A stretch of 64,000 nt of DNA. Source: an uncultured Candidatus Saccharibacteria bacterium (GTDB lineage Bacteria > Patescibacteriota > Minisyncoccia > Phycocordibacterales > JAKAEA01). The number at the start of each line of letters is the position of its first letter. Within the stretch, counting starts at the first letter, position 1. Below, piece by piece: positions 1 through 64,000 of the stretch. The translations under genes were made by a program, and so were the position numbers. The notes below the pieces were generated by a model. That model saw nothing but the letters and a program-made list of their open reading frames with translations, did not search any database and was not told where the DNA came from. The stretch is taken from positions 86,163-150,162 of the forward strand of contig CAZNZK010000002.1 in assembly GCA_964577595.1 (NCBI GenBank). The letters are read 5' to 3'.

Positions 1-538
1 GCGTTAGTGATAATTTTTGCAGAGCGTCGCTAGAGAGGGCTCGCATGCCACACAAAGTATCGTCAATCCGCACACCAAAAAGAACGCGAATGACACTAGA
101 AAGAAAACGGTTGCCAACGTAGCGAAGCCCCGACATCGCCCCTAACGGTAAGGTTTTGGCAAAGCGGTTACCGAAAACCAAATCATATCCGGCGGCCAAT
201 TTTTCCAGGTAGGCCGGGATTTCCTGCAAACTATAGGTGCCGTCCATATCCGCCATAATAATGGCCGCACCGTGAGCCTGGCGTAAGCCAGCCTGATAGG
301 CGAAGCCGTATCCCCTCCGCGGCTCCCGAACCAGGCGAAGTTCAGGGAATATTCGGGCAAAACCGATCACTAATTCAGCAGAACGGTCGGTGGAAGCGTT
401 GTCCACCACAATGACTTCAGCTGAAAGTTTGTGAAGCTTGATGACCCGCAACATTTCTTCCAAGCAATACACCACCGACTGCTCTTCGTTGAGGCAAGGG
501 AAAATAATACTGATATCCGGGCGTTTACCTTCCTGCAT
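1..538 (-). CDS. Family 2 glycosyltransferase (dolichyl-phosphate-mannose-synthase-like), partial; the 3' end runs off the window edge
   Basis: Manual translation of the minus strand from the ATG at 536-538 gives MQEGKRPDISIIFPCLNEEQSVVYCLEEML...VVDNASTDRSAEL...GYGFAYQAGL...IIMADMDG. This is the GT2 motif pattern, and there is no stop before position 1. It is absent from the ORF track because it is open at the edge. Confidence 0.7.
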   Translation of the reverse strand, partial: MQEGKRPDISIIFPCLNEEQSVVYCLEEMLRVIKLHKLSAEVIVVDNASTDRSAELVIGFARIFPELRLVREPRRGYGFAYQAGLRQAHGAAIIMADMDGTYSLQEIPAYLEKLAAGYDLVFGNRFAKTLPLGAMSGLRYVGNRFLSSVIRVLFGVRIDDTLCGMRALSSDALQKLSLT

Positions 539-560
539 AATAGTGGTAAGAATACCACAT

Positions 561-1475
561 ATGCCCGAACTGCCAGAAGTCCAAACGACCGTTGACGGCC
601 TCAATGCCGAAGTGAAAGGCCTCCGCATTACTGCCGTGTGGACCGACTATTTCAGTGCCTTTCATGCTGGCAAGGAAAATATAAAGAATCCAAAATATTT
701 CGCGCGCTTTAAAAAAGAAATCATTGACGCGAAAATCACCGAAGCTGAACGTCAGGGAAAAAACGTGCTCATCCATCTCGGAAATAGCCGCACTATTCTT
801 ATTCATATGAAAATGACCGGACACCTCATGGCTGGCCACTATATTTTTAACGCGAACGAAAAAACCTGGAAACCACGGGCCGCAAAAGGCCCCCTTTTGG
901 ATCCCTTCAACAAATTCATCCACCTTGTGTTCTCCCTCTCCGACAAGCGCCAACTCGTTTTCTCCGACCTCCGCAAATTCGCCAAGATTTTTCTTTTTGA
1001 AACGGCAGATCGCCACATAATTGAAGATTTAATGCACCTCGGCCCCGACCCACTCACCAAAGAATTTACCTTTGCAAAAATGCGAGAACGCCTCGCTCTG
1101 CGCCCTACCGGCAAAATCAAGCAGATTCTCATGGACCAAAAGATAATTTCCGGCATCGGTAATATTTACTCCGACGAAATGCTCTGGAGGGCTGGCATCC
1201 ACCCCCTCTCAGTCGCGGGCAAAATTCCTCTACCCCAACTAAAACGGCTCTACAAAGCGATGAGTGGGGTCCTGCGCAAAGGCATTGATTTCGGTGGCGA
1301 CTCCGACAGTGACTATCGCAACATCTACGGCGAGCGTGGCCAATTTCAGCACAAGCATAATGCCTACCGCCGCACCGGCCTACCATGTCCCAAGAAAGAT
1401 AGTGGCACCATTGCCCGCCTAATGGTCGGCGGCCGAAGCTCGCACTTTTGCGATAAACATCAGCGATGTTACTAA
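561..1475 (+). CDS. fpg: Formamidopyrimidine-DNA glycosylase (Fpg/MutM)
   Basis: N-terminus MPELPEVQTTVDGL (catalytic Pro2), C-terminal zinc finger CPKKDSG...CDKHQ. The start was chosen at the internal Met of ORF 438..1475. Confidence 0.9.
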   Translation: MPELPEVQTTVDGLNAEVKGLRITAVWTDYFSAFHAGKENIKNPKYFARFKKEIIDAKITEAERQGKNVLIHLGNSRTILIHMKMTGHLMAGHYIFNANEKTWKPRAAKGPLLDPFNKFIHLVFSLSDKRQLVFSDLRKFAKIFLFETADRHIIEDLMHLGPDPLTKEFTFAKMRERLALRPTGKIKQILMDQKIISGIGNIYSDEMLWRAGIHPLSVAGKIPLPQLKRLYKAMSGVLRKGIDFGGDSDSDYRNIYGERGQFQHKHNAYRRTGLPCPKKDSGTIARLMVGGRSSHFCDKHQRCY

Positions 1476-2200
1476 TGTGCTGTTTCTTTATAGTCTTCCA
1501 AAATCTTAGAAATGGGTACCCAATTGGTAACAAAAATTTTATAAAGACGGCGGTACGGTGGTGCTTCAAGCTGATAAGGTCCGTCATCAGTATTCTCCGT
1601 CCTGAAATCAATATATTTATAGGTACTAACCTCTGCCTGTACACAATCTCCCCGACGACGAATACTTCCACTTACTCCAGGCCCATCCCCCGTTTCTAAG
1701 TCAAGAGTTTGTATTTCAATTCCATTCGTAATCACTGAATAATTCCAACCCGCACTACTTAGATCAAAAGGAATTTGTACTCCTTCGGAGGAACTTGCCG
1801 TTACGACCTCCCACGCTGTTCCAGTTGCGGAGATATCTGAGGAAGGAATATAATTGTTAGGAGGATGCACAAAAAATATCCGATCTGGTAAAAAAGAGCT
1901 AATATCGGAAGGTGAGAGTGCAACCCAGTGTAAGGCGGCTGACGTCGCCATATTGGTTATATCCGAAAGTTGAGCACGAGTAGAGTCGCCACAAGTAGTA
2001 CTTAAGGTGGTCGTGGTTGTCGCACTAACAGATGGTGAAATTACCCTTTTATGGATTGGCGGTGGCGTAGAATTGTTAATGAGATTTTGCGTGAAATTCT
2101 GTTGGGTATAGAGATAGTATCCACCGCCTACCACGATGACAGTAAGAATGATAAAAAGTACCGGAAGAATAAAACCAGATTGAGTATTATTTTTCACCAT
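1472..2200 (-). CDS. Hypothetical membrane-anchored protein (N-terminal TM helix, Thr/Ser-rich)
   Basis: 242-aa ORF with a hydrophobic N-terminal segment (ILPVLFIILTVIVVGGGYYLY). It overlaps the fpg stop by 4 nt in convergent orientation. No recognisable family. Confidence 0.45.
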   Translation of the reverse strand: MVKNNTQSGFILPVLFIILTVIVVGGGYYLYTQQNFTQNLINNSTPPPIHKRVISPSVSATTTTTLSTTCGDSTRAQLSDITNMATSAALHWVALSPSDISSFLPDRIFFVHPPNNYIPSSDISATGTAWEVVTASSSEGVQIPFDLSSAGWNYSVITNGIEIQTLDLETGDGPGVSGSIRRRGDCVQAEVSTYKYIDFRTENTDDGPYQLEAPPYRRLYKIFVTNWVPISKILEDYKETAH

Positions 2201-2222
2201 TAGATGGTTGGATTATATCAGA

Positions 2223-2699
2223 TTACACATCCAGCATTCGAAAAAGAGCGATTCCTAAAGCCACAGAAACATTGAGTGACTCTTTCGCGCCGAGCATAGG
2301 AATTTCGGCGACAATATCACACATTTTAAGAATCTCCCGAGGCAAGCCATCTACTTCATTACCTACCACAAAAAGCGTTGGCCCGCTTATAGAAACCTTC
2401 TTATAATCCAGGGCTTTTTTGTCCTGCTCTATGGCAATTATCTGATCGCCTTTTCCCTTACACTCCCTGAGAAAACTCTCAACCCGCGAAACGTGTTGCC
2501 ATTTCAAGGTTTTTTCGGCGCCGAGCGCAGTTTTAACGATTTCTTTAACCGGTCGGCCAAAACGGTCAACAGGCCGGGGTGTTGTGCCACTCAAAAAGAT
2601 CTTCACAACGCCAGCCGCGTCGGCCGTGCGAAACATCGCGCCAACATTATGAGCACTGCGAATGTCGTGCAGTAAAATAGAAACCGTAGGTCTTTTCAC
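2223..2699 (-). CDS. SpoU/TrmH-family RNA 2'-O-methyltransferase
   Basis: SPOUT motifs HNVGAMFRTADAAG, VVGNEVDGL and IPMLG...SLNVSVALGIALF. Confidence 0.85.
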   Translation of the reverse strand: MKRPTVSILLHDIRSAHNVGAMFRTADAAGVVKIFLSGTTPRPVDRFGRPVKEIVKTALGAEKTLKWQHVSRVESFLRECKGKGDQIIAIEQDKKALDYKKVSISGPTLFVVGNEVDGLPREILKMCDIVAEIPMLGAKESLNVSVALGIALFRMLDV

Positions 2700-2784
2700 T
2701 GCCCCATCCTACCCTGCCGTGGACTTTTTGCAATTTTCTGGTATTATTTTTGACACGCCAGTTAGTTTTAAAAATGGCTACATC

Positions 2785-2857
2785 GCGCCCATAGCTCAGG
2801 TGGTAGAGCACCTGCCTTTTAAGCAGAGGGTCGCAGGTTCGAGTCCTGCTGGGCGCA
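2785..2857 (+). tRNA. tRNA-Lys (anticodon TTT)
   Basis: Cloverleaf folded by hand. Acceptor gcgccca/tgggcgc, anticodon loop cttttaa, T-arm gcagg-ttcgagt-cctgc. No encoded CCA. Confidence 0.85.
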
Positions 2858-2950
2858 CTTTACAGGACGTAGAAAAAATTTGCCATTTGGCCATTTTTGA
2901 GTAGGATAGCTACAGAGTTCCTGATCTTTCCCTTACTTAAGGAGTTAGCG

Positions 2951-3988
2951 ATGACTATCGCCGCCGAAGAACCAGTTGTGCTGCGGGTGCCGGATTTCCT
3001 TAATCCGACCCAGCAGTTGACCATGCCACTCGTAGAAGTGACTGATTCCAACGCCAACCCCTACGCCGCCCGGCCGAACTTGCACGTACGCATCTTTGCC
3101 CAAACCTCGCCGCCACAGAGCATTAAGTTGTTGCCGGCGCTGGAGTGCCTTTCCCGGGCACATGGACAAGGCCTGCTGTTGAACGTCAACACTCTCGTGG
3201 TGCCCACTTCGGGCAATTACGGCATCGCCGTGGCCACGCTTGCGCCGTATTTTGGCATCAAGCATATTGTGGCGATCGTGCCCAACGATATCGCCCCAGG
3301 CAAGCTCAGTCACCTTGAATTGCTCGGCGTCCACTGCATGAAGCCCAACAGGGCACGAGGTGAAACGAGCTCAAGCTTGGCAATAGTCCAGGCCAAGAAG
3401 CCCGACCACTTGCTGTTCGACCAGTACACCGACCCCGGCAACCAAGCCTCGTTCAAGAAATGGCTCGCGCCGAGCATGTGGTACAAAACCGACCACAAAC
3501 TTACCGTTTTTTGCGCCGCCATGGGAAGTTGCGGCACCATTCGCGGCTGCTACGAATACTTCCAAGAATTAACCAGGCCTGTGACGGTCATCGGCGGGGT
3601 GTGCGACTTCAACGACGATGTCCCTGGAGCGCGAAGCGAGCGCCGCTTGAAACAAATCGGCTTCGACTGCAGCAAAGCCCCCTTCCGCTTGGAAGGCGAC
3701 ATTTCGGCCTTGGCGTCGTACAGCACCAGCAAGCTTCTGTGTCAAAGCGGCCTCGTCGCCGGCCCCAGCTCGGGCTTAGCGCACTTCGCACTCTTACGGT
3801 TTCTTAACCGCCATGAACGCGAGGGCACCCTAAACCAATTCCGGAATGACGATGGCGATGTGGTGTGCGCTTTCGTTTGTGCCGATGACCCTCGGTACTA
3901 CACCGACAAATACAGCACACACCTCCCCGACAATGTCGCCCTCTCGTTTATGCAGCTTATGGAAGCGCCGGGCGACTGGTCAATCTAA
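2951..3988 (+). CDS. PLP-dependent enzyme of the cysteine synthase / Trp-synthase-beta fold (fold type II)
   Basis: Motifs SPPQSIK (PLP-lysine region), TSGNYGIAVA and AAMGSCGTIRG (glycine loop). The start was moved to the ATG at 2951, which is preceded by aaggag. Confidence 0.7.
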   Translation: MTIAAEEPVVLRVPDFLNPTQQLTMPLVEVTDSNANPYAARPNLHVRIFAQTSPPQSIKLLPALECLSRAHGQGLLLNVNTLVVPTSGNYGIAVATLAPYFGIKHIVAIVPNDIAPGKLSHLELLGVHCMKPNRARGETSSSLAIVQAKKPDHLLFDQYTDPGNQASFKKWLAPSMWYKTDHKLTVFCAAMGSCGTIRGCYEYFQELTRPVTVIGGVCDFNDDVPGARSERRLKQIGFDCSKAPFRLEGDISALASYSTSKLLCQSGLVAGPSSGLAHFALLRFLNRHEREGTLNQFRNDDGDVVCAFVCADDPRYYTDKYSTHLPDNVALSFMQLMEAPGDWSI

Positions 3989-4012
3989 CCGAAAGTTCTT
4001 TACAAAGGAAAA

Positions 4013-4049
4013 TAAAAGCGCGGCCCTCGCAGGTCGCGCTTTTTTCTTT
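4013..4049. terminator. Bidirectional rho-independent terminator between the convergent PLP-enzyme and panD genes
   Basis: Stem aaagcgcg/cgcgcttt with loop gccctcgcaggt, followed by ttttttcttt on the plus strand and a T-run on the minus strand. Confidence 0.5.
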
Positions 4050-4062
4050 GCCCGATTTTCGC

Positions 4063-4479
4063 TTACGATGCCTCCAGGTCCTCTGTTACCACAAACATTT
4101 CGTGGAACAGATCGGCGAGATTATTTGACTTAACGTCGATGATTTTATTCTTGTCATCAACAAACACGACGTTGGCCGCGAGATTTTCATATTCGCCACC
4201 ACTGACCCACGCCTCGGCAAGAATAATGACAACATCACCCTTCTGGAAATGATGGGCCGGCGGCTTGCCGTTGAGGCAAATCTGGCCTTCTTTGCCGAGC
4301 ATGGCATAGGTTTGCCAAGTATCGCCATTACGACAGTTATTGATGATAAGCATCTGACACGGCCTGATGCCGGCAGCTTTCATAATGAGCGGGCAAATAC
4401 TGATGGATCCTTTGTATCCAGGATTCGCCTCGGTAACCGTAGCGTTGTGGATTTTGGCCATGCAAACACGAATATTCAT
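4063..4479 (-). CDS. panD: Aspartate 1-decarboxylase (pyruvoyl-dependent)
   Basis: MNIRVCMAKIHNATVTEANPGYKGSISI matches the PanD N-terminus pattern K-hR-TVT...Y-GS (the self-cleavage Gly-Ser site). The start was set at the internal Met aligned to PanD. Confidence 0.8.
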   Translation of the reverse strand: MNIRVCMAKIHNATVTEANPGYKGSISICPLIMKAAGIRPCQMLIINNCRNGDTWQTYAMLGKEGQICLNGKPPAHHFQKGDVVIILAEAWVSGGEYENLAANVVFVDDKNKIIDVKSNNLADLFHEMFVVTEDLEAS

Positions 4480-4569
4480 GGGAATTCCCTTGAAAAAGAA
4501 CAAATGTAACAGACACAGACTGGCACCAAACTACCAGATTTGACAAAATTAGGCAAATTATGTTGAGTT

Positions 4570-5610
4570 TTATTTCGCCGCTTTCCGCACAATACAAAAC
4601 GGGGTCATTTCATCGCTCTGGCCGAGCGGATTATCGCGGAAGAGCTTGCCGATGAATTCCTCGGAAATTTTTCCGGTAGATTTTCCCAAGGAGAAAGCAC
4701 CTCGGTAATTGGCGTCTAGAATAACCGTTTCGCAACCAAGTGCCTCTTGGAAGCGGCGAGCTTCGGCACTTGGCTTATTGGGCGCCAGCTTAGCTGAATG
4801 AGCGTATTCTAAAATAAGAAACGACATTGGGCAGTCGATACTCTTCGCGCGCTTGCCGCAAATTCTGTAAAACATACCGCGAATACCAAACGGCTTCGTT
4901 AGCGCGGAAACTGCGGCCGCAAAAAGAATGCGCGGATAGCCCGTTTCCTCAAGAAAAAGTTGCATGGCCAGAGCCGTACCATGCCCGAAACCATGAAATT
5001 CACTTGAACCATAGTAGTTCCCTACCTTACGAGCCAGGAAGCGCGCTAGCGGTGTTGGCTTAATGGTACCCATATCTACCACGCGCCCTTGAGCTACCGT
5101 CAAAACTTTTTCGCTAATAAAAAGCATGTCGCCCGGTTGTAAATATGGTTGCACGTATTCTTTAAGCACGGAGAGTAAATCGGTATCGTGCAAGGTAATG
5201 GTGCGTGTACGCACGGGCGAGCGTTGGTAAGTTACGCCATCAACGTCAATGACAATTTTTTTACCGGGATTGGCGATGAATTCCGCGGATGGGCGGCGCA
5301 CTGCGGCAATGGGTGCCTCAAACGTAACTTTTTCGCCACGAAAAAGCGCAATGAGTTTTTCAACCGCCGTGCGGATTTGGGTTCGGTCTTGTTTTAGTGC
5401 TGCCCTTGAACGCAACAATTCGGTCACCTCCGTATACAGAATATGCGCCTCGTCAATTCGCTCATTAACAAAAGAAACTTCACTGACAGTTTTGTTATTT
5501 TCAGATAATGCCTTTAAAATGACTGACCCATCTGTTTGTGGTGAATATAAAACACTCAGGCCTGTAGCAGATTTCATGTCTGCGTACGTTAGCGGTTTTT
5601 CTAGCATCAT
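4570..5610 (-). CDS. CofE-like (F420-0:gamma-glutamyl ligase family) protein with an N-terminal extension
   Basis: FISEKVLTVAQGR resembles the CofE VISKAEGR motif; ILDANYRGAF resembles ITDTNGRCFR; C-terminal P..CIVRKA resembles P.VVVRG. Family assignment comes from motif memory only. Confidence 0.5.
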   Translation of the reverse strand: MMLEKPLTYADMKSATGLSVLYSPQTDGSVILKALSENNKTVSEVSFVNERIDEAHILYTEVTELLRSRAALKQDRTQIRTAVEKLIALFRGEKVTFEAPIAAVRRPSAEFIANPGKKIVIDVDGVTYQRSPVRTRTITLHDTDLLSVLKEYVQPYLQPGDMLFISEKVLTVAQGRVVDMGTIKPTPLARFLARKVGNYYGSSEFHGFGHGTALAMQLFLEETGYPRILFAAAVSALTKPFGIRGMFYRICGKRAKSIDCPMSFLILEYAHSAKLAPNKPSAEARRFQEALGCETVILDANYRGAFSLGKSTGKISEEFIGKLFRDNPLGQSDEMTPFCIVRKAAK

Positions 5611-5661
5611 TTTACTTTACCAAAAAAAACCCTATAATCAAAGCGTATTCTGGAAAATTAC

Positions 5662-5733
5662 GCTCCTATAGTTTAACGGATAGAACGCTGGCCTCCGAAG
5701 CTGGTGATGCAGGTTCGATTCCTGCTGGGAGCA
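5662..5733 (+). tRNA. tRNA-Arg (anticodon CCG)
   Basis: Acceptor gctccta/tgggagc, anticodon stem ctggc/gctgg (two G-U pairs), loop ctccgaa, T-arm gcagg-ttcgatt-cctgc. Confidence 0.8.
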
Positions 5734-5795
5734 CACTAAAGGGTACTGCTTAGAAGTTTTAAGCGACCGCGTTTTTAATTCAGCTTCCCGACGAA

Positions 5796-7292
5796 CTACT
5801 CCGCGACGACGCGATGTTCGTGAGTAATGGCGTGTTTCGGCACTCGTATGAGGAGGGCGGCAAAAGCGCCGAGAATAATGACCGTGCCGGCAATTTCAAA
5901 TACTGAAGCGTAACCGGCAACTTGGGCTTTCAAAATAATAAGGCTGGCGAACTGCGCCCTGGCAAGCGGGCCTGTCGCGTTAAGAATGCTCTGCCGCGCG
6001 ATGCGAAGAACATTGGAGTTTATGTTGTTATTAAGAACAGTGCTGAAAATTGCCACGCCGAAAGCGCCGGAAATATTGCGGACAAGAGCAAGCACGGCCG
6101 AAGCTTCACCAATGTCATCCTTCGGCACGGCAACAGCCACGAGATTAGTGCGCTGGGCCATACCGAAGCCAAGGCCAAAAGAAAGCACGCAGAGCGGAAT
6201 GATTATGTCCAACGCGGTTGATCGCGGGTCAATGTGCGAGAGTAAAAACATGCCTATGCCGGCCATAACCGTGCTGGCAAAAATAACATAGGAAGGCTTT
6301 ACTCTACCGATAAGCAGACCACCTAGCGGCGAAGCGGCCATAAGGGCCACTGCCAGCGGAATAAAAAGGTAGCCGGTTTGGGTGGCGTTGTAGCCAAGAA
6401 ACGTTTCGGCAAAAATAGGAATGAGAAAGATCGCGCCAATAAGCGCCATGAAGACGATAAAGTTGTTGATGAGAGTACTCACAAACGTGCCGATTTTGAA
6501 AAAATCCAAATTAATAATCGGTTCAGCTTGATCTTTTTCCACAAAATAGAAAGCGATGGAGAAAATGATAACGATTGCATACCAAAAAGTACTCGCCAGC
6601 GAAAGCCAACCCCAACTCTGGCCCTGATCCAGCACAAGCGTGAGCGCAAAAAGAGCTGCCCCAAGCGTTATGGAACCCCACCAATCAAAACGTACACTGC
6701 GCTTCTCGCCAACCGACTCATTGATGTATTTAAGCGCAAGGAAAAGACCAATAATGCCAAAGGGAATATTAATGATGAATACGGAACGCCAATTAAAACT
6801 ATCAATGAGCGGGCCGCCGATTAATGGGCCAAAAACGGAAGCCACAGCAAACGCGCCCGACCATATGCCGAGAGCTTGAGCACGCTCCTTACCATTTGTA
6901 AAAGTGACCGCAAGAATGGCCATGGCTGTGGGATAGTCGGCCGAAACAGCGAAACCTTGGATAACGCGAAAAACGATCATGGACGAAAGATTCCAAGCAA
7001 TAGCACAGAGCCCTGAAGCGACAATAAAGCCGATGAAGCCGATGAGATAAATGCGCTTGCGGCCAGCAGTATCGCCGAGCTTGCCCCAGACCGGCACAAA
7101 AACCGCATTCGCCAGAATATAGGCGGTGGAAATCCAGGCGGCATTACTGACACTCACGTTGAAATCGCCGATTATTTTTGGCAGAGCCAAATTGACCACG
7201 GTTTGATCTAAACGCCCCAGAAACGTGCCGAAAATAACCGTGACGAGAACTATCCAGCGAAGGCTGTTATTTTGTACTACTGGTATATCCAT
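5796..7292 (-). CDS. MFS transporter, DHA2 (EmrB/QacA-like) drug efflux family
   Basis: 498 aa with about 14 predicted TM helices. N-terminal GRLDQTVVNLALP and G.LGD..GRKR motifs. Confidence 0.85.
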   Translation of the reverse strand: MDIPVVQNNSLRWIVLVTVIFGTFLGRLDQTVVNLALPKIIGDFNVSVSNAAWISTAYILANAVFVPVWGKLGDTAGRKRIYLIGFIGFIVASGLCAIAWNLSSMIVFRVIQGFAVSADYPTAMAILAVTFTNGKERAQALGIWSGAFAVASVFGPLIGGPLIDSFNWRSVFIINIPFGIIGLFLALKYINESVGEKRSVRFDWWGSITLGAALFALTLVLDQGQSWGWLSLASTFWYAIVIIFSIAFYFVEKDQAEPIINLDFFKIGTFVSTLINNFIVFMALIGAIFLIPIFAETFLGYNATQTGYLFIPLAVALMAASPLGGLLIGRVKPSYVIFASTVMAGIGMFLLSHIDPRSTALDIIIPLCVLSFGLGFGMAQRTNLVAVAVPKDDIGEASAVLALVRNISGAFGVAIFSTVLNNNINSNVLRIARQSILNATGPLARAQFASLIILKAQVAGYASVFEIAGTVIILGAFAALLIRVPKHAITHEHRVVAE

Positions 7293-7933
7293 ACTTTCGC
7301 GGACATACCATTCTTCAATTCAGGATATTGATCGGGGTTGAAACGCACCTTTACGTCAAAATCCTGCTCTTCACGCTGGTCGGAAATATTAAAAACAATG
7401 TCGCTTTGGTGGGAAGTAGCGCTTACTTCGTCAATCACACCAACGTACTTTTTAGAACCGAAGGCATCAACAGTAAACACAACCCTATCCCCCACGTGAA
7501 TACGACTTAAGCCCTTATCCTCCTCAACTTGCGCGTCAACACGCAACTGAGTAGGGTCAATCACCGTAAGCACGGCCTGGCTAGGGGTGAAGAGTGCTCC
7601 AATATCGTTGTTTTCAGAAATAACAATAGAATTTACTGTTGTTTTAATGAGCTGATTTCCAACCTGGGCCACAGCATCGTTAGCTTTTACATAATCACCG
7701 TTATTCACGTATATGGCCTGTAAAGAGCCCGCAGTGGCTGGCGCCAAAGAAATCACTGGCGCGCTAATAACGGCACTGTCGGTGTAAACGCGGGAGTTGG
7801 AGATTCTTACATACAGAAACAGACTGGCCGCGCCTATGAGCGCAATTGAAAATACGATACCCCAAAACGTCCGGTTTTTAAGGAGACTTGCGATTCTTGA
7901 TTTTTTCTGAGGTTGATTGTTTTCTGGAGGCAT
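7277..7933 (-). CDS. HlyD-family membrane fusion protein (EmrA-like)
   Basis: N-terminal TM anchor, then a biotinyl/lipoyl-like beta region (AVISAPVISLAP...AIYVNNGDYVKANDAV). It overlaps the MFS gene start by 16 nt. Confidence 0.65.
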   Translation of the reverse strand: MPPENNQPQKKSRIASLLKNRTFWGIVFSIALIGAASLFLYVRISNSRVYTDSAVISAPVISLAPATAGSLQAIYVNNGDYVKANDAVAQVGNQLIKTTVNSIVISENNDIGALFTPSQAVLTVIDPTQLRVDAQVEEDKGLSRIHVGDRVVFTVDAFGSKKYVGVIDEVSATSHQSDIVFNISDQREEQDFDVKVRFNPDQYPELKNGMSAKVWIYQ

Positions 7934-7946
7934 ATTTTATTGTGCG

Positions 7947-9422
7947 TTATTGTGTTTGACCGAATGTAATAACCTCTTGGTTGACTGAAAGTCCTCCAGT
8001 AACTTCTACCCAGGTACTCATGCCGCTGGCGTCCACACCACGCGCCCCTGTAGTAATCGGTGTTTTCTTGACTACGCCCGCCGCAAGAACAAGTACCGAG
8101 CTTGCGCCGTTGTCATTAAGAACCGCGCTTTCAGGTACAGCCAGCACATCATCGTTTTCGCCGACTACGATATGTGCCGTGGCGCTCATACCATCTCTGA
8201 TACGCGAATCGGCCTGGTCAAATTGAAGGGTCGCTTTATACATACCCGCGCCGCTTATTACCGTTTGACTCTGATCAACACTTATAACCGTTGCCGGGAA
8301 GATGACGGCACTGCCATAAGCCGGAAGAGTGACATTTGCTTCCTGACCAACGGCAATAGTGGCCACGTCGCTCTCGGAAACATACGCGTCAACTTGATAG
8401 GGGGTATTAGAAATAAGATGAATGATCGGCGACGGCACGGCGGCGGAAATAGCCTCACCGACATTGCCCGTTTGAGCGGTAATGACCCCGTCAACTGGCG
8501 CGACAATATCATTTTGAACGATTTCGGTTTGGACGGCAGCAACACTGGCTTGCGCCTGGGCGATTTTTGCCTGCAGAGCGTCGGTATTTTGAGGCGTAGT
8601 GGTGAGGAGAGTGTTGTTAGTCGCGGTAATCTCGGCAGTAGCTGCCGTAAGAAGCGTCGTAGCCGCATTCATGGTTGCCAAGTCACCAGTGACCGTAGCC
8701 TGCACTGAAGAAGGCGCGAGCTGAGCAAAGGCGGTAACGGCTAATGAAAGGTTATTCATAAACCCCGTAATTGTGGCTATATAATTTTTCGCATCAGAAA
8801 CAAGGGCTTCCGCCGAGGTAGAGCTGGCAGTTTTCAATTCTGCCGCCCAAGCGTTAAGCGCTTTGTGCGACATAACGTCGCCTGTTTCGATTTGAATTTC
8901 CTGGCCCTGTGTTTGTGTAGAAATAAGTAAACCGGGATTACCCAACGATTGCGGATTGGAAAAGAACGTGTCCGAATCGTTTTCAACGGCATTGACGGCT
9001 TTAGTGTAGGCATCGGCCACTGCGGCCACCGCATTCCTTTCCGCATTAGTATAACCAATAGTAACCGAGGTGTTATTGTCCGCCCAATTAGCCTTGGCTC
9101 CGGCAAGTGCGGCTTGAGCAGCCTCCAACTGAACATTCAGACTATTTTGGTTAAGTTCAGCCAAAATCTCCCCCTTCTTAACAGAATCGCCCACAGCCAC
9201 GTTAATGGCGCTAATCTGCCCCGACTGCTGAAATCCCAAATCAACTTCTGTTCCTGCAGTTATCATACCGTCGGCGCTTACTATATGTCGAAGATTTATA
9301 GTATGATCGACAATTGTGCTGTACAAAGACACATCCGGCTTAGGCAACGCAAAAAGAGCGTACGCGATAATCGCACAAGCAATAACCATGGAAGTAGCTA
9401 TAGTGAGAATCTGATTTTTCAT
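7947..9422 (-). CDS. Efflux periplasmic adaptor (HlyD/MFP family) with a long Ala/Thr-rich coiled-coil
   Basis: Signal-anchor, GQISAINVAVGDSVKKGEILAEL lipoyl-like hairpin, Ala-rich coiled-coil, and C-terminal beta-barrel segments (VPESAVL...VLVL). Confidence 0.6.
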   Translation of the reverse strand: MKNQILTIATSMVIACAIIAYALFALPKPDVSLYSTIVDHTINLRHIVSADGMITAGTEVDLGFQQSGQISAINVAVGDSVKKGEILAELNQNSLNVQLEAAQAALAGAKANWADNNTSVTIGYTNAERNAVAAVADAYTKAVNAVENDSDTFFSNPQSLGNPGLLISTQTQGQEIQIETGDVMSHKALNAWAAELKTASSTSAEALVSDAKNYIATITGFMNNLSLAVTAFAQLAPSSVQATVTGDLATMNAATTLLTAATAEITATNNTLLTTTPQNTDALQAKIAQAQASVAAVQTEIVQNDIVAPVDGVITAQTGNVGEAISAAVPSPIIHLISNTPYQVDAYVSESDVATIAVGQEANVTLPAYGSAVIFPATVISVDQSQTVISGAGMYKATLQFDQADSRIRDGMSATAHIVVGENDDVLAVPESAVLNDNGASSVLVLAAGVVKKTPITTGARGVDASGMSTWVEVTGGLSVNQEVITFGQTQ

Positions 9423-9571
9423 TGGCTCAATGGCGTCAAGTATACCACCTGCACTAAACTGCGCTTCTCGCTCGTAGTACTAGCACGAGGAGAGTTCTTT
9501 AATTTTTCAGAACCATCCCCTTTAAATTAATAAAAAATTCACCAAAACACAAATAAGGACGTAAAACAACT

Positions 9572-10111
9572 ATGAAAAAAATCATTGGAATTGTCGGCAG
9601 TTTGCGAGCCGGTTCATATAACAAAATGCTCATGAATGCCGTTAAAACAGCGGCAGAAGCAAAAGGTTTGGCATTGACGATTGCGAACTTTGAAAGTATT
9701 CCTTTCTTCAACCAAGACCTGGAAAAGAATCCACCGGCTTCAGTTGCAACTCTTAAAGAGCAAATAAAAGGAGCGGATGCAATCATTATCGCCACGCCCG
9801 AATACAACCGCTCAATTCCCGGCGTCCTCAAAAATGCCACAGACTGGACATCGCGACCTTACGGCCAGAATGCTTGGGACGGAAAACTAGTAGCTACTAT
9901 TGGCGCAAGTGGCGGCATGACAGGTGCTATGGCCGCGCAATATGCCTTAAAACAAGTATTGCTTTACCTGAACGCTCAAGTGCTTGGCCAACCGGAATTT
10001 TACCTCGGCCTCGCCCAGGATAAATTTGACAAGAATGGCATGCTTACCGATGAAACAACTAAAAAGAAAATCAACGAATTGTTGGATACCCTAATAAAGG
10101 CGATGCGGTAA
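9572..10111 (+). CDS. NAD(P)H-dependent FMN reductase
   Basis: MKKIIGIVGSLRAGSYN, ATPEYNRSIPGVLKNATDW and GASGG flavodoxin-like motifs. AAGGA RBS upstream. Confidence 0.85.
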   Translation: MKKIIGIVGSLRAGSYNKMLMNAVKTAAEAKGLALTIANFESIPFFNQDLEKNPPASVATLKEQIKGADAIIIATPEYNRSIPGVLKNATDWTSRPYGQNAWDGKLVATIGASGGMTGAMAAQYALKQVLLYLNAQVLGQPEFYLGLAQDKFDKNGMLTDETTKKKINELLDTLIKAMR

Positions 10112-10843
10112 TTATAGCTCCAGAATTAATTTTTCTAGCAATAGGTCCAAATCGCCCATCCCCCGATGGGCGTCGTGGTATATAGAAACCATATTTTTTG
10201 AAAGTGTTTTGATTTCTCCCGCCGAAAAATTACCGGCGAACTGTTTAGCTTTGCCATAGACGAACGGCTTGAGGCCAGCCGCTTCGGCGCTTCCCGCCTG
10301 CCCTGCCAGAAGTATCGATTTTATTTGCCAGAAAAGCGAGCCATGGAGCTCTTCGGCTACGGAGCCATTTTCTTTTTGTTGAATGTATAGAGCCCAGAGC
10401 TGTTTTTTGTCGCGGCGGCCGAGTGCGTCGGCTAATGCAAATGGCGATGTGCCGCCTTTTTTGCCCCATCCCCCGCTTTCGTCTTTTTTCAACTCGTATT
10501 CTTGGATTTTTTTGGCATGCTTTTCAAACTTTTTCAGCTCCGGCTTGAGCAGTTTCTCCTCAAGAATTATAAAAATGTTTTCCGAAGCGGCCAGTCGCTC
10601 TAAGTTTTCTAAAATGAATTCTTGGAACTCTTCATTAATGAAGAGCCGGTCCAATTCCACAATAAGCCGCGCCACAAAAAGCCCCTGGCCGCCTATAAGC
10701 TCGTCCAGGAGGCCGAGCTGAAAAGTATCGGCATTATAGCGACCAACGGAAGCGTCCGGCTTTTTGACAACAAGCGAATCCACCAAAGCACGCTCTTTGG
10801 TACGTGCCATTTCTGTATCTGAGCCATAAATAAGGTAGATCAT
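10112..10843 (-). CDS. DNA polymerase III delta-subunit-like protein (short HolA-like)
   Basis: N-terminus MIYLIYGSDTEMARTKERAL resembles the HolA N-terminal domain. No Walker motif. Located immediately downstream of polA. Weak assignment. Confidence 0.35.
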   Translation of the reverse strand: MIYLIYGSDTEMARTKERALVDSLVVKKPDASVGRYNADTFQLGLLDELIGGQGLFVARLIVELDRLFINEEFQEFILENLERLAASENIFIILEEKLLKPELKKFEKHAKKIQEYELKKDESGGWGKKGGTSPFALADALGRRDKKQLWALYIQQKENGSVAEELHGSLFWQIKSILLAGQAGSAEAAGLKPFVYGKAKQFAGNFSAGEIKTLSKNMVSIYHDAHRGMGDLDLLLEKLILEL

Positions 10844-10848
10844 GCTTA

Positions 10849-13287
10849 TTAAATTTCTCGTAAATCCCCCCAGTCTTTGCCGGCATTGCCATTGGCTAAA
10901 ATAGGCACGCCCGCGGCCTTTTCGGCCGGCAAGGTAGACTGCATAATTTCTTTTATTTTTGGCGCGACTTTGGACACCAACTCGGCAGGCATTTCAAAAA
11001 TGAGTTCGTCGTGCACCTGTAAAAGGAGCTTAGCTTTTTCAACTAAGTTTTGCTCACGCAACCAGGTGTCAATTTGCCCCATAGCCAGCTTTATCATATC
11101 GGCTTGTGTGCCCTGCATCGGCGCGTTGATAGCCATGCGCTCAGCCGCGGCTTTAATAAAGGGTAATTTTGATTGAATACCTTCAATGTAGCGACGACGG
11201 CCAAAGAGGGTTTCAGTATAGCCCTTGCGCTCAGCATCAGCTTTGGCGCGGTCAATATAGGCCGCCAAGCCTTTAAATGTTTCAAAATAAATATTGTAAA
11301 ACTCTTGAGCTTCAGCGCGCGTACCGCCGAGGTTGGCGCGCAAAGCATTCACGCCCATGCCATAGAGAATACCGAAGTTGATGACCTTGGCCTTGCGCCG
11401 CATTTCTTTATCAACCTTTTCCACCGGCACTTTAAAAACCTGAGCAGCAACTTCCGCGTGTACGTCGCGACCATTTTTGAAAATCTCAATGAGCCCAGCG
11501 TCACCGGAAAGGATAGCCGCCAAACGCAGTTCAATTTGTGAATAATCAAAGCTCACGAGCTGTTGGCCGGGTGCCGCCACAAAAGCCGCGCGAATGCGCC
11601 GGCCGAGCTCGGTTTTAATCGGAATATTTTGCAAATTTGGATCCTGCGAACTCATGCGCCCCGTGGCTGCGCCTATCTGAATAAAAGTGGTGTGCAAGCG
11701 ACCATCGGCGGCAAGTAGATTGGGAATATTATCAATATAGGTGGAGAGGAGCTTTTGAAACTCGCGATATTCAAGAATAAGGCCAATAATAGGATGTTCT
11801 TCGCGAAGCTTTTCCAATTCCGATTCTCGGGTGGAAAGCGCCCCGCCGCCGGTTTTCTTTTGATTCTTTGCCTTCAAACCCATCTTCACAAAAAGCACCT
11901 CACCGAGCTGGCGTGGCGAATTTATATTGAATTCACCTATAGTTTTGTCGGCCTCGTTAGCCAGCCGCAAAATTTCCGCGCGCAATTTTTCCAACTCAAC
12001 GTGATATTCCGTGCTTAATTTTTTGAGATACCCAGTATCAATCGTAATCCCCCGCTCATGCATGGCCGCCAAAATAGGAATGAGTGGCTTCTCAATTTCC
12101 TCATAGACCGTTTCCATGTGGCGCTTCTTGAGCTCGGCCATAATAACTTCCCGCGCCCTGGCGAAAGAATCCGTTTTGGCAAACTGCAAAATTTCACTCA
12201 ATTCCGGATTGCTCAAATTAGAATCAACCACTGAAAGGGCCACGGCCGCTTCCTTCAACAGAACCGGATCAATTTCTTCAGTTGAAACCGGCGTAACAGG
12301 AGCGTCTTCAGAGACACCTTCTTTTGGCGCGGCCCCAAGCACCGAGCGCACCCGCGCCGGCAGTGTCCGAAATTCCAATTCGGAACACAAAGCGTCAACC
12401 GCTTTCAAATCAATCGTTTCGCGCCACGATTTTTCCGGCATCGCGAATTCTATAGGCGCATCGCGGCGAATCGTGGCCAACACCTTGGAGAAAAGCGCCT
12501 CCTCTTCTCCGTCCTGGAGAATCTGAATGATGCGTGGACTCAAACCGGCCTTTTTAAATTCTTCTGGCTTCTTCTTCAGTGCTTTGTACATTTCCTCAAT
12601 CGTGCCAAATTTTTGTATTAAAATGGTGGCGGTTTTTTCGCCAATACCCTTGATGCCGATAATATTGTCGCTCGGGTCGCCACGTAAGCCCTTATAATCG
12701 GGTAAAAGCAGAGGTTTAAAACCAAAACGCTCCTTCACCCCATCTTCATTATAAATGACCACGTCTTTAATCCCCTTCCGCAAAGTGTAGACGCGCACAT
12801 GGTCATCAACCACCAATTGCAAAGTGTCCATGTCGCCAGAAGCAATAACTACATCAGTCTCTTTATCGTCTTTCAACTTCTCACAAATTGTGCCAAGGAT
12901 GTCATCTGCTTCAAAACCGCCCTTATCATAAATGGGAATAGAAAAAGCCTTAAAGACGTCTCGAGAGCGATTTATCTGAACGGCCAGCTCGGTATCCATT
13001 TTTGCCCGGCCGGCTTTGTATTCTTTGTAAATCTCATGCCGATGCGTTTCTTGTGGTAAGTCGTAGCAGGCCACCACGTAATCGGGCGATAAATCCTCCA
13101 CGATCTTCAAAAGCATCGCTATTAAGCCGTAAAGCGCCCCTGTGGGCTCGCCCTTTGAAGAGGCAAAATCGGGCAAGGCGTGATACGCCCGATGGATAAT
13201 GGCGTGCGAATCCAATAAAACGAGGCGTTTTTTCTGCCCAGCACCACTTTTTTCATTCTTATTTATGGTTTTTTCCTTTTTCGCCAC
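10849..13287 (-). CDS. polA: DNA polymerase I
   Basis: 5'-3' exonuclease N-domain (LVLLDSHAIIHRAYHALP), polymerase motifs RRKAKVINFGILYGMG (motif B) and QVHDELIFE (motif C). Confidence 0.95.
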   Translation of the reverse strand: MAKKEKTINKNEKSGAGQKKRLVLLDSHAIIHRAYHALPDFASSKGEPTGALYGLIAMLLKIVEDLSPDYVVACYDLPQETHRHEIYKEYKAGRAKMDTELAVQINRSRDVFKAFSIPIYDKGGFEADDILGTICEKLKDDKETDVVIASGDMDTLQLVVDDHVRVYTLRKGIKDVVIYNEDGVKERFGFKPLLLPDYKGLRGDPSDNIIGIKGIGEKTATILIQKFGTIEEMYKALKKKPEEFKKAGLSPRIIQILQDGEEEALFSKVLATIRRDAPIEFAMPEKSWRETIDLKAVDALCSELEFRTLPARVRSVLGAAPKEGVSEDAPVTPVSTEEIDPVLLKEAAVALSVVDSNLSNPELSEILQFAKTDSFARAREVIMAELKKRHMETVYEEIEKPLIPILAAMHERGITIDTGYLKKLSTEYHVELEKLRAEILRLANEADKTIGEFNINSPRQLGEVLFVKMGLKAKNQKKTGGGALSTRESELEKLREEHPIIGLILEYREFQKLLSTYIDNIPNLLAADGRLHTTFIQIGAATGRMSSQDPNLQNIPIKTELGRRIRAAFVAAPGQQLVSFDYSQIELRLAAILSGDAGLIEIFKNGRDVHAEVAAQVFKVPVEKVDKEMRRKAKVINFGILYGMGVNALRANLGGTRAEAQEFYNIYFETFKGLAAYIDRAKADAERKGYTETLFGRRRYIEGIQSKLPFIKAAAERMAINAPMQGTQADMIKLAMGQIDTWLREQNLVEKAKLLLQVHDELIFEMPAELVSKVAPKIKEIMQSTLPAEKAAGVPILANGNAGKDWGDLREI

Positions 13288-13379
13288 CCATCAACTATAC
13301 CATTACATTGTACAGGTAGCAGATTTTCCTAGAACTGATTACTGAATTATGAAAAACTCGCCCCGGCGACGGAGCGAGC

Positions 13380-13709
13380 TTATGAGTGTGCTGATTTTTC
13401 TTTTTCCTTCCGATGGAGGACGAAGGTGATGAAGCTCCCCACAGTCAGCCGTTCCACCTTGCTTGTATCGTTCAAAACCTCGTCCCAGGCGCGCTGAACA
13501 TTTTCCGACCAGCGAAGATTGAGGTTCTTGTCGTTCTTGAGATACCCCAGAAGGATTGGGACGTCCTCCGCTTCGCCGATATGAGTGATCCGAGCATCCA
13601 CAGGAAGTTCCTTTTCAAGATCGCACGCCGTTGCCAACCGGATGTACGACTTGACCAAAAAAACGATCTCTTCTGTCTCTTCCGGAGACAGGTGGCCATT
13701 GTTTGACAT
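13380..13709 (-). CDS. Hypothetical protein
   Basis: 109-aa ORF in the gap between polA and tsaE. No recognisable family. It overlaps antisense ORFs. Confidence 0.3.
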   Translation of the reverse strand: MSNNGHLSPEETEEIVFLVKSYIRLATACDLEKELPVDARITHIGEAEDVPILLGYLKNDKNLNLRWSENVQRAWDEVLNDTSKVERLTVGSFITFVLHRKEKEKSAHS

Positions 13710-13783
13710 ACCTACCTCCTTTGTTAGAACTAAAACAATTTATCCTGTCGGCACTATAGTACGAAGCGGTACTGGTGGCAATG

Positions 13784-14245
13784 TTAGTGGATTTTTCTGA
13801 TAGTTTCGTTGATATGAGAAAAATGCAAACGGATAGTGGTTGTGGGTAGCACATCGCCAAGACGTTCGGGCCACTCTATTAGAACAAGGTTGGCTGGGTT
13901 GGCGATAATTTCGGCGAAACCGAGTTTCACCAGTTCTTGTGACGACTCCAACCTATAGGCATCAATGTGAATGAGGTGTTTGAAATTACTTTTTACTGAT
14001 TTTGGAATTTCATAGATTTTTTCAATGACAAACGTGGGGCTGGTGACGGTTTCGGCAACACCAAGCTCGCGCGCTACCGCTTGGGTAAAAGTGGTCTTCC
14101 CCGCCCCCAACTCCCCCGAGAAGCCAACAATAGTGGCGGTTTTATCATTGGTGGATTTTTTAAGAGCTAGTAAAAAATCTCGGGCGGCCATGGCGACATC
14201 AGCAGGACTGGAGGTGTTGCGTTCTGAAAAAACGAAGTTCTTCAT
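13784..14245 (-). CDS. tsaE: tRNA threonylcarbamoyladenosine biosynthesis protein TsaE
   Basis: GELGAGKTTFTQAVAREL P-loop, SPTFV and HIDAYRL motifs. The start was chosen at the internal ATG (MKNFVF); the ORF extends to 14272. Confidence 0.75.
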   Translation of the reverse strand: MKNFVFSERNTSSPADVAMAARDFLLALKKSTNDKTATIVGFSGELGAGKTTFTQAVARELGVAETVTSPTFVIEKIYEIPKSVKSNFKHLIHIDAYRLESSQELVKLGFAEIIANPANLVLIEWPERLGDVLPTTTIRLHFSHINETIRKIH

Positions 14246-14304
14246 TTGCTCGGAGCATACCACAAAACACATCCCTGAGTGCGGTCTGCTATACTAATGC
14301 CTAT

Positions 14305-16044
14305 ATGGTTACTTTTGATGACGACAAGCAAAATGAAAAGATTTTAGAAGTGCGCCGCAAGGAGGAAGAGAGCTTGGCGCAAACTATGGCCAGCCGTCAC
14401 GACATTGGCTACATTGACCTCTCAGCCGCGGCTGTCAACAGTGACGCTTTGCGTGTGGTCACCGAAACGGAAGCCCGCGAAGCAAAACTGGCTGTTTTTG
14501 ACATTCTTGACCGAAAATTAAAAGTGGCCGTGCTTGGGCCGGAAAATCCCCAAACCCAAGCCGTACTGCAACAGCTTGAGAAAAAAGGGTACGTTGCCAC
14601 CCTATATATGGCTTCTATAGAAAGTTTGGAAAAGGTATGGAAACGCTATGCCGATCTTTCCTACTCGGCAAAAGTCCGTGGCGGTGCTATAGATATTTCC
14701 AACGAGCAAATTAACGAGCTCACAAAAAGCATTACGCACATTGAAGATGTGCAGACGCTGATTAACAAACTTCTCGCTGAAACTAAGGGCTATCGCATTT
14801 CAAGTTTGCTCGAAATTATTCTTTCCGGTGCCATAGCTCTTGCCGCTTCCGATATCCACATCGAGCCACAGGAAAAAACCGTCGTGTTACGCTACCGCCT
14901 AGATGGTGTTTTGATGGAAGTAACGAAATTCGCCGGCGATGTGTATCGCCTTTTACTCTCACGTATCAAACTTCTTTCTGGTATGAAATTAAACGTTACG
15001 GGAGCGCAAGACGGTCGCTTCAGTATTATTGTGACTGATTCAGAAATGGAAATTCGCTCTTCTATCTTGCCTTCCAACTATGCCGAAAGTATCGTTATGC
15101 GCGTTTTAAACCCAGGCTCTATTTCTGTGCCACTTGAACAACTCGGCATTCCGCCAAAACTACTCGCGCTTTTAGAGCGTGAGATTGCCAAGCCGGAAGG
15201 CATGATTCTCACCACCGGCCCTACGGGTAGCGGAAAAACCACAACCCTCTACGCTTTTTTGAAAAAAGTCCACACGCCGGATATTAAAATTATCACTATT
15301 GAAGATCCTGTCGAATACCACGTCGGCGGCATCGTTCAAACGCAAGTAAATGAGAAAAAAGGTGGTGCTTTGGAAGGCTTACGTAATGCTCTGGAAGAAA
15401 CGAGTAGCGTCTCTCAGGAAGGAAGCTATACCTTCGTGGAAGGTTTACGCGCCGCTCTGCGCCAAGACCCTGATGTTATTATGGTTGGCGAAATTCGCGA
15501 TGCCGAAACAGCGGCCATCGCTGTTAATGCCGCTCTCACCGGCCACCTAGTGTTCTCTACCCTGCACACCAATTCCGCTGCTGGCACATTTCCGCGCCTC
15601 ATTGATCTTAAGGTCAACCCTAAAATCATCACCTCCGCCCTTTCCGTGGCCATGGCTCAGCGCTTAGTGCGCAAGCTTTGTCCGAAATGTAAAAAAGCTA
15701 CGCCGCTTGAAGGAAAAAATCGCGACATCGTTGAAAGAATCGCCAACTCAATTACCGACCCGGCAGATAAAGTAGCCGTGCCCGCGCAGATTTTTGAACC
15801 CGTTGGTTGTGATGCCTGCAACAATACGGGGTACAAAGGACGCCTCGGCCTCTACGAAGCCATTGTGCGCACGGAAGCAGTTGAAAAGGCGGTCAATCAA
15901 AATCCTAGTGAGCGCGAAATTTGGAAAGCGGCTGCCGATCAAAAAATCCTCAACATGAAGCAGGACGGTATTACTAAAATAATTGCCGGCATCACTTCAC
16001 TTGCTGAAGTGGAGCGCGTGATTGATTTGGAAGAATCTTGGTAA
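14305..16044 (+). CDS. pilB: GspE/PilB-family secretion/pilus assembly ATPase
   Basis: Walker A TGPTGSGKTTTLYAF, Asp box ITIEDPVEY, His box GHLVFSTLHTN, and C-terminal tetracysteine CPKC...CDAC. Confidence 0.9.
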   Translation: MVTFDDDKQNEKILEVRRKEEESLAQTMASRHDIGYIDLSAAAVNSDALRVVTETEAREAKLAVFDILDRKLKVAVLGPENPQTQAVLQQLEKKGYVATLYMASIESLEKVWKRYADLSYSAKVRGGAIDISNEQINELTKSITHIEDVQTLINKLLAETKGYRISSLLEIILSGAIALAASDIHIEPQEKTVVLRYRLDGVLMEVTKFAGDVYRLLLSRIKLLSGMKLNVTGAQDGRFSIIVTDSEMEIRSSILPSNYAESIVMRVLNPGSISVPLEQLGIPPKLLALLEREIAKPEGMILTTGPTGSGKTTTLYAFLKKVHTPDIKIITIEDPVEYHVGGIVQTQVNEKKGGALEGLRNALEETSSVSQEGSYTFVEGLRAALRQDPDVIMVGEIRDAETAAIAVNAALTGHLVFSTLHTNSAAGTFPRLIDLKVNPKIITSALSVAMAQRLVRKLCPKCKKATPLEGKNRDIVERIANSITDPADKVAVPAQIFEPVGCDACNNTGYKGRLGLYEAIVRTEAVEKAVNQNPSEREIWKAAADQKILNMKQDGITKIIAGITSLAEVERVIDLEESW

Positions 16045-16053
16045 TAAAAACCC

Positions 16054-16221
16054 ATGAATACTAAATCGCTCGTATGGCTAGGTTTCGCGGTTGGTTCAAC
16101 TGTTGGTAGTTTTATACCTCTTTTGTGGGGCGGTAGTGAATTTTCAATTTCTTCCATTCTTTTGGGCGCTCTTTTTGGCATTGTGGGCATTTATGCCGGC
16201 TTTAAAATAAGCCGCTACTGA
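16054..16221 (+). CDS. Small hydrophobic protein (55 aa, two predicted TM segments)
   Basis: Manual translation gives MNTKSLVWLGFAVGSTVGSFIPLLWGGSEFSISSILLGALFGIVGIYAGFKISRY. It starts 10 nt after the pilB stop and is below the ORF-track length cutoff. Confidence 0.3.
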   Translation: MNTKSLVWLGFAVGSTVGSFIPLLWGGSEFSISSILLGALFGIVGIYAGFKISRY

Positions 16222-16299
16222 GCATGTATAAAAAAACCGCTTGACATGCGGGATAAAAAAGCCCCTAACCACTTTTTTCTATTGCCAGTCCCTATTAAA

Positions 16300-16510
16300 G
16301 GGGTACGATACTCATATAGAGATTCGCCGGCGGGAGCCGACGATTCCACTGCGCGAATCTCTAGGCAAGACTTTTAACACGCACGCTAAAAGTGAAGTGA
16401 ATTCCTAAGGGGAGCGACAGTAAACTACCCGTGAGGGTAGTAACCAGCGCATCCTCGCGAAAACACCCTGAAGTCCGGAGACTTTTGCCTAGAGATTCCC
16501 GAAGTGGAAA
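16300..16510. ncRNA. Candidate structured RNA / regulatory leader with nested and mutually exclusive helices (unclassified)
   Basis: An 11-bp inverted repeat (16317-16327 with 16353-16363). A 12-bp long-range pairing atctctaggcaa (16357-16368) with ttgcctagagat (16486-16497). A GNRA hairpin ctaccc-gtga-gggtag (16425-16440). Direct repeat tagagattc at 16317 and 16490. Confidence 0.25.
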
Positions 16511-16615
16511 TGAGAAACTAGCGTATACTTACTATATACGACTGAAATCTATCAGTATTCTCTGAAATATGCTTTTATTTGAGAACTTTCCACATGTTAG
16601 CACAGAATAGTTTTT

Positions 16616-17644
16616 ATGTCAACCCCCGCGAAAACTAACGAGTCGCAAGAAGAAGCGGCGGAGAGTACCGTTTACTTAGATGTTGCCTTGCGCCCAAGCC
16701 GTTGGGACGACTACATTGGCCAGAAAACCATCAAGGAAAACCTGAAAATCCTCCTTGGCGCGGCGGCCGAACGCGGTCACGTACCTGAACATATTCTTTT
16801 TTACGGCCCACCCGGCCTCGGCAAAACAACCCTCGCCTACCTTATAGCCAAAGAGCTCAACGCACAGATAAAAGTGACCTCCGGCCCGGCCATTGAAAAA
16901 GTGGCTGATTTGGCTTCAGTGCTCACTAATTTAGCCGCCGGCGACATTCTTTTTATAGACGAAATTCACCGTCTCAACAAAACCGTTGAAGAAGTGCTTT
17001 ATCCCGCCATGGAGTCGGGTTCTTTGGATATTTTGATAGGCAAAGGCCCTTCGGCGCGCACCGTGCAACTTCCCCTACCTCCTTTTACGCTCATTGGTGC
17101 CACCACCCGCATTGCCCTGCTTTCTTCGCCGTTGCGCTCGCGCTTTTCCGGCGGTATTTTTCGATTAGAATTCTATACGCCAGAGGAAATTACCAGAATT
17201 GTGCGCAATTCAGCCACAACTTTAGGCGTCGGAGTTGATACTGACGCGGCAGCAGCCATCGCCGAGCGTAGCCGCTTCACGCCCCGCACCGCCAACCACC
17301 TTCTGAAGCGCGTCCGCGACTATGCCCAAATGCAACGGCGCGATATCGACGCAGCTATTGTGGCCGAGGCTCTCACCCTTCTTGGTATTGATATCATCGG
17401 CCTCAACCCTTCTGACCGTTCCGTACTGGAAACGATTATTAAAAAATATAACGGTGGGCCTGTAGGCCTAGAAACCATTGCGGCTTCCCTTTCGGAAGAA
17501 GAAGCCACTATTGAGGAGTTCAACGAACCCTACCTCATTCAAATCGGCATGGTGGAACGCACCCCGCGCGGCCGCATGGCTACTAAGCATGCCTACAAGC
17601 ATCTCAACTTGAAAATTCCACAAGATAAGTTAGATTTAAAATAA
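16616..17644 (+). CDS. ruvB: Holliday junction branch migration ATPase RuvB
   Basis: GPPGLGKTTLA Walker A, ILFIDEIHRL Walker B, and a RuvB-C winged-helix region. Confidence 0.95.
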   Translation: MSTPAKTNESQEEAAESTVYLDVALRPSRWDDYIGQKTIKENLKILLGAAAERGHVPEHILFYGPPGLGKTTLAYLIAKELNAQIKVTSGPAIEKVADLASVLTNLAAGDILFIDEIHRLNKTVEEVLYPAMESGSLDILIGKGPSARTVQLPLPPFTLIGATTRIALLSSPLRSRFSGGIFRLEFYTPEEITRIVRNSATTLGVGVDTDAAAAIAERSRFTPRTANHLLKRVRDYAQMQRRDIDAAIVAEALTLLGIDIIGLNPSDRSVLETIIKKYNGGPVGLETIAASLSEEEATIEEFNEPYLIQIGMVERTPRGRMATKHAYKHLNLKIPQDKLDLK

Positions 17645-17648
17645 AAAT

Positions 17649-18191
17649 ATGTCTGGACACAACAAATGGTCAAAAATTAAACGCCAAAAGGGCGCCGAAG
17701 ACGCGGCTAAGAGTAAACTTTTCGGTAAGCTCGTGCGCGCCATTACTGTTGAGGCAAAAAAGGCTGGTGTTAGCTCTATAGGCAAAGGAGCGCCCATTTC
17801 TGCCGGCTTAGAAACTGCTATTAAAAAAGCCCGTGAAGCAAATGTTCCCAACGACACCATAGAGCGCGCTGTAAAAAAGTCTAGCGAAAGCGCACAAATG
17901 GAAACGGCTGTTTATGAATCCTACGGCCCCGGCGGTTGTGCACTCATTATTGAAGCCCTTACCAGCAATAAAAATAAAGCTGCCCAGGAAATTAAAGCAA
18001 TTTTAGCAAAGCATGATCTCGCATTGGCCGGCCCCGGCTCTGCCACCTGGGCTTTTGAAAAAACCCATGATGGCTGGGTAGCAAACACGCCCGTTACCGT
18101 CAACGAAGAGGATGGAAAAAAACTCAGCGAGCTTGTTGACGAACTTGAAAACAACGACGAGGTTCAGGATGTGTACACGAATGCAGAATAA
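17649..18191 (+). CDS. yebC: YebC/PmpR-family transcriptional regulator (short form)
   Basis: MSGHNKWSKIKRQKG...KSKLFGKL N-terminus, and C-terminal EVQDVYTN. Confidence 0.8.
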   Translation: MSGHNKWSKIKRQKGAEDAAKSKLFGKLVRAITVEAKKAGVSSIGKGAPISAGLETAIKKAREANVPNDTIERAVKKSSESAQMETAVYESYGPGGCALIIEALTSNKNKAAQEIKAILAKHDLALAGPGSATWAFEKTHDGWVANTPVTVNEEDGKKLSELVDELENNDEVQDVYTNAE

Positions 18192-18678
18192 AACACGCGT
18201 CATTGCTATTGACCCAGGATACGAACGTCTTGGTATTGCTATTTTAGAATCCGACCTGGTTTTACATTCAAGTTGTTTTCAAACAAAAAAATCACTTCCC
18301 CACCACGCCCGCCTCGCCGCAGTTCATAAAGAGCTTGCACGGCTCATTTCGGAATTTCAGCCGAACGCTTTGGCCACCGAAACACTTTTTTTTAGTAAAA
18401 ACCAAAAAACAGCGATGGCGGTGGCGGAAACTCGCGGCGTTATTCTGGCTCTAGCAAGCACACAGGGTTTGAATATTTACGAATACTCGCCCGCTCAGGT
18501 AAAAATCGCCGTTACTGGTCACGGTGCCAGCGATAAAAAGCAGGTGGCCGTTTTAGTAAGCAAACTCATCGTACTTCCTCATGTGCCGAAGTATGACGAC
18601 GAATATGATGCTGTGGCTATAGGCCTCACTTGTTTTGCTCATGAAAAATTCAGTAAAAAAGACTTTTCCACAGCCTAG
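18181..18678 (+). CDS. ruvC: Crossover junction endodeoxyribonuclease RuvC
   Basis: RVIAIDPGYERLGIAILE catalytic Asp region. The start was set at the in-frame ATG (MQNKTRV), which overlaps the yebC stop by 11 nt. Confidence 0.85.
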   Translation: MQNKTRVIAIDPGYERLGIAILESDLVLHSSCFQTKKSLPHHARLAAVHKELARLISEFQPNALATETLFFSKNQKTAMAVAETRGVILALASTQGLNIYEYSPAQVKIAVTGHGASDKKQVAVLVSKLIVLPHVPKYDDEYDAVAIGLTCFAHEKFSKKDFSTA

Positions 18679-18757
18679 CGCTAAAAGAATTGCAAAAGTT
18701 TTCGCTATTTGCTACAAATGAGCCAATTACTAATGGTAGTATGAGAAATAAAAATCC

Positions 18758-18994
18758 ATGAGCGAAAAGAAGAACAAAAGGCCTTTTGGCGAAGACGCAG
18801 ACAAGGATGATATTGGTTTTCGCATTCCGAGTAATCCTGGGATGAGCGAGGAGGAAAAAGAACCAGGGGAAGAGGGTGATATAGAAACAAAAGAAGAAGA
18901 TGATTCAAATGACGCGGAAGACGAAGACGACTTTGATAACGAGGAGCGTGGTTGGCACACGTTTGACATGGACAACCCCGACGAAAGTCTTTAA
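18758..18994 (+). CDS. Hypothetical highly acidic small protein
   Basis: 78 aa, rich in Asp/Glu (EEDDSNDAEDEDDFDNEE). It fills the ruvC-tyrS gap. Low-complexity, so coding status is uncertain. Confidence 0.3.
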   Translation: MSEKKNKRPFGEDADKDDIGFRIPSNPGMSEEEKEPGEEGDIETKEEDDSNDAEDEDDFDNEERGWHTFDMDNPDESL

Positions 18995-20190
18995 TTGAGA
19001 CGAATAAACGTTTTTTTACCAAGACGATAGACACCAGCGACTGCTTTAACAAAAGGATCACTGGTTTTCTCTTTGGTTTCCATATTAAAGACCGCCCCCT
19101 CATCCACCAAGCGGCGCCATTGTGCTTTAGAGGGAAGAATTTTTTGTTCAACTAAAATATCAGCGAGAAGCTTTGCCGGATCCGCTTTGACAGTTGGAAT
19201 ATTTTCGGGAATACCGCCAGCTGAAAATGTTTCCTGAAACTCTTTTTCCGCCCGAATAGCCGCTTCCCCGCCGTGGTAAAGCGCGACTATTTCCCGCGCT
19301 AAACGCATTTTGATTTCTTTAGGATTAGCACCGGCAGTAAGTTTTTGCCGTAACGCGTCAATTTCAAAAACGGACAAGCGGGTGCAGAGCGTAAAATATT
19401 TAATAACAAGTTCGTCGCGCACCGCCATAACTTTGCCATACATATCGCCTGGAACATCAGTAATACCAATAACATTTCCCCAACTTGATGACATCTTTCG
19501 GCCATCAGTGCCTTCCAGCATGGAGGTCATGAGAATGTCCTGCTCCGTCTGGCCATAGTGTTTTTGCACAATACGACCAGCTTTTAAATTAAAAAGCTGG
19601 TCGGTGCCGCCAAGCTCCACGTCGGCCTTAACCATTACGGAATCGTAGCCCTGCATTAGCGGATATAAAAACTCGCGCAAGGAAACTTCCTGACCTTTTT
19701 CTAAACGCTCAGCAAAATTACGGCGCGAAATCATTTGTTGAACAGAAAACGTTTCGGCCAACTGACACGTTTCTTTGAATTTTAGTTTTGCCAACCAGCG
19801 ACTATTGTAAAAAAATTCAACCTTTCGCATATTAAGAATTTTTCCGGCACTGGCTTTGTAATTTTTTAAATTTTCTTTAACTTCCGCCTCGGAGAGCATG
19901 GGGCGTTTTTCTAATTTATCAGAAGCATCACCCACCTGAGCAGTGAAGTCGCCAATAATAAGAACAACAGTGTGCCCGAGATCTTGGAACTCGCGTAATT
20001 TCCACAGAGTAATGGCCCGGCCTATGTGAATCGTTTTAGAAGTCGGGTCAATACCTAGCTTTACCCGCAATCGCCGACCTGAAAGTAATGCCTGGCGCAA
20101 ATGGTCAGAAACAACAACATCTTCCACGCCACGAGAGAGTATGGCGTCAATTTTTGCCCCATCCGTGTTAATTTTTCGCCACATACTCAA
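18991..20190 (-). CDS. tyrS: Tyrosine--tRNA ligase
   Basis: HIGH-type motif TIHIGRA, KMSKS-type motif KMSSS, and a C-terminal S4-like domain (KAQWRRLVDEGAV). Confidence 0.9.
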   Translation of the reverse strand: MSMWRKINTDGAKIDAILSRGVEDVVVSDHLRQALLSGRRLRVKLGIDPTSKTIHIGRAITLWKLREFQDLGHTVVLIIGDFTAQVGDASDKLEKRPMLSEAEVKENLKNYKASAGKILNMRKVEFFYNSRWLAKLKFKETCQLAETFSVQQMISRRNFAERLEKGQEVSLREFLYPLMQGYDSVMVKADVELGGTDQLFNLKAGRIVQKHYGQTEQDILMTSMLEGTDGRKMSSSWGNVIGITDVPGDMYGKVMAVRDELVIKYFTLCTRLSVFEIDALRQKLTAGANPKEIKMRLAREIVALYHGGEAAIRAEKEFQETFSAGGIPENIPTVKADPAKLLADILVEQKILPSKAQWRRLVDEGAVFNMETKEKTSDPFVKAVAGVYRLGKKTFIRLN

Positions 20191-20222
20191 ACTTTAGCAC
20201 ATTTCGTGATAGGATAGAATCG

Positions 20223-22745
20223 ATGAAGCATTTGAAAAAGAGGCACCAGCCGCATCTTTTTTGGCGGATAGTGGGAATAGTGGGGGCAATTTTTTTTGTC
20301 ATTGCGGGCGTTGTTGCTCTCTGGGTAGCATCACTCCAATTGCCCGATATCACGACGATCTCTGGCCGCGCCCTTTCCAGTTCAACTAAAATTTACGACC
20401 GCACGGGCACTATTCTCCTTTACGATCTCAACCAAAATAGCAAGCAGAACGTGGTGCCTTTTGATCAAATATCGCCCTATGTTAAAGAAGCCACCGTCGC
20501 TATAGAAGACCAGAATTTTTATACCAACCACGGTATTGAGATTGACGCTATTGCCAGAGCAATGTGGGTTGATATAACAAGTGGCCACCTCAAGCAAGGA
20601 GGCTCAACTATCACGCAACAAGTAGTTAAAAATACCCTTCTCTCCGACGACAAGAGTATTACCCGAAAAATCAAAGAGTGGGTGCTCGCTATAAAAGTTG
20701 ATGGCAGTACCAGCAAGGACGACATTTTAAACCTCTACCTCAACAGCTCGCCTTATGGCGGCAACTATTACGGCGTGGAGGAGGCTGCGGAAAATTATTT
20801 TGCAACATCGTCGGCCAGCCTTGATATCGCCCAGTCGGCCTATATCGCGGCCATGCCCCAAGCGCCTACCTACTATTCACCCTACGGCCCAAATAAGGCC
20901 GCACTTAATGCCCGTAAAAATCTTGTGTTGCAAAAAATGCAGGAGACTGGGGCGATTACCAAAGACCAGTACAACCAAGCCTTGGCTGAAAATGTGGTAT
21001 TTCAACCACAAGCATCACAAAGCATTAAGGCACCACATTTTGTGATGTTTATTCGTAGCTACCTTATTTCCAAATACGGCGAGGATGTGGTTGATAACGA
21101 CGGCTTAAAAGTTATTACCACGCTTGATTACGGCATGGAACAGCAGGCGGAACAAATCGTCAACCAGTATGCGCTCGCTAATGAGCAGAAATTCAATGCC
21201 AGCAATGCCGGTCTTGTAGCTATTGACCCGAACACCGGCCAAATTCTCTCTATGGTTGGTTCGCGCGGCTATTTTGACACAGCAATTGACGGCCAATTCA
21301 ACGTTACCACAGCTTATCGTCAGCCCGGATCAACTTTTAAGCCGTTTGCCTACGTCACCGCTTTTGAAAAAGGATACACACCAGACACTGTGCTTTTTGA
21401 CGTACCAACACAATTTTCAACGGCCTGCGATTGGCAAGGTAACGCACTTACGAGTGCCGGCACCAGTGCCTGCTACTCGCCCGTCAACTATGAAGGAACG
21501 TTTGCCGGCCCGATTTCCATGCGCAATGCCCTTGACCAGTCGGTCAATATTCCTTCCATAAAAACATTATATTTAGCCGGCTTAGATGACACCCTACAAA
21601 CAGCTCAAGACATGGGTATCACTAGTTTGGCGGGCGCTGATCAATACGGCCTCACCCTCGTGCTCGGCGGCGGCGAAGTTTCTCCACTAGAAATGACCAG
21701 TGCATATGGAGTTTTTGCCGCTAATGGCGTACGCAACCCTTACACCGGCATTTTGAGCGTCACCGACAAAACAGGCGCAGTATTGGAACAATATCAGCCC
21801 GACCCACAAACCGTTCTGCCGCTACAACCCACACTTGAGCTCAATGACGTTCTACACGACGACCAGGCCCGTTTCGCGCTCAATGGCCCCGGCTCCGCTA
21901 CCGACTTTAGCACTAGCGGTCATGAAGTAGCGGTTAAAACAGGTACTACCAACAACTATAAAGACGTTTGGACTATCGGCTACACCCCCCAAATCGTCGT
22001 CGGTACTTGGGCGGGCAACAATGACGACACACCAATGGCCCACCAAATTTCCGGCCTCATCGTCGCTCCAATGTGGCGCGCCTTCATGAACGTTGTTCTG
22101 GCCAAACTACCACCAGTAAGTTTTCAACGGCCAGCACCCATTGACCCCAACCTCAAACCAATCCTGCGAGGATTCTGGCAAGGCAACCAAACCTACACAA
22201 TAGACAAAGTGTCAGGCCAACTTGCAACAGACTTCACGCCGGCCACCGACCGAAAGGAGGTTTCTATCCCCAATATCCACGATATCCTTTATTGGGTTAA
22301 TAAAAGCAACCCAACTGGCCCGTCACCCGCAAACCCAGCTGCTGACCCGCAATACAATCTTTGGGAACCGGCCGTACAACAATGGGTTACTACCCATCAA
22401 ACACAGCTTGGCCTTGGCCCCCTTACTCCACCAACACAAACAGACACCGTCCACACACCCGACGCTATTCCAACAATATCTATAAGTTCTCCATTAGCAA
22501 ACACTTCATTTACTGTGGGTCAACCAATCCAGGTCACAGCAAACTATCAGGGTAAGTTCGCACTAGCACAAGCAAACCTCTATTTTAACGGCGTGTTTGT
22601 CGACAACTTGGCGGCAAGCCCCCTTTCTTTCCGTTTTACTCCAGTGGCAAGCTCAACGCTACCTAATCAAAACACCATCCGTATTACCGTCAGCGATATT
22701 TATAACAACACCGCAAGTACTTCTCTTCCTGTAAAGTTTCAGTAA
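20223..22745 (+). CDS. Class A penicillin-binding protein (transglycosylase + transpeptidase) with a C-terminal extension
   Basis: GT51 motifs EDQNFYTNHGID and GGSTITQQ. Transpeptidase motifs STFKP, SVN and KTGT. Confidence 0.9.
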   Translation: MKHLKKRHQPHLFWRIVGIVGAIFFVIAGVVALWVASLQLPDITTISGRALSSSTKIYDRTGTILLYDLNQNSKQNVVPFDQISPYVKEATVAIEDQNFYTNHGIEIDAIARAMWVDITSGHLKQGGSTITQQVVKNTLLSDDKSITRKIKEWVLAIKVDGSTSKDDILNLYLNSSPYGGNYYGVEEAAENYFATSSASLDIAQSAYIAAMPQAPTYYSPYGPNKAALNARKNLVLQKMQETGAITKDQYNQALAENVVFQPQASQSIKAPHFVMFIRSYLISKYGEDVVDNDGLKVITTLDYGMEQQAEQIVNQYALANEQKFNASNAGLVAIDPNTGQILSMVGSRGYFDTAIDGQFNVTTAYRQPGSTFKPFAYVTAFEKGYTPDTVLFDVPTQFSTACDWQGNALTSAGTSACYSPVNYEGTFAGPISMRNALDQSVNIPSIKTLYLAGLDDTLQTAQDMGITSLAGADQYGLTLVLGGGEVSPLEMTSAYGVFAANGVRNPYTGILSVTDKTGAVLEQYQPDPQTVLPLQPTLELNDVLHDDQARFALNGPGSATDFSTSGHEVAVKTGTTNNYKDVWTIGYTPQIVVGTWAGNNDDTPMAHQISGLIVAPMWRAFMNVVLAKLPPVSFQRPAPIDPNLKPILRGFWQGNQTYTIDKVSGQLATDFTPATDRKEVSIPNIHDILYWVNKSNPTGPSPANPAADPQYNLWEPAVQQWVTTHQTQLGLGPLTPPTQTDTVHTPDAIPTISISSPLANTSFTVGQPIQVTANYQGKFALAQANLYFNGVFVDNLAASPLSFRFTPVASSTLPNQNTIRITVSDIYNNTASTSLPVKFQ

Positions 22746-22749
22746 AAAA

Positions 22750-23004
22750 TTAAAAAAATATCTCGCGGATGGGACTCCCCCGCTCTTTCAACTCTCGAAG
22801 AATATCTGCGCGCAGCATAAAAAGCTTGTTTTTGACCGCTGAGGTGCTCTTCACCCTAACAATGGAGTCTTTCACCTCTAACTCCTCCGCAACGAGCGTG
22901 AGGCCATATTTTTCTTTACAGAGGGTAATGAGTTCTTGTGTTGCGCCGCCATTAGCCGCAAGTAATTTTTTAAACCTGGCAAAAAGATCCTCCGAGAGGC
23001 TCAT
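22750..23004 (-). CDS. Small DUF721-like protein (position like B. subtilis yaaB/remB after dnaN)
   Basis: 84-aa ORF immediately downstream of dnaN. Assignment is by synteny and size only. Confidence 0.4.
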   Translation of the reverse strand: MSLSEDLFARFKKLLAANGGATQELITLCKEKYGLTLVAEELEVKDSIVRVKSTSAVKNKLFMLRADILRELKERGSPIREIFF

Positions 23005-23020
23005 GTGTGTAGCGCCTAGC

Positions 23021-24130
23021 CTATTTATTAATAGGCATTACTAAGTAGAGAAAAGAGCGGTCGTTGACACCACGAATAACAAGAGGACGGCTTAAACCAT
23101 TGAATTCTAAAGAGAGACTGTCTGCTTCAACAGAACCGAGGCAGTCGGCCACGTATTTATGGTTGAAATTAATCGCTAAATCCTCACCCTCACACACCAC
23201 GTCAAGAGTGTTGGAGCTTTCTCCAACATCGGGGTTTTGAGCGATAATAGTAAATTTTTTCTTTCCAGGAAACACAGAGAATGAGAGTTTGTTGAACTTA
23301 TCGGAAAAAATAGTGGCCATTTTTAGTGTTGTAACAAAATCCTGCTTAAGAAGCGTGACGGTAGTTTTTGCCTCCTTAGGAATGATTTGATGGTAGTCGG
23401 GGAAAGTGCCATCAATGAGGCGTGAAGTAAGATACAAACCGTTAGTATCATCAAGAGCAATTTGATTCTTACTAACCATAATCTTTACATCGCCTTTGAT
23501 TTGCTCCAACACACGAACAATGTCAGGCATGTTCCGAATAGGAATAAGGAGATTGGGGATATCTAAAGCTTTTTTGAGACGAATTTTCTTTTCTGCCAAG
23601 CGGAATGAGTCGGTGGCGGTAAAAATCAAACTGTCACCCTCGGTGTGGATAAAAATACTAGAAAGCTCAGGCTTAATACTAGAAGCCGCACCACTATACC
23701 AAACAGACTTCAAACCACGGACAAAATCACTGGCGGGTAAAGAAAAGGTTTTACTCTCTTCGGTAGAAAGTATGGGTATTGTGGGGAAATCTTCATGATT
23801 AAAGGTTTTAATAACAGTTGAATTGTGTTGGGTCACCACCTTAAGGTTTCCATCAACAGCCTCAAGCACCACGTTTTTAACATTAGGAAGACCAGAAAGA
23901 AAAGAATTAAGGATAGAACCAGGAATAACAATAATGCCGGGTTGTTCAACTTTTACAGGAACCTTAATTTCAATACCCAAATCAAGATTAGTAGCTTTTA
24001 TAAAAAGCTCCCCGTTTTTGGCCTCAAGAAAAATTCCACTTAAAATAGGTAGGGTGGCGTTCTTGGCGGTGATTTTTTCCGCTTTTGTTATCGCTTCCCC
24101 CAGTTTTTCTTTTACACATTCTATTCTCAT
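23021..24130 (-). CDS. dnaN: DNA polymerase III beta sliding clamp
   Basis: 369 aa with a three-domain beta-clamp pattern (MRIECVKEKL...ILSGIFLEAKNGEL...). Downstream of dnaA. Confidence 0.95.
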   Translation of the reverse strand: MRIECVKEKLGEAITKAEKITAKNATLPILSGIFLEAKNGELFIKATNLDLGIEIKVPVKVEQPGIIVIPGSILNSFLSGLPNVKNVVLEAVDGNLKVVTQHNSTVIKTFNHEDFPTIPILSTEESKTFSLPASDFVRGLKSVWYSGAASSIKPELSSIFIHTEGDSLIFTATDSFRLAEKKIRLKKALDIPNLLIPIRNMPDIVRVLEQIKGDVKIMVSKNQIALDDTNGLYLTSRLIDGTFPDYHQIIPKEAKTTVTLLKQDFVTTLKMATIFSDKFNKLSFSVFPGKKKFTIIAQNPDVGESSNTLDVVCEGEDLAINFNHKYVADCLGSVEADSLSLEFNGLSRPLVIRGVNDRSFLYLVMPINK

Positions 24131-24318
24131 TTTTTTATATAAAGAAATACTACTACTATTACCGCTGTGGATATGGTGATATCTCTAAAATAACCTTATT
24201 TTAAGAGCTAATACTATAAGATTCTTTTCCCCACTTCTTCCACACTATCAACAATTTTGTTTTTTGCCAACCTTTATTGATTTTTTATCCCCCACACCTC
24301 CCCACTCTTTCCACAGGT
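24131..24318. promoter_or_regulatory. AT-rich dnaA-dnaN intergenic region with a DnaA-box-like site (candidate oriC part / DUE)
   Basis: tgtggatat at 24166-24174 (8/9 match to TGTGGATAA), flanked by AT-rich sequence. Confidence 0.35.
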
Positions 24319-25665
24319 TTAAATCATGGAACGTATTTGTTTTATTTCTTCCGCCAAAAAATGATCGGTTTTGAGTTCGTTTTTTATTTTTTCACACGAG
24401 TGAATAACCGTGGTGTGGTCGCGACCGCCAAGTTTTTGGCCAATAGAGGGATATGATTCCTCAAATTCTTCACGAAGGATGTACATTATTACTTGGCGCG
24501 GCTTCACCACCTCCTTCCGGCGGCTTTTTTCATAAATAAGGGATTCTTTTATGTTGTAGAAGTCGGCGATGGTTTTAATAACCTCTTTGCTTGATATTTT
24601 ACGTTCCGGCTTGGCGCTGTTTTTGGTAATATTTTTTATTTCATTAATGGTCAATTCTCGGTTGTGATGCCGGGCCTGCATAATGACCGCGTTTAAAATA
24701 CCCTCTAACTCGCGGATATTACCCTCTACGCTTGACGCAAGGTATGCCACCACCTCAGGGGCTACTTCAAAATTTTGAAGCTTCGCCTTCGCTTGAAGAA
24801 TAGCCATGCGTGATTCTACGTCTGGTTGGGAAATGTCAGCCACCATTCCAGCAGAAAAGCGTGATTTTAAGCGGTTTTCTAGGTTAGGGATGAAGTTGGG
24901 GTGTTTGTCGGAAGAAAAGACAATCTGCTTATTGTCATCAAAAAAACTGTTAAAGACGTGAAAAAGCTCCTCCTGACTTTTTTCCTTGCCGGCGAAGAAC
25001 TGAACGTCATCTACTATAAGCACGTCATAGTTTCGGTATTTCTCCTTAAAACTATTTGCCTTTCCTTGCTGGACGGCATTAGTGTAGTCTATGGCGAATT
25101 TTTCTGAAGTAAGATAAAAGACTTTTTTCGTGGTGGCGGCTTTTATGAAGTTACCTACCGCCTGAATAAGGTGGGTTTTGCCGCGGCCGGTGTCGCCGTA
25201 AATAAAAAGTGGGTTATATGAAATACCAGGTTTTTTTGCTACAGCCTGGGCTGCGGTGTGGGCAATTTCATTAAATGGGCCTATAACAAAACTTTCAAAG
25301 GTATAGCGAGGATTAAGGTTGTCGTCTTTATTAATATAATAATCCGCCAAAGGTAACTCACTGGTGGGGTTGAAAAAGGTTGGTTTTCGGTCATTTTTCT
25401 CCTGTTTTTCTGGGCCATTCTTAGTGATACTGTATTCTATATTACGCACTTCAACAGTATTGCGTAAGCAACGGATCAAAAACTTGTGGAATTTATTGAG
25501 CAGCCAGTCCTTAACAAAGATGTTAGGGACATTTACATATACAATACCATCTTCTATTTTGGCGATGTGGGTGCTTTTAAACCACATCTTGAAATTGGCG
25601 GCAGAAACATTTAATTCTATTTCAACCAAAACCGAATCCCAGAGTTTTTTAAGGTCAAGAGGCAT
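24319..25665 (-). CDS. dnaA: Chromosomal replication initiator DnaA
   Basis: AAA+ Walker [11 protein letters not shown], Walker B LIVDDVQF, and C-terminal DNA-binding domain (VIMYILRE...LGGRDHTTV). Confidence 0.95.
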
Positions 25666-25795
25666 ATTGGAGATAAAATAAAAATAAATTCAAGATGAAA
25701 TTTTTCTTATTATACGCTTCGTAGCCCGTGCCGGAACTTGTGGAAGGTGTAAACTCATGTTGATAATTTGTGGATAACATGATATTCTGCCTGGC
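25666..25795. promoter_or_regulatory. dnaA / rpmH divergent promoter region with DnaA boxes
   Basis: Perfect DnaA box tgtggataa at 25769-25777. Near-box tgtggaagg at 25738-25746. Confidence 0.5.
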
Positions 25796-25930
25796 ATGTC
25801 TGTTACATACCAGCCCAAAAAAAGAAAAAGAAGCAAAACACATGGTTTTCTTGTTAGGAGCAAAACCCGCTTTGGCCGAAACACCCTTAAGCGCCGTCGC
25901 GCTAAAGGCCGCCATCGTTTGGCCGTTTAA
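25796..25930 (+). CDS. rpmH: 50S ribosomal protein L34
   Basis: Manual translation gives [44 protein letters not shown] (44 aa; L34 consensus TYQP.KRKR..THGF...RRRAKGR). Below the ORF-track cutoff. Confidence 0.8.
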
Positions 25931-25935
25931 ATTTC

Positions 25936-26274
25936 GTGTTTTCTCACTCACAACGCATAAGTAGTGCTTTGTTTGATGAAGTGCTCAAAAAAGGGATTCC
26001 CGCGCGGTCTCCACATTTTTCCCTGGCTATTTTGAAGGATACGGCCCTATTAAAGCCTAAAATTGCTGTTATTGTCTCTAAAAAGGTCGCTGGTAAGGCC
26101 ACTTTGCGTAATCGCCTTCGTCGCCAAGCCAGGGCTTGGGTGAAGGCGTATTTTACACAATCACTCGCGTCTAAAAAGGTTATTGTGGTAGTCTTTGTTA
26201 ATACCGCTTGGCAAGGGTCGTTCCCTGCCGCGCTTGCACAAGAGTTGGTAAAGCTTTTTTCTACATCACTATGA
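25936..26274 (+). CDS. rnpA: Ribonuclease P protein component
   Basis: RNR motif region KKVAGKATLRNRLRRQAR. Synteny rpmH-rnpA-yidC. Confidence 0.85.
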   Translation: MFSHSQRISSALFDEVLKKGIPARSPHFSLAILKDTALLKPKIAVIVSKKVAGKATLRNRLRRQARAWVKAYFTQSLASKKVIVVVFVNTAWQGSFPAALAQELVKLFSTSL

Positions 26275-27002
26275 GCCACGGTTTTTTCGCCACTATTTTT
26301 TATATTCCACTCTACAACGCACTTATCTTGTGCGTGAATTTTCTTTCTTGGCACAATGCTGGCCTAGCAGTGATAATACTCACGCTTATTATTCGTTTTG
26401 TTCTCTTCCCGCTCTCTCGCTCCGCCATCAAAACCCAGTTGCAAATGAAGCAGATAGAGCCGGAGCTGAAAAAAATCCGCGATACGGTTAAGGATAAGCA
26501 AGAACAGGCTCGGCTTACTATGCAGGTATATAAAGAGCGCGGCGTTAATCCTTTTTCAAGTATTCTTCTCCTGCTCATCCAGTTGCCCATTCTTATTGCC
26601 CTCTATCAGGTTTTTCGCAGTGGTTTGCCTAAGATTGATCCAACCATTCTCTACTCTTTTGTGGCGGCTCCAGGTGCGTTGAGTATGCATTTTCTCGGCA
26701 TCAACTTGCTTGGCAACAGTGTCATTTTGGCCTTATTTGCCATCGCCACGCAGTTTTTTCAGCTTCAGCTTGCTTTGCCGAAGGTGGAAAAAGCCAAAGA
26801 GCGCTCTTTTCAGAACGATTTGGCCTATAGCATGAATGCTCAAATGAAATATATCTTCCCTCTTATTTTGTTTCCTGTTGCTTATATCTCGCCGGTTATT
26901 GCACTCTACCTTACAGCGAGCAACGCTTTTATGATTCTTCAGGAGTTGTTTGTGCGCCGGCGTTTAGCGGCCGCTTTAGAGGCGAAGAGCCCACAACGAT
27001 AA
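26271..27002 (+). CDS. yidC: Membrane protein insertase YidC (short Gram-positive-like form)
   Basis: WHNAGLAVIILTLIIRFVLFPL with conserved TM core. The ATG overlaps the rnpA stop (ATGA). Confidence 0.85.
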   Translation: MSHGFFATIFYIPLYNALILCVNFLSWHNAGLAVIILTLIIRFVLFPLSRSAIKTQLQMKQIEPELKKIRDTVKDKQEQARLTMQVYKERGVNPFSSILLLLIQLPILIALYQVFRSGLPKIDPTILYSFVAAPGALSMHFLGINLLGNSVILALFAIATQFFQLQLALPKVEKAKERSFQNDLAYSMNAQMKYIFPLILFPVAYISPVIALYLTASNAFMILQELFVRRRLAAALEAKSPQR

Positions 27003-28217
27003 ATCGCTCTTATTGGTGAAAATTAAATAGTCGTCCTTCGGCGAGGCCGTGAGGTTCTCCACGTCAATTGCTTGGCCGGCCTGCTTGCTTACATTGGCCA
27101 CCGTGCTTACTTGGCCGGTATTGGCATCAACGCGGACAATACTGTCAGAGAAAGAAACTAATCCTTGATACCAGGCGTCTGGGTAGTGTCCTCCCGGAAT
27201 GCCTTGCGGCATAGCGCAGTAGAGCACGCCTTTCTGTACTTGTGACCAGGCACATTTGTCGGCGATAGTGTTTATCCCGAGCGCTTCGCTACTACCTGTT
27301 TTACTATTTAAGATCGAAAGCGTTGGTGTGTTTTCAGAATACGCGACAAAATTTGTACTCGGGTCAACATTTATTACTAAGCCGGGAATGTCGCCCAAAA
27401 TGCGCTTTACGGTGCCTGTAGTAGAAAGGAAATAAAGATAGCCACGAGCTACGCTTGCCGGCTTGGTGCTGAGGGCGATAGTGCTGGCGGCCGGCCATTG
27501 CACGTTCCAATCACTAATTGCGGAGGTAAAAATAGTGCTGGCTTTAGTACCACTGCCGCTGGCGATTTTACCCGTGACACCGTCGGCGCTGGTAGTGAGA
27601 TAGAAAATCTGGGTTTGGGCTGGGTTGGCGACTACTGTTTCTATGTTGTCTGGGAGAAAACTGCCGGAGATAATAGGAAGGGTTGAAGTTGTTGTGCTGG
27701 TTTTTTTCTGGGTGATCAGGGTGGCACTATATGTTTTTATAGTTGATTCTTTACTGTCTAAGTAGCGTAAAAGTGTTGTGCTGGCGCCGAGCCACAACGA
27801 GCTGTAAATTTCCGGAATAGTTTGGTCGGAAATGGGAGTGATGGCCACTGTGCTGGAGGTGGCCAGAGCAATAGAATACATGTGACCAGTAGCGCGGTCG
27901 GTTAATTGTACAAACTCCCCCGCTTTGGAACTTGTAACGCCGGCGCCGGCAATTGGCGAAGCATAAAGGTGGGTTAGCGTTTGAATAGTGACCGTTGTTG
28001 CTGCTACGGATGTGCTTGTAGTGCCGGTTGTTTGACCAGGTGAAACCGTTTGATTGCCACCAGAAACAACAGGGAATGGTTGGTAGCCGGTAGGGTTGGT
28101 CCCCTGCCCGTTCGTGCTTCCCGGTGTGGCGCTCTGGCGGAAAAAGAGTAGGTACCCTGCTATTCCTGCCGCTATCAGGAAGAACACTACTGCGCCGATG
28201 AGAATTTTTTTTGTCAT
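26976..28217 (-). CDS. Hypothetical membrane-anchored extracellular protein (last gene of the T4SS-like operon)
   Basis: N-terminal TM helix, then a Thr/Ser-rich beta-rich domain. It overlaps the yidC 3' end convergently. Confidence 0.45.
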   Translation of the reverse strand: MTKKILIGAVVFFLIAAGIAGYLLFFRQSATPGSTNGQGTNPTGYQPFPVVSGGNQTVSPGQTTGTTSTSVAATTVTIQTLTHLYASPIAGAGVTSSKAGEFVQLTDRATGHMYSIALATSSTVAITPISDQTIPEIYSSLWLGASTTLLRYLDSKESTIKTYSATLITQKKTSTTTSTLPIISGSFLPDNIETVVANPAQTQIFYLTTSADGVTGKIASGSGTKASTIFTSAISDWNVQWPAASTIALSTKPASVARGYLYFLSTTGTVKRILGDIPGLVINVDPSTNFVAYSENTPTLSILNSKTGSSEALGINTIADKCAWSQVQKGVLYCAMPQGIPGGHYPDAWYQGLVSFSDSIVRVDANTGQVSTVANVSKQAGQAIDVENLTASPKDDYLIFTNKSDLSLWALRL

Positions 28218-28234
28218 GGTGGTTGGTAAGTAAT

Positions 28235-28708
28235 TTAGACGTTTGTTTGTACTGCTGCCTGGTTAATTTGATCAAGCACATTACCATTGTTGGTTGAGCT
28301 GTCCCCAGCTTGAGTGGGCGATAATGTTGAGTTTGTAGAGTTTACTTGGGTAAACGGATTATTCAGGAGGCTGGGATTGATGGTGGTAATAAGAATATAT
28401 GAAAAAGCCAGTAAAAGAAGGCCAACAATGGTGCGCTGAATAATTTTAGTGCCTTCTTTTTGTTTATCCACGTTCCCTGGGCTTGTGAGGCGCACGATGC
28501 CACCCCACACAATAAAGAAAACCGCTAACACGATGCCGAGGGAAATAAGCACTTCGGCCATAGTGGTGATGTAGGCAATCGGATTACTGGTATCAATATT
28601 GGTTAGTGTTGTGTTGGACTGACCGGGCAGTGGTGTTAAAAGCTGATAGCAATTAAAGTCGCTTGTGCCGCTTGTTGGATTGCAGTTTTGGTTGGTAGTA
28701 GCGGCCAT
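28235..28708 (-). CDS. VirB2/TrbC-like pilin candidate (two hydrophobic helices)
   Basis: 157 aa. Two long hydrophobic segments (VLISLGIVLAVFFIVWGGIV and IVGLLLLAFSYILITTI) after a polar leader. Located in the T4SS-like operon. Confidence 0.4.
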   Translation of the reverse strand: MAATTNQNCNPTSGTSDFNCYQLLTPLPGQSNTTLTNIDTSNPIAYITTMAEVLISLGIVLAVFFIVWGGIVRLTSPGNVDKQKEGTKIIQRTIVGLLLLAFSYILITTINPSLLNNPFTQVNSTNSTLSPTQAGDSSTNNGNVLDQINQAAVQTNV

Positions 28709-28711
28709 ATG

Positions 28712-29710
28712 TTATTGACTAACCGCAGTAAAGCCTACACTTACGCCAACATTGCCCGTTTGAAACGGTTTGGCGCTATTAGTGGCCGTTACCGCAACAC
28801 TGGAAGTACCGCTTTGGTTCGCGGGGGGAGCCACCACTAAAACTTGGCCAGTTTGGCTGGTGACGGACGTGCTGTTTATACTCCACTGGAACGTTGCGGT
28901 ATTGGTGTAGGGTGAGGTGCTATCAAAAAAGTAGGGTGTGGCATTAAAGCCCGTTTGGCCCGCCAGGGAGAGTGCAGAGCCAAGGGCTTTATTGAGCAGG
29001 GTGCCGTAAAGAGGGCTCTCTTGGTAGAGAATAACGTTTGGATTGGTGCCGGTGAGCGTAATGCTGTTTTGGGCCGTTAAAGAGCCATCAGCCGATCGGG
29101 CTGTGACTGAGAGGTTAATTGGCTTTAAAAGGATACTGCCAGTAAGTGTGATGGTATTTTTTCCACTGCCGGAGACGTCGGGCATGGCGCCGCCATCAAG
29201 TTGCCAGGTGTAGACCGCATTTTTGGGATTGGTGAGGGCAAAAGTGGGCATGGCCGTAACCGTAATGGTTCCTTGAAATGGAAAAAGTGCTTTGCCTAAA
29301 TAAAAAGGTGGCACATACGAGTGTGCTTGCCACAAAAGATCTACGCCAGCAGGGACAATGGTTGCACTCTGGGTAATGACCGCTCCTTTTGTTGTGGTTA
29401 CTGTAGCGGTCACCGTTGAATGAGAACCTGTTGTACCAGTGGTCATTTGAAACGAGGCCTGCCCCACCCCACTTGCTTGACGAGTGCCGTTAACCGTCCA
29501 AACGATAGTGGCCACATTCAAGTCGTCTTGATAATCCTGCAAAGTAAAACTCACATTCGTGCCCGGCGCTGGGTATTGTGGTGACACAGTCATGCTTAAG
29601 CCGCCCTGGCCAAGTGAGGAAAGCGCGCTAAAATCAACGCTTTGAGCGAGAGCATGCGCGGGAGATAAAAAAGTAAGCGCCGCTACAACCATAAGAGCTG
29701 TCCTTTTCAT
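28712..29710 (-). CDS. Secreted repeat protein (signal peptide, Ig-like beta-rich repeats)
   Basis: Signal peptide MKRTALMVVAALTFLSPAHALA, then Thr/Ser/Gly-rich repeated beta segments. Confidence 0.45.
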   Translation of the reverse strand: MKRTALMVVAALTFLSPAHALAQSVDFSALSSLGQGGLSMTVSPQYPAPGTNVSFTLQDYQDDLNVATIVWTVNGTRQASGVGQASFQMTTGTTGSHSTVTATVTTTKGAVITQSATIVPAGVDLLWQAHSYVPPFYLGKALFPFQGTITVTAMPTFALTNPKNAVYTWQLDGGAMPDVSGSGKNTITLTGSILLKPINLSVTARSADGSLTAQNSITLTGTNPNVILYQESPLYGTLLNKALGSALSLAGQTGFNATPYFFDSTSPYTNTATFQWSINSTSVTSQTGQVLVVAPPANQSGTSSVAVTATNSAKPFQTGNVGVSVGFTAVSQ

Positions 29711-29747
29711 AGCTCTATTTTAGCATATTGACACCCCCCACAACTGT

Positions 29748-30122
29748 TTAAATGGAGTAATCTAAATGGTTCTGTTGTTGTAGCCACGCTCCGTATTCTT
29801 TAAGTTGCGTATGATATCTGGCGCGCGCAGCCGCATATACTGCAAGCACATCTACTACCCAGCCTAAAATATCAGCATATGGTATAAGACCAACAATAAA
29901 TCCTAGAACATAGCCAGCAATCACACCTTTCGTGTATTTAACGCCGATAATTTTGTACCAGAAACCAAAAATAGCGCCAATAAAAAAATCACCAACCCCA
30001 CTCGCTACCCAACCTGCAAAGGGAAGAAAATCTACGCCGAATTGGATCAGATCCACCAATACTGCAAACATAAGCAAGAGCGTCAGCATCCCTTTACTGA
30101 TAGGCATCTTAGGTTTCTGCAT
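29748..30122 (-). CDS. Small polytopic membrane protein
   Basis: 124 aa with 3-4 hydrophobic segments. It ends 2 nt upstream of the VirB4 fragment. Confidence 0.4.
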   Translation of the reverse strand: MQKPKMPISKGMLTLLLMFAVLVDLIQFGVDFLPFAGWVASGVGDFFIGAIFGFWYKIIGVKYTKGVIAGYVLGFIVGLIPYADILGWVVDVLAVYAAARARYHTQLKEYGAWLQQQNHLDYSI

Positions 30123-30123
30123 G

Positions 30124-31917
30124 TTATTTCAAATCCTCTTTAGCTTTTTTGATGGCGAAAATTTGGGAAGGGTCGGATGTGATGATTTGGTCTTCTGTGT
30201 AGGAGGCGATGACTTTAATGGCGACGTGCTTGAGGCCGGCGAAGAAAATGCCCTCCCCTACGCCGGATTCCAATAAGAGGTATTTCTCCTCATCGGTAAG
30301 GTTGAAGGTTTGCTGGAGTTTGTCTATCGCGGTCGGTGACTGCTTCATTAGGAATTGTATAGAAGAGTTGGTAATAATAGGAATGCCATAAGGCGAACCA
30401 AGGAAATCGCCGACGTCCTGAGTGATAGTGGCGATGCCAAGGTAGTATTTGCGGCCACGTTTCACCAAGCTCATCAAAAATGAAGCCGTGTCTTCGGAGC
30501 GCATCATCCACCAAGCCTCGTCAATTACCAGGAGTCGCTTTTTAATGTTGCGACGAATACTGTTCCAGATGTAATGGGTAACAATATACATGGCAATAGG
30601 CTTGAGTTCATCTTCCATGTCACGCACTGAAAACACCACAAACTTTTTATTAACGTCCACGTTGGAAGGGTTGTTGAGAAAGCCCGCCCAGGTGCCCTTG
30701 GTGTATTTAGTGAGGCGCTGAGCGAGCGAGGCGCCCCCTTCCATGCCGGCAAGCACAAGCTCAAAATCGGAAAGGAGTGGCGGGTCAATGTTAGTGAAAT
30801 TGTTTTCCGGCGTAATATCCTTAAGCGCGTAGGTTTCGCTAATGGCACGGTCAATGATGGCGTCTTCTTCGGGCGTGAGGCCGCCCATCATCAAGCGAAA
30901 GAGGCCAACAAGGTTAATGATGTTGGAGCGCAACACTTCAGCAGGCGACTCGTCGGCAAGTACGGGCGGCAATTCAAAAGGGTTGATATGGTTCTCGGAG
31001 TTGAGGGAAATATTGAAATAGCGCCCGCCGGTCGCTTCGGCAAGGTATTCGTATTCCCTCTCGGGGTCAATGACAATAACTTCAGTATCAAACATAAGCG
31101 TGCGCAGGATTTCCAGCTTGGTGGCATAGCTTTTACCGGCGCCGCTCTTCGCGAAGGTGATGGAGTTGTAGTTTTCCAACGAGAAGCGGTCAAAAAGCAC
31201 CAATGAGGAATTGTGGCGATTAATGCCGTAAAGAATACCTTTGTCACTGGTTAGATCAAAAGAAATGAAGGGAAAAACACTCGCCAGGGTGGACGAATTG
31301 ATTTTTGAATTTACCGCCAGCTCATCATTAGCCAGGGGTAACATGGTACGAAAGCCTGTTTCTTGCTGAAAAAGGGCTGGCTTCACATAGATAAGCTTTG
31401 ATTCTAGGATGGATTTTATTTCGGACTCTATTTTGTCCAACTCGGCTTCAGTTTCGCCGTAGACGGAAATATAGAGGCCGACATCAAAAAGCTTTTCTTG
31501 AGCTTGCTGGAGCGAGTCGCGTAAACCCTCTAAGTCTTGGTACGCGGTATCAAGCATGGGGTCGCGCACCAGGCCTTTTTCCTCGCGCATGGAAATTTGG
31601 CTTTGTACCTCAGCTACTTTTTTCTGGAAGTGGCGCAAAATAGTGGCGGTGTCTATAGGGTGGAAGAAAATGGAGATATCAAAGACGCGATCAAGGTCAA
31701 TGATGGGGGCGAACCAGTCTTCTGAAAGAAAACGTGGATAGGAAATGACGAAGAAGGTGCGCATAATTTTGTCACCAAGCGAGAGCGAGCGCGGGCCTAC
31801 TTTCAGGGCCGACGGCGCTAAAATGTCTTTAAATTCAAGGTTGGAGGCGCGGTACAGCTCGGCGGGCAGGGCGACGCTCGTGGCTAATTTTTCTGTTTTT
31901 TTGCCAAATCCAAACAT
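30124..31917 (-). CDS. VirB4/TrsE/PrgJ-family T4SS ATPase, C-terminal (ATPase) part; frame-split from the N-terminal part
   Basis: Walker A FAKSGAGKSY, Walker B LLVIDEAWWM, and an Arg-finger region. The ATG at 31915-31917 lies 1 nt from the upstream fragment's stop. Confidence 0.8.
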   Translation of the reverse strand: MFGFGKKTEKLATSVALPAELYRASNLEFKDILAPSALKVGPRSLSLGDKIMRTFFVISYPRFLSEDWFAPIIDLDRVFDISIFFHPIDTATILRHFQKKVAEVQSQISMREEKGLVRDPMLDTAYQDLEGLRDSLQQAQEKLFDVGLYISVYGETEAELDKIESEIKSILESKLIYVKPALFQQETGFRTMLPLANDELAVNSKINSSTLASVFPFISFDLTSDKGILYGINRHNSSLVLFDRFSLENYNSITFAKSGAGKSYATKLEILRTLMFDTEVIVIDPEREYEYLAEATGGRYFNISLNSENHINPFELPPVLADESPAEVLRSNIINLVGLFRLMMGGLTPEEDAIIDRAISETYALKDITPENNFTNIDPPLLSDFELVLAGMEGGASLAQRLTKYTKGTWAGFLNNPSNVDVNKKFVVFSVRDMEDELKPIAMYIVTHYIWNSIRRNIKKRLLVIDEAWWMMRSEDTASFLMSLVKRGRKYYLGIATITQDVGDFLGSPYGIPIITNSSIQFLMKQSPTAIDKLQQTFNLTDEEKYLLLESGVGEGIFFAGLKHVAIKVIASYTEDQIITSDPSQIFAIKKAKEDLK

Positions 31918-31918
31918 A

Positions 31919-32560
31919 TTAATTGCTTAATTTAATTGGTTTTTCTGTTTCTCCAGGGTTGAAGAGCTTGTAGAACAGCTCGGTGATTTCCTCGGGGCCG
32001 AGCTCGGCGGCCCGCAGGCCACAGCGCGTCAAGCCACCTTCTACCACCGCCACCCGCTCCTCAAGCTGTACACGGTGCTCTTCAAATGCTTCAGCGTCAT
32101 TTTTAGCTTTTTCGGCCACAGTTTTTCTGCCAAAACTAAAGAAGCGGCCGGCTGACTTGCTGTTCAGTGTTGCTGGCGTGTATGGGATCACAATAAAAAA
32201 ACTCTTACTCATAATATTGTGTGTCTCGGTAAAATCTTTGACGAAGCCGATATATTCTTGAATTTGTACCTTCATAAGGTCGTCCACCTGCTCTTTAAGG
32301 CGCTGGTCGAGAAGGGCCAGGTAGGGCCGGATATCAAGTTTGCGCGATTGGACAAAAATTTGAATGGAAAAATCCAGCGAGTTCAGGAGGTTTTGAAATT
32401 GGTAGAGAATGGCCTGCTGTTCATCTGGCGATTTAAGGGCGAAGTTGAGAGAAGAAACAAAAAGGATAGCTCGCAAAGAGCCATCCTTCAGAATGGCGGC
32501 TGTATCACGGATTTCTTGGATAGGAACAAATTCTTGAGTTGGTTTGCCGAGAGTGGCCAT
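31919..32560 (-). CDS. VirB4/TrsE/PrgJ-family T4SS ATPase, N-terminal domain fragment
   Basis: FVPIQEIRDTAAILKDGSLRAILFVSSLNFALKSPDEQQAILYQFQNLLNSL follows the N-domain pattern of Gram-positive VirB4 homologues. The two fragments together total about 810 aa. Confidence 0.7.
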   Translation of the reverse strand: MATLGKPTQEFVPIQEIRDTAAILKDGSLRAILFVSSLNFALKSPDEQQAILYQFQNLLNSLDFSIQIFVQSRKLDIRPYLALLDQRLKEQVDDLMKVQIQEYIGFVKDFTETHNIMSKSFFIVIPYTPATLNSKSAGRFFSFGRKTVAEKAKNDAEAFEEHRVQLEERVAVVEGGLTRCGLRAAELGPEEITELFYKLFNPGETEKPIKLSN

Positions 32561-32613
32561 GCCGCTATTGTAGCATTTTTATCCAGCACCACTCAGTTTT
32601 TAGCTCAAAAGCG

Positions 32614-33051
32614 CTACTTTGTATTTGTCCTGGCATCGCTCGTTACGGGGTTTTCCGCCTGGCGCACGTCTAAAGTCCAGGCCAAATCCTTCAACTTGCT
32701 GTCGCCGAGCTTTGGAATGAATGAGGTTGGCATTTCTGTTTCATTTTCCGCTGTTGGCAGAGCCACATTCTGTTCCTCCTTGTGCCAGATGTAGAGCTTG
32801 GGGTGGAGTGTGTAGTTGAACCATGATTCCATAGCGAATATAAAAGGCCGATTATTGATTTTATAGAAAGCTAAAGCCAGAGAAAATCCCAGAATTACTA
32901 AAATTGGCACAGTAAAAAGATACCAGGGCAAAAAAAGATATAGAGCAATAGAGGCGCCAATACCGCCAGCCACGTAAATAAATTGCTTTAGGGTGAGTGG
33001 CCCGAAGATTTTATCCTCAACCTCAATGAATTGTGGTACTTGGTAACGCAT
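32614..33051 (-). CDS. PrgI/VirB3-like small membrane protein
   Basis: QFIEVEDKIFGPLTLKQFIYVAGGIGASIALYLF is the typical PrgI-family N-terminus plus a TM hairpin. It sits immediately upstream of VirB4. Confidence 0.55.
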   Translation of the reverse strand: MRYQVPQFIEVEDKIFGPLTLKQFIYVAGGIGASIALYLFLPWYLFTVPILVILGFSLALAFYKINNRPFIFAMESWFNYTLHPKLYIWHKEEQNVALPTAENETEMPTSFIPKLGDSKLKDLAWTLDVRQAENPVTSDARTNTK

Positions 33052-33068
33052 GTGTGCTTATTATAGCA

Positions 33069-33986
33069 CTACGGTAAGGGCTGTTCGCGATAGGGGTCAT
33101 AACCTTTTGGGTATGGTTTGGGTTGTTGTGTCGTTGACGGAATGGGTGGAGGTGTCGGCTTGGGCGGAATAGATGGGGTTGGTGTGGGTGGTGGCGTCAT
33201 CAGCACCTCTTTTTGCGGAATGTTCACCGGTCGGGCGAGCTTTGCCAACTCAATCGGCCCCTCATATTTTTCCAATACGGGCAGGTTGGGTGGTGGCGGG
33301 GCAGTTTTTATCGGAGTGACGGGGATTGCGGGGGTTTGAGTAGTGGAAGCTACGGGGGTTGGGGCGGTGGGATTAGTGACGACGGAGGTTTTCGTCGCGG
33401 CACTTGCGGCGGCCCGTTCCCCTGCCGTGGCCATACTTTGGTTGCCCAAGCTATCTAGTTTTTTAATGAATGAATCCGCCGTCGGTGTGTCTTTTAGTTT
33501 ATTCAATTCAATTTGCGAACGTGGCAATACCGACGTGTAGCTGGACGCCGGTTTCTCCACTCCATTTCCGTAATTGGGAAGCCCCACGAATTTTCGCACT
33601 TCGCCCGCTGGACGTGGTTGGATGGCTTGAGATGTTTTGAGTGGAGTTGGCGATTTCTCATCTATTTCTTTCATTGCTTGATTGTAAAGATCGTAGGCCT
33701 TAAGCATTATTTTGTCCCCCACTTCTCCAAACAACCGCCCCGCCTCCTCTTTAGAAAAATCAAATTTTTCCTGAGCCGAAGCAATAAAATTATCCGCAGA
33801 AGCCATCGCTACCAACAAGGCAAATACACCACGTCGGAACTCTCTTTTGTCTGATTCGTCGGTTAGAGAAAAAGCGTTAGCCACATCTTGGAGCTTTTCC
33901 ATAACTTCGTCGCTCAGAATATAGTCCTGAACAGTGGGGGGTACTCCCTCAAACGCCTTTTGCAATTGTTCGTTGGTGTAGTTCAT
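33069..33986 (-). CDS. Hypothetical protein with a proline-rich C-terminus
   Basis: 305 aa. The C-terminal third is Pro/Thr-rich (PPPPNLP...PPTPTPSIPPKPTPPPIP). Confidence 0.45.
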   Translation of the reverse strand: MNYTNEQLQKAFEGVPPTVQDYILSDEVMEKLQDVANAFSLTDESDKREFRRGVFALLVAMASADNFIASAQEKFDFSKEEAGRLFGEVGDKIMLKAYDLYNQAMKEIDEKSPTPLKTSQAIQPRPAGEVRKFVGLPNYGNGVEKPASSYTSVLPRSQIELNKLKDTPTADSFIKKLDSLGNQSMATAGERAAASAATKTSVVTNPTAPTPVASTTQTPAIPVTPIKTAPPPPNLPVLEKYEGPIELAKLARPVNIPQKEVLMTPPPTPTPSIPPKPTPPPIPSTTQQPKPYPKGYDPYREQPLP

Positions 33987-33989
33987 GTA

Positions 33990-36551
33990 TTAACGTGTTG
34001 ACTGTGGTGGTGTGGGTGGATTCTGAATAGGGGGCGGTTGTACTGGGGGTGGCTGTACTGGCGGAATTGGCCCAGCGGTTGCTTTGATTGGAGGAACTCT
34101 TACGGGGGTCTGTTGTGTCTCCTTCAAATCATATTCTCCCTTACTGTCGAGGCTTCCTATTATTTGCTGTGGTCCTTGATTTTTGTCTTGATCGGCAGAT
34201 TTCTTCCGTACTTCTGTGGGGGGCACGGGTGTTTTTTCAGTGTCCTGGGGTTTTGGAGTTTGTGTTTTCGCTCCCGCTTGGGTTTTTTGAAGCGCTTTAC
34301 GGTCTGCCTCGCTAAGATCCTTAGACTTCAAGAAGTTCTTCTGAACGTGTTCGGGCAGATATTTAAAGCCACCTCTCTGGGCATCTTTGGGTAGTTTTGA
34401 AAGGTCTTTATCGGGTACGCTTTCAATCGCTGCTTGGATACCCGCTTCATCCCCGGCGGCAATTGCGTCTCTAATGTTGTCGGCATATCCTTCAGTTCTT
34501 TCCTTGTCTTCCGCTCCCTTATCCGCGGCCTTTTCTTTCGTTAAGAAACGATCAACAGCACCCTCAACGGAAGCTTTGTGCATACCACTCACCAAACTCA
34601 CTCTAGTGGAGTGGTCGGCCCAGTGAGTTAATAGGCCAGTTTGACCAGCTTTCCTTTCATTATCACGTATCTTTTCGGTTTTCTTGATATCAGTTTCAGT
34701 ATCTCTAACGCTCTTGGATAGTGCGTCTCTCTTGTCGCGATATATTTTTCTTGCGGCCTGCTTCGCAATTTGTCTTTCTTGTTCAGTAAGATTTCTTTCT
34801 TGTCCTGTTTGTTGGTCAACAACTTTCTGCCCAGCCAGTTTATTGTTCAATCTCTCCTCGGATATTTCCTGTGCCGTGGCTATATGCTTAGCTAGCTCAA
34901 GTCTTGTCGCAGACAATTTACTCTTTGAGTTCTGGAGATCTTCCATAGTTTTCTGTGTCGCCGCTCCGCCCTTTTTCGCGTACTCAACAAGCTCTTTTTC
35001 TTCAGCTTCAACACGGGTTCTATACCCACCCTCCACGCCCTTATTAACCGTGAGACCGGCTTTGGTGCTCAAATTTTGGAAAGTCTTGGTGTTGCGAAGG
35101 TCGCCACTAGCGTCTCTAACGGCAGTTGCTCTCTTGTCTAATTGTCTGCCAATGGCGCGTGTTACGAAGTTGTTGGATGTTCTCATGCCCCGAATTTTCT
35201 CGCCAAATTGACTACCATCGCCGGTAAGTTTTTCAGCAGCCGCGCCCACGGTGCCGCGGTATGCTTTTCCACCTAGAGCCGCGGCGCCATTTACTGCAAA
35301 TCCGGAAATTTTATTCACGGCCTTCCCCACCAACGCATTGCCGTAGGAAGCGGCGGTGACGGCAAGGTAGAGGGCGGCAACCATGAGGCCGATGATAGTG
35401 AGGAAGAAGAGAATTTGATCCACACCTGTGCCACTAGTAAGGACGGTAGCAAAACTATTCGAGGCGGCCACCTGACCATTAGGTGCGAGGAGGCTGTTAA
35501 CCAAGTTGGTCACTTGAAATCCTCTATTAATCAAAAGTGCCACAAACCAAATGAGCAACATATACACAATTCCAAAAGTCAGTTGGCCAGCAAGCATTCG
35601 CCACCATTTTGAGGCGTTTTCTTGTGTGCTGGGTAGAGCAAAAAATAAAAAGGCCAGAGGCGAAAGAACCATGAGAAATATAAGGAGAATGAAGCGTGTT
35701 AGGAATAATATGGCTACGGCGCCGAAGGTGACAGCAGTAATTAGAAGAAAAATAGAGCCACCAATACCGACAAGAAGGATGGTGCCGAAGCTTAGGTTGG
35801 ACAAACTAGTGATGGCACTTGCGGAACTGGAGGCGCCTGCTTGAGAGAATGCATAAATAGTGCTCAACCCTAAAGGTTTGGCAAAGACGGTAGTAAAAGA
35901 ATCTGGCGTATGTAGGCCGTTGATGGTAGTGACCGTGGCGCCACTGCTGTGAAGGGTTAAATTATAGAATGCGAGAGTAAAAATGTTGGACCCATCAATA
36001 AGTAGTTTTGTGAAGAATAAACTGAAGTTCACCAAAAGGGCGACAATAATGAGGTTACGAATGATTCGCTTCGTGTCGTCGCCACCCTGACCAATGATTG
36101 TCTTTATGGCAACGTAAATTGCCATAAAAATGAAAACAATATTACCAAGACTTCGCACGTCAGCCCAAAGCGTATTGATTATTGAAGAACTTCCTAAATT
36201 TGCCATTAGATTGACCACGGTGACTCTCAGTACTTCGTCAAAAAGCGAGCCAACCAGGGTGACAATCCAACTACTTATAAAGAGTCCTGTGTAAGCAGAT
36301 CTGGCGAGCGATTGGCTGATTATGTCCCGCAAAGAAGCGAGAATTGATTGATCGACGCTATTAGCGACTGCTTGTACAGGATTTGGGAGGAGTGCTCCCA
36401 AAGGGCCAGTGGCCGCGGCTAAGGCTGCTCCCGTAAGTGTTGGGCCTTGTTGCGCATGCGCGGTTAGAGGTGTTGTGATAGAAGAAAAAACCGTTATTAC
36501 AACGAAACATAAAAGTGTACCCAGAATAATTTTAGAAGTAATCAGTCGCAT
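33990..36551 (-). CDS. VirB6/TrbL-like polytopic membrane protein with a long coiled-coil and proline-rich C-terminal region
   Basis: Signal/TM N-terminus, at least 6 TM helices in the first 400 aa, then a charged coiled-coil region and a PPxQPPP tail. Confidence 0.55.
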   Translation of the reverse strand: MRLITSKIILGTLLCFVVITVFSSITTPLTAHAQQGPTLTGAALAAATGPLGALLPNPVQAVANSVDQSILASLRDIISQSLARSAYTGLFISSWIVTLVGSLFDEVLRVTVVNLMANLGSSSIINTLWADVRSLGNIVFIFMAIYVAIKTIIGQGGDDTKRIIRNLIIVALLVNFSLFFTKLLIDGSNIFTLAFYNLTLHSSGATVTTINGLHTPDSFTTVFAKPLGLSTIYAFSQAGASSSASAITSLSNLSFGTILLVGIGGSIFLLITAVTFGAVAILFLTRFILLIFLMVLSPLAFLFFALPSTQENASKWWRMLAGQLTFGIVYMLLIWFVALLINRGFQVTNLVNSLLAPNGQVAASNSFATVLTSGTGVDQILFFLTIIGLMVAALYLAVTAASYGNALVGKAVNKISGFAVNGAAALGGKAYRGTVGAAAEKLTGDGSQFGEKIRGMRTSNNFVTRAIGRQLDKRATAVRDASGDLRNTKTFQNLSTKAGLTVNKGVEGGYRTRVEAEEKELVEYAKKGGAATQKTMEDLQNSKSKLSATRLELAKHIATAQEISEERLNNKLAGQKVVDQQTGQERNLTEQERQIAKQAARKIYRDKRDALSKSVRDTETDIKKTEKIRDNERKAGQTGLLTHWADHSTRVSLVSGMHKASVEGAVDRFLTKEKAADKGAEDKERTEGYADNIRDAIAAGDEAGIQAAIESVPDKDLSKLPKDAQRGGFKYLPEHVQKNFLKSKDLSEADRKALQKTQAGAKTQTPKPQDTEKTPVPPTEVRKKSADQDKNQGPQQIIGSLDSKGEYDLKETQQTPVRVPPIKATAGPIPPVQPPPVQPPPIQNPPTPPQSTR

Positions 36552-36553
36552 GT

Positions 36554-38701
36554 TTATTGAGCGTATGGCGCTGAAGGCGTGGCGGATGTTGCCGCGCTGG
36601 CGCCACTTATGGCCTCAACCGTGCGGCTGGCGCTGCTGACAACGCCATAAGGATCGGTGGCGGTGTAGGTGATGGTGTACTGCTGGCCGTTGGCAAGGGT
36701 GGTACCGGGGTCAACGATACTCGTGCCGCTACTGTACGAAACCGTGATAGGAGTGCTTGAACCTGTGGCATCAACGGCAGTGGCTCCCGCATCGTAGGTG
36801 CTGAGCGGCTGACCAACGGAGCCAATAATGGAGGGTTGACCGTTCATGGTAATGGTTGGGCCATTGTCTTCAAATACCTGTACTTCCGCCAGTTGGAGCG
36901 AGCCTACTGTTACTCCCTGAATAGTCACATAGCGGCCAGAGACAGCTTGCGGCAAAATGAGCGTGTAGGGATTTCCCGCAATAGTAGGCATTACTGGAAT
37001 GCCGGCCAGGGCGCTATCCCAAACCACCGAGTTGTTTTGATCGCTGACGACTACTTTGAATGTGGCTGGCACATTGCTAACACCGGGGCCAAGATCCCAG
37101 CCGTCACCAGAGGAGATGTTGTGTGGGTATATGACTATCTTGAAGAGGTTATCGGTTTGTTGGCCAAGGTCTATTACGAAGGAACCTTTTTGCGAAGATG
37201 GCGAGGTGATGGCACCACTCCACGTGCCGCCGTGTCCGCTTTCGCCGCCCATTGCAGTGTTGCCGTCGGTAAGGTTGGCCGCATCGTATGTGGGGCGGGC
37301 CGTCGGTGAAGCAGTAACCATTTTCCCTTGGGTGACGTTGGTGGAGCCGCCAGTGGTGCCAGGTGTCTGATTAATGGTTTGTGTGCCGACATTTTGCAAC
37401 TGAGTGGTTGTAGTGTTTTCTTCAGCCTGAGAAATAGCCGTTTCTGCCGTAGAGCTAGCCTGGGCTTCAGCGGCTATTTGCGCCCATACTCCCGAGCTTA
37501 CTCCCCCGCCGCCACCTCCCGCTGAAGCAATTCCGCCCGCGCCTAAGCCTAAAGCGCCCAACCCTGTTTTAAGAAGCTCATTGAAAAGCGCGTTGAAGAT
37601 TTTATCCAAGTCATCGGCGACGCCAAGCTGGTCGGCGGGCACATTCAGTTGATTTTGCAGGGTGTCGGCAATGGTTTTGCCGGGCGTTGTGATGGTGCAG
37701 GAGTCGCTGGCAGGGTCGGAAGAAATGTCGTTCCCAAGAGAATCTCTTCCAATTACTGTTGAGCCGGCACTGGCATTTGCGGGCGCTTTCGTGCCCGAGC
37801 CAACGGTTGCGGAAACAGATACCCCATTTCCTCCCGGTTTCACGTATTTATAGGTTACAGGATCAGCGTGACTCGGGTATTCTGTGTGCGTGCAGTCTTG
37901 TTGTGATAAAAAGCCGCTACCCCAATTTAATTGGGATGAAACAGTATTAACCTGATCAACGATTTGGTTCTCTATACTATTTACCGACGATAAAAAAGCG
38001 CCATACGGGTTGCTTTGATCATTCATGGCTGTAGCCAAAAAACTTCCCCAGTCTTGAAAATTACTCGGGTCGCTTTCAGCATTGGCGGTTGCACAAATAT
38101 TACTGGAACCGGAAGATGATTGAGACTGAGAAACGTCGCCTCCGCCGCCAGTGCCGCTGACATTTAGATTGATACCAAAATTCGCGGCCAGGCCGGCGAG
38201 CAGTTGTGCTTTAAAGGGGCTACATATATTGACGCCGATACCGTTGTTGATGCCGGCAAGTGCTCCGGCGACAACTTGGTCGCCAATATTTTGGAACATC
38301 TTCCCCGGATCGCCCACAAAAGCCGCCGAGCCGTGGAAGCCGCTATTAATGTAACTGACGATTTGGTTGGTCATTTGCGTAAGGAGCATTTTGCCGATCA
38401 TAAGCGCTAAGCCGTGCTCGATACAGTCTTTGAAAAAATTTTGCAGGCCATTGCCGGCGGAAATCATTTGGCTGCTTATTTGGCCGTTTGCTCCTATCGG
38501 CACACCCATGATTGCCGCCTGCGCTTGCATAGTGATGGAAGTGGCCGCCGCTGTTGCATAACCACTGATACAGCCGGAAACTGTCGCCTGGGCGGTCGGT
38601 GGTGGTATAAAAGCAAAAACACTTGGAACGGCAACGGCAATTGCCAGCACTATCGCCAGCAATTTTTGTCCCACTGTTTTGTTAGTATAAAAAAAGTTCA
38701 T
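36554..38701 (-). CDS. Large secreted/surface protein with an F5/8 type C (discoidin)-like domain
   Basis: N-terminal signal-anchor, a Gly/Ser-rich region, and a discoidin-like segment (TYDAANLTDGNTAMGGESGHGGTWSGA...GRYVTIQGV...LAEVQVFED). Confidence 0.55.
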   Translation of the reverse strand: MNFFYTNKTVGQKLLAIVLAIAVAVPSVFAFIPPPTAQATVSGCISGYATAAATSITMQAQAAIMGVPIGANGQISSQMISAGNGLQNFFKDCIEHGLALMIGKMLLTQMTNQIVSYINSGFHGSAAFVGDPGKMFQNIGDQVVAGALAGINNGIGVNICSPFKAQLLAGLAANFGINLNVSGTGGGGDVSQSQSSSGSSNICATANAESDPSNFQDWGSFLATAMNDQSNPYGAFLSSVNSIENQIVDQVNTVSSQLNWGSGFLSQQDCTHTEYPSHADPVTYKYVKPGGNGVSVSATVGSGTKAPANASAGSTVIGRDSLGNDISSDPASDSCTITTPGKTIADTLQNQLNVPADQLGVADDLDKIFNALFNELLKTGLGALGLGAGGIASAGGGGGGVSSGVWAQIAAEAQASSTAETAISQAEENTTTTQLQNVGTQTINQTPGTTGGSTNVTQGKMVTASPTARPTYDAANLTDGNTAMGGESGHGGTWSGAITSPSSQKGSFVIDLGQQTDNLFKIVIYPHNISSGDGWDLGPGVSNVPATFKVVVSDQNNSVVWDSALAGIPVMPTIAGNPYTLILPQAVSGRYVTIQGVTVGSLQLAEVQVFEDNGPTITMNGQPSIIGSVGQPLSTYDAGATAVDATGSSTPITVSYSSGTSIVDPGTTLANGQQYTITYTATDPYGVVSSASRTVEAISGASAATSATPSAPYAQ

Positions 38702-39612
38702 TGCGTGGATGCGGCTATGAATCTGTATCCCGGTTCTGTGGGGCCGAAGGTGATGCCGTTTTTGGCAAAAAGCGGGCCGAGGGCGGAAATGTCGTTATAA
38801 ATGGCGGGCGCGACTTGCTCGTAATTTTGCACCGCTGAGACGGTAAAAACCGGATCGGTGAAAAGTTTCTGCATGCCTTCCACGGAATTTTCAGCTTGGC
38901 TAAAATCGTTAAGTATTGCTAAATGCAGAGCCGCCACTGATGATGGAACTGGCACCGTCGACAATCCTTTTATGATGCCACTATACGACTTCGTTATTAT
39001 AGCAAGATTGGCCAAATCGTCGGGATTACCACTGTTGACAGCCGCTTGGAGAATGTCTAGTTCATTGAGATTTTGCGGGACACTGTTGCGGGCAACAACG
39101 GCACCGACGGCATTGCCATACGCGTGGAAAGCCGCCGCCGAAGTGTTATTGATTACAACAATGTCGGCAATGGTAAAGACTTTTGCTTGCGGAATATGGT
39201 TGGTAACGTCGCCGTTTTGAATGAGGTTGGGAATGAGCGAGCTTTCTTCATCGGGGGTGAGGGTTTGGCCCGACTGCTTCATGGTCATGTATTGATTGAT
39301 GAATTCTTGGGAAAGGGCCTCAGTTGCGGTTAAAGGCTTTGCGGCTGTGGCTATGCTGTTGCCTGAGCCAGTGCTTGTGGTTGTGTCCGCGGGTGAGGAA
39401 GTCGCTAACGCCATAAGTTGGCTTTGGATTTTTTGGTATACAGCATCGGCGAGGCCGGTGGTATTGACCACGTTAAGGTTGGTTAAGGCCTGCTGGTGTG
39501 CGGCTGCTTGTGGATTATAAAAAAGAATCACCATAACTAAGCCGATGCTTACAACACAAACAGCCAGAATAGGCAAAATCTTCCTCGACGGCGCTGGCGG
39601 GCGGCGGCTCAT
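38698..39612 (-). CDS. Hypothetical membrane-anchored protein (first gene of the T4SS-like operon)
   Basis: N-terminal TM anchor. Its ATGA overlaps the downstream gene. Confidence 0.45.
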   Translation of the reverse strand: MSRRPPAPSRKILPILAVCVVSIGLVMVILFYNPQAAAHQQALTNLNVVNTTGLADAVYQKIQSQLMALATSSPADTTTSTGSGNSIATAAKPLTATEALSQEFINQYMTMKQSGQTLTPDEESSLIPNLIQNGDVTNHIPQAKVFTIADIVVINNTSAAAFHAYGNAVGAVVARNSVPQNLNELDILQAAVNSGNPDDLANLAIITKSYSGIIKGLSTVPVPSSVAALHLAILNDFSQAENSVEGMQKLFTDPVFTVSAVQNYEQVAPAIYNDISALGPLFAKNGITFGPTEPGYRFIAASTQ

Positions 39613-39630
39613 GGGGTTATTATATCATAC

Positions 39631-40461
39631 GTGCATAAGGGAATTTTTTTGGCGGCGGCGGTTTTAGCAAGTTCTTTCTGGGGCCAGTTTTGGCCCTGGG
39701 CGAGCGCGCCAGTTGTTGTTTCTGTTGACCCTCTGGCGGCATATAGGGTGGCCACAGGTAGTGTGGATGTATATTCAACCGATAGAAAAATCGTGGGAAT
39801 TCAAAATTCTATCTACACTTCGATCAATACTGCGTTGGTTTATAGGCAGGCACCTCAAATTCATCCCCCAGCATATGCCCAAACGCTAGGAAATGGCGTT
39901 CTTGTTAAGAGTTTGAGCGTTCAAAGCGGTTTGCCGGGGGTAAATGTAAATGTCGTTGCTCTTAATTTGCAGACATCTTCCGCGAACAGCGTTTATTTTG
40001 AAGCTTCGTCTACTGGTCAAGTTTTTGTAGTCAAAAACTTAAAGCCTTCAGCCGGTGGTATTCTTTCTTTTACTCTTCCCTCTTTTCCCGTTGGTCGCTA
40101 CGATGTTGCTATTAGTAACAGCTCTGGTATGAGTAATACGGCTTTTTTTGTCGTACGAGCGCCAACCAGTCCAAAAGTCACGGTTATTTCAGTTTTGCCG
40201 GCAAAAGTTCGTTGGGGTGGCACGCTCGTGATTTCCGGCAGCGGCTTCACCGCTACTGGTAACGAGGTTATTACCGCATTTGATACAATCTTCAATGTGC
40301 CGTCGCCAGATGGCCGAACGCTCGTTGTGCATATTACGCCGGAGCAAATGCGGGTTGCGGCAAGTATGGGTTCCGGAGCTATCTCTATTCCTGATACTAT
40401 AGAAGTGGTGAACAATAATGGCTATACGCCAGCGGCTAAAAACTTTTCAGTGAGTATATGA
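39631..40461 (+). CDS. Secreted protein with an IPT/TIG-like domain
   Basis: Signal peptide, then VISGSGFTATGNEV (IPT-like). Confidence 0.45.
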   Translation: MHKGIFLAAAVLASSFWGQFWPWASAPVVVSVDPLAAYRVATGSVDVYSTDRKIVGIQNSIYTSINTALVYRQAPQIHPPAYAQTLGNGVLVKSLSVQSGLPGVNVNVVALNLQTSSANSVYFEASSTGQVFVVKNLKPSAGGILSFTLPSFPVGRYDVAISNSSGMSNTAFFVVRAPTSPKVTVISVLPAKVRWGGTLVISGSGFTATGNEVITAFDTIFNVPSPDGRTLVVHITPEQMRVAASMGSGAISIPDTIEVVNNNGYTPAAKNFSVSI

Positions 40462-40865
40462 AAAAAAGTCTACTATTTTTTGTCAGTCTCTTGGTTGGTG
40501 GTATTGGGCTTCTGACCCCCCTTTCGCTTCTCGCTTCGGCGTTGCCTTTTTTTGGTGGCTTTGACGTTGTTAATATACCGTGCACCTGCGCCCCCGCTCT
40601 CAGTTGGGATTTTTTTATAGCACTTCATTATAGTGTATCCTCTGCCGGTCCTATCATTCCCACAACAGGCTATACTGCAGGGGCTTTCGCCGCTCCTGTA
40701 ACTCCCGTACTATTTTCTAATTACTACATTCGGCCAGAAACGTGGGTGCTGGGAACATATACTCAAGGAGCGGGAGTTTGTCTTATTGGTGTTGAACCCT
40801 ATTGTGTTTATATGCCCAATTATGGGCTCATAACTCCGGAGACAGGCGTGTCGCCGACGATATAG
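40458..40865 (+). CDS. Small secreted cysteine-containing protein
   Basis: 135 aa with a signal peptide (MKKSLLFFVSLLVGGIGLL) and 5 Cys. Confidence 0.35.
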   Translation: MKKSLLFFVSLLVGGIGLLTPLSLLASALPFFGGFDVVNIPCTCAPALSWDFFIALHYSVSSAGPIIPTTGYTAGAFAAPVTPVLFSNYYIRPETWVLGTYTQGAGVCLIGVEPYCVYMPNYGLITPETGVSPTI

Positions 40866-41634
40866 TGAGCCATTCCTGCACGGGAAGTTCTTCCGCGCGG
40901 GCGTTTGTTTCGTAGATAATGCCAATATCGGCGAGATTGTTTTTAAGCATTTTTCTTTTGTGGGCGAAGCCGGCTTTTACGATTTTGAAAAACGAGTTCT
41001 CCTCCTCGGCGTTCTTAAAATTTTTTTTAGAAATATTTGAAATAGCAAGAATTGCCGAATCCACTTTTGGTGGCGGAGAAAAAAGACCACGCGAAACTTT
41101 TTGCACGTTCTTCGGCTGGCCATATGCTTTGACACTTATTGAAAGAATACTTTCTTTGCCATCGCGAGCCACAATTCTTTCGGCAATTTCTTTTTGAACT
41201 AGCAGAACCATGCATGAGGGTTGGCGGACGGCACTTAAAAACTTTTCCAGAATGGCGCCAGTAATATAATAAGGGATGTTGGCGACTATTTTATAGATAG
41301 GTGCGGCAATTTCCGCTGGGTCAAATTCAAGGACATCGGCTTCTTTAAGGATGAGTTTTTTCTCAGTGATTTCTGTGGCGAATTTTTCCTGGAGAATAGG
41401 AATGAGGCGATGGTCTTTCTCCAGGGCGATAACCGTCGCACCTTTTGCGAGGAGTGTGGTGGTTAGCGTTCCCTCCCCCGGGCCTATTTCCAGCACCACA
41501 TCGCCCGTGTTTACTTCGGCCTCGGCGCACATTTCCTCAAGTACTTTTTCTGAACGCAAAAAATGTTGGCCCAATGATTTCTTTTGAAAAAGTTTTTTTG
41601 GGTCGGATTTGTTTGGTGAAAGGTGGTGCTTCAT
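40828..41634 (-). CDS. rsmA: 16S rRNA (adenine1518/1519-N6)-dimethyltransferase
   Basis: LGQHFL and VLEIGPGEGTLT SAM-binding motifs, and NIPY. Confidence 0.9.
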   Translation of the reverse strand: MKHHLSPNKSDPKKLFQKKSLGQHFLRSEKVLEEMCAEAEVNTGDVVLEIGPGEGTLTTTLLAKGATVIALEKDHRLIPILQEKFATEITEKKLILKEADVLEFDPAEIAAPIYKIVANIPYYITGAILEKFLSAVRQPSCMVLLVQKEIAERIVARDGKESILSISVKAYGQPKNVQKVSRGLFSPPPKVDSAILAISNISKKNFKNAEEENSFFKIVKAGFAHKRKMLKNNLADIGIIYETNARAEELPVQEWLTISSATRLSPEL

Positions 41635-41655
41635 AAGTGTTCCCTTAGTGTTCCC

Positions 41656-43626
41656 TTAAATATCAAAGTAAATTGTTTTGAGAGGACGTTTTTTGACGCT
41701 CGGATGTTCCTCGGGAACAGCAAGGTCGTCGTTTATGTCCATGATAAATTGCGATGGCACGTTAACTTGCTTGGAGCCGAAAACTGTACGGATGCCGGCA
41801 TAGGTAAGATAGACCTTCTTGCGGGCACGGGTCAAGGCGACATAAAAAAGGCGCCGCTCCTCTTCGTCGTCGTAGCCACCAGCTTTCCCTGTTTCGTTCT
41901 GGTCGCCACCGAGACGCTCATGCGGGAAAAGCCCTTCCTCCAGGCCGCTAATGAAAACATAATCAAACTCCAGGCCTTTTGAGGCGTGGACGGTCATGAG
42001 CTTTACGGCGTCTTGGTTTTTAACTAGTGAATCCTGGTCGGAAGCAAGGGCGGCATCGGTTAGTAGTTGTTCTATGCCTTCTCCTGGCGGCAGACCATCG
42101 TAGCGGATTGCCAAACTGGCCAGTTCCTTTATGTTTTCCAGGCGCTCCACATCCTCTTCGGTTATGGTTTTTTTTAGGGCCGCTTCTATGCCGGATTGCT
42201 TAACAACAAACTTTATTGTTTCACTCGGCAGGTGCGAATCAACGTAGGTGCGTATATCCTCAAGAATTTTATAGAATTCATCTACTTTTGCGGCGGTTGC
42301 TCCTGGTAGGCCCTGTCGCTGGCCAGAAAGGATTTTTGCCATAGTTACTTTGCCGATGCCGCGGGCGGGAATATTAATAATACGATTAATGTCGGCGGTG
42401 CTTTCCGGCGTCATGGCTGCCCGCAGATAACTCAATACATCCTTCACTTCTTTGCGTTCAAAAAAGCGGGTGCCTAACACCTGGTAGTTCACTTGGTGAT
42501 CAAGAAAAGCTTCCTCAAGGGCACGGGATTGAAAATTGGCGCGATAGAGCACGGCAATGTCGCGGGCGGAAACGCCGCCTCGCACTAGGTCGGCAGCTTT
42601 TTGAGCGATGAAGTCGGCCTCATCGGCTTCATCATAGCCGCTGTAGACGCCGATCATTTCCCCGTCGGCATTTTGGGTAAAGAGTTTTTTGGGACGGCGA
42701 CGCAGATTTTTCTCAATGATACGATTGGCCGCTTCCAGGATTATTTTGGTGGAACGATAATTTTGTTCCAGCAAAACGACGGTGGCATCAGGATAATCCT
42801 TCTCAAAATCCATAATATTTTCTAAGGTTGCTCCGCGCCAGGAGTAGATCATTTGGTCAATGTCACCAACGACGCAGATATTTTGGTGTTTGGCGGCTAA
42901 AAGCTTGGTTATTTGGTATTGCACCGGGTTAGTGTCCTGGTATTCATCAATATGGATGTATTGCCAGGTGTTTTGGTAGTGAGCCAGAATGTCGGGGTTG
43001 TTTTTAAGGAGCCAGACGGTTTTAAGAAGGAGGTCGTCAAAATCCAGCGATTTTTCCTTGGCCAAGATTTGTTCGTAGTGTTCCCACACTCGGCCAACGA
43101 GGTTGGGGTAGAAATCGCTACTACTGTGCTCCTTATAGGCGGCAAGGGTTTGGGCATTACCCTTGGCCCGGGAAATTGCGCTAAGGATTTTTGCCGGGTC
43201 AAACTGCTTTGGATCAACGCCGACTGCTTCCTCGGCCTGCTTTACTGCGCGTTTGGAATCGCTTCGGTCAAAAATGGCGAAACGTCGTGGTAAGCCGAGA
43301 AGCGTGGCATTTTCCTTGATGATGTGCACGCCGAGCGAGTGAAAGGTACTAACAAATGGCTTTTCAGTGAGGGAAACAGGGCGGTTGAGGGCCGGCTCAT
43401 TGGCCAAACGGTGGTTAACGCGGTCATTCATCTCGTGAGCGGCCTTGTTGGTGAAGGTTACTGCTAGGATTTTGGAGGGTGCTACCCCGGTTTTGATGAG
43501 TTCAACGATGCGCTCAGTGACAGTCTTCGTCTTACCGGCACCAGCGCCGGCAATTATCAAAAGCGGGCCGTTTTTATGCAAAACCGCTTGTTTTTGGGCC
43601 TCGTTTAGTAAAATTTCTTGACTCAT
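41656..43626 (-). CDS. pcrA: ATP-dependent DNA helicase PcrA/UvrD
   Basis: AGAGAGKT Walker A, DEYQDTN, and SF1 helicase motifs IV-VI. Confidence 0.95.
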   Translation of the reverse strand: MSQEILLNEAQKQAVLHKNGPLLIIAGAGAGKTKTVTERIVELIKTGVAPSKILAVTFTNKAAHEMNDRVNHRLANEPALNRPVSLTEKPFVSTFHSLGVHIIKENATLLGLPRRFAIFDRSDSKRAVKQAEEAVGVDPKQFDPAKILSAISRAKGNAQTLAAYKEHSSSDFYPNLVGRVWEHYEQILAKEKSLDFDDLLLKTVWLLKNNPDILAHYQNTWQYIHIDEYQDTNPVQYQITKLLAAKHQNICVVGDIDQMIYSWRGATLENIMDFEKDYPDATVVLLEQNYRSTKIILEAANRIIEKNLRRRPKKLFTQNADGEMIGVYSGYDEADEADFIAQKAADLVRGGVSARDIAVLYRANFQSRALEEAFLDHQVNYQVLGTRFFERKEVKDVLSYLRAAMTPESTADINRIINIPARGIGKVTMAKILSGQRQGLPGATAAKVDEFYKILEDIRTYVDSHLPSETIKFVVKQSGIEAALKKTITEEDVERLENIKELASLAIRYDGLPPGEGIEQLLTDAALASDQDSLVKNQDAVKLMTVHASKGLEFDYVFISGLEEGLFPHERLGGDQNETGKAGGYDDEEERRLFYVALTRARKKVYLTYAGIRTVFGSKQVNVPSQFIMDINDDLAVPEEHPSVKKRPLKTIYFDI

Positions 43627-43824
43627 TTGTTTTTTTGTTGGTAATTAAAAACGAGGTTGACCGGCTTACCCCTCTTGGTATACTTATATGCAAGCGTCAC
43701 TATCTTTCGGGCGCCATTATTCTGAAACGGCTGTTTGGGTTTCTGAACTACCGTATATAAACAAGGGCTTATTATATCCTCTCCACAAGACCCTCGTCGA
43801 CTCCGTACTCGTTTTGTCGGCCTG

Positions 43825-44790
43825 GTGACATATAGAACGGCACTTTTTTTTGCCCTTGCTTTTATTGCTATTGCCGCTAGCTCTAAGCCTTCGCCTGCCC
43901 AAGCGAGCTTCTTTTCCGATATTGGCCTCTTTTTTACTAAGCCAGTTACGTCGCCATCGGTGGCAAGTGTGGCGTCGCAACAAGTGCCCATTTTACAGGC
44001 GCCGCAAAATAGTGGCAGTAAAGTGCTCGGTACAACCACTCGTTCTGTTGATGTTCCCGCCGAGTCGAGTGTTCAAGTAGTTCTGCCTGCCGCCTTCTCC
44101 CCTGTTTCCACCACTACCACCTCGGTGTATGTCGTTGTTTCCGGGGACAATCTTCTCAGTATCGCTAAACATTTTGGTTTAAGTGTTTCTGCGGTGAAGG
44201 GAGCTAACAATCTTACCACGAATAGCATAAAAATCGGTCAAAAACTTTTTATTCCGGTCGTCGGGTCGGTCGCGCCGAAAGCTACGGGCTCTTCGCAGGT
44301 CAAAGACGCGGTTTCCTACTCCGCGCAGGCGGCCACAATTTCCGATACTGCTCCGGCATCCGCTGTTAAAATTCCAACCGAACCCATCATAATAGCGCCG
44401 GCCGTCACAAAGATTTTTTCTCCCGACGGCTATTATTTGCGACCTATTATCGGTGGCCTCAAAACCCAAGGCATTCATGGCCATAATGCGGTTGACTTAG
44501 CTGAAGACTGCGGCACGCCGATATATGCTTCAGCTACTGGCACGGTTGCCACAGCCGATGCTACGGGGTGGAACGGCGGTTATGGCGGCTATGTGAAAAT
44601 AAATCACTCCAACGGCTCAGAGACGCTCTATGCACACATGGAAACACTTATGGTTGCGGCTGGCCAAAGCGTGGCTCAGGGTCAGCAGATAGGGGCTATT
44701 GGTCACACTGGTGAAGTTGATAAGGAGGGCGGCACGGGGTGTCATGTGCATTTTGAGATTCGTAATAACGGCTACGCTAATCCGTTTTAA
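43825..44790 (+). CDS. LysM-domain M23 family metallopeptidase
   Basis: Signal peptide, LysM (VVSGDNLLSIAKHFGLS), and M23 motifs HNAVDL and HVHFEI. Confidence 0.85.
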   Translation: MTYRTALFFALAFIAIAASSKPSPAQASFFSDIGLFFTKPVTSPSVASVASQQVPILQAPQNSGSKVLGTTTRSVDVPAESSVQVVLPAAFSPVSTTTTSVYVVVSGDNLLSIAKHFGLSVSAVKGANNLTTNSIKIGQKLFIPVVGSVAPKATGSSQVKDAVSYSAQAATISDTAPASAVKIPTEPIIIAPAVTKIFSPDGYYLRPIIGGLKTQGIHGHNAVDLAEDCGTPIYASATGTVATADATGWNGGYGGYVKINHSNGSETLYAHMETLMVAAGQSVAQGQQIGAIGHTGEVDKEGGTGCHVHFEIRNNGYANPF

Positions 44791-44797
44791 GTTGCTT

Positions 44798-46345
44798 TTA
44801 GTGGCGCTCGTCTCCCAGGGCCGTCGGCCTATATTGAAAGGCTTCTAGAATTTCTGCCGTGCCAATGCACGCTATCTCGCTCAAATCAGCAATGGTTTGG
44901 GCTATTTTAATAATGTGATGATGGGCGCGCCCCGAGAGCGAGTGTTTGCGGGAGAGGGCGACAAGCAGGCGTTCGGCTTCGGGGCCTATGGCGAGCGTGG
45001 CGACGTCGCGACCGCAGAGGTCGGCATTGCGAGTGCCTACGCTACCGAGTTGTTGCAGACGTTCTTTTTGAATAGCTCGGGCGTTGGTAATACGCTTTTG
45101 GAGTGATAGTGCTCCAGTTTCCACTCCTAAAGTGTTGCCCCGCTCAATAAGCGCCTCGTATTCCACCTCTTGAACTTCGGTCCATAGATCAATGCGATCA
45201 ATGATCGGTCCGGAAAGACGGCGGGCATAGCGCAGGCGGTCGTGGGCGGCACACACACATTCTTTTTTACTGGAGCCGAAATAGCCGCACGGGCACGGGT
45301 TAAGGGCGACGATAAGAATTATTTTGGCCGGCAGGGCGACGGTGCCACCGATGCGCGAAACGCGAGCAACGCCTTCTTCAAGAGGTTCTCGCAGGCTTTC
45401 TATGACTTGGCGATTGAATTCTGGGAATTCATCCAGAAAGAGCACTCCGTGGTGGGCCAGAGTGAGTTCACCTGCTTTAGGCGGTGAGCCGCCCCCAAGA
45501 ACAGCCCCATACGAGGCGGTGTGGTGTGGGGCTCTAAATGGTGGCCGGCCTGGCGGTGGTGGCGTGGCGCCGGCCACGGAATATATAGCCATAACCTCCA
45601 AAGTTTCTTTTTCGGATAATTCTGGTAAGAGCTGACAAAAAGCTTTTGCCAGCATGGTTTTGCCAGTGCCTGGCGGGCCCCAGAGGGCTGAGTGATGGCC
45701 GCCGGCCGCGGCTATTTCCAACATCCGTTTTGCCTGAGCGTTACCTTTAATGTCGGTCATATCTATTTCGTTTTTAGGTGCTGGTGCGGGAGGACTTTCT
45801 TGGGCGGTATACTTTTTTATTTTTTCCTGACCCGTGAGGTGGAATAGTAATTCGGTGAGGGAAGAAAAAGGATACACGGCGACATCGTGTACGAGTGCCG
45901 CTTCGGCTGCGTTTTCTTTGGGCACATATAGCTCAGTGAAGCCGTGTTTGGTCATTTCTCGTGCTAAAGCGACAATGCCGGGAATTGCTCGAACGCGCCC
46001 ATTCAGGGCTAGTTCACCCAGAAAAATTTTGCCAGCTGAGTTGAAACAGATTTCTTCCGCCGCCAAAAGGTAGGCCAAGGCCATAGGAACGTCAAAAGCC
46101 GGCCCGCTTTTTTTCAGGTCGGCGGGCGCTAATGAAAGCACCACTTTATGGTTCTTGCTTTTGGGCGACGCGAAGCCGGAATTTTTTATGGCCGCCGATA
46201 TGCGGTCCCACGATTCCTCAACGGCTTTGTCGGGTAGGCCGACAATAGAAAGGGCATGCAAGCCGCGCGTTACATCGGCTTCCACGGAGATAACGGTCAC
46301 TTTGGCAAGTGTGGCTTGGGCGGCAAAAACAGTGGCAAAAGGCAT
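44798..46345 (-). CDS. comM: Mg-chelatase-like AAA+ ATPase ComM/YifB
   Basis: Lon-like N-domain, then AAA+ (GPPGTGKTMLAK and LFLDEFPEF). Confidence 0.9.
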   Translation of the reverse strand: MPFATVFAAQATLAKVTVISVEADVTRGLHALSIVGLPDKAVEESWDRISAAIKNSGFASPKSKNHKVVLSLAPADLKKSGPAFDVPMALAYLLAAEEICFNSAGKIFLGELALNGRVRAIPGIVALAREMTKHGFTELYVPKENAAEAALVHDVAVYPFSSLTELLFHLTGQEKIKKYTAQESPPAPAPKNEIDMTDIKGNAQAKRMLEIAAAGGHHSALWGPPGTGKTMLAKAFCQLLPELSEKETLEVMAIYSVAGATPPPPGRPPFRAPHHTASYGAVLGGGSPPKAGELTLAHHGVLFLDEFPEFNRQVIESLREPLEEGVARVSRIGGTVALPAKIILIVALNPCPCGYFGSSKKECVCAAHDRLRYARRLSGPIIDRIDLWTEVQEVEYEALIERGNTLGVETGALSLQKRITNARAIQKERLQQLGSVGTRNADLCGRDVATLAIGPEAERLLVALSRKHSLSGRAHHHIIKIAQTIADLSEIACIGTAEILEAFQYRPTALGDERH

Positions 46346-46409
46346 GCTCTAATGCTAAAGCATGTTGTTAAAATAGTCCTGAAGAAAAGATAAAACTTTC
46401 TTAAATCTC

Positions 46410-46781
46410 TTAACTCCTCATGTGTTGTTTGCAGGTTGTGGCCGCGGGATTGGCTGCTAAGCGGTCATTTTCAATCTCTTTGTCGCAAACACGACACAGT
46501 CCAAATGAACCGTTGTTTAATTTTATTTTTGTCAAAGCGGCATTTACTTCCGAAAAGCGGAGGCTGAGTCGGCGAATAAGCGCAGCATTTTCCCCATAGG
46601 TTTCTAGGCGTTCAGCGACATCGCTTGTGTCGGAGCGTAACGTATCTACGTCGGACGTTTTTGCTTCCCAGTGCTGGCGGCCTTCTTCATCAACGTTTGC
46701 GCCGGCCTCGTGCAGCTCGCTCAAAACCGCTACCCTTTCCTTAGAGAGTAGTTGTTCGTATAAAGCGATGTCTCTTTTCAT
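46410..46781 (-). CDS. DksA/TraR-family C4 zinc-finger protein
   Basis: C-terminal CRVCDKEI...TTCKQH four-Cys finger after a coiled-coil region. Confidence 0.65.
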   Translation of the reverse strand: MKRDIALYEQLLSKERVAVLSELHEAGANVDEEGRQHWEAKTSDVDTLRSDTSDVAERLETYGENAALIRRLSLRFSEVNAALTKIKLNNGSFGLCRVCDKEIENDRLAANPAATTCKQHMRS

Positions 46782-46790
46782 ACTGGTAGT

Positions 46791-47885
46791 TTAGTGGACA
46801 AACTGGCGGGCCACAAGGCGATCAAAAATCTCAATGGCCGCCTCCTGACTCGTGGTAATCACTAGGACATTTTGTGTTGGAAATGCATACAACAGAAGTG
46901 GTTTTTGGCCAGGTATCCCCAAAGCACGAGTGTCTTTGTTGGCGATAAAAACATCGCTCCAGGCTGGTGGTAAAGAAAGAATGACAGGCGTGTTTTTAGG
47001 AGTAGAGGATGTCGCGGTTGTGGTGGAAGCTATTGTTGGCGCAGTGCTCGTGCTTGATTTCTGATAGAGGGGGGCTAGGTCACTGCCTAAATTTGCTTCC
47101 CATTGCAACATGGCGGCGAAAGCATTGTCATAAGAAGAAACACTAAAAAGCATAAAAGGATTCCAACTGGTGGCATTGTGATAGAAGCCGGCGACATAGC
47201 CCGGGCCAACTGCCCGCGGCAGCCAACTCGGCATATTATTCGCGTTAAGGTCGCTTAAGAATGTGCCCGCATCAAGTGACGTGCTGGTGCCGGCGGCGGT
47301 GATTGAAATTTGTACGATAGTTCCCTTTTCTGTCGCAAGTAGATTCGCCCCTTGCATAAAGGCATCCAGAGAATTTTGTTGCTGACCCATACTGACTGTT
47401 TTTACGTCGTCTACGCCGATTAATACATTGTTCGAAGGGTTGGATTGCAGTACTGAAGCCTGTTTTGGTTGGCTCACGACGAACGCATACCATACGGCTC
47501 CGCAGCTTCCTCCTATGAGGATTAGGGCTCCCAAAATCATGGCCACATTTTTTATGGCATTACTAACTATCTCGGTACGCCCGATTTCAGGCTCCACGCT
47601 TTTCTCTTGAATTTTTTGAGCGGCAATGGAGACGCTTGAAACGCTATGTTTTTGCACAGCTTCGGCGGCATCGCTTTCAAACGTGCGTAATTTGGGAATG
47701 CCGTGTTCTTCGTTGTGCAGGTCGGCGACGAGTGTTTCTTTTGCTGGGCCGTGTGGCGCTTGCTCGGCGGCTATGGCCGCTTGCAATCCCTCTAGAACGT
47801 TACCTCCGGCATGTAGAGTGGGTTCTGGAATGCCGCCAATAGTGGCGGGCTGGCCATTGGGTTTTTGAGGAACGATTGGATCCAT
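46791..47885 (-). CDS. Hypothetical membrane-anchored protein
   Basis: 364 aa with a TM helix near residue 115 and an extracytoplasmic Ser/Thr-rich domain. Confidence 0.45.
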   Translation of the reverse strand: MDPIVPQKPNGQPATIGGIPEPTLHAGGNVLEGLQAAIAAEQAPHGPAKETLVADLHNEEHGIPKLRTFESDAAEAVQKHSVSSVSIAAQKIQEKSVEPEIGRTEIVSNAIKNVAMILGALILIGGSCGAVWYAFVVSQPKQASVLQSNPSNNVLIGVDDVKTVSMGQQQNSLDAFMQGANLLATEKGTIVQISITAAGTSTSLDAGTFLSDLNANNMPSWLPRAVGPGYVAGFYHNATSWNPFMLFSVSSYDNAFAAMLQWEANLGSDLAPLYQKSSTSTAPTIASTTTATSSTPKNTPVILSLPPAWSDVFIANKDTRALGIPGQKPLLLYAFPTQNVLVITTSQEAAIEIFDRLVARQFVH

Positions 47886-47890
47886 AGGTA

Positions 47891-50053
47891 CTACAATGCT
47901 AAAGGTGCCGGTGGCGGAGTGGGTGGGGTGGTTGGCGGTTTTTTAATGAAATCAGGGTCGGCTTGTTTAATGGAAAGATTGATGCGTTTTTTCTCATCAA
48001 TCTCTTTAATTATAACAGGAACTTCTTGGCCTATCTGGAGGACTGTGGAAATTCTATCCACACGGAACGGGGCGATTTCGGAAACATGCACCATGCCCTC
48101 GGCGTTTGGGCCGATTTTTACGAAAGCGCCAAAATCCATGAGGCGGGTGACCGTGCCGGTGAAGCGCTCCCCTTTCTTATATTCCTTAGTGAGGCCGGCG
48201 ATAAAGTCGCGGGCCGCTTCGGCCCCGCCGGCTTTGCCGGTGATGAATACGGTGCCGTCGTCATCAATATCAATTTCTGCGCCAGTTTTTTCTTTGATGC
48301 TCTTAATCATTTTGCCGCTCGGACCAATAACCATGCCGATTTGGTCGGGAGAAATGGTGAGGGTAAGAATTTTCGGCGCTTTCGGGGAAATATCGGCGCG
48401 AGGGGTGGCAATAGCCTTGCCTAGTGTGTCTAAAATTTTCATGCGGGCGACCCCAGCCTTCTCAAGAGCCTCAGTCAAAATAGGAAGGGGTATGCCGCCA
48501 ACTTTCACATCCATTTGAATAGCAGTGATGCCAGTGCGAGTGCCAGCTACTTTAAAATCCATATCGCCGTGGTGGTCTTCGGGGCCTTGAATGTCGGTTA
48601 AAAGCGCATATTTCTTCGGCGACTCCATCATGAGGCCTGAGGCAATTCCAGCCACCGGCGCTGAGATAGGTACGCCACCGTCCATGAGAGCGAGTGTGCT
48701 TGCGCAAACGGAGGCCATAGAAGAAGAGCCATTAGAAGACATCGTCTCTGAAACAAGGCGGATTGTATAGGGGAATTTCTCTTTGGAAGGAATTATTGGT
48801 ACAAGGGCTTTTTCAGCCAGAGCGCCGTGGCCTATCATGCGGCGATTGGTGCCACCCAAGCGGCCAGTTTCGCCAGTAGAAAATGGTGGAAAGTTATAGT
48901 GGTGCATAAAGCGCTTTGGCTCATCGGCAGGTGAGCCGTCAACTATTTGCGCATCTTGCGGTCCGCCAAGGGTAAGCGCGGAAAACACATGTGTTTCGCC
49001 ACGGTAGAAAATACCGGTACCATGAAGCATTGGTGAAAATCCACCAGCCTGGGCAAAAAGCGGGCGCACATCATCAAGGCCGCGGCCATCGGCGCGCCGG
49101 CCATTTTCAATGGCTTCGCGATGAAGCAGAGCATTCACCGCTTCTTCAAACCACTCTTCGGCGAGGGCAACTTCATCGGCAAAATTTTCAGTACACATTT
49201 TTAACCACTCTTTTTTCATCATATCAACCGTTTCGTGGCCGGCTTTACCGGTGAAAACGGCTGCATCTAGCCGGGGTGCGTATTCTTTTTCAAAACGCTT
49301 CTGCGCGGCGGGAGAAAACTCTTTTTTCGGCACGCTCACTTTCTTTTTGCCGCGATCGGCAATAATTTTTTCCTGAAATTTCTGGAGTTTTTCAATTTCC
49401 ACGCTGGCCGCTTGCAAGGCGCTGGCCACTAATTCATTAGAAATTTCCTTGCTTCCCACTTCAATCATATTAATCATTCCATCTTTGCCGCAGGCCACCA
49501 TATCCATTTCAAAATCAATATGGTCGCGGTAGTTATAGCCAGGATTTATTTCAAATTTCGTTTCGCCATTGCCCGCGCCATTTTTTATTTTACCAATACG
49601 AATAGCGCTCACTGGGCCATTCCAGGGAATATCGGAAGTGCCCACGGCAAGCGAAGCGGCGATAACCGCCAAAACATCAGGATAATCCTCGTCTACGGAA
49701 AGCACGGTGACAATAACCTGCACTTCGCGGCGAATGTGTTGTTCAAAAAGCGGCCGAATCGTTCTATCGACAATTCGCCCGCTCAAAATAGACTCGTCCG
49801 ATGGCTTACCTTCACGGCGCACGAAGCGCGAGCCTAGGATTTTGCCCGAAGCATAAAACTTTTCCTCGTAATCAACGACGAGCGGGAAGAAATCAATCCC
49901 TTCCCTGTCCTTGTCGCTCATCACTGCAGTGGCGAGTACCACTGTGTTGCCATAGCGCACCATCACCGAACCGTTAGCTTGTAACGCCAAATCAGAGAAT
50001 TCGGCGGTCAAAGTTTTGCCGCCGATTTCAACAGAGTATTCTTTTTTATTCAT
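47891..50053 (-). CDS. pnp: Polynucleotide phosphorylase
   Basis: Two RNase PH domains plus KH plus S1. 720 aa. Confidence 0.95.
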   Translation of the reverse strand: MNKKEYSVEIGGKTLTAEFSDLALQANGSVMVRYGNTVVLATAVMSDKDREGIDFFPLVVDYEEKFYASGKILGSRFVRREGKPSDESILSGRIVDRTIRPLFEQHIRREVQVIVTVLSVDEDYPDVLAVIAASLAVGTSDIPWNGPVSAIRIGKIKNGAGNGETKFEINPGYNYRDHIDFEMDMVACGKDGMINMIEVGSKEISNELVASALQAASVEIEKLQKFQEKIIADRGKKKVSVPKKEFSPAAQKRFEKEYAPRLDAAVFTGKAGHETVDMMKKEWLKMCTENFADEVALAEEWFEEAVNALLHREAIENGRRADGRGLDDVRPLFAQAGGFSPMLHGTGIFYRGETHVFSALTLGGPQDAQIVDGSPADEPKRFMHHYNFPPFSTGETGRLGGTNRRMIGHGALAEKALVPIIPSKEKFPYTIRLVSETMSSNGSSSMASVCASTLALMDGGVPISAPVAGIASGLMMESPKKYALLTDIQGPEDHHGDMDFKVAGTRTGITAIQMDVKVGGIPLPILTEALEKAGVARMKILDTLGKAIATPRADISPKAPKILTLTISPDQIGMVIGPSGKMIKSIKEKTGAEIDIDDDGTVFITGKAGGAEAARDFIAGLTKEYKKGERFTGTVTRLMDFGAFVKIGPNAEGMVHVSEIAPFRVDRISTVLQIGQEVPVIIKEIDEKKRINLSIKQADPDFIKKPPTTPPTPPPAPLAL

Positions 50054-50065
50054 TCCCCTATCCTA

Positions 50066-50638
50066 TCAGACTTTCGGGGACTTTTCTTCTGCGGAGCGTG
50101 CAGGGCGGCGAGTGCGCGGTGCATAGGTTGCGTTTCCGAGCAGGTAGCGGCGGGGATTTTTAGAAAGGTCCAAGAACTCATCAACCGATTCTTTGAGGCG
50201 CTGTGAGGAAGATTGGCCGAAAGAGCAGGCCTCAACGCGGCAACCCTGATTCACTTTTAAATATTCAACAAGCGGCACAAAGTCGCCATCGCCGGAAACA
50301 ATCACCACAACGTCCAGTTTAGAAGAAAGCTTGATAGCATCAACGGCAAGGCCAACGTCCCAGTCGGCTTTTTTGGCGCCGCCGGCAAAAATCTGCAAAT
50401 CCTTAGTGCGAACCTCAATACCCATTTTCTCAAGGGCTTCAAAAAAGTTCTTTTCATCCCCTGCTTCCGTGGTAATAACGTAAGCCATGGCCCGCATAAG
50501 CTTGCGGCCAGCCAAAATATCCTTGACCACTTGGCCGAAGTTGACGCGCGCTCCATATAAATTACGGGCGCTATGATAGAGATTCTGCGTGTCTATGAAA
50601 ATTCCGACACGCTGTTCTTTGTGCTTCACAACGAGCAT
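50066..50638 (-). CDS. NYN-domain (LabA-like) protein
   Basis: VGIFIDTQNLYHS and VIVSGDGDF motifs. Confidence 0.7.
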   Translation of the reverse strand: MLVVKHKEQRVGIFIDTQNLYHSARNLYGARVNFGQVVKDILAGRKLMRAMAYVITTEAGDEKNFFEALEKMGIEVRTKDLQIFAGGAKKADWDVGLAVDAIKLSSKLDVVVIVSGDGDFVPLVEYLKVNQGCRVEACSFGQSSSQRLKESVDEFLDLSKNPRRYLLGNATYAPRTRRPARSAEEKSPKV

Positions 50639-50644
50639 TATATA

Positions 50645-50914
50645 TTATTTTTTCTTCAAATTCAGCTTTTTAGCCAATGAGCTATAGCGACGAGGGCTTT
50701 TTTTGTGCAAATATTTCATATGGCTCTGGCGATCGGCAACCATCTGTAAAAGGCCGCGGCGGGAGTGTTTATCCTTAGCGTGTTTCTTTAAATGTGAAGC
50801 CAATTCCTCAATACGGCGAGTTAAAAGGGCGATTTGGACTTCCGGCGAACCAGTGTCCGTCTCGTGAACGGCCATTACCTTGATGACATTGGCTTTTTTC
50901 GTCTTGGTTAACAT
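50645..50914 (-). CDS. rpsO: 30S ribosomal protein S15
   Basis: MLTKTKKANVIK...HETDTGSPEVQIALLTRRI...HSRRGLL. Start trimmed to the MLTK Met. Confidence 0.9.
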   Translation of the reverse strand: MLTKTKKANVIKVMAVHETDTGSPEVQIALLTRRIEELASHLKKHAKDKHSRRGLLQMVADRQSHMKYLHKKSPRRYSSLAKKLNLKKK

Positions 50915-51027
50915 GGGGGCAATAATAGCATGGATAGACCTTTTTTGCAAGACGGGGTACCACTTTTAAGCCAAACGAAAACCCCACGAAAATCAATGGG
51001 ATTTCCGTGGGGCGTTGTATACCCTGG

Positions 51028-51441
51028 TCATTTTTTACTGAGAATACGGACATCAAAGGTTCCGTCCGAGAGTTTGTGGTAATTGTGTATAAACGTGGGT
51101 AGTTGTCTCAAGCTATACGGTACTACTAGGCTCCATCTACCGTTGTAGCAGATTCCCTCAATGCGGAACTTAGGATTGCAATAACGCTTCCTCCTGCTTT
51201 TAGTAGATATGGAAATGTCGATAAAACAGCTTAACTCGGGGAGGAAACGGAACTCAATCTCATCGACACTTTCTTCAATCACTACTGGTCGCAGGATGAA
51301 AGTGTTCCACCCTTTTTCTTCCCCATCGTCATAGGTCAGAAGGTGGACGGCAAAAACGGCATCCAGTGCATTTTGCACACTCAGGCCGAGCTCGCCTAGT
51401 AACGATTTGGTCGTTTTTAGACTCTTATTGAGTTCAGACAT
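51028..51441 (-). CDS. Hypothetical protein
   Basis: 137-aa ORF with no recognisable family. Confidence 0.35.
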   Translation of the reverse strand: MSELNKSLKTTKSLLGELGLSVQNALDAVFAVHLLTYDDGEEKGWNTFILRPVVIEESVDEIEFRFLPELSCFIDISISTKSRRKRYCNPKFRIEGICYNGRWSLVVPYSLRQLPTFIHNYHKLSDGTFDVRILSKK

Positions 51442-51593
51442 TTTATCCTCCTAAATTTGGAAGGTTTTCATGTTGAGGCGAGCACACTGCTCCCCTGTAT
51501 TCTATTTACATTTTAGCACGAAAAAACTAGTTATGTCAAGAACATGTAGTGGCTCAATAGCTTGAAAAACTGCTACGGGATATACTTGCCATA

Positions 51594-52526
51594 ATGACCA
51601 TTTCTGAATTACAGCGGCAGTTCCTGGAATATGTGGAAATTGAGCGGGGGCGGAGCTTAAAAACGGTGGCTAATTATGAGCACTATATAGCGCGCTTTTT
51701 GGAGCAAACGAAGGTAAAGCGGCCGGAAGATATTACCGATGAAGTGATGCGCCAATTTCGGCTATGGCTCAATAGGCAGAGTGCTGGCAAGCGGGCCACG
51801 CGCGGGCAGGAAACGCTTAAGAAAAAAACTCAAAATTACTATTTGATTGCGGTGCGGGCGTTTTTGAAGTATTTGGCGAGGCGGGGCATAAAATCGCTGG
51901 CGCCGGAGCGTATTGAGTTAGCAAAAGTGCCGGAGCGCTCCATTGATCTTATTTCTACAGCTGAGCTCAATCGCCTCCTAGCAGCCCCAAAGGATACTGA
52001 TTTAAAAAGCTTGCGCGATAAGGCCATGCTGGAAATGCTTTTTTCCACGGGCTTGCGCGTTTCCGAGCTGTGTTCTCTACCAGCCGACCTAGACCTTTCT
52101 AAGGATGAATTTTCCGTGCGCGGCAAGGGTGAAAAGGTGCGGGTTGTTTTTCTTTCGGAATCCGCTCGGCAGGCGGTGAAAGCCTATTTGGCCAAGCGCG
52201 ACGATATGGACGACGCTCTCTTCATTCATTACGGCAAGCAGGCGGCCATGCTTGCTAATAAGGATCAGTCGCTCCGGCTCACGCCGCGCTCGGTGCAACG
52301 TATTGTTAAGTTTTATGCTATTAAGGCGGGCATCACTCGCAACGTAACTCCACACGTGGTGCGTCACAGTTTTGCCACTGACTTGCTGGAGAACGGCGCC
52401 GACTTGCGCTCGGTGCAGGCGCTTTTGGGGCATGCTAATATTTCCACAACGCAAGTGTATACGCACGTCACCGACAAGCACTTAAAAGAGATTCACCAAA
52501 AATTTCACGGCAAGATGCGAAAATAA
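51594..52526 (+). CDS. xerD: Tyrosine recombinase XerC/XerD family
   Basis: R...HxxR...Y catalytic pattern (LRVSEL, HVVRHSFAT, LLGHANISTTQVYTHV). Confidence 0.9.
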   Translation: MTISELQRQFLEYVEIERGRSLKTVANYEHYIARFLEQTKVKRPEDITDEVMRQFRLWLNRQSAGKRATRGQETLKKKTQNYYLIAVRAFLKYLARRGIKSLAPERIELAKVPERSIDLISTAELNRLLAAPKDTDLKSLRDKAMLEMLFSTGLRVSELCSLPADLDLSKDEFSVRGKGEKVRVVFLSESARQAVKAYLAKRDDMDDALFIHYGKQAAMLANKDQSLRLTPRSVQRIVKFYAIKAGITRNVTPHVVRHSFATDLLENGADLRSVQALLGHANISTTQVYTHVTDKHLKEIHQKFHGKMRK

Positions 52527-53309
52527 TTGCAAAAATATATGAAATTAATTTCCTGGAATGTAAATGGTTTGCGCGCCCTGCATCGCAAGGGTAATTTGGG
52601 ATGGCTTTTTGAACAGAAGGCCGATTTTCTGTGCTTGCAGGAAGTGAAAGCGGAACCGGATCAGTTGCCGGATGAAGCTAAGACGCCGGCCGGCTTCTAT
52701 CCTTATTTTGATTTCTCCAAGGGCCGCAAGGGTTATAGTGGTGTGGCTATTTACGCTAAAGAACAGCCTATGAAGGTGGCATATGGCATGGGTATTGCCG
52801 AATTGGATAGTGAAGGGCGTTTCATTGCTCTTTTTTATAAAGATTTTGTAGTGCTGAATATTTATTTTCCTAATGGCGGTGGTGGGCCGGAGCGATTGGC
52901 TTTCAAGCTACGTTTTTATGATGCGTTTTTGGTATACATTGAGAAAATTCGTAAGAGCGGCAAAAAAGTTATTTTCTGTGGCGACATTAATACGGCGCAC
53001 GAAGCGATTGACTTGGCTCGGCCGAAAGAAAACGAGGAGAATACGGGCTTTTTGCCCGAAGAGCGGGCATGGCTTGATGAGGTTGTGGCTGCCGGATATG
53101 TGGACACATTTCGCCACTTCTACCCTACTAAAACTGGTGCTTATACCTACTGGGACATGAAAACCGCCGCTCGCGAGCGTAATGTGGGTTGGCGCATTGA
53201 CTACTTTTTTGTTTCTAATGATGTGGTGCCAAAATTAAAATCGGTGAAAATCCATAGTGAGGTGCTTGGTTCCGATCACTGCCCTCTTGAAATAGTTGTG
53301 AGTTTGTAA
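52527..53309 (+). CDS. xth: Exodeoxyribonuclease III
   Basis: MKLISWNVNGLRA, LQEVK and GDINTAH, plus the C-terminal SDHCP motif. Confidence 0.9.
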   Translation: MQKYMKLISWNVNGLRALHRKGNLGWLFEQKADFLCLQEVKAEPDQLPDEAKTPAGFYPYFDFSKGRKGYSGVAIYAKEQPMKVAYGMGIAELDSEGRFIALFYKDFVVLNIYFPNGGGGPERLAFKLRFYDAFLVYIEKIRKSGKKVIFCGDINTAHEAIDLARPKENEENTGFLPEERAWLDEVVAAGYVDTFRHFYPTKTGAYTYWDMKTAARERNVGWRIDYFFVSNDVVPKLKSVKIHSEVLGSDHCPLEIVVSL

Positions 53310-53339
53310 GCCTATAAAATAGGACGTATCATAGAGAGT

Positions 53340-54110
53340 ATGAAAAAAATACTCATTTTCTTGGTTGTGGTTATAGCGGCCGCTATTGGTTTTGTCGCTG
53401 GTAAGTCTTATTTTTCGGGGCAATCGACGGCACTTGTGGCGGGCGGCCAGGCTATTCCGGCCGGAGCCGCCACTACACCAGTAAGTGTTGTATCGCTCTT
53501 TGAGCCGGGCGCGAGCTCTTCGCCTATGGTGTCGGTGGAATATCCGCAGTTTTCAGGCGCTAATTCAGCCTTCAATCAAGCCATTTCTTCGTCAACGCTG
53601 GGTACTTTGGCTGATTTTCGCCAATCATCCAGTGATAATCAAGCCTTATCACAATCCAACGGTGCGCCGATTATTCCCCTCTCAAGCTATACATTCAATG
53701 CTTCTTGGCAGAATGCTCAGGTGAATAGCCGGTATATCAGTTTTGTTGAGCGCTATTCATATTGGAATGGAGGTGCTAGCGAAATTAATGATTTGCAAAC
53801 ATTTAATTATGATGTCGGCTCCGGCAAAATTATGACGCTGGCGGATCTCTTTCCGAATTTTCCTGATTACCTTAAGCGCATTGCTCGCACAGCCAAGCAG
53901 CAGCTTTCGGAAAATCTGAATGCTGGCAGTTCTGGTGACGCATTTCTCACTGAAATGATTAACGAAGGCACCCAACCCACTGTTGATAATTTTCAATTAT
54001 TCACGTTCACCGACTTCTCGGTGACACTCTATTTTCCGCAATGTTCAGTGGCCGCCTGCTCTTACGGCGAGCAAAAAGTGACTCTACCGCGTGATATTTC
54101 CAGTTTGTAA
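53340..54110 (+). CDS. Hypothetical membrane-anchored protein (DUF3298/DUF4163-like)
   Basis: N-terminal TM anchor. The extracytoplasmic domain resembles the RsiV C-terminal fold by pattern only. Confidence 0.4.
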   Translation: MKKILIFLVVVIAAAIGFVAGKSYFSGQSTALVAGGQAIPAGAATTPVSVVSLFEPGASSSPMVSVEYPQFSGANSAFNQAISSSTLGTLADFRQSSSDNQALSQSNGAPIIPLSSYTFNASWQNAQVNSRYISFVERYSYWNGGASEINDLQTFNYDVGSGKIMTLADLFPNFPDYLKRIARTAKQQLSENLNAGSSGDAFLTEMINEGTQPTVDNFQLFTFTDFSVTLYFPQCSVAACSYGEQKVTLPRDISSL

Positions 54111-54127
54111 TCCCAGGTTATCCTTTT

Positions 54128-54157
54128 TTGTCCACAGAGCTCAGAGTTGTCCACAGA
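54128..54157. repeat. Two 11-bp direct repeats TTGTCCACAGA (reverse complement resembles a DnaA box)
   Basis: Copies at 54128-54138 and 54147-54157. Reverse complement tctgtggacaa versus the TGTGGATAA consensus. Confidence 0.3.
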
Positions 54158-54384
54158 TTGCTGTTGTGTTTTGTTGCCCGTGCGCTATACTCTTAATCAG
54201 AGGAATGAAAGCAAGCGATGTGTTGAGAATTTAATGACTACGTTGGTTCGCCAATTACGTCATTTCTTCTTCCATCATAAATGCACCAAATCTTCATTCT
54301 TTAGCACATTAAGGTAAGTGCAGTTCAGTAAATATCTTCCCAAGACCTCCGCGTCGGATAGTTCTTTCGGGAAGACACAAACAT

Positions 54385-54421
54385 GAAGGCGTCCATCTCC
54401 GGGACGCCTTCTTTTTTGTTT
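54385..54421 (+). terminator. Rho-independent terminator (plus-strand orientation)
   Basis: 10-bp GC-rich stem gaaggcgtcc/ggacgccttc with a 7-nt loop, followed by ttttttgttt. Confidence 0.55.
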
Positions 54422-54451
54422 GGTTTTCCTCTTTCTTTTTTTTTCGACTAA

Positions 54452-55915
54452 CTATTTTACGAAATGTTTTTTGCGGAGTTCCTCAACTTCTTTTTGTTCT
54501 TCAGTATTGGCTTTTGCACGGGCTTTTTTATCAAGTTCAACGAGGGCTTTTTCGCTTAATGTGGCTAATTCTATAGCTTTTTTGTCTAAGTAGTCTTCGG
54601 TATTCAGGGCGGGATTTTCCAGAACTTCTTCAAGAAGAATGCGAAGAATAAAACCAAGCTTGGGCCCGGGTTTTTCATTGGTGACCTTCATGATACGTGC
54701 GCCGTCAGTTTTGAGCATGCCAACGGAAATAGGGTCGCGCATAACCTCTTCTATCATGGCGTGATATTTGCGCAGACGGTATGGATTTTCTTTTGGTCGG
54801 CCGGTGCCGATGCGGTCAGCGGCACGGATGTCCATTAATTGCCAAATATTTTCTTTGCCGACGTTGGTGAGTAAGCGACGCACGGCGGAGGGTGTGACCA
54901 ATTCCGTGTCAGAAAAAAACATATGCCAACGCACAAGTTTTGTTACCAGGTCAACAGTTTTTTTAGGAAATTTTAAGTCACTCAGGATTTTTTTCGTCAT
55001 GCGGGCACCCACAACTTCATGGCCGTAGAAGGTCCATTTTTCAACGCCCTGCTTACGAGTAGGCGGTTTGCCTATATCGTGGAAGAGGGCGGCTAGGCGA
55101 ACTTCTAGTGGCCAGCCACGATCAGCAGTGTGTTGCAGGGCACGCAGAATATGTTCCAGCACATCATAGATATGTGTGCCGCCCTGTTCCATACCAGCGC
55201 CAACTTCTATTTCGGGTGCGATAAATTTCAAGATGCCAAGCTTGCGCGCAATCTCTAATCCCCTCTTTGGATTATCCGACATGAGGATTTTTGTAAATTC
55301 ATCACGAATACGCTCCTTGGAAATATTTTTGAGTAGTTCTGAATTGGCAAAAATCGCTTTTTCAGTTTTTTCTTCTATGTTGAAATTTAGTTCAGCGCAA
55401 AAACGAACGGCTCGGAGCATGCGCAAGGCGTCTTCCTGAAAACGATCTTCCGGCTTTCCCACTGCCCGAATAGTAGTGTCCTTTATATCTTGCTGTCCTT
55501 TATATGGGTCATGTAACTTACCACGAATATCAAGGGCAATAGCGTTAACCGTGAAATCACGTCTTTGTAGGTCCTCATCAAGGGTTTGGGCGAATTTAAC
55601 GCTTTCTGGGTGACGATTGTCGGTATAATCCCCCTCTATCCTATAGGGCGTAACTTCAACGGTTTTAAGTGTTTCATCAGAAACATCGTCGGTCACAATA
55701 GCTACAGTTCCATAGCTGTTTTCATAAAAAGTGTGTGGAAAGAGTTTTTGGATCTGTTCAGGGTTGGCATTAGTGGTAATATCCCAATCTTTCGGCAGGC
55801 GCTGGTACAAAAGATCACGAACACAGCCACCAACCAAATATGCTTCAAACCCTGCTTTTTCCAGGGTTTCCGCTATATCTTTAACAAGATGAGGTATTTT
55901 CTGGGAAATTGACAT
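54452..55915 (-). CDS. cca: CCA tRNA nucleotidyltransferase with HD domain
   Basis: GGCVRDLL...DWDI nucleotidyltransferase head and HDIGK HD motif. Start trimmed to the internal Met so it no longer overlaps the tRNA-Arg gene. Confidence 0.85.
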   Translation of the reverse strand: MSISQKIPHLVKDIAETLEKAGFEAYLVGGCVRDLLYQRLPKDWDITTNANPEQIQKLFPHTFYENSYGTVAIVTDDVSDETLKTVEVTPYRIEGDYTDNRHPESVKFAQTLDEDLQRRDFTVNAIALDIRGKLHDPYKGQQDIKDTTIRAVGKPEDRFQEDALRMLRAVRFCAELNFNIEEKTEKAIFANSELLKNISKERIRDEFTKILMSDNPKRGLEIARKLGILKFIAPEIEVGAGMEQGGTHIYDVLEHILRALQHTADRGWPLEVRLAALFHDIGKPPTRKQGVEKWTFYGHEVVGARMTKKILSDLKFPKKTVDLVTKLVRWHMFFSDTELVTPSAVRRLLTNVGKENIWQLMDIRAADRIGTGRPKENPYRLRKYHAMIEEVMRDPISVGMLKTDGARIMKVTNEKPGPKLGFILRILLEEVLENPALNTEDYLDKKAIELATLSEKALVELDKKARAKANTEEQKEVEELRKKHFVK

Positions 55916-55981
55916 AAGTACTCCCCTATTGTGCCTCACTTTTTGCTTTTTATCCAGCAACAGCGTACTATTTTGAGGAAT

Positions 55982-56057
55982 GCGCCCGTAGCTCAACGGA
56001 TAGAGCACTTGGCTTCGAACCAAGGGGTTGTGGGTTCAAATCCTGCCGGGCGCACCA
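55982..56057 (+). tRNA. tRNA-Arg (anticodon TCG), CCA encoded
   Basis: Acceptor gcgcccg/cgggcgc, anticodon loop cttcgaa, T-loop ttcaaat. Confidence 0.85.
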
Positions 56058-56198
56058 CGGGGTACCACTCTGGAATGGTTTAATCCACTCCGTTACTGTC
56101 ATTATTGTTGCTATGTAAATTTGGAGAAAATAAAGTTTTGCTCTATACTACTGTTTGTTCAATTGTTGTTGGAAAAAGTGTACCTTTTCGGTAAATTA

Positions 56199-56272
56199 GC
56201 GGGCATGGTTTAGTGGTAGAACGCGTCCTTGCCAAGGACGAGACGGGAGTTCGATTCTCCCTGCCCGCACCA
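56199..56272 (+). tRNA. tRNA-Gly (anticodon GCC), CCA encoded
   Basis: Acceptor gcgggca/tgcccgc, anticodon stem-loop cgtcc-ttgccaa-ggacg. Confidence 0.9.
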
Positions 56273-56429
56273 CCGTTTCCTCTGTCTCTTAGGTTTTACT
56301 CAAAATATAAGCAAGTAACCGGCCGTTTTGATGCAGATGTGGGGATAAGTCGGGGGATATGTGTATAAAAGACAGTAAAAGTCACATGAAAGCCGTCTTT
56401 TATGGCTAACTACTGTCTAAATAGTTTCA

Positions 56430-56443
56430 CGTGCTACTATGTT
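56430..56443 (+). promoter_or_regulatory. Extended -10 promoter-like element (TGcTACTAT) upstream of yraN; repeated upstream of tRNA-Pro
   Basis: The 14-mer cgtgctactatgtt is identical at 56430-56443 and 56925-56938. Each copy lies 10-25 nt upstream of a gene start. Confidence 0.4.
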
Positions 56444-56467
56444 ATTTATGTAACCAATTTATAGGCC

Positions 56468-56860
56468 ATGAGAACAGAAAAGAGGAAAATTGGGGATCTC
56501 GGTGAAGCTCTTGCTCGTAGGTTCCTCGTGAAAAATGGCTTTAGTGTGTTACAAAGGAACTTTCTACGGCCATGCGGTGAAATAGACATAGTTGCCGCCA
56601 AGGAAGGTACTATCTATTTTGTTGAAGTTAAAACCGTTACATATAGAACATTTTCGGCAAATAAAGGGTGGGGAAGTCATAATCCTGAAGAAAACGTGGG
56701 TAGTTTGAAGCTTGGCCGGATGCGAAGGGTTGTAGCTGTGTATCTCAGAGAGAAAAGGGTCAAAAAAGACTTCAAATTCATGGTTATTTCCGTATCTGTG
56801 GAAAACTTACCGAACGGAAATATACGGCCAAGATACAGTGTCCTTTATGATGTCCTTTAG
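56468..56860 (+). CDS. yraN: YraN-family (UPF0102) endonuclease
   Basis: GEALARRFLVKNGFSVLQRNFLRPCGEIDIVA...FVEVK pattern. Confidence 0.8.
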   Translation: MRTEKRKIGDLGEALARRFLVKNGFSVLQRNFLRPCGEIDIVAAKEGTIYFVEVKTVTYRTFSANKGWGSHNPEENVGSLKLGRMRRVVAVYLREKRVKKDFKFMVISVSVENLPNGNIRPRYSVLYDVL

Positions 56861-56924
56861 CATAAAGCCTGTGTCTTTTAGTGTCCTTTTGTTGTCCTAA
56901 AAGAAATAGGAGAAAATATTTATT

Positions 56925-56938
56925 CGTGCTACTATGTT
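56925..56938 (+). promoter_or_regulatory. Second copy of the extended -10 promoter-like 14-mer, upstream of tRNA-Pro
   Basis: cgtgctactatgtt, about 12 nt upstream of the tRNA-Pro 5' end. Confidence 0.4.
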
Positions 56939-56949
56939 GCTTCAATCAG

Positions 56950-57021
56950 CGGAGTGTGGTGTAACGGTAACATGCCTGTTTTGGGAACAGGTGACTCCGG
57001 GTTCGAATCCCGGCACTCCGA
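56950..57021 (+). tRNA. tRNA-Pro (anticodon TGG)
   Basis: Acceptor cggagtg/cactccg, anticodon stem-loop cctgt-tttggga-acagg, T-arm ccggg-ttcgaat-cccgg. Confidence 0.85.
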
Positions 57022-57061
57022 CCTTTTAATCCAGCACCACTTTCACTAATGTCGTCTAAAA

Positions 57062-57385
57062 ATGAGTTCCACTTTTACTAAAACCGTAGAAGACTTTGTG
57101 TGTGAACACTGCGGCACTGCTGTTAAGGGCGATGGCTTTACAAATCATTGCCCTGTTTGTTTGTGGTCTAAACACGTAGACATTTACCCTGGTGATCGTA
57201 AAAACTCGTGTGGGGGCATTATGGAGCCCGTAGAGATGGTACTTAAGGCAGGGAAGTATGACATTTTCCACGTCTGTCTCGTTTGTGGTTCTAAGCGTCT
57301 CAATAAAACCTCAAAAGCCGATGATTTTTCAGCCATCCTTGCAGTTTCCTCGGGCGCAAGTCAACGTCGTTCGCATCGCCGGTAA
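57062..57385 (+). CDS. RNHCP-domain zinc-finger protein
   Basis: CEHCG...TNHCPVCLWSKH...CLVCGSK. The RNHCP signature is present verbatim. Confidence 0.7.
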   Translation: MSSTFTKTVEDFVCEHCGTAVKGDGFTNHCPVCLWSKHVDIYPGDRKNSCGGIMEPVEMVLKAGKYDIFHVCLVCGSKRLNKTSKADDFSAILAVSSGASQRRSHRR

Positions 57386-57430
57386 GTTAAAAGTTGAACA
57401 ATAGAATAGTTTTTGCTATGATGGCTATTT

Positions 57431-58093
57431 ATGAGCAAATTAGAACTAAAAGGAGAAGCTCTTAAGCTTCGGGAATTGGGGTATTCATATTCCCATATTG
57501 TCAGTAAAGTGCCAGTTTCAAAAGGAACTCTTTCCTCATGGTTATCCGGCGTTCCATATGTTCCCAATGAATTTAGTAAAAAGAATGCCGCAAAGGGTCT
57601 TCTTGCCGCAATACAGGCAAAACGCAAGCAGAAAGAACTCTCTTTTTCCAATGCCCGCTTATATGCCGAGAAAGACATCGGCTCTTTGACTAAGCGAGAT
57701 GTATTCATGCTTGGTTTAGGCGTTTACATAGGAGAGGGAAGTAAGACGCATAATATTATTCGTATAGTTAATTCAGATCCTAAAATCATTTCTTTTGCGA
57801 TACGATGGTTTAAAGAGGTTTCCGGTATCAAAAACTCTAATTTTGTTATTCGGCTCCATTTATATCCCGATAATACTATTTCCGAAGCTATAAAATTTTG
57901 GTCACTCAAAACAGGTATACCGCCCTCCCAATTCCAGAAAATTTCTGTAGATTCTCGTAAAAATAAAGTCTCCAAGAAAGGCAAACTGCCTTATGGTACA
58001 GCGCATCTTTCGGTGGTTAGTCGCGGTAATAAGGAATTCGGTGTACTATTGGCACGCAGAATAGGCGCATGGATTGAAAAAGCGCTAGAATAA
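57431..58093 (+). CDS. Putative LAGLIDADG-type homing endonuclease with an N-terminal HTH
   Basis: Single LAGLIDADG-like motif FMLGLGVYIGEGSK followed by the typical amphipathic segment. N-terminal HTH (LRELGYSYSHIVSKVPVSKGTLSSWL). Confidence 0.45.
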   Translation: MSKLELKGEALKLRELGYSYSHIVSKVPVSKGTLSSWLSGVPYVPNEFSKKNAAKGLLAAIQAKRKQKELSFSNARLYAEKDIGSLTKRDVFMLGLGVYIGEGSKTHNIIRIVNSDPKIISFAIRWFKEVSGIKNSNFVIRLHLYPDNTISEAIKFWSLKTGIPPSQFQKISVDSRKNKVSKKGKLPYGTAHLSVVSRGNKEFGVLLARRIGAWIEKALE

Positions 58094-58100
58094 AGAATAA

Positions 58101-58174
58101 GCGGGCATAGTTTAGTGGTAGAATGGCACACTTCCAATGTGCATACGGGAGTTCGATTCTCCCTGCCCGCACCA
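58101..58174 (+). tRNA. tRNA-Gly (anticodon TCC), CCA encoded
   Basis: Near-identical to the Gly-GCC gene outside the anticodon arm. Anticodon stem-loop gcaca-cttccaa-tgtgc. Confidence 0.9.
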
Positions 58175-58194
58175 GGTAATTTATTTTAAAAATC

Positions 58195-58644
58195 ATGTCA
58201 CCAGAAAAGAAAAAAGTGGGAGCGGGGTTTGGGGTTATTCTGGAAAAGGATGGAAAAATTCTTATGGGTATGCGGCACCCGGATCCCGACAAAGCCGACT
58301 CAGCATTTAGAAGTGCGGGGGAGTGGAGTTTGCCTGGCGGCAAAATGGAGTGGGGCGAAACCTTTGAAGAGGGTGCTATTCGCGAGGTGAAAGAAGAAAC
58401 GGGCATTACTATTAAGAACCCACAGGTTATTTCCGTGCATAATTGTAAAAACCAACACGCTCACTTTATGACGGTGGGCCTCCTAACACACGAATGGAAA
58501 GGGGAGGCACGGGTGATGGAGCCAGATGAAATGGTGGAGTGGAAATGGTTTGATTTGAAGAGTTTGCCCAGCCCGCGCTATTTCCCAAGCTTTGAAGTTA
58601 TTGAAAATTATCTGCAAAAGAAGTTTTATATACCGAGAAAGTAG
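58195..58644 (+). CDS. NUDIX hydrolase
   Basis: Nudix box GGKMEWGETFEEGAIREVKEETGI. Confidence 0.85.
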   Translation: MSPEKKKVGAGFGVILEKDGKILMGMRHPDPDKADSAFRSAGEWSLPGGKMEWGETFEEGAIREVKEETGITIKNPQVISVHNCKNQHAHFMTVGLLTHEWKGEARVMEPDEMVEWKWFDLKSLPSPRYFPSFEVIENYLQKKFYIPRK

Positions 58645-58666
58645 GTTGTGATATAATTGTGATTAT

Positions 58667-59059
58667 ATGGAAGGAGTGCCAACAAGCGGAGAAAATCAGG
58701 ATAATAAAAACGAGCAAGAGGTTTCTTTTGAGCAGCAAAAAAGTTTAGCAGATGCATTGGCTCAAGCCGTAAATAAAAGAAACGACTTTATTCGTGAGCA
58801 AGGGTATGGCAGTTCCGAAGATTTTTTTGAGGTTGGCCATCATGTGCCTGGCGTCGACGCAGTTTATGACCAACTTGAGGGGGTTGTAACACAAGCAACC
58901 AAAGATTTTGATGCGGGAGTGGCTGATAAGGCAAAATTTGCAGAATGGTTGCGTGCTTCAGGGGATGTTGCCACCGCGGATATGATTACTGGAATGTTTG
59001 GTCTATCTACGAAGAAAAAGAGTGGGCTATTCTCAAGGTTTTTCAAAGGCAAAAAGTAG
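58667..59059 (+). CDS. Hypothetical protein
   Basis: 130-aa acidic protein, followed by a strong terminator. Confidence 0.4.
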   Translation: MEGVPTSGENQDNKNEQEVSFEQQKSLADALAQAVNKRNDFIREQGYGSSEDFFEVGHHVPGVDAVYDQLEGVVTQATKDFDAGVADKAKFAEWLRASGDVATADMITGMFGLSTKKKSGLFSRFFKGKK

Positions 59060-59084
59060 TTTTTATAATTTAAATAGTAGCAAC

Positions 59085-59121
59085 AAAAAACCGCCCCATT
59101 TGATTAGGGCGGTTTTTTTTG
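59085..59121. terminator. Bidirectional rho-independent terminator (serves the convergent hypothetical gene and hup)
   Basis: aaaaaaccgcccc-loop-gggcggtttttttt. A/T runs on both sides. Confidence 0.6.
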
Positions 59122-59144
59122 CTACCAAAGTGGTGCTGGATATA

Positions 59145-59417
59145 CTATCTTACTGCTTCCTTGAGAGCCTTAGCGGCGCGGAATTTAGGAACGCGCATGG
59201 CAGGGACATCAACCATAGCGCCGGTGCGCGGGTTGCGGGCCTTGCGGGCGGCGCGTTGCTTGGCGATAAAAATACCCAAACCGGCGATTGAAACCTCATC
59301 GCCCTTCTTGAGACCTTCAACGATGCTACTAATCATGGTCTCTACTGCTTCCTCGGCCTGAGTCTTGGTGCCGCCGAGCTTGGCATGGACCGCATCTACG
59401 ATACTTGCTTTGTTCAT
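59145..59417 (-). CDS. hup: DNA-binding protein HU
   Basis: MNKASIVDAVH...GLGIF...RNPRTG HU signature. Confidence 0.9.
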   Translation of the reverse strand: MNKASIVDAVHAKLGGTKTQAEEAVETMISSIVEGLKKGDEVSIAGLGIFIAKQRAARKARNPRTGAMVDVPAMRVPKFRAAKALKEAVR

Positions 59418-59616
59418 AGTATGTATTGATTATTGATAATTAGCGACGTTTGTCGTTGGCGGTATTATATAATAGGCCGTATTTTAGCGATAGTGCTTAA
59501 AAATTGCGAAACGAAGCACCACTTTTGGCAACTTTTAGGGAATTCCCAAATGTTACAGGCAATTTTTGAATATTTTTTTGGATTTCGTCGCGAAAAACTG
59601 GTGCTGGACCCCGATT

Positions 59617-61146
59617 TTAGCGAGCAAATTCAATGATGCGGGACTCTCGGATGACTACAACTTTGATTTCTCCAGGATATTTGAGCTCTTTTTCTATTTG
59701 TAGAGCGATATTGCGGGCCATATTTCGTGCTTCTACATCGGAAACTTCAGCGGGGGTGACAAAAACGCGGATTTCACGGCCGGCTTGGAGAGCGTAGGCC
59801 TTCTCAACTCCTTTCATGTGGGTGGCGATGGATTCCAGCTCTTCAAGGCGCTTTAAATAGTTCTCCATAGTGTCGCGGCGAGCACCGGGGCGGGAACCGG
59901 AGATAGCGTCGGCCGTTTGCACGATCATTGACTCAATAGTTTCGTAGGGGTATTCGCCGTGATGGGCCTGCATAGCCTTAATAACAGCTTCATCAACGCC
60001 AAATTTCTGGAGAATGCGACGACCGATTTCAACGTGGGTGCCCTGAACTTCATGGTCAAGAGCTTTGCCGATGTCGTGGACGAGGGCGCCGGCTTTAGCG
60101 ACGGCGACGTTGGCGCCGAGCTCCTCAGCAATCATTCCGGCAACGTGGGCCATTTCTACAGAGTGTTGAAGTACGTTCTGGCCGTAGCTGGTGCGGAAAT
60201 AGAGGCGGCCGAGGATGGAAATAACCCGTGGATCAAGGTTGAATACGCCAGTTTCATAGGCGGCTTGCTCCCCCTTCTCTTTAATAGTTTTATTAATTTC
60301 CCCCTTAGCTTTTTCCACCATTTCTTCAATTTTTACGGGCTGAATACGGCCGTCAGCGATGAGGTACTCTAAAGCCATAACGGCGGTGTGGCGGCGGATA
60401 GGGTTAAAGGAGGAAATGGTAATAGTGCCGGGAGTGTCGTCAACAATAACTTCAACGCCTGTGGCGCGCTCAAAGGCCTTAATGTTGCGGCCTTCTTTGC
60501 CGATGATTTTCCCTTTAATTTCATCGCCCGGAATAGCCAGGGTGGTGGACATGATATCGGAAGGAATACTGCCGGCGATGCGCTGAATAGATGTGGCAAG
60601 GATTTCCTGGGCTCGATGCTCAATTTTTTCCTCGCTCTGGCTTTCAAGCTTTTGCATGCGCACGGAAATATCTTCCTGAGATTCACGCTCAAGCTTTGCA
60701 AGAATCTCATTTTTTGCCTCCTCGCGGCTCATTCCCGCAACTTTTTCCAGCTCGGCCATTTTGGCGGCATTCATCTGCTCTACTTTTTCGCGGATAGTTT
60801 TTACCTCGGTAATTTTCACTTTGAGGCTTTCTACTTCAGCGTCAATGTCGCCTTGGCGCTTATCCAAAAGCTCCTCTTTTTTAATGAGGCGTTCTTCGGT
60901 TTTTTTCAGACCCTCCTCTTTTGTTTTCGCTTCGGCGCGAACTTCGCGAAGGGTGTCGATGGATTTCTTTTCGGCTTCAGCACTGATTTTTTTAGCTTCT
61001 TCTTCCGCTTTGGAAAGGAGACGCTTTACTTCCAACTCAATTGAATTCTTCTTTGATAGGGAAACAAGGATACGTACAAAGTAGCCAGCGGCCGCCCCAA
61101 CGAGGACGGCAACCGAAGCTACTTCGGCAATTAATCGTAATGGCAT
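59617..61146 (-). CDS. rny: Ribonuclease Y
   Basis: N-terminal TM, coiled-coil, KH (GKIIGKEGRNIKAFE), and HD (LVHDIGKA). Confidence 0.9.
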   Translation of the reverse strand: MPLRLIAEVASVAVLVGAAAGYFVRILVSLSKKNSIELEVKRLLSKAEEEAKKISAEAEKKSIDTLREVRAEAKTKEEGLKKTEERLIKKEELLDKRQGDIDAEVESLKVKITEVKTIREKVEQMNAAKMAELEKVAGMSREEAKNEILAKLERESQEDISVRMQKLESQSEEKIEHRAQEILATSIQRIAGSIPSDIMSTTLAIPGDEIKGKIIGKEGRNIKAFERATGVEVIVDDTPGTITISSFNPIRRHTAVMALEYLIADGRIQPVKIEEMVEKAKGEINKTIKEKGEQAAYETGVFNLDPRVISILGRLYFRTSYGQNVLQHSVEMAHVAGMIAEELGANVAVAKAGALVHDIGKALDHEVQGTHVEIGRRILQKFGVDEAVIKAMQAHHGEYPYETIESMIVQTADAISGSRPGARRDTMENYLKRLEELESIATHMKGVEKAYALQAGREIRVFVTPAEVSDVEARNMARNIALQIEKELKYPGEIKVVVIRESRIIEFAR

Positions 61147-61313
61147 ATGTCAAAACCGGCTTGTTTCGCGCTTATTTTGGGCAGTATTTGATATTCACAG
61201 TGTGTAATGGCATGTAGGGATGTGAGGTACTGAAAAATAGACAGGAAATGAGACCGGGGTAATTACTTTAGTAATAACCCAATCTTAAAGGAGAAATGAA
61301 GTTTTGTCTATAA

Positions 61314-61919
61314 CTAAATGATTTTGTCAACAATACCGTACTTTTTAGCTTCCTCGGCAGTCATAAAATAATCGCGATCAACATCCTTTTCAATTTTAGA
61401 AACGGGTTGGCTGGTGTTTTCGGCAAGGATTTTGTTGAGGCGTTCGCGAGTGCGGAGGATTTGCTTGGCAGTAATTTCAATATCAGCGGCCATACCTTCA
61501 GCGCCGCCGGAGGGTTGGTGAATCATAACCAGAGCATTGGGCAGAATGTGGCGCTTGCCTTTCTTACCAGCGGAAAGAAGCATAGCGCCCATTGAGGCGG
61601 CTATACCAACGCACACCGTAGAAACTTCAGGTTTAATATGGTTAATAGTGTCTAAAATTGCCAACCCTGCCGTTACCGAGCCACCGGGGGAGTTAATATA
61701 GAGCGAAATGTCTTTTTTAGAATCTTCCGATTGCAAGAAAAGAAGCTGGGCAATGATGATGTTGGCCAGAGTGTCATCAATAGGGCCACCAAGGAAAATA
61801 ATGCGCTCGCGCAGAAGGCGGGAGTAAATGTCATACGCACGCTCGCCAAACTGCGATTTTTCAATTACTGTGGGAATAAGGTAATTATTGTTGATTTGAT
61901 TGTTGTGTTCGGATTTCAT
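61314..61919 (-). CDS. clpP: ATP-dependent Clp protease proteolytic subunit
   Basis: Ser-His-Asp triad context [11 protein letters not shown] and MIHQP. Confidence 0.95.
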
Positions 61920-61957
61920 AGGGTGCTACTATACCATTAATTAATAAAAATTCCACT

Positions 61958-62659
61958 ATGCGCCTTCACCGATTTTATGTGCCCAATACTGACTTTGCAG
62001 TAGGAAAGAAAGTAGAGCTTTCTGCCTCAGAGCACCTCCATCAATGGAAGAATGTGTTCCGCTTGGAAGTGGGGGACGAAATTGTCGTTTTTAATGGCGC
62101 CGAGGAAGCCGAATACCGCGCCAAGTTTGTGACGCTTTCAAAAACAGAAGCTGAATTGGAAATTCTTGAGAAGCGTGAGGTAGAAAAAGCAAAGAGGGAA
62201 GTCTCGCTTTACGTTGCTCTCATCAAGAAAGATCGTTTTGAATGGTTGGTGGAAAAAGCCACCGAGCTTGGGGTGGCTCGCATTTGCCCGGTTCTTTCCG
62301 AGCGTACGGAGGTGAAAGGCGTCAATAGTGAACGCGTGCAGAAAATTGCCATTGAAGCGGTAGAACAGTCGGGCCAGTGCCGTGTGCCGAGAATTGAGGA
62401 AATTGTTACTTTGAAAATTGCTTTAGAACAGGCAATAAATCCTTTTGTGTGTGATATTGGGGCGCAAACTGCCGCCAGCAGTTTTTCTGGCACCGAGCCC
62501 ATTAGTATTTTCATCGGCCCAGAAGGCGGCTGGTCGCCTGCGGAAAAGGCGCTTTTTACAGAGAAAAAAGTACCCACCATTTCCTTTGGCAAAAACACCT
62601 TGCGGGCGGAAACCGCAGCTCTAGTTAGCGCCGTTCTTGCTCTTGACATGAGTAGTTAA
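61958..62659 (+). CDS. rsmE: 16S rRNA (uracil1498-N3)-methyltransferase
   Basis: MRLHRFYV N-terminus, PUA-like plus SPOUT domain (GPEGGWS). Confidence 0.85.
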   Translation: MRLHRFYVPNTDFAVGKKVELSASEHLHQWKNVFRLEVGDEIVVFNGAEEAEYRAKFVTLSKTEAELEILEKREVEKAKREVSLYVALIKKDRFEWLVEKATELGVARICPVLSERTEVKGVNSERVQKIAIEAVEQSGQCRVPRIEEIVTLKIALEQAINPFVCDIGAQTAASSFSGTEPISIFIGPEGGWSPAEKALFTEKKVPTISFGKNTLRAETAALVSAVLALDMSS

Positions 62660-62759
62660 TTATAGTATACTAGTGAAAGCTAGATCTTTGAGATCATGCC
62701 ATGGTGAATGGGATGTTCCCGTTCCTGGCAAGTTGCTCCACTTACAAGGAGAATAGATT

Positions 62760-63437
62760 ATGGCGAAAGACATGATCGGCTCAATCACCCGGGCTCTCGT
62801 GGGTGTCCCCAATGAGTTTCATAGCGTCGTGCTTGACGTGGTGAACAACCTTTCTACCTCTGTCGAGCGTGCCGCATGGCACGCTCGACTCGAGGAAGTT
62901 CTCAGGGAGGGCTTGGTTGATGCGAAAGCATTGGTCAAAAATCTCTTTGAGAAAGTGCTGGAAGTCACCCTCCACGCATCCCCCGAAAAGCTCACGGCGG
63001 AGTGCTTTACCAACCGCTTGCGCTACTATCCCCGCGATGGCGACCTAGACAAGCGGCTCCCTAAGAGCCAACCAGCTCAAGCCAAGCAGGAGTTCCGAGC
63101 ACAGGAACTGACGCGGGAGGCCTCGTTTCTGGAGATGGTCAAAAACATCTTCAGTACCGACGGCACCGTCGCCAGCTACTCCAGGCTTCTCATTGAGGGC
63201 GGCCACATTGTGACCTTGCCTAAGATTGAGGAGCTCATTGATCGCCAAGAAGGTGGCGAAGATGTTGGTCTCAAAACCAACGGCTACGCCAACCTGTTCT
63301 TTGTTCTCAATGACGATGGAACGGTTTCCGTCGTCCGCGTGTTCCGCTGCGATGGGCAGTGGTACGTGCGCGTGTTCCGGCTTGACGACGCTCGCCGTTG
63401 GGACGCTGAGAGCCACGTGTTCCTTCGCAACTCTTGA
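62760..63437 (+). CDS. DGR target protein candidate (hypothetical 225-aa protein with a C-terminal variable repeat)
   Basis: The C-terminal 36 codons (63324-63431) are a near-copy of the downstream template-like repeat. All 17 mismatches fall at template adenines. Confidence 0.6.
   Translation: MAKDMIGSITRALVGVPNEFHSVVLDVVNNLSTSVERAAWHARLEEVLREGLVDAKALVKNLFEKVLEVTLHASPEKLTAECFTNRLRYYPRDGDLDKRLPKSQPAQAKQEFRAQELTREASFLEMVKNIFSTDGTVASYSRLLIEGGHIVTLPKIEELIDRQEGGEDVGLKTNGYANLFFVLNDDGTVSVVRVFRCDGQWYVRVFRLDDARRWDAESHVFLRNS
63324..63431 (+). repeat. DGR variable repeat (VR) candidate
   Basis: Aligns to 63714-63821. Ten codons differ (cgc, ttc, tgc, tac, cgc, ttc, gac, cgc, gac, agc) where the partner copy has AAC, plus two further A-only differences at the 3' end. 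Confidence 0.65.
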
Positions 63438-63470
63438 TTGACCCTTTGACACTCTGTCACTTGGTCCCTT

Positions 63471-63508
63471 AATACCCTCATTTTGACGAAAGGCAAAATG
63501 AGGGTATT
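63471..63508. other. Perfect 14-bp hairpin/cruciform immediately downstream of the VR
   Basis: aataccctcatttt (63471-63484), a 10-nt loop, then aaaatgagggtatt (63495-63508). Confidence 0.6.
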
Positions 63509-63713
63509 CTTTTATCTGTGAACACGCTGGCATCTGCGGTGAAAACTTCGGGTGGCGATGTTTCAGGTTTTTCTACCTGAGTAAAAAAGAAAAGGGTTGG
63601 TACAGCTCGCTAGGGCATAGAGATGCCGAATACGATTCAGCCCGGAGATTATCGCGATTATTTAGTCGGGGCATTCAATGGGTGGGGCGATATGGAAGGC
63701 GGGTTGTACATAT

Positions 63714-63821
63714 GTTTCCGTCGTCAACGTGAACCGCAACGATGGGCAGTGGAACGTGAACGTGAACCGGCTTGACAACGCTAACCGTTGGAACGCTGAG
63801 AACCACGTGTTCCTTCGAAAC
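63714..63821 (+). repeat. DGR template repeat (TR) candidate (AAC-codon-rich, non-coding copy)
   Basis: 108-nt copy of the VR with 10 AAC codons. It is read only as part of a spurious ORF (63678..63947). No reverse transcriptase gene lies within the remaining 180 nt of the window. Confidence 0.6.
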
Positions 63822-64000
63822 AATTTTCTTTCTTCCGTCTTTAGTGTAAGGCGGAAGTTTTGTTTTCCGAGTAATTTTTCCAGCCGACAAGCATCTTACT
63901 TGCCTCCACTAGTGTTTTTGAAATACGAAGATAGTGTTTGTCGTTAAGTATCTTACATTCCCAGGCTACCAATAGAAAAAACTTGGCAGAATCGTTGCCT

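Follow-up and report, generated by a model that had tools for sequence, protein, structure and literature searches.

Three neighbouring genes, coding for a fold-type II PLP enzyme, a PanD-like decarboxylase and a CofE-like ligase, constitute a conserved, hitherto uncharacterised pathway, and the module is widespread and vertically conserved in Paceibacterota (candidate phyla radiation, CPR). In the reading that we prefer, with a probability of roughly one half, the module carries out a beta-replacement, then a decarboxylation and then an NTP-dependent amide ligation, probably via a taurine- or cysteamine-type amine. The end product is probably an amide-linked small amine, and not vitamin B5 or cofactor F420. 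We found no published description of the three-gene pathway. We analysed a 64-kb stretch of DNA (hereafter the window), which represents the origin region in the chromosome of a member of the Patescibacteria (Paceibacterota). The features of the locus are:

2785..2858, forward strand: tRNA-Lys (ttt; anticodon UUU; ARAGORN), left bracket of the module
2951..3988, forward strand: fold-type II PLP beta-replacement enzyme, 345 aa (Pfam PALP, E 8e-24)
4014..4043, no strand assigned: G+C-rich hairpin, probable bidirectional intrinsic terminator (terminator scan)
4063..4479, reverse strand: PanD-fold pyruvoyl-type decarboxylase, 138 aa (Pfam Asp_decarbox, E 3.9e-30)
4570..5610, reverse strand: CofE-fold carboxylate-amine ligase homolog, 346 aa (Pfam F420_ligase, 28.5 bits)
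5611-5638, forward strand: promoter-like site upstream of tRNA-Arg (promoter scan 10/12)
5662..5734, forward strand: tRNA-Arg (ccg; anticodon CCG; ARAGORN), right bracket of the module
5796-7292, reverse strand: DHA2-family MFS efflux permease (NCBIfam efflux_EmrB, 297.6 bits; cut-off 230.2)
7277-7933 and 7947-9422, reverse strand: two membrane-fusion/adaptor proteins (EmrA-like; RND_mfp, 153 bits)

As the original prediction had stated, exactly three long ORFs lie between the tRNA-Lys and tRNA-Arg genes (ARAGORN; ORF listing), and the family-level identities that it gave to the three proteins hold (Pfam PALP, Asp_decarbox and F420_ligase). The PLP ORF opens at a TTG at 2897, the ATG at 2951 being the start in the database entry (P0121), and the PanD-like ORF has an alternative TTG start at 4503. 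The hairpin that separates these two convergent genes has 12 pairs, 7 of them G-C, with an A-run on its 5' side and a T-run on its 3' side, and was also found as an inverted repeat. Pfam or NCBIfam scanning of the window's 45 large ORFs (nearly all of at least 150 aa) revealed no pantothenate, CoA or F420 genes, in agreement with the earlier claim that the 64 kb hold no others; the view that the module represents neither canonical CoA nor canonical F420 biosynthesis was likewise borne out.

We examined the fetched flanks of the CofE-like gene in 80 species genomes encoding this protein. A PanD-like gene was present in the flanks in 50 of the 80 genomes (within 500 bp in 32) and a PLP gene in 38; 36 genomes had the two together; no other gene family was comparably conserved near CofE-like genes. 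Since the same genes co-recur in dozens of other genomes, the adjacency of the trio is not due to chance, and its conservation elsewhere is shown by these counts and by single-ORF fusions of PanD to the CofE-like protein (P0017, P0062 and P0093; loci L001/L002, L025, L034, L037, L042 and L045). When aligned, the PanD part of the P0017, P0062 and P0093 fusions keeps the catalytic residues and carries Phe at position 54. At L127, L141 and L151 the three genes share a strand, as operon variants in the order PanD-PLP-CofE. The flanks of about one-third of the CofE-like loci lack a PanD-like gene and those of about half lack a PLP gene, so that the ligase may also act with other partners.

In the proposed pathway, whose nucleophile, step order and acceptor are all inferred, the PLP enzyme would turn O-phospho- or O-acetyl-serine into aminoacrylate and add a nucleophile, yielding a beta-substituted L-alanine, as its family, active-site motifs and context suggest; the nucleophile would most likely be sulfite or sulfide, giving cysteate or cysteine. 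The PanD-fold enzyme would then cleave itself at Gly24-Ser25 to form the pyruvoyl group and remove the alpha-carboxylate of the amino acid from the first step, not of aspartate, releasing a taurine- or cysteamine-type 2-substituted ethylamine. Lastly, as suggested by its fold and its fusions, the ligase would make an acyl phosphate from a carboxylate and an NTP and form an amide with the new amine, with glutamate or a cell-envelope carboxylate as candidate acceptors. The second and third steps are physically linked because PanD::CofE-like fusion proteins exist, and the first and second are linked because their adjacency is conserved, also at loci with a non-homologous, PLP-dependent decarboxylase. 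Beta-substitution, decarboxylation and amide ligation, as the general idea of the original prediction, fit this comparative evidence.

The PLP enzyme scored far under the cut-off of every NCBIfam CysK, CysM and SbnA model. Its top PDB sequence match was aspergillomarasmine A (AMA) synthase (8H4Q/8H4H; E 1e-31, vs. 1e-20 for CysM), and its AF2 model (pLDDT 91) matched 8H4Q in Foldseek (E 2e-24; TM 0.82). For the L001 enzyme, identity to AMA synthase was as high as 39%, with a score of 211 bits compared to 102 bits to CysM. By sequence and fold, the enzyme is thus of the AMA-synthase/CysM type, with AMA synthase the nearest characterised relative, followed by CysM, Mtb CysM and SbnA. Of the earlier label 'CysK/SbnA-like', the fold-type II family stands, but 'SbnA-like' is imprecise given these nearest relatives and a context elsewhere that points to a sulfur nucleophile. 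The PLP lysine (SIK), TSGN loop and glycine-rich loop are conserved in the enzyme, and it has in common with AMA synthase the PLP lysine motif N[IV]K[SI][LM]PALNML, the SGN loop, the Gly-rich loop, the C-terminal CxDxPxPYxDxY and, presumably, the aminoacrylate chemistry, possibly O-phosphoserine-dependent. It differs from AMA synthase in being 27-39% identical, in lacking a rhodanese domain, in a gene context that points to sulfur nucleophiles rather than aspartate, and in that its subfamily is mostly paired with a decarboxylase (32 of 37 well-flanked loci), which is not known of AMA synthase. AMA synthase itself takes an amine, not a sulfur nucleophile, which tells against the preferred reading.

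These 37 loci, attributed to soil bacteria, are non-CPR or metagenomic loci of the PLP subfamily with at least 1.6 kb on both sides. A PLP-dependent group II decarboxylase lies within 3 kb of the PLP gene in 28 of them, a PanD-like gene in 4 and neither in 5; as the group II enzyme is non-homologous to the PanD-like protein, its presence suggests an analogous displacement at the side of the PLP gene. PAPS reductase adjoins the PLP gene at 10 of these loci and at the CPR loci L001/L002, the latter representing the only CPR lineage of our genome set with this adjacency, and an operon of sulfite reductase, CysG and decarboxylase converges on the PLP gene at L092, L104, L124 and L126. An AsnB-like gene (15 loci) and a 418-aa protein with no family match (11 loci) also recur near the non-CPR PLP genes.

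The kinship with AMA synthase also bears on an aminopolycarboxylate- or metallophore-type route, which we regard as unlikely. Here the PLP enzyme would join O-phosphoserine (OPS) to an amino-acid amine; the resulting N-(2-amino-2-carboxyethyl) amino acid would be decarboxylated at its diaminopropionate end by the PanD-like enzyme, leaving a 2-aminoethyl amine for the CofE-like protein to amidate. Different enzymes would thereby follow the chemistry of staphyloferrin B or EDDS. AMA synthase, the closest characterised relative by sequence and fold, is OPS-dependent and, like SbnA and Fda4, joins OPS to an amino-acid amine (PMC12751119); a cationic beta-substituent would account for the loss of Arg54 described below; some CPR lineages repeatedly have divalent-metal genes close to the trio (Nramp, VIT-like, FUR and a heavy-metal ATPase of the P1B type, TIGR01525, 422 bits); and an MFS efflux system adjoins the module in the window. 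However, the PLP subfamily outside CPR neighbours PAPS reductase, sulfite reductase and CysG and not siderophore genes, the active site of PanD, described as small (PMC3314653), speaks against a bulky tricarboxylate, the metal-gene adjacency is mostly limited to lineages with shared synteny, and no SbnB-like or NIS-synthetase genes were seen. The permease and adaptors (5796..9422) are a possible exporter beside the module, and their gene family is not a recurrent neighbour at other loci. In staphyloferrin B biosynthesis, SbnH is a PLP-dependent decarboxylase and the ligases SbnE, SbnF and SbnC are NIS synthetases. Our module resembles this system in that an OPS-dependent member of the CysK family is teamed with a decarboxylase yielding a 2-aminoethyl amine and with ligation to an amide, but the decarboxylases and ligases of the two are non-homologous, and the module has no SbnB and no visible citrate or alpha-ketoglutarate logic.

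The second enzyme of the preferred beta-replacement, decarboxylation and ligation pathway shares with PanD the fold, the size, the Gly24-Ser25 self-cleavage site and Lys9, His11, Tyr22, Thr57, Tyr58, Asn72 and Asn112, all kept across the family alignment, which suggests that it most likely works as PanD does, using a pyruvoyl group to decarboxylate a free alpha-amino acid. It differs from PanD (PF02261/TIGR00223) in scoring below the equivalog cut-off (NCBIfam panD, 87.4 vs. 106), in having no panB or panC partners, its gene being fused to or beside that of a CofE-fold ligase, and in lacking Arg54, a residue reported to be strictly conserved in aspartate decarboxylases and to set their specificity (PMC3314653). 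In the PDB alignment the window protein has Thr at this position, and Arg54 is replaced by F, L, T, S or P in all 37 family sequences. The pocket also shows F55 to W (37/37), S56 to R or Q (36/37), A74-A75 to P-P, W47 to T or N and H77 to R, and such changes at 47, 55, 56, 74, 75 and 77, coordinated with the loss of Arg54, point to a remodelled substrate pocket, the substrate probably not being aspartate. A further point against the preferred reading is that a sulfonate substrate such as cysteate might call for a cationic residue at 54; Arg or Gln stands at 56 instead.

Because the aspartate-specificity residue is replaced throughout the family, beta-alanine formation, as originally predicted, is doubtful; the other pocket changes and the score below the panD cut-off add to this doubt. 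Correspondingly, we give little credence to a scheme in which the PanD-like enzyme makes beta-alanine from aspartate, the CofE-like protein couples a carboxylate with this beta-alanine or a different amino acid, and a partner amino acid is tailored by the PLP enzyme, to yield a non-canonical pantothenate-like or peptide-like metabolite. The strong Asp_decarbox match, with all catalytic and self-processing residues present, and the use of aspartate by AMA synthase (PMC12751119) would favour it, as would PanP (PLP-dependent aspartate 1-decarboxylase) being among the best NCBIfam matches of the non-CPR partner decarboxylase (138-152 bits); but the PanP score is far under its cut-off of 606 and is equalled by the diaminobutyrate-decarboxylase match, and panB, panC and coa genes are absent from the window.

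The F420_ligase match of the CofE-like protein (cut-off 25 bits) covers residues 137-197 only (61 residues), and the sole significant PDB match of its AlphaFold model (pLDDT 80) was A. fulgidus CofE (Foldseek E ~1e-6, probability 1.0), to which it is 17-19% identical. The assignment as CofE-like hence survived both the HMM and the fold test. Residues 1 to ~110 form a variable N-terminal domain and ~110-345 a conserved catalytic core; we found 1601 homologs, the best 119 non-self of which are 64-76% identical and from Patescibacteria. CofE forms amides via an acyl-phosphate in a GTP/Mn-dependent manner (PMC10861534), and the CofE-like protein, which shares the fold of CofE and of the FbiB N-terminal domain (PF01996; PDB 2PHN/7ULD) and whose N-terminal motif region fits the Pfam profile, is probably likewise NTP-dependent, acyl-phosphate-forming and amide-forming. 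The NTP- and metal-binding residues of CofE could not be aligned onto it. In contrast to CofE, it carries the additional N-terminal domain of ~110 aa, its hosts show no F420 pathway in view, and it is partnered by a decarboxylase and a PLP enzyme. Median identity among CofE-like proteins is as high as 63%, which may indicate a macromolecular substrate.

The corresponding median for the PLP enzyme is 29%, and this much faster evolution would suit a PLP enzyme that is the independent cysteine synthase of the organism, with only the PanD-like and CofE-like proteins cooperating, e.g., on a peptidoglycan or protein carboxylate. The absence of the PLP gene from about half of the CofE-like flanks, the cysteine-regulon genes (cysH, SiR and cysG) beside it elsewhere, and the fusion of distant CofE-like domains to Amidase_3, PgdA-type deacetylase, PlsY, M20 peptidase and AsnB agree with such a division, which we nevertheless hold to be quite improbable: the PLP subfamily keeps company with amino-acid decarboxylases of two non-homologous families in 32/37 loci, one-strand PanD-PLP-CofE operons exist, and the PLP slot was retained in the window after gene replacement. 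Alone in the trio, the PLP gene has a foreign composition (GC3 0.725 vs. 0.477 ± 0.057, ~4 SD over the mean of the other window genes), and its protein is 45% identical to its counterpart in the relatives L006 and L009 (compared to 72% for the CofE-like protein), which occupies the same slot despite the divergence; the window gene thus appears to be an in-situ replacement.

The two bracketing tRNA genes had suggested an integration-prone, hypervariable islet; the foreign GC3 of the PLP gene would suit it, and CofE-like blocks with tRNA genes on both sides are indeed commoner than among random gene blocks (4/79 vs. 0.83 expected, P = 0.0014). This interpretation fails, since L006 and L009, with CofE-like proteins 72% identical to that of the window, have the same tRNA-Arg(ccg)/tRNA-Lys(ttt) bracket and the neighbouring SpoU gene, the locus has no integrase and no att-like direct repeat (the sole repeat lies in the T-arms of the two tRNAs, which are distinct but 85% similar there), and codon composition is native in both the PanD-like and the CofE-like gene. 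The tRNA-Arg gene adjoins the CofE-like gene in L006, L009 and L054. The module had no plasmid matches and two weak matches on 'Bacteriophage sp.' contigs. A recent, horizontally acquired tRNA-inserted islet without conserved function in the lineage is, given also how widespread the module is in Paceibacterota, very improbable.

Hardly tenable is glutamylation of a cofactor by the CofE-like protein (F420, as by CofE, or folate, as by a FolC2-type ligase) with incidental neighbours, as the CofE fold, the F420_ligase match and the existence in NCBIfam of TIGR04132, a model for a CofE-related, putative gamma-glutamate ligase of folate metabolism, are set against failure in both NCBIfam models (cofE, 21 vs. 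180.65; FolC2-like TIGR04132, 17.5 vs. 350), the low identity to CofE, a window devoid of F420 genes and a fusion to the decarboxylase that would be left unexplained.

The preferred pathway of beta-replacement, decarboxylation and amide ligation has an analogue in the C. jejuni capsule, whose amidoligase Cj1438 is described in the literature as ATP-grasp. There, Cj1436 decarboxylates serine phosphate, and the C-terminal domain of Cj1438 attaches the amine so formed to glucuronate as an amide, ATP being supplied in the reactions that comprise this step (PMC12409886). None of the capsule enzymes is homologous to a CPR counterpart: the decarboxylase is PLP-dependent there and of the pyruvoyl PanD fold here, and an amidoligase stands in place of the CofE fold. 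The capsule pathway also has no PLP beta-replacement step. In both, however, an amino-acid derivative is converted to an amine by decarboxylation and then joined as an amide to a carboxylate, and TupA-like ATP-grasp genes adjoin the homologous PLP/decarboxylase pairs at 12 soil-metagenome loci.

The module comprises three genes between tRNA-Lys and tRNA-Arg, of which the PanD-like and CofE-like genes point in the same direction with 66-90 bp between them. Its parts are as follows.

2785-2858, + strand: tRNA-Lys(ttt), called by ARAGORN
2951-3988, + strand: PLP enzyme gene (the ORF opens at 2897); its 345-aa form is identical to database protein P0121
4014-4043: hairpin with a 12-bp stem and flanking A- and T-runs, on which the PLP and PanD-like genes converge
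4063-4479, - strand: PanD-like gene, 138 aa, database protein P0401
4570-5610, - strand: CofE-like gene, 346 aa, matching Pfam F420_ligase
5662-5734, + strand: tRNA-Arg(ccg), called by ARAGORN

The three gene identities of the original prediction, and the tRNA bracket around them, were confirmed at the family level through Pfam and ARAGORN: the PLP enzyme matched PALP (E 8e-24), the PanD-like protein matched Asp_decarbox (E 3.9e-30), and the CofE-like protein matched F420_ligase with 28.5 bits (cut-off 25) over residues 137-197 only. None of the three proteins reached an NCBIfam equivalog cut-off and, judged by these scores, they are divergent members of their respective families. When we scanned 45 large ORFs of the 64-kb window against Pfam and NCBIfam, no pantothenate, CoA or F420 genes were found among them, just as the prediction had stated.

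The prediction had also viewed the tRNA bracket as an integration and hypervariable site, a view that the comparison with other genomes did not bear out. There is no integrase between the two tRNAs of the window, and the only direct repeat is the T-arm shared, at 85% similarity, by these two different tRNAs. In the two nearest relatives, the homologous loci L006 and L009, whose CofE-like proteins are 72% identical to that of the window, the same bracket holds the genes in the order tRNA-Arg(ccg), CofE-like, PanD-like, PLP, tRNA-Lys(ttt), with 1-2 additional genes within and, as in the window, an SpoU methyltransferase beyond. A tRNA-targeted genomic island was rejected on these grounds. Codon composition of the PanD-like gene (GC3 0.57) and the CofE-like gene (0.47) is ordinary for the window (21 other genes: 0.477 ± 0.057). 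The PLP gene (0.725) is an outlier against the same 21 genes, and its product is just 45% identical to the PLP enzyme of L006 and L009. In the simplest reading, it looks as if the PLP gene was swapped in place by a homolog from a higher-GC donor; such an in-place replacement would argue that the slot is functionally required. CofE-like blocks have tRNA neighbours more often than do random gene blocks drawn from these loci: 12 of 79 blocks have a tRNA within 400 bp on either side (7.0 expected; P = 0.028) and 4 of 79 have tRNAs on both sides (0.83 expected; P = 0.0014), and the tRNAs concerned vary from lineage to lineage. The tRNA-flanked CofE-like or trio blocks are those of the window (2785-5734) and of loci L006, L009, L011, L030, L036, L041, L043, L047, L054, L055 and L065. 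No plasmid matched the module. Phage-collection matches were limited to 31-33% identical homologs of the CofE-like core on two unannotated 'Bacteriophage sp.' contigs from human faeces (MT835656.1, 5930-6679; MT838774.1, 2197-2886).

A word-indexed search with the CofE-like protein returned 1601 homologs at E ≤ 1e-3, and the best 119 non-self matches among these 1601 are 64-76% identical, a level of conservation that is unusually high for the phylum. Searched exhaustively with HMMER, the 50%-identity representatives gave 782 clusters. Where homologs bear a source name, they are MAG proteins of Patescibacteria, Paceibacterota or Minisyncoccota. When one genome per GTDB species was pattern-scanned, 129 relatives of the CofE-like protein emerged, and the 80 loci that we kept are titled as Patescibacteria-type or unclassified-bacterium MAGs, except for a single 2.6-kb contig from an Acidimicrobiales bin. 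In the flanks fetched for them (at most 10 kb), all 80 loci taken together contain a PanD-like gene in 50 cases (32 of them within 500 bp of the ligase gene), a PLP gene in 38 and both in 36; for the 40 loci with at least 5 kb on both sides, the counts are 28, 20 and 20. Co-occurrence of the trio is hence a feature of other genomes as well, and all-against-all clustering of the neighbours revealed no other family in more than 14 of the 80 loci. With their minimal genomes, Patescibacteria carry out very little biosynthesis, and a module kept in many of them therefore likely matters to their biology; possible roles include sulfur/thiol chemistry, envelope modification and metal handling.

The PanD-like protein scored 87.4 bits against the panD model TIGR00223, below its equivalog cut-off of 106, and 104.5 bits against Pfam PF02261 (cut-off 25). 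Its PDB search returned aspartate decarboxylases (ADCs) only, the best being that of M. tuberculosis (2C45; E 8e-13), and in these alignments the window protein carries Thr at the position of PanD Arg54. We compared 37 family members, taken from the loci, with E. coli PanD in one alignment. Lys9 and His11 are kept in 35/37 each, and Tyr22, Gly24, Ser25, Thr57, Tyr58, Asn72, Gly73 and Asn112 in 37/37; the window protein likewise has the Gly24-Ser25 self-processing site together with Lys9, His11, Tyr22, Thr57, Tyr58 and Asn72. Position 54 is occupied by Phe (17), Leu (9), Thr (5), Ser (5) or Pro (1), and by Arg in none. Around it, Phe55 is replaced by Trp (37/37), Ser56 by Arg or Gln (36/37), Trp47 by Thr, Asn or Asp (24, 11 and 2), His77 by Arg (30/37), Ala74 by Pro (36/37) and Ala75 by Pro (37/37). 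In a published survey of structures, Arg54, Ala74 and Ala75 are listed among the residues strictly conserved in ADCs, with Arg54 assigned to substrate specificity (PMC3314653). The alignment shows intact processing and catalytic residues and a remodelled specificity pocket, and we infer that the protein uses its pyruvoyl group to decarboxylate some amino acid, but not aspartate. Neither panB nor panC accompanies the PanD-like gene in the 64-kb window or among its recurrent neighbours.

In the CofE-like protein the conserved core spans residues ~110-345 and residues 1 to ~110 are variable; many loci match the query from about residue 110 on only, and the Pfam F420_ligase profile aligns with just the first ~60 residues of the core. 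Scores against TIGR01916 (cofE; 21 bits, cut-off 180.65) and TIGR04132 (FolC2-type folate gamma-glutamate ligase; 17.5 bits, cut-off 350) place it outside both the F420 and the folate ligase families. The family profile matched no PDB sequence at E ≤ 1, and a distant member used as query did not retrieve CofE either. The AlphaFold model (pLDDT 80, pTM 0.73) found, by Foldseek against the PDB, A. fulgidus CofE as its sole significant match (2G9I, 2PHN and 7ULD; E 8e-7 to 5e-6, probability 1.0, target-normalised TM 0.51-0.56, 17-19% identity). The designation CofE-like in the original prediction holds up in both fold and Pfam score, and the protein, as modelled, shares the CofE fold and probably its chemistry. 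With GTP and Mn2+, CofE generates an acyl phosphate, to which it then joins the amine of glutamate (PMC10861534). No cofC, cofD, cofG, cofH or fbiC was present near the CofE-like gene in the window or in recurrent neighbourhoods. The N-terminal domain weakly resembles the substrate-binding domain of DnaK in fold (E 0.03-0.6, TM ~0.1), a likeness that we judged meaningless.

Distant CofE-like members were fused to asparagine-synthase modules in 5 of 10 tested, and further fusion partners are PlsY, an M20 peptidase, Amidase_3 and a PgdA-type deacetylase; these fusions hint at a role in amide chemistry, with carboxylates of the envelope or of amino acids as substrates. Outside the candidate phyla radiation (CPR), the CofE-like domain is often C-terminal in 650-940-aa proteins with a full GATase_7 plus Asn_synthase module (database proteins P0266, P0274, P0282, P0312 and P0348 are examples), an architecture that appears uncharacterised. 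In locus L085 (6266-11953) a fusion gene of this AsnB-CofE-like type lies immediately upstream of gatC-gatA-gatB. Distant homologs had no consistent partner, their contexts being mixed (gatCAB, peptidases S15 and M55, Amidase_3, aminoacyl-tRNA synthetases).

The decarboxylase and the ligase also occur as single chains. Three database proteins of 472-488 aa (P0017, P0062 and P0093) contain both Pfam domains, and single PanD::CofE-like ORFs are present in loci L001/L002, L025, L034, L037, L042 and L045. In the three database proteins every catalytic residue is retained in the PanD part, position 54 is Phe, and the PanD part passes directly into the ligase N-terminus, so that the pyruvoyl-bearing chain would stay covalently joined to the ligase after self-cleavage. 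No other evidence speaks as strongly as these fusions for the decarboxylase supplying its amine to the ligase as a substrate.

The PLP enzyme was predicted to be CysK/SbnA-like. What stands is the fold-type II assignment: aligned with E. coli CysM (2BHT), it retains the PLP lysine (SIK/SVK), the substrate loop (TSGNyG/TSGNTG) and the Gly-rich phosphate loop (MGScGT/MGTtGT), and K59, S87, G88 and N89 are invariant across 31 homologs. The closer assignment is imprecise: the enzyme scored 77-92 bits against the CysK/CysM models TIGR01139, TIGR01138 and NF008735 (cut-offs 351-413; 92 against 413 for CysM) and 72.2 bits against the SbnA model TIGR03945 (cut-off 349.95); no ornithine-cyclodeaminase-like (SbnB) match was present among the annotated recurrent neighbours. 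Its best solved relative is 8H4Q/8H4H (phmmer E 1.1e-31; E. coli CysM 1.3e-20), named in the Foldseek entries as aspergillomarasmine A (AMA) synthase, apo and with O-phosphoserine. The AlphaFold model (pLDDT 91) again placed AMA synthase ahead (Foldseek E 1.8e-24, TM 0.82, 27% identity), and the majority of trio-linked PLP enzymes score higher with AMA synthase than with CysM (L001: 211 vs 102 bits, 39% identity; L044: 199 vs 115 bits). AMA synthase is the closest characterised homolog by both sequence and structure. It joins O-phosphoserine to the amine of L-aspartate, as SbnA and Fda4 do with glutamate and alanine (PMC12751119).

The PLP enzyme has two homologs, both 43% identical, on megabase contigs which, because they bear hydrogenase and sulfite-reductase genes, are not from CPR organisms; after each comes a PLP-dependent group II decarboxylase. 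Scanning metagenomes with the alignment of the PLP enzyme added 80 further loci, mainly JGI metagenome records. Restricting the decarboxylase counts to the 37 loci with at least 1.6 kb on either side of the PLP gene, we found a group II decarboxylase within 3 kb in 28, a PanD-like gene in its stead in 4 and neither in 5. This partner matches Pfam Pyridoxal_deC and, at 169 bits (cut-off 900) for diaminobutyrate decarboxylase and 138-152 (cut-off 606) for PanP, its nearest NCBIfam models, falls within neither. In the 80 metagenome loci the neighbours include an AsnB-like protein (15), a TupA-like ATP-grasp protein (PF14305, 126 bits; 12), a 418-aa protein without a family match (11) and the PAPS reductase CysH (270 bits, above cut-off; 10). 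Four loci (L092, L104, L124 and L126) have an operon of sulfite reductase, siroheme synthase and the decarboxylase, and in the CPR loci L001/L002 a PAPS reductase gene lies 5 bp from the PLP gene in the same direction. One PLP subfamily is coupled with one or the other of two unrelated decarboxylase families and with one of several unrelated types of carboxylate-activating ligase, and we therefore conclude that a conserved pathway has undergone enzyme displacement. Since sulfur-assimilation neighbours recur, sulfite or sulfide is favoured as the nucleophile (cysteate to taurine, or cysteine to cysteamine), the cysH and sulfite reductase context suggesting a sulfur nucleophile for the PLP enzyme rather than the amine of aspartate. 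The pair of AMA-synthase-like PLP enzyme and group II decarboxylase is itself widespread outside CPR (L092-L173, soil/peat; e.g., L164 7505-10921 and L124 10001-15679), and looks like a sulfur-amine pathway that has yet to be characterised, with taurine or cysteamine as a possible end product.

Taken as a pathway, the PLP enzyme would carry out beta-replacement on O-phospho- or O-acetyl-serine, pyruvoyl decarboxylation would convert the product to a 2-substituted ethylamine, and NTP-dependent ligation would attach this amine to a carboxylate through an amide bond; the gene identities, folds, catalytic motifs, loss of Arg54, fusions, conserved adjacency and displacement are observations, and what we infer from them are all the substrates, the acceptor and the sequence in which the steps run. 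The second and third steps have a characterised analogue in the Campylobacter capsule, where the product of serine phosphate decarboxylation by Cj1436 is used by the Cj1438 C-terminal domain to amidate glucuronate, in reactions supplied with ATP (PMC12409886). A bolder and more tentative reading, with a probability of roughly 0.3, is that a widespread pathway, not described before, leads to an amide-linked 2-aminoethyl sulfur compound (a taurine or cysteamine amide) in Paceibacterota and, through other enzymes, in soil bacteria. The product could be a low-molecular-weight thiol of the gamma-glutamyl-cysteamine type or an envelope decoration, and all three steps would be kept whichever enzyme performs them (for decarboxylation, a pyruvoyl enzyme of the PanD fold or a PLP enzyme; for ligation, a CofE-fold, ATP-grasp or AsnB-type ligase).

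A version with an amine nucleophile and a metallophore as product draws on the resemblance of the PLP enzyme to AMA synthase and on the divalent-metal genes (P1B ATPase, Nramp, VIT-like, FUR) near the trio in some lineages; we consider it improbable, as the lineages with metal genes share synteny and the PLP subfamily outside CPR has a sulfur context with no siderophore. A P1B ATPase is within a few genes of the trio in L022, L031, L035, L039, L057, L063, L082 and L084, an Nramp-like protein is nearby in L020, L026 and L081, Nramp plus FUR in L003/L005 (precomputed Pfam), and a VIT-like protein in L021, L027, L062, L067, L071 and L075; in these Paceibacterota lineages the proximity may be functional (thiol/metal chemistry or a metallophore) or mere shared synteny. 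Formation of beta-alanine from aspartate by the PanD-like protein, as originally predicted, is weakened by the remodelled pocket and the absence of Arg54 throughout the 37 members. That the PLP gene is functionally independent of the other two is contradicted by the decarboxylase adjacent to it in 32 of the 37 well-flanked loci and by the single-strand operons PanD, PLP, CofE-like in L127, L141 and L151. CoA salvage, in which cysteamine made from cysteine is ligated to phosphopantothenate in place of the CoaBC reaction, was rejected, the window holding no coaD, coaE, coaX or other CoA gene; the annotated recurrent neighbours of the trio gave no CoA-family matches, and phosphopantothenate is retained only as one candidate acceptor.

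Should the taurine or cysteamine amide reading be true, the PanD fold would gain a non-aspartate function and the CofE fold a function beyond cofactor glutamylation. The labels of current annotation, 'aspartate decarboxylase', 'cysteine synthase' and 'F420 ligase', wrongly imply pantothenate and F420 metabolism in organisms that appear to have neither. The literature searched on Patescibacteria/Parcubacteria PanD, pyruvoyl enzymes, F420 ligase, CoA and 8H4Q/8H4H describes neither the three-gene module nor either subfamily; folds and pathway logic have precedents, and the specificities, the combination and the product would be new. The comparative pattern gives a clear, testable hypothesis on three small soluble proteins.

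Elsewhere in the window, the scanned ORFs encode replication, repair and recombination proteins (DnaA, DnaN, PolA, RuvB, RuvC, UvrD and an XerC/D-type recombinase), RNA and translation proteins (TsaE, TyrRS, KsgA, PNPase, CCA enzyme and RNase Y), envelope and secretion proteins (PBP1, YidC and a type-IV-secretion-like block) and ClpP. Genes dnaN and dnaA adjoin each other (23021-25665), and the window therefore spans the replication origin region of a Patescibacteria chromosome. Directly adjoining the module (5796-9422) are a DHA2-family MFS efflux permease, an EmrA-like adaptor and, as a second membrane-fusion protein, one of 491 aa, a set that does not recur beside the trio in other loci; the host is usually thought to be single-membraned. 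About 13 kb at ~26976-40461 consist of large ORFs (413, 332, 213, 305, 853, 715, 304 and 276 aa) with nearly no Pfam matches, the exceptions being a T4SS pilin (28235-28708) and a TraG-like P-loop ATPase (30124-31917), and the block looks like a type-IV-secretion or conjugation-like apparatus. At 17649-18678, a YebC/TACO1-family ORF is short (180 aa), its second Pfam domain is matched in the first third only, and the RuvC ORF overlaps its end by ~80 nt; the short ORF may reflect a truncation, a frameshift or a mis-called start. A tRNA cluster (Arg-tcg, Gly-gcc, Pro-tgg and Gly-tcc; 55982-58174) adjoins the gene for the CCA-adding enzyme (54452-56023).

Follow-up and report, generated by a model that had tools for sequence, protein, structure and literature searches.

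A chromosomal, probably non-conjugative type IV secretion locus of Patescibacteria type beside the replication origin

The window, that is the whole 64-kb stretch of DNA analysed, carries a type IV secretion system (T4SS) operon that we read as a chromosomal, vertically inherited and non-conjugative system of the Patescibacteria clade, derived from the monoderm MPF-FATA systems and set beside oriC in the Paceibacteria/Parcubacteria arrangement; we give this reading, mechanism included, a probability of roughly 0.85. The host genome is itself of Parcubacteria/Paceibacteria type. Eleven minus-strand ORFs abut one another from 39612 down to 26976 with an intergenic spacing of -4 to +53 nt, exactly the number of tightly packed genes counted in an earlier note on this DNA, and in a second assembly of the same genome (L083) an independent gene caller returned the same 11 proteins and two plus-strand neighbours, at equal lengths. 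The operon consists of a T4SS core plus six accessory families or gene slots (g1, g2, g4, g8, g9 and g11):

g1, 38698..39612, minus strand: 304 aa, the operon's first gene; bitopic membrane protein
g2, 36554..38701, minus strand: 715 aa; signal-anchor, N-module, discoidin/F-type-lectin-like plus Ig-like C-terminal region
g3, 33990..36551, minus strand: 853 aa; extended VirB6/TrbL-like polytopic membrane protein
g4, 33069..33986, minus strand: 305 aa; soluble, without TM segment or signal peptide
g5, 32614..33051, minus strand: 145 aa; PrgI/VirB3-like with two TM segments (PF12666)
g6, 31919..32560, minus strand: 213 aa; TrsD/TraD-like, the VirB4 N-terminal domain as its own gene
g7, 30124..31917, minus strand: 597 aa; VirB4-family ATPase, the C-terminal two thirds of a canonical VirB4
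g8, 29748..30122, minus strand: 124 aa; small membrane protein, ~3 TM segments
g9, 28712..29710, minus strand: 332 aa; secreted, three Ig-like repeats of ~100 aa each
g10, 28235..28708, minus strand: 157 aa; VirB2-like T4SS pilin (PF18895 T4SS_pilin)
g11, 26976..28217, minus strand: 413 aa, the operon's last gene; N-terminal membrane anchor and probable beta-propeller ectodomain
Divergent neighbour, 39631..40461, plus strand: 276 aa; hydrophobic signal-like N-terminus; accessory, not core
Second divergent neighbour, 40458..40865, plus strand: 135 aa; hydrophobic signal-like N-terminus, 4-nt overlap with the 276-aa gene; accessory
LysM and M23 peptidase, 43825..44790, plus strand: Peptidase_M23 5e-27, LysM 3e-11
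ComM-like gene (Mg_chelatase family), 44798-46345
Tyrosine recombinase gene, 51594-52526: 11 kb from the cluster, among housekeeping genes

The ATPase identified earlier as VirB4 is indeed one: g7 scores 370.9 bits against NCBIfam conju_CD1110 (cutoff 325), covering positions 180-733 of the 752 in the model, and it also matches P-loop_TraG (8e-25) and the solved structures of VirB4 (chain 4ag5, 2e-38) and TrwK (5e-9); the Walker A (GAGKS) and Walker B (VIDEAW) motifs, read from the translation, are both intact. It is not a single gene: VirB4 is encoded in two parts, a TrsD-like N-domain gene (g6) preceding the gene for the ATPase body (g7). The former weakly matches the N-terminal regions of NCBIfam VirB4 models (VirB4_plasma, 1.3e-9, positions 104-233; VirB4_CagE, positions 7-164) and TrsD (5.7e-4), and a protein identical to it carries the precomputed annotation PF26593 TraC-like. 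The junction reads TAA-t-ATG, with the two genes in different frames; since separate TrsD-like and VirB4 genes are present in 43/43 loci (g6 at 62% identity and 205-230 aa), the split is the native form, and a frameshift as its cause is ruled out. The earlier note had missed this partner gene, as well as the fact that the locus abuts oriC. Homologues of g7 number more than 8000, at ~600 aa each; the best 120 listed are 79-92% identical, and all source names given among these are Patescibacteria, Parcubacteria or Paceibacterota. Outside the CPR it comes closest, at 28-36% identity, to monoderm VirB4 proteins (the CD1110 family; Streptomyces, Bacillales and Clostridium plasmids).

The PrgI/VirB3-like call for g5 holds (PF12666 PrgI, 38.8 bits, cutoff 27); hydropathy places its TM segments at residues 24-42 and 44-62, and it is kept in 43/43 loci at 51% identity. 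TrbL matches in homologues and the fold, with TrwI as the best natural-protein match, support g3 as VirB6-like: residues 1-420 form the VirB6/TrbL-like polytopic part, followed by a charged hydrophilic tail of ~430 aa with a proline-rich end. The polytopic protein described earlier therefore stands, but not its extension of 850 aa, the whole protein being 853 aa long. The two-helix VirB2/TrbC-like pilin candidate is g10, which passes PF18895 T4SS_pilin (30.2 bits, cutoff 26.6), has two hydrophobic helices and a basic loop, and is the only pilin gene found in the window. It is an atypical copy, without signal peptide and without C-terminal extension: a signal peptide can be recognised in nearly all of its syntenic homologues (n=29), and the nearest relatives reach a length of 533-543 aa. 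It lies in frame with g9, with TAA-CAT between them. Because the signal peptide is missing, its route of insertion is uncertain and, judging from the sequence, the pilin could be defective.

Four accessory proteins are membrane-anchored or secreted, namely a lectin/Ig adhesin-like, an Ig-repeat, a propeller-like and a bitopic one. The bitopic g1 has its TM segment at residues 12-30 by hydropathy, an ectodomain that looks mostly helical by eye, and no Pfam, NCBIfam or PDB-sequence match; a homologue (~24% identity) occupies the same position in 31/43 loci, and a bacterial TSP3 Ca-binding repeat, found in 14 of 32 g1 homologues, is not present in the window copy. In g2, the discoidin and Ig types proposed earlier stay under the Pfam cutoffs in the window copy (F5_F8_type_C, E 1.4e-3; Bact_surface_Ig-like, E 1.4e-4) but are clear in the family, whose members carry PF00754, PF22633 and PF16403 and whose profile matches fucolectin/discoidin (7e-15) and Ig-like domain (6e-9) structures. 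Its conserved, Cys-containing N-module (residues ~80-400; AF2 model pLDDT 45.6) occurs in 34-39 of the 43 loci, the variable C-terminal part in only 4/43. On these matches g2 is a candidate surface adhesin. The secreted g9 has a signal peptide, invariant Trp at 71, 169 and 276, and a family profile weakly matching Ig-like capsid decoration proteins (Hoc, 0.006). Both g9 and g11 are kept in 43/43 loci at 32% identity, g11 over its full length. The g11 ectodomain is probably a beta-propeller: its family profile weakly matches TolB propellers (0.043), and scattered DUF5050, DPPIV_N and PD40 matches occur among homologues (with a weak Tricorn_N in L086), the window copy having no Pfam match. Neither g4 nor g8 matches Pfam or NCBIfam. 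The first, with an N-terminal part helical by eye and a Pro/Thr-rich C-terminal tail, has no tblastn homologue, and its slot between VirB6 and PrgI is filled by an ORF of 163-599 aa in 43/43 loci; the g8 slot holds a positional ORF in ~33/43 loci, with weak common motifs (D..Q, IP..G, PKR, LP.WT). As for the two plus-strand genes, both sit on the upstream side rather than flanking the cluster as had been stated. The family scan matched neither protein, leaving an IPT type for the 276-aa one unsupported in this copy. The divergent pair fills the upstream slot in ~16/37 related loci and is elsewhere absent or replaced; tblastn homologues of the 276-aa protein were found in 8/43 loci, and homologues of the 135-aa protein in 9-11/43.

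The genes run in the order ksgA, g1, g2, VirB6, g4, PrgI, TrsD, VirB4, g8, g9, pilin, g11, yidC, rnpA, dnaA, dnaN, which places the operon between ksgA and yidC-rnpA/dnaA-dnaN, beside oriC. This order, whose conservation the earlier note had proposed to check, is identical from ksgA to dnaN in 43/43 full-length loci of other species and on contigs of up to 1.0 Mb, which argues for a vertically inherited core locus and not an integrated element. The GC content of the cluster is that of its flanks, and neither end has a boundary tRNA. A family scan for T4CP, relaxase and VirB11 over ORFs of at least 130 aa across the 64 kb found none, in line with the reported lack of a VirD4-type coupling ATPase, relaxase and VirB11 in the cluster and extending the search for VirD4 and relaxase to the neighbourhood; the general family scans likewise recognised no VirB5/VirB8-like component. 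A distant T4CP may nevertheless take part, because the scan covered 64 kb of the genome and VirD4-like proteins occur elsewhere in most Patescibacteria genomes (PMC12102498). The LysM-M23 peptidase gene, correctly placed ~3 kb from the cluster, has uvrD and ksgA between it and the operon and is a conserved neighbour, placed identically in L085 and L086. Proteins containing LysM/M23 are counted among Patescibacteria VirB1 homologues (PMC12102498), and this one may take the place of the wall hydrolase VirB1 in function.

Systems of this kind, and their missing conjugation genes, were published between 2023 and 2025, and most ultra-small CPR/Patescibacteria carry one by the origin; the present copy is thus an ordinary member. 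Quinonero-Coronel et al. (2025) surveyed T4SS repertoire and context over 2,417 genomes, describing a Patescibacteria VirB4 clade whose partners are TrsD, PrgI, VirB6 and VirB2-like proteins, the lack of a relaxase, and the Paceibacteria dnaA/ksgA/rnpA neighbourhood (PMC12102498). The locus shares with that arrangement the Patescibacteria VirB4 with a TrsD-like gene directly upstream, PrgI/VirB3, a VirB6 homologue, a PF18895 pilin near virB4, the lack of a relaxase and nearby T4CP, and the dnaA/dnaN/rnpA/ksgA vicinity; nothing essential differs, except that here a single pilin lacks signal peptide and C-terminal extension. What we add is this unusual pilin and the six conserved accessory families or gene slots, which probably fall among the genes left unassigned in that survey (PMC12102498), as their window copies have no Pfam/NCBIfam match in our scans. 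The T4SS of Southlakia epibionticum ML1 (SEML1_0006-0019; PMC10633639) likewise combines monoderm-type subunits and VirB2-like pilins, in a cluster where neither a coupling protein nor a relaxase can be recognised, and its low locus-tag numbers suggest a place near the chromosome start. Southlakia belongs to another class (Saccharimonadia), however, has an array of six divergent pilins rather than one, and has virB4 followed immediately by peptidase and lysozyme genes. Compared with the conjugative MPF-FATA systems on Gram-positive plasmids and ICEs (pGO1/pSK41 Trs, pCF10 Prg/Pcf, C. difficile CTn), the locus has in common its best VirB4 model (CD1110), TrsD-like and VirB4 genes that are distinct, like those of pGO1, a PrgI-family VirB3 and a monoderm envelope without VirB7, VirB9 and VirB10; it differs in that (i), identity is only 28-36%; (ii), relaxase, T4CP, a PrgB-type adhesin and a VirB1-type two-domain hydrolase are missing from the cluster; (iii), it has a VirB2-like pilin, missing in Gram-positive systems; and (iv), it is chromosomal, origin-proximal and vertically inherited. 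Unlike R388 Trw and Agrobacterium VirB (MPF-T), it has no outer-membrane core, VirB11 or VirD4, and its VirB6 tail makes it an 'extended VirB6'.

If the pilin formed only a short channel, the operon could be a T4CP-independent translocator like Bordetella Ptl or Brucella VirB, carrying proteins that are cytoplasmic, or that Sec delivers, onto the host cell or into it. Protein-secreting T4SSs without a T4CP are known, export of proteins or some alternative capacity is the view preferred by Wang et al. (PMC10633639), several proteins encoded in the cluster are adhesin-like and either secreted or anchored, and the soluble g4, inside the operon, could be cargo. We nevertheless consider this possibility rather unlikely: no effector has been identified, nor export demonstrated experimentally in any Patescibacteria, and accessory proteins with signal peptides require Sec alone; it is, moreover, compatible with pilus assembly and not exclusive of it. 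Ptl, Brucella VirB and Helicobacter ComB do work without coupling protein or relaxase, but they are diderm systems with VirB7-10, a VirB4 unrelated at clade level and known cargo (toxin, effectors, DNA). Uptake of host DNA by a machine like ComB or archaeal Ced, whether to supply nucleotides or for transformation, appears improbable. ComB-type systems also lack relaxase and T4CP, Patescibacteria are unable to make nucleotides, a ComM-like gene lies nearby, and in class ABY1 the T4SS adjoins comF, recG and radA (PMC12102498); yet the weak VirB4 matches to CedB and CedD models reflect, for CedB, a likeness restricted to the ATPase fold (42 bits, cutoff 700), and Southlakia competence needs type IV pili and ComEC (PMC12857230). 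There, a comEC deletion abolishes transformation and leaves the cells viable (PMC12857230), whereas the T4SS is essential (PMC10633639), so that its essential role is not ComEC-dependent DNA uptake. An integrated conjugative element or decayed remnant, its relaxase and coupling protein lost or outside the window, is hardly tenable: the VirB4, PrgI and TrsD families do stem from monoderm conjugative elements and a tyrosine recombinase gene is present, but synteny largely refutes it (43/43 species-level loci keep the ksgA-to-yidC/dnaA order), VirB4 is 77-92% identical among the Patescibacteria relatives listed, there is no GC shift or boundary tRNA, nor any relaxase or T4CP among the window ORFs of at least 130 aa, the distant recombinase has SAM-like and catalytic domains in a layout typical of XerC/D, and relaxases occur in only 103/3,035 genomes, rarely near virB4 (PMC12102498).

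We therefore retain a Gram-positive-style and non-conjugative machine of the episymbiotic CPR type, as the earlier note had suggested and as the curated cutoffs passed, the window scan and the close VirB4 relatives indicate. VirB4 catalyses pilin dislocation and pilus assembly, F-type pili do not need VirB11, and in the R388 structure the pilus assembly site has VirB6 as its base. By analogy, we infer the mechanism as follows: a VirB4 hexamer would dock onto the VirB3/VirB6 platform in the single membrane, with g5 holding it there, and would spend ATP to draw pilin out of the bilayer and polymerise it into a VirB2-type pilus or tube that crosses the wall; the surface proteins of the cluster could help to pass the wall and to recognise glycans of the host. 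Such a machine would not conjugate DNA, because its locus encodes no coupling ATPase or relaxase. The system can no longer be called functionally uncharacterised, as it was earlier, because Tn-seq in Southlakia (Saccharibacteria) showed that epibiotic growth requires the T4SS genes and the pilin array (PMC10633639; Wang et al. 2023); this essentiality is demonstrated for that species. According to a 2026 preprint, tubular structures, which may be pili of the T4SS, occur where epibiont and host meet. Most likely, the machine would provide the physical contact or conduit that links these epibionts to the host cell they depend on.

The eleven minus-strand genes that run from 39612 down to 26976 (g1 to g11 in transcription order) encode a type IV secretion system (T4SS) already known from Patescibacteria (CPR), and the non-conjugative T4SS-like machine proposed in the earlier note agrees with the published picture of a real, conserved system. 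The ORF listing gives 304, 715, 853, 305, 145, 213, 597, 124, 332, 157 and 413 aa, spaced from a 4-nt overlap up to 53 nt, and an independent gene caller applied to L083, another assembly of this genome, returned exactly the same set together with the two plus-strand ORFs described below. Consensus scans of the cluster for promoters and terminators were uninformative, with sites at or below shuffled-sequence expectation, so that the operon structure rests solely on this tight packing. The GC content of the cluster (0.47-0.51) is that of its flanks. At its upstream end the cluster adjoins a divergent pair of plus-strand ORFs, 276 and 135 aa long (39631-40865); the pair is found in only ~16 of 37 loci and is outside the core, and the IPT domain earlier read into the 276-aa protein gets no support from Pfam in this copy, a faint TIG match appearing in one positional homologue. 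Conservation was assessed by tblastn of each window protein against 43 related full-length loci of at least 20 kb, from different GTDB species. The recognisable components are:

33990-36551, minus strand: g3, VirB6 candidate, from TrbL matches in homologues and from its fold
32614-33051, minus strand: g5, PrgI/VirB3, PF12666 at 38.8 bits (cutoff 27), in 43/43 loci
31919-32560, minus strand: g6, TrsD-like, matching N-terminal positions ~7-233 of several VirB4 models and a TrsD/TraD model
30124-31917, minus strand: g7, VirB4 ATPase, NCBIfam conju_CD1110 at 370.9 bits (cutoff 325)
28235-28708, minus strand: g10, VirB2-like pilin, PF18895 (T4SS_pilin) at 30.2 bits (cutoff 26.6)

The VirB3, VirB4 and TrbC-like pilin candidates first proposed from the sequence are thus borne out by profile matches above cutoff. 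The VirB4-family ATPase expected of a T4SS of any class is g7, which aligns to model positions 180-733 of the 752 in conju_CD1110 only; it also matches VirB4_CagE (1e-33), TraC-F (1e-51) and P-loop_TraG (8e-25), as well as the PDB entries of a VirB4 structure (4ag5, 2e-38) and R388 TrwK (5e-9), and the Walker A (GAGKS) and Walker B (VIDEAW) motifs read from its translation are intact. The N-terminal third that g7 lacks is predicted to be provided by g6, whose gene immediately precedes virB4 in 43/43 loci; a protein identical to g6 has a precomputed Pfam assignment to the TraC-like family PF26593. The junction TAA-t-ATG places g6 and g7 in different frames. A frameshift or pseudogene origin of the split is rejected: the two are separate genes of 205-230 and 597-641 aa in all 43 loci and g7 has more than 8000 homologues of ~600 aa, so the split is not an error. 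The TrsD plus VirB4 gene arrangement is known also from pGO1 (PMC12102498). Among the best-listed 120 of the more than 8000 g7 homologues, identity is 79-92% and each named source is Patescibacteria, Parcubacteria or Paceibacterota; named close relatives among the matches listed also include Taylorbacteria and Zambryskibacteria, and some bulk-submitted MAGs are titled Saccharibacteria. The best species representative is 86% identical, and the best non-CPR relatives are monoderm proteins at 28-36%. Taken as a proxy, not a phylogeny, this similarity listing is consistent with g7 belonging to a Patescibacteria VirB4 clade nested in MPF-FATA.

That clade has been described in a survey of 3,035 Patescibacteria genomes, 2,417 of which have VirB4, nearly all of it in one clade within MPF-FATA (Quinonero-Coronel et al. 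2025, PMC12102498). TrsD is the most frequent VirB4 partner there, PrgI/VirB3, VirB6 and VirB2-like pilins (detected with PF18895) lie near virB4, relaxases occur in only 103 genomes and VirD4 homologues are mostly distant from virB4 (PMC12102498). The locus studied here agrees with these findings point by point: it has a TrsD-like gene, PrgI/VirB3, VirB6/TrbL and a PF18895 pilin, with no associated relaxase or coupling protein (T4CP, of VirD4/TcpA type) among the ORFs of at least 130 aa scanned in the 64-kb window.

For VirB6, the proposed HMM check succeeds through homologues and fold and fails on the window protein, since g3 itself has no Pfam and no PDB-sequence match. TrbL (PF04610) is matched by 8 of 39 g3 homologues (best 1.9e-7) and TrbL_4 by 2, and with an AlphaFold model of residues 1-460 (pLDDT 74.6) the top three Foldseek matches are chains of the R388 stalk complex (probability 0.91-0.99, E ~0.08). 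We accept g3, on homologues and modelled fold, as an 'extended VirB6', the VirB6/TrbL homologue found near virB4 in the Patescibacteria clade. Its polytopic domain extends to about residue 420, and beyond it comes a charged stretch of ~430 residues with a proline-rich tail at its end; the 850 aa earlier ascribed to this extension corresponds to g3 in its entirety.

The pilin g10 consists of two hydrophobic helices on either side of a basic loop. It has a homologue at the same position in 29/43 loci (tblastn), and a custom HMM found no other pilin gene in the window. A signal peptide is recognisable at the start of nearly all 29 syntenic homologues, whereas g10 is without one, its start coinciding exactly with the mature-end motif (NCYQLLTPLPG); Lys and Arg are both absent from its first 48 residues. 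Most of the 29 run 100-300 residues past the second helix and g10 ends ~40 residues past it, the two nearest relatives (543 and 533 aa, with Cys-rich repeats) carrying a ~390-aa C-terminal extension that g10 lacks. The ATG of g10 shares the reading frame of g9, the Ig-repeat gene before it, and only TAA-CAT stands between the two (window 28235-28714). The protein may be inserted by N-tail translocation, may be made by read-through as a g9 fusion, or may be a defective pilin.

In diderm systems, VirB3, VirB4, VirB6 and VirB2 are subunits of the inner-membrane pilus-assembly platform. VirB4 dislocates pilin from the membrane, and F-type pili are not known to require either VirB11 or a coupling protein. 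Given this platform and these precedents, we take filament assembly as the most likely function: by analogy, VirB4 would build a VirB2-type filament or tube that crosses the wall in the direction of the host cell. On this reading the lectin/Ig (g2), triple-Ig (g9) and propeller (g11) proteins would help in crossing the wall and recognising the host. T4CP-independent protein export is a live alternative. So is DNA uptake by the T4SS, although it is weakened by results from Southlakia, in which deletion of comEC abolishes competence and keeps viability (review PMC12857230). Among monoderm T4SSs, the same 2025 review singles out these systems as the only ones with potential conjugative-type pili (PMC12857230), and a 2026 preprint reports tubular structures at the epibiont-host interface, possibly T4SS pili. 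In the Saccharibacteria species Southlakia epibionticum, Tn-seq found the T4SS cluster and the pilin genes essential for epibiotic growth (Wang et al. 2023), and the missing coupling and relaxase proteins were remarked there too (PMC10633639). With genomics and essentiality both published, the system is already known and the locus is not new.

Outside the cluster, the Pfam scan took in all distinct ORFs of 130 aa or more, and the cluster proteins were compared with both Pfam and NCBIfam; the only ORFs not resolved are out-of-frame ones nested in scanned genes and a 242-aa ORF (1472-2200) with no match. In this set of scanned ORFs (130 aa or longer) there is no relaxase, VirB11 or VirD4/TcpA coupling protein, so that the absence of relaxase and coupling protein noticed earlier for the cluster extends to the whole 64-kb window; nor did the scanned ORFs of the window include a VirB1-type hydrolase. 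The scans of all cluster proteins gave no VirB5, VirB7-VirB11 or VirD4. The cluster therefore differs from a canonical VirB/D4 (MPF-T) system, which has VirB5, VirB7-VirB11 and VirD4, and the locus from a conjugative T4SS or integrative conjugative element (ICE) of MPF-FATA, with its relaxase, VirD4/TcpA coupling protein and mobile-element boundaries. An ICE is rejected on synteny across 43 species, unremarkable GC, no flanking tRNA and no mobility genes among the scanned ORFs of the window.

A LysM-M23 peptidase gene (43825-44790) keeps its position in related genomes (3365-4546 in locus L085, 3988-5025 in L086), within a syntenic block of PNPase, a 364-416-aa protein, a DksA-type zinc finger, a ComM-like gene (Mg_chelatase family), LysM-M23 (on the opposite strand), UvrD, KsgA and the T4SS; it may be the Paceibacteria VirB1 homologue counted in the published survey. 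The 364-aa ORF of this block (46791-47885), which has no family, lies between PNPase and the DksA/TraR-type zinc-finger gene, a conserved position (385 aa in L085, 416 aa in L086). The assignable matches outside the cluster are all housekeeping: Fpg, PolA, RuvABC, TyrRS, PBP1a, DnaN, DnaA, RnpA, YidC, KsgA, UvrD/PcrA, PNPase, CCA-adding enzyme, RNase Y and ClpP among others. A PilB/GspE-type ATPase (14305-16044; T2SSE 3.5e-114, MshEN domain) is isolated between tsaE and ruvB, with no other pilus genes near it in the window; it is a type IV pilus component, not a T4SS one. At 5796-9422, two genes for HlyD-type membrane-fusion proteins (218 and 491 aa) come after an MFS transporter gene, a tripartite-efflux-like arrangement that is unexpected for a presumed single-membrane organism. 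Four tRNA genes (Arg-TCG, Gly-GCC, Pro-TGG and Gly-TCC; 55982-58174) lie amid small ORFs, including a UPF0102/NERD-like protein (56468-56860) and a 220-aa protein without assignment; the tRNA-Arg (55982-56057) runs into the 5' end of the listed CCA-adding enzyme ORF, whose TTG start is probably placed too far upstream.

The operon sits between ksgA and yidC-rnpA, with dnaA-dnaN just past (rnpA-yidC on the plus strand, dnaA-dnaN on the minus strand). The DnaA boxes at 25758-25777 and 24166-24174, the sign change of the GC skew at ~23-27 kb and the adjacency of dnaA-dnaN together indicate that the cluster abuts oriC. This location beside dnaA, dnaN, rnpA and ksgA, neighbours kept in 39-43 of the 43 loci, is the Paceibacteria arrangement: virB4 surroundings there are rich in dnaA, dnaN, rnpA, ksgA and rpmH, which the survey's authors read as an origin-proximal dosage effect (PMC12102498). 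By tblastn, VirB6, PrgI, TrsD, VirB4, g9, g11, yidC and dnaA were recovered in 43/43 loci, dnaN in 42, ksgA and g2 in 39, g1 in 31 and the pilin in 29, with gene order and strand constant across all 43, as expected of a cluster that is conserved and syntenic in related genomes. Identity is 79% for VirB4, 62% for TrsD, 51% for PrgI and 24-33% for the extracellular proteins. The locus is a vertically inherited core, not a mobile element. The operon, 12.6 kb long here, is transcribed toward oriC in all 43 loci; in the window, ksgA, uvrD and other genes through PNPase and an NYN-domain gene, to 50.6 kb, run the same way. From the GC skew, we infer that this orientation is head-on to the rightward fork.

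The remaining genes of the operon encode accessory proteins. The 715-aa g2 is a signal-anchor protein with an N-module (residues ~80-400, invariant cysteines) kept in 34-39 of the 43 loci and a C-terminus that varies across loci. Its discoidin and Ig-like Pfam matches are below threshold in this copy; homologues carry PF00754, PF22633 and PF16403, and the family profile matches fucolectin-type discoidin structures (7e-15) and Ig-like domains (6e-9) in the PDB, through the C-terminus only, where the window's own C-terminus has no significant match to PDB sequences. An AF2 model of the N-module (19 sequences; pLDDT 45.6) was too poor for a VirB5-like fold search. The secreted g9 (332 aa) has three ~100-aa repeats marked by invariant tryptophans and weakly resembles Ig-like decoration proteins. 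The membrane-anchored g11 (413 aa) gives weak family-wide signals for TolB, PD40, DUF5050, DPPIV_N and Tricorn_N, which suggest that its ectodomain is probably a beta-propeller. A bitopic membrane protein (g1), a soluble protein with a Pro-rich tail (g4) and a small protein with ~3 TM segments (g8) match no known family in Pfam or NCBIfam, and all fill conserved slots. A VirB8/PrgL-like identity for g1 is considered unlikely, as it has no PDB sequence match and its ectodomain, judged by eye, is helical and not NTF2-like. Just past the membrane anchor, 14 of 32 g1 homologues (for example L001 2928-3929) have a bacterial thrombospondin type-3 Ca-binding repeat (DxDGLxDWEE), which the window g1 has lost. 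Across the species sampled, g9, g11 and the g4 slot are present in 43/43, g2 in 39, g1 in 31 and the g8 slot in ~33.

One could imagine that g1, g2, g4, g8, g9 and g11 form a Paceibacteria-specific extracellular T4SS module, in which g2, the lectin/Ig protein whose gene immediately precedes that of VirB6, would be a VirB5-like glycan-binding pilus-tip adhesin, accompanied by the triple-Ig g9 and the anchored propeller g11, and that in this lineage the pilin has been pared to a two-helix core, which would enter the membrane with no signal peptide, through N-tail translocation of the 48-residue Lys/Arg-free segment, or be made via read-through of the single in-frame TAA after g9; we hold this conjunction to be unlikely as a whole, at roughly one chance in five. 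These six further families or slots accompany the four recognisable core components, and it is among them that the missing parts for spanning the wall and recognising the host would most obviously be sought.

The window is one more instance of the Patescibacteria T4SS, together with a per-gene catalogue of its Paceibacteria arrangement. This system is nearly universal in a lineage that perhaps accounts for a quarter of bacterial diversity, and in the single species tested epibiotic growth requires it. No other monoderm T4SS is known to have VirB2-like pilins.

What the first reader, a model, noticed from the sequence alone, without database searches (positions are those of the whole stretch)
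62760..63831. Diversity-generating retroelement signature: VR/TR pair with adenine-specific mismatches
The last 36 codons of the 225-aa gene (VR, 63324-63431) and a non-coding copy about 390 bp downstream (TR, 63714-63821) are roughly 84% identical. Every one of the 17 mismatches sits where the TR has an adenine: ten AAC codons in the TR correspond to cgc, ttc, tgc, tac, cgc, ttc, gac, cgc, gac and agc in the VR, plus a cga-versus-cgc and an aat-versus-tct difference at the 3' end. Adenine-restricted divergence between a template and a C-terminal variable region, concentrated on AAC codons, is the defining footprint of DGR mutagenic homing (established for Bordetella phage BPP-1 and the abundant CPR/DPANN DGRs). 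Ordinary duplication would not bias mismatches to one base in one copy. The target protein (VSVVRVFRCDGQWYVRVFRLDDARRWDAESHVFLRNS) has no signal peptide and no recognisable CLec or Ig fold at the motif level, so it may be a compact, undescribed variable-domain scaffold.
Basis: partly seen in the sequence, partly recalled or inferred. Interest (0 to 1): 0.85.

Follow-up and report, generated by a model that had tools for sequence, protein, structure and literature searches.

The report
Chromosomal DGR, with a phage-borne second target
This is a genuine diversity-generating retroelement in an uncultivated ultrasmall (CPR) bacterium, ordinary as a cassette, but its template also matches a hypervariable gene in a co-occurring phage that has no retroelement of its own.

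Summary
VR 63324-63435 and TR 63714-63825 differ at 19 positions, and all 19 are TR adenines (P about 4e-14). Sixteen of them fall in ten AAC codons.

The window ends inside the cassette. Contigs identical to the window show an avd gene on the minus strand (63841-64173) and a DGR-type reverse transcriptase at 64196-65230. The RT carries LGNVTSQ and YADD motifs. This is the known TR-(avd)-RT architecture of CPR DGRs.

The target belongs to a large family with no Pfam model (477 clusters). Confident AlphaFold models match, weakly but consistently, the C-type-lectin/FGE fold, including the DGR protein TvpA. The "undescribed scaffold" idea is therefore not favoured.

One result was unexpected. Scanning metagenomes with the TR (every A replaced by N) found two alleles of a different 165-aa gene on a 36-kb phage.
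- Both alleles match the TR at every non-adenine position.
- They differ from the TR, and from each other within the VR, only at adenine positions.
- The phage genome closes into a circle and has no RT and no TR.
- The phage occurs in the same samples as the bacterium.

The cassette is a new member of a known kind. A host DGR diversifying a phage gene in trans is the novel reading, and it is inferred, not shown.

The parts
62643..62671 (+). Promoter-like site upstream of the target gene (TTGACA, 17 nt, TATACT; 11 of 12 matches)
   Evidence: Consensus scan, (L002 9872-9900; window coordinate = L002 + 52771). This is a consensus match only and function is inferred.
62760..63437 (+). DGR target (variable protein) gene, 225 aa. 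It has an N-terminal three-helix module (residues 1-50) and a C-terminal domain of about 165 aa that carries the VR.
63324..63435 (+). Variable repeat (VR), codons 189-225. The variable residues are 193, 195, 197, 202, 204, 206, 210, 212, 215 and 218, which are AAC codons in the TR.
   Evidence: 19 of 19 mismatches at TR adenines. It is the only VR for this TR in the window and in L002.
63414..63435 (+). 3' boundary of the VR (IMH-like). All three VRs end ...GTGTTCCTTCGCAACT, whereas the TR reads ...GTGTTCCTTCGAAACA.
   Evidence: the same two VR-versus-TR differences are shared by the chromosomal VR and both phage VRs. The role in directional homing is inferred by analogy with BPP-1 IMH/IMH*.
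63471..63508 (+). Terminator-like hairpin (15-bp stem followed by a T-run) after the target gene
   Evidence: RNA fold z-score -4.9.
63714..63825 (+). Template repeat (TR), non-coding, 30 adenines in 112 nt, ten AAC codons in the VR reading frame
   Evidence: It is the template for three different VRs.
63832..63857 (+). GC-rich hairpin plus T-run 7 nt after the TR. It overlaps the 3' end of the convergent avd gene.
   Evidence: A hairpin plus TTTT at the same position occurs in the L001, L005 and L008 cassettes, with different stem sequences.
63841..64000 (-). 3' part (last 52 codons plus stop) of the avd accessory gene. The full gene is 63841-64173 in window-equivalent coordinates and is cut by the window end.
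   Evidence: Six-frame translation. The full 110-aa gene is on the identical contig L003. Best NCBIfam hit is DivGenRetAVD, E = 1.4e-6. Homologues in L001, L005 and L008 hit Pfam bAvd.

Best explanation
The finding is the left two-thirds of a complete chromosomal diversity-generating retroelement of a CPR/Patescibacteria bacterium. Its order is target gene with a C-terminal VR, then TR, then avd on the opposite strand, then RT. The window cuts it inside avd.

Mechanism, inferred from the established DGR pathway (Bordetella phage BPP-1): the TR is transcribed, the Avd-RT complex copies it into cDNA while misincorporating opposite template adenines, and the cDNA replaces the VR. The TR itself stays unchanged. 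The ten AAC codons allow 15 amino acids each without stop codons, about 6e11 variants. They sit at alternating positions of the last beta-strands and the loop of a divergent C-type-lectin-like domain. The protein is 225 aa, has no signal peptide and is probably cytoplasmic.

The same TR sequence has also templated the VR of a distantly related 165-aa gene on a co-occurring 36-kb circular phage genome. That phage has neither an RT nor a TR. The most economical reading is that the bacterial DGR acts in trans on the phage gene inside infected cells.

What is shown: the repeat pair and its adenine bias, the cassette genes, conservation of the cassette in relatives, the fold prediction, the phage VR-TR match, and the absence of an RT or TR on the phage.

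What is inferred: current activity at the chromosomal VR, the transcription units, the ligand-binding role, and that the chromosomal copy is the TR the phage uses.
For: - Adenine-restricted mismatches: 19 of 19, P = 3.9e-14.
- Identical contigs L002-L004 extend the window. They carry avd(-) and an RT(+) with RVT_1, LGNVTSQ and YADD.
- avd's best NCBIfam hit is DivGenRetAVD.
- The same target / TR / (avd) / RT layout with adenine-biased VR/TR pairs occurs in L001 (16 of 18), L005 (13 of 15) and L008 (14 of 14). Their RTs are 56-59% identical to this one and have the same motifs.
- The layout equals architecture B3, 'TR-(avd)-RT', of Wu et al. 2018 (PMC5758913).
- Phage: the TR pattern with A replaced by N hits only a 165-aa gene on IMGVR_UViG_3300028558_000068 and an allele on Ga0265336_10007831. 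Mismatches to the TR are 16 of 16 and 13 of 13 at adenines, and similarity starts and stops at the TR borders.
- The two phage alleles differ at 12 VR sites, all TR adenines, versus 12 differences of any kind in 386 nt outside the VR.
- The phage genome is closed by an independent assembly with a 37-nt junction. It has no RT (HMM built from four DGR RTs; Pfam; YxDD scan) and no second TR-like copy.
- Phage and bacterium both occur in JGI 3300028800 and in ENA ERZ27245399.
Against: - The chromosomal VR is identical in all five retrievable contigs. These are one strain, with 0 differences over the up-to-11.2-kb overlap with the window and 1-2 differences between contigs downstream. Current activity at this VR is therefore unproven.
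- A homologous Giovannonibacteria target is also invariant across at least 24 contigs.
- No BPP-1-like GC-rich hairpin immediately follows the VR, and none is conserved among relatives.
- The avd HMM scores are below curated cut-offs (28.6 bits against 80).
- For the trans reading: only one of four chromosomal TRs tested has a phage-borne VR. Another replicon with the same TR cannot be excluded, because the metagenome collection scanned does not even contain the bacterial contig. The host of the phage has not been shown independently.
Confidence: 0.9

Rival explanations
1. The cassette is real but is a quiescent or decayed DGR. The chromosomal VR was diversified in the past and is now fixed, and the element no longer homes.
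For: All five contigs carrying the target have the same VR. The 90% cluster of the target has a single member. A homologous target is invariant over at least 24 contigs, and one of those contigs has a split RT.
Against: The RT and avd reading frames are intact, with catalytic YADD and LGNVTSQ. The TR keeps all ten AAC codons. Two phage alleles that are about 3% diverged in their flanks carry different adenine-site variants of this same TR and remain identical to it at all 82 non-adenine sites. This requires recent homing from a TR of this sequence. Consensus assemblies also hide minority VR variants.
Confidence: 0.12
2. The phage VR is not diversified by the chromosomal DGR of this bacterium. 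It is diversified by another copy of the same TR plus an RT on an unseen replicon (another phage, a satellite, a plasmid or a different host). The match to the window is then shared ancestry of the cassettes.
For: The scanned metagenome and viral collections are incomplete: the bacterial contig itself was not returned. DGRs move horizontally (literature cited in PMC10907252). Related phages L028 and L023 carry family members templated by other, unknown TRs.
Against: The only TR copy found anywhere is the chromosomal one. The phage genome is closed and lacks both RT and TR. Phage and bacterium share two sample records. A 112-nt TR identical at all non-adenine sites on an unrelated replicon would itself need recent transfer.
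Confidence: 0.25
3. The 36-kb element is a prophage (or its excised form) of the same bacterium. Its VR is then simply a remote target in the same chromosome, a situation already known for cellular DGRs.
For: Remote targets up to megabases away are documented (PMC5758913; PMC10907252). The source contig is about 500 kb, and only 64 kb plus 10 kb of it was inspected.
Against: No integrase or recombinase was recognised among the phage ORFs. Two assemblies are circular permutations of each other with no bacterial flanks. GC content is 42.4% versus 47.6%. Apart from the VR/TR, no phage sequence occurs in the window or its extension.
Confidence: 0.12
4. An ordinary tandem duplication or gene-conversion tract, with no retroelement involved.
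For: Two direct repeats 390 nt apart, one coding and one not.
Against: All 19 mismatches fall at adenines of one copy only (P about 4e-14). An RT and avd lie adjacent. The same pattern occurs in four independent homologous cassettes, and three VRs radiate from one TR.
Confidence: 0.01

Closest known systems
CPR/Patescibacteria cellular DGRs (Paul et al. 2017; 'CPR set' and architecture B3 TR-(avd)-RT of Wu et al. 2018, PMC5758913; DGR clade 2 of Roux et al. 2021, PMC8144416)
   Same: Chromosomal location among housekeeping genes. A single adjacent target with a C-terminal VR. avd on the opposite strand between TR and RT. A target with no transmembrane segment or recognisable domain. A homologous cassette (L005-L007) comes from a scaffold named ANAN16-1, which from my own knowledge I take to be the Rifle groundwater data of those surveys; this was not checked.
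   Different: [quoted passage not shown] Here a second VR written from the same TR sits on a separate phage genome. I could not check whether this VR class equals one of Wu's UVR1-6 classes, because the supplement is not held.
Bordetella phage BPP-1 DGR (mtd / avd / TR / brt)
   Same: Adenine-specific TR-to-VR information transfer, AAC-rich TR design, VR at the 3' end of the target, an Avd accessory protein, RT motifs, and a CLec-type variable domain.
   Different: Here the element is cellular, not phage-borne. avd is inverted and lies downstream of the TR. A terminator-like hairpin directly follows the TR. No GC-rich hairpin directly follows the VR. The target is not a tail fibre.
Treponema denticola TvpA and other FGE-subtype CLec-fold DGR variable proteins (Mtd, TaqVP)
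   Different: Sequence identity is about 10%. There is no FGE-sulfatase or DUF1566 Pfam signal in any of 42 family members. Foldseek finds no match. The VR motif VxVxRxxxxWxVxVxRLxxxxRWxAxxRFFxRN is unlike the ...GFR end of CLec1.
Trans-acting DGRs with remote targets in one genome (Treponema; Thiohalocapsa PB-PSB1, PMC10907252)
   Same: [quoted passage not shown]
   Different: Those targets lie on the same chromosome as the RT and TR. Here the orphan VR is on a closed 36-kb phage genome. [quoted passage not shown] The reverse arrangement, a cellular DGR with a phage-borne target, was not found in the papers searched.

Membership tests
Diversity-generating retroelement (DGR) | TR/VR repeat pair whose mismatches are restricted to adenines of the non-coding copy | tested here: met
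   19 of 19 over 112 nt, P = 3.9e-14. Two further VRs from the same TR give 16 of 16 and 13 of 13.
Diversity-generating retroelement (DGR) | Adjacent DGR-type reverse transcriptase (RVT_1 with [LIV]GxxxSQ in motif 4 and YxDD) | tested here: met
   Not inside the window. On contigs identical to the window it lies 196 nt past the end: 344 aa, RVT_1, LGNVTSQ at residue 201, YADD at residue 233. The group II intron model scores 148 bits against a cut-off of 300, so it is not an intron maturase.
Diversity-generating retroelement (DGR) | Avd accessory gene (present in most but not all DGRs) | tested here: met
   A 110-aa minus-strand ORF whose last 52 codons are at 63841-64000. Its best and only NCBIfam hit is DivGenRetAVD, E = 1.4e-6, but below the cut-off. 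Orthologues in L001, L005 and L008 hit Pfam bAvd.
Diversity-generating retroelement (DGR) | IMH/IMH* asymmetry at the 3' end of VR and TR, and a hairpin/cruciform just downstream of the VR (defined in BPP-1) | tested here: inconclusive
   A fixed VR-versus-TR difference at the 3' edge is shared by three VRs (CGCAACT versus CGAAACA). No GC-rich hairpin directly after the VR is conserved among five loci. The strong hairpin at 63471-63508 looks like the gene's terminator.
Diversity-generating retroelement (DGR) | Ongoing diversification: VR polymorphism confined to TR-adenine sites within populations | tested here: inconclusive
   Chromosomal VR: no variation, but only one strain could be retrieved. 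Phage-borne VR from the same TR: 12 of 12 allele differences at TR adenines. Read mapping is not possible with these tools.
DGR cassette architecture B3, TR-(avd)-RT (Wu et al. 2018) | Order TR, then avd on the reverse strand, then RT, with the target upstream | tested here: met
   with the definition. The same order is seen in L001, L005 and L008.
C-type-lectin (CLec/FGE-subtype) fold DGR variable proteins | The VR-bearing domain adopts the CLec fold | tested here: inconclusive
C-type-lectin (CLec/FGE-subtype) fold DGR variable proteins | Variable residues clustered on one solvent-exposed binding face | not testable with these tools
Only the secondary structure is known: variable residues alternate along strands 189-197 and 200-207 and along the 208-218 loop.

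The most novel reading that the evidence does not exclude
A chromosomally encoded DGR of a CPR bacterium diversifies, in trans, a gene carried by a phage that infects it. The phage has dispensed with its own RT and TR and keeps only a VR with the right 3' boundary. It thereby borrows the host's mutagenesis machinery, or alternatively is targeted by it. The TR-VR match would then also serve as a sequence-based host assignment for a CPR phage. Related phages carrying orphan members of the same protein family (L023, L028) suggest the arrangement may recur.
Probability: 0.5. Interest if true: 0.8.

Novelty: new member of a known kind. Interest (0 to 1): 0.6.

Why it matters
As a cassette, this adds one more CPR DGR to a well-catalogued class. 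It shows that one of the "unknown" CPR variable-protein families, which is large and has no Pfam model, most likely uses a very divergent C-type-lectin scaffold, as Roux et al. 2021 predicted.

The phage link is the part worth pursuing. DGR surveys normally look for targets on the same contig as the RT, so cross-replicon targets would be missed systematically. If a host DGR rewrites a phage gene (or a phage exploits its host's DGR), three things follow. It would change how DGR "ownership" and benefit are assigned. It would provide a new kind of host-virus link for uncultivated CPR bacteria. And it would give a concrete pair of homologous, probably cytoplasmic, hypervariable proteins in host and phage whose interaction, for example sensor versus decoy, can be tested.

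Tried and rejected
- Looked for an RT inside the window with a six-frame YxDD scan. None was found; the RT lies beyond the window end.
- Looked up the exact 225-aa product. It is not on record; the collection calls the gene from the second Met (P0001).
- The genome-contig scan did not contain the source genome and gave only L001.
- Sequence-level family assignment of the target failed in Pfam, NCBIfam, PDB sequences and a scan of 42 family members. The TRAP/MtrB hit at E = 0.05 was dismissed as insignificant.
- Foldseek against the PDB found nothing. The AFDB libraries were not available.
- Looked for extra VRs of this TR in the window and in L002. None was found.
- Tested for a conserved post-VR hairpin. 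It is not conserved.
- Tested whether a phage-borne VR is general by scanning IMG/VR with the TRs of L001, L005 and L008. There were no hits.
- Looked for population variants of a homologous target (P0127 cluster). The members differ only in start-codon calls.
- Paul et al. 2017 and the Wu et al. supplement (UVR class alignments) are not held, so I could not check whether this VR class was already named.
- Rejected as explanations: plain duplication, a group II intron RT, chimeric assembly of the phage contig (independent assemblies agree), and recent capture of the host gene by the phage (outside the VR the two genes are unalignable at the DNA level and about 43% identical over 90 aa).

Full report
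**1. The observation**

The region was read directly and aligned without gaps at offset 390.
- 63324-63431 and 63714-63821 are 84% identical, with 17 mismatches. Every mismatch is at an adenine of the downstream, non-coding copy.
- The repeat runs to 63435/63825 (112 nt), giving 19 mismatches on the 30 TR adenines and none on the 82 other positions (hypergeometric P = 3.9e-14).
- Sixteen mismatches occupy first or second positions of ten TR AAC codons, in the frame of the 225-aa ORF 62760-63437.
- Similarity ends abruptly on both sides.

**2. The rest of the cassette**

No ORF with an RT active site exists in the 64-kb window. The minus strand at the extreme end (63999 down to 63841) encodes an open C-terminal peptide.

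A protein search found the target itself, called from its second Met (P0001). Its contigs L002-L004 are identical to the window: 0 mismatches over the overlap, which is up to 10,000 bases upstream plus 1,229 downstream of position 62772. The window can therefore be extended. In window-equivalent coordinates:
- avd occupies 63841-64173 on the minus strand. It is 110 aa, and its best NCBIfam hit is DivGenRetAVD (E = 1.4e-6, below the cut-off).
- The RT occupies 64196-65230 on the plus strand. It is 344 aa, hits RVT_1, and carries LGNVTSQ at residue 201 and YADD at residue 233. From my own knowledge, the [LIV]GxxxSQ motif is the DGR RT signature.

The flanking genes are housekeeping: rsmE, clpP, RNase Y and HU on one side, and trigger factor, H+-PPase and nusA on the other. 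The element is therefore chromosomal. The order target / TR / (avd) / RT is architecture B3 of Wu et al. 2018.

**3. Relatives**

The same layout with adenine-biased repeats is found in three other contig sets:
- a Patescibacteria MAG (L001; 16 of 18 mismatches at A);
- Candidatus Giovannonibacteria contigs whose scaffold name begins ANAN16-1 (L005-L007; 13 of 15), which I take from my own knowledge to be the Rifle groundwater data;
- L008/L009 (14 of 14).

The RTs are 56-59% identical, with the same motifs. In all four cassettes a GC-rich hairpin followed by TTTT sits roughly 10-15 nt after the TR, with different stem sequences. I infer that it ends the TR transcript and also terminates the convergent avd gene. 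No hairpin immediately after the VR is conserved. The strong hairpin at 63471-63508 (z = -4.9) looks like the target gene's terminator.

**4. The target protein**

It has no Pfam, NCBIfam or PDB-sequence relative. None of 42 family members hits FGE-sulfatase or DUF1566. Yet an exhaustive profile-free search finds 477 representative clusters (170 at E of 1e-10 or better). Nearly all the listed hits are under 260 aa, most between about 170 and 250, and they share a hypervariable C-terminus built on the scaffold VSVVxVxRxxxxWxVxVxRLxxxxRWxAxxRFFxRN.

AlphaFold models are confident: pLDDT 92.1 for the whole protein and 96.3, with pTM 0.91, for residues 58-225. The protein has an N-terminal three-helix module, then a mixed alpha/beta domain whose last three strands and the intervening loop carry the VR.

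Structure comparison gave the following.
- Foldseek against the PDB finds nothing.

I therefore read this as a very divergent CLec-type domain, with probability about 0.7. That is what Roux et al. 2021 expected for uncharacterised CPR VR domains. It does not look like a new scaffold. The ten AAC codons allow 15 residues each, about 6e11 variants.

**5. Is it active?**

The chromosomal VR is identical in all retrievable copies, but these are one strain. The Giovannonibacteria homologue is also invariant across at least 24 contigs.

**6. An unexpected second target**

I scanned the JGI metagenome collection with the TR, replacing every A by N. Two hits came back. Neither was the bacterial contig, which that collection evidently lacks.

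Both hits are VRs inside a different gene. It encodes 165 aa, is homologous to the window's target only over its last ~90 residues (43% identity), and has a coiled-coil-like tail after the VR.
- Over the same 112 nt, these VRs match the window's TR at all 82 non-adenine positions. They differ from it at 16 and 13 positions, all adenines.
- Similarity begins and ends at the TR borders.
- All three VRs share CGCAACT where the TR has CGAAACA.
- The two alleles come from contigs that are 90-98% identical in the flanks. They differ at 12 VR sites, all TR adenines, against 12 differences of any type in the other 386 nt of the gene.

The gene sits on IMGVR_UViG_3300028558_000068, a 35,853-bp contig that I reassembled completely from overlapping loci.
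- It encodes a large terminase (PHROG E = 7e-43), a major head protein, NinG, an SSB-like protein, a glucosaminidase-domain protein, a 1,058-aa fibre-like protein and a glycosyltransferase cluster.
- Its GC content is 42.4%, against 47.6% for the window. It shares nothing else with the window.
- An independent 36,031-bp assembly bridges the contig's end to its start with only 37 extra bases. The genome is therefore circular or circularly permuted, and complete.
- It contains no RT, by an HMM built from four DGR RTs, by Pfam and by a YxDD scan. It has no second TR-like copy and no recognised integrase.
- Phage and bacterial contigs both occur in JGI 3300028800 and in ENA ERZ27245399.

**7. Interpretation**

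That a TR of exactly this sequence templated the phage VRs, recently and repeatedly, is as secure as the primary finding.

That the copy used is the chromosomal one, meaning the host DGR acts in trans on the phage genome during infection or lysogeny, is the most economical reading but remains an inference. I give it about 0.5, with two alternatives:
- an unseen replicon carrying the same cassette, about 0.25;
- an integrated prophage, making this an ordinary remote target, about 0.12.

Trans action on remote chromosomal targets is established, as is plasmid-supplied avd-TR-brt. I found no report of a cellular DGR with a phage-borne orphan VR. Wu et al. argued that targets remote from a DGR would not travel with a phage.

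The arrangement did not generalise to three other chromosomal TRs. However, two other phage contigs (L023, L028) carry orphan members of the same protein family that were templated by other, unknown TRs.

**8. Verdict**

The cassette is a new member of a known kind (a CPR DGR with architecture B3 and a probable divergent CLec target). The phage-borne VR raises the interest above that of a routine DGR and defines clear follow-up tests.

Noticed in passing
L010 9240-9737 (= IMGVR_UViG_3300028558_000068, 32607-33104); allele on L011: An orphan VR on a complete 36-kb phage genome with no RT and no TR. [quoted passage not shown] Two alleles differ within the VR only at TR-adenine sites.
   Followed up: yes
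L008 4001-4648 (P0004), cassette to 6618: Another TR-(avd)-RT DGR (14 of 14 adenine mismatches). Its target shares the window target's N-terminal helical module (MSKDMLGSVTRALVGVPHEY...) but has a different VR-bearing C-terminal domain. This suggests a common N-terminal adaptor fused to interchangeable variable domains.
   Followed up: partly
P0044 (926 aa): A protein with six matched stretches of the family's C-terminal domain, that is, tandem copies of the variable-domain scaffold. Its context is unknown.
   Followed up: no
L005-L007 (Candidatus Giovannonibacteria), target at 4001-4672: The homologous target has an identical VR in at least 24 contigs from many samples. In one sample (L006) the RT is split into two ORFs, so some cassettes of this type may be quiescent or decaying.
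   Followed up: partly
L028 (ENA ERZ27253678, 38.7-kb phage contig) 10001-10672 and 2339-3877; L023 57-440: Related phages carry orphan members of the same family (223 aa and 127 aa) with no RT or TR in the DNA held. L028 also encodes a Cpn60-type chaperonin, ERF, YqaJ and YopX.
   Followed up: partly
phage contig, L013 15033-20048: A run of four to five glycosyltransferase genes and a methyltransferase gene lies inside the 36-kb phage, next to the head gene.
   Followed up: no
window 55982-58174: Four tRNA genes (Arg-TCG, Gly-GCC, Pro-TGG, Gly-TCC) are interspersed with small genes. The 220-aa ORF at 57431-58093 between them has no Pfam hit. To my eye its sequence (…LGLGVYIGEGSK…) resembles a LAGLIDADG-type motif, but this was not tested.
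   Followed up: no
window 63832-63857; L001 ~2100-2150; L005 ~5065-5095; L008 ~5100-5135: A hairpin plus T-run immediately 3' of the TR is conserved in position but not in sequence across four cassettes. It may define the 3' end of the TR RNA, or it may be a bidirectional terminator shared with avd.
   Followed up: partly
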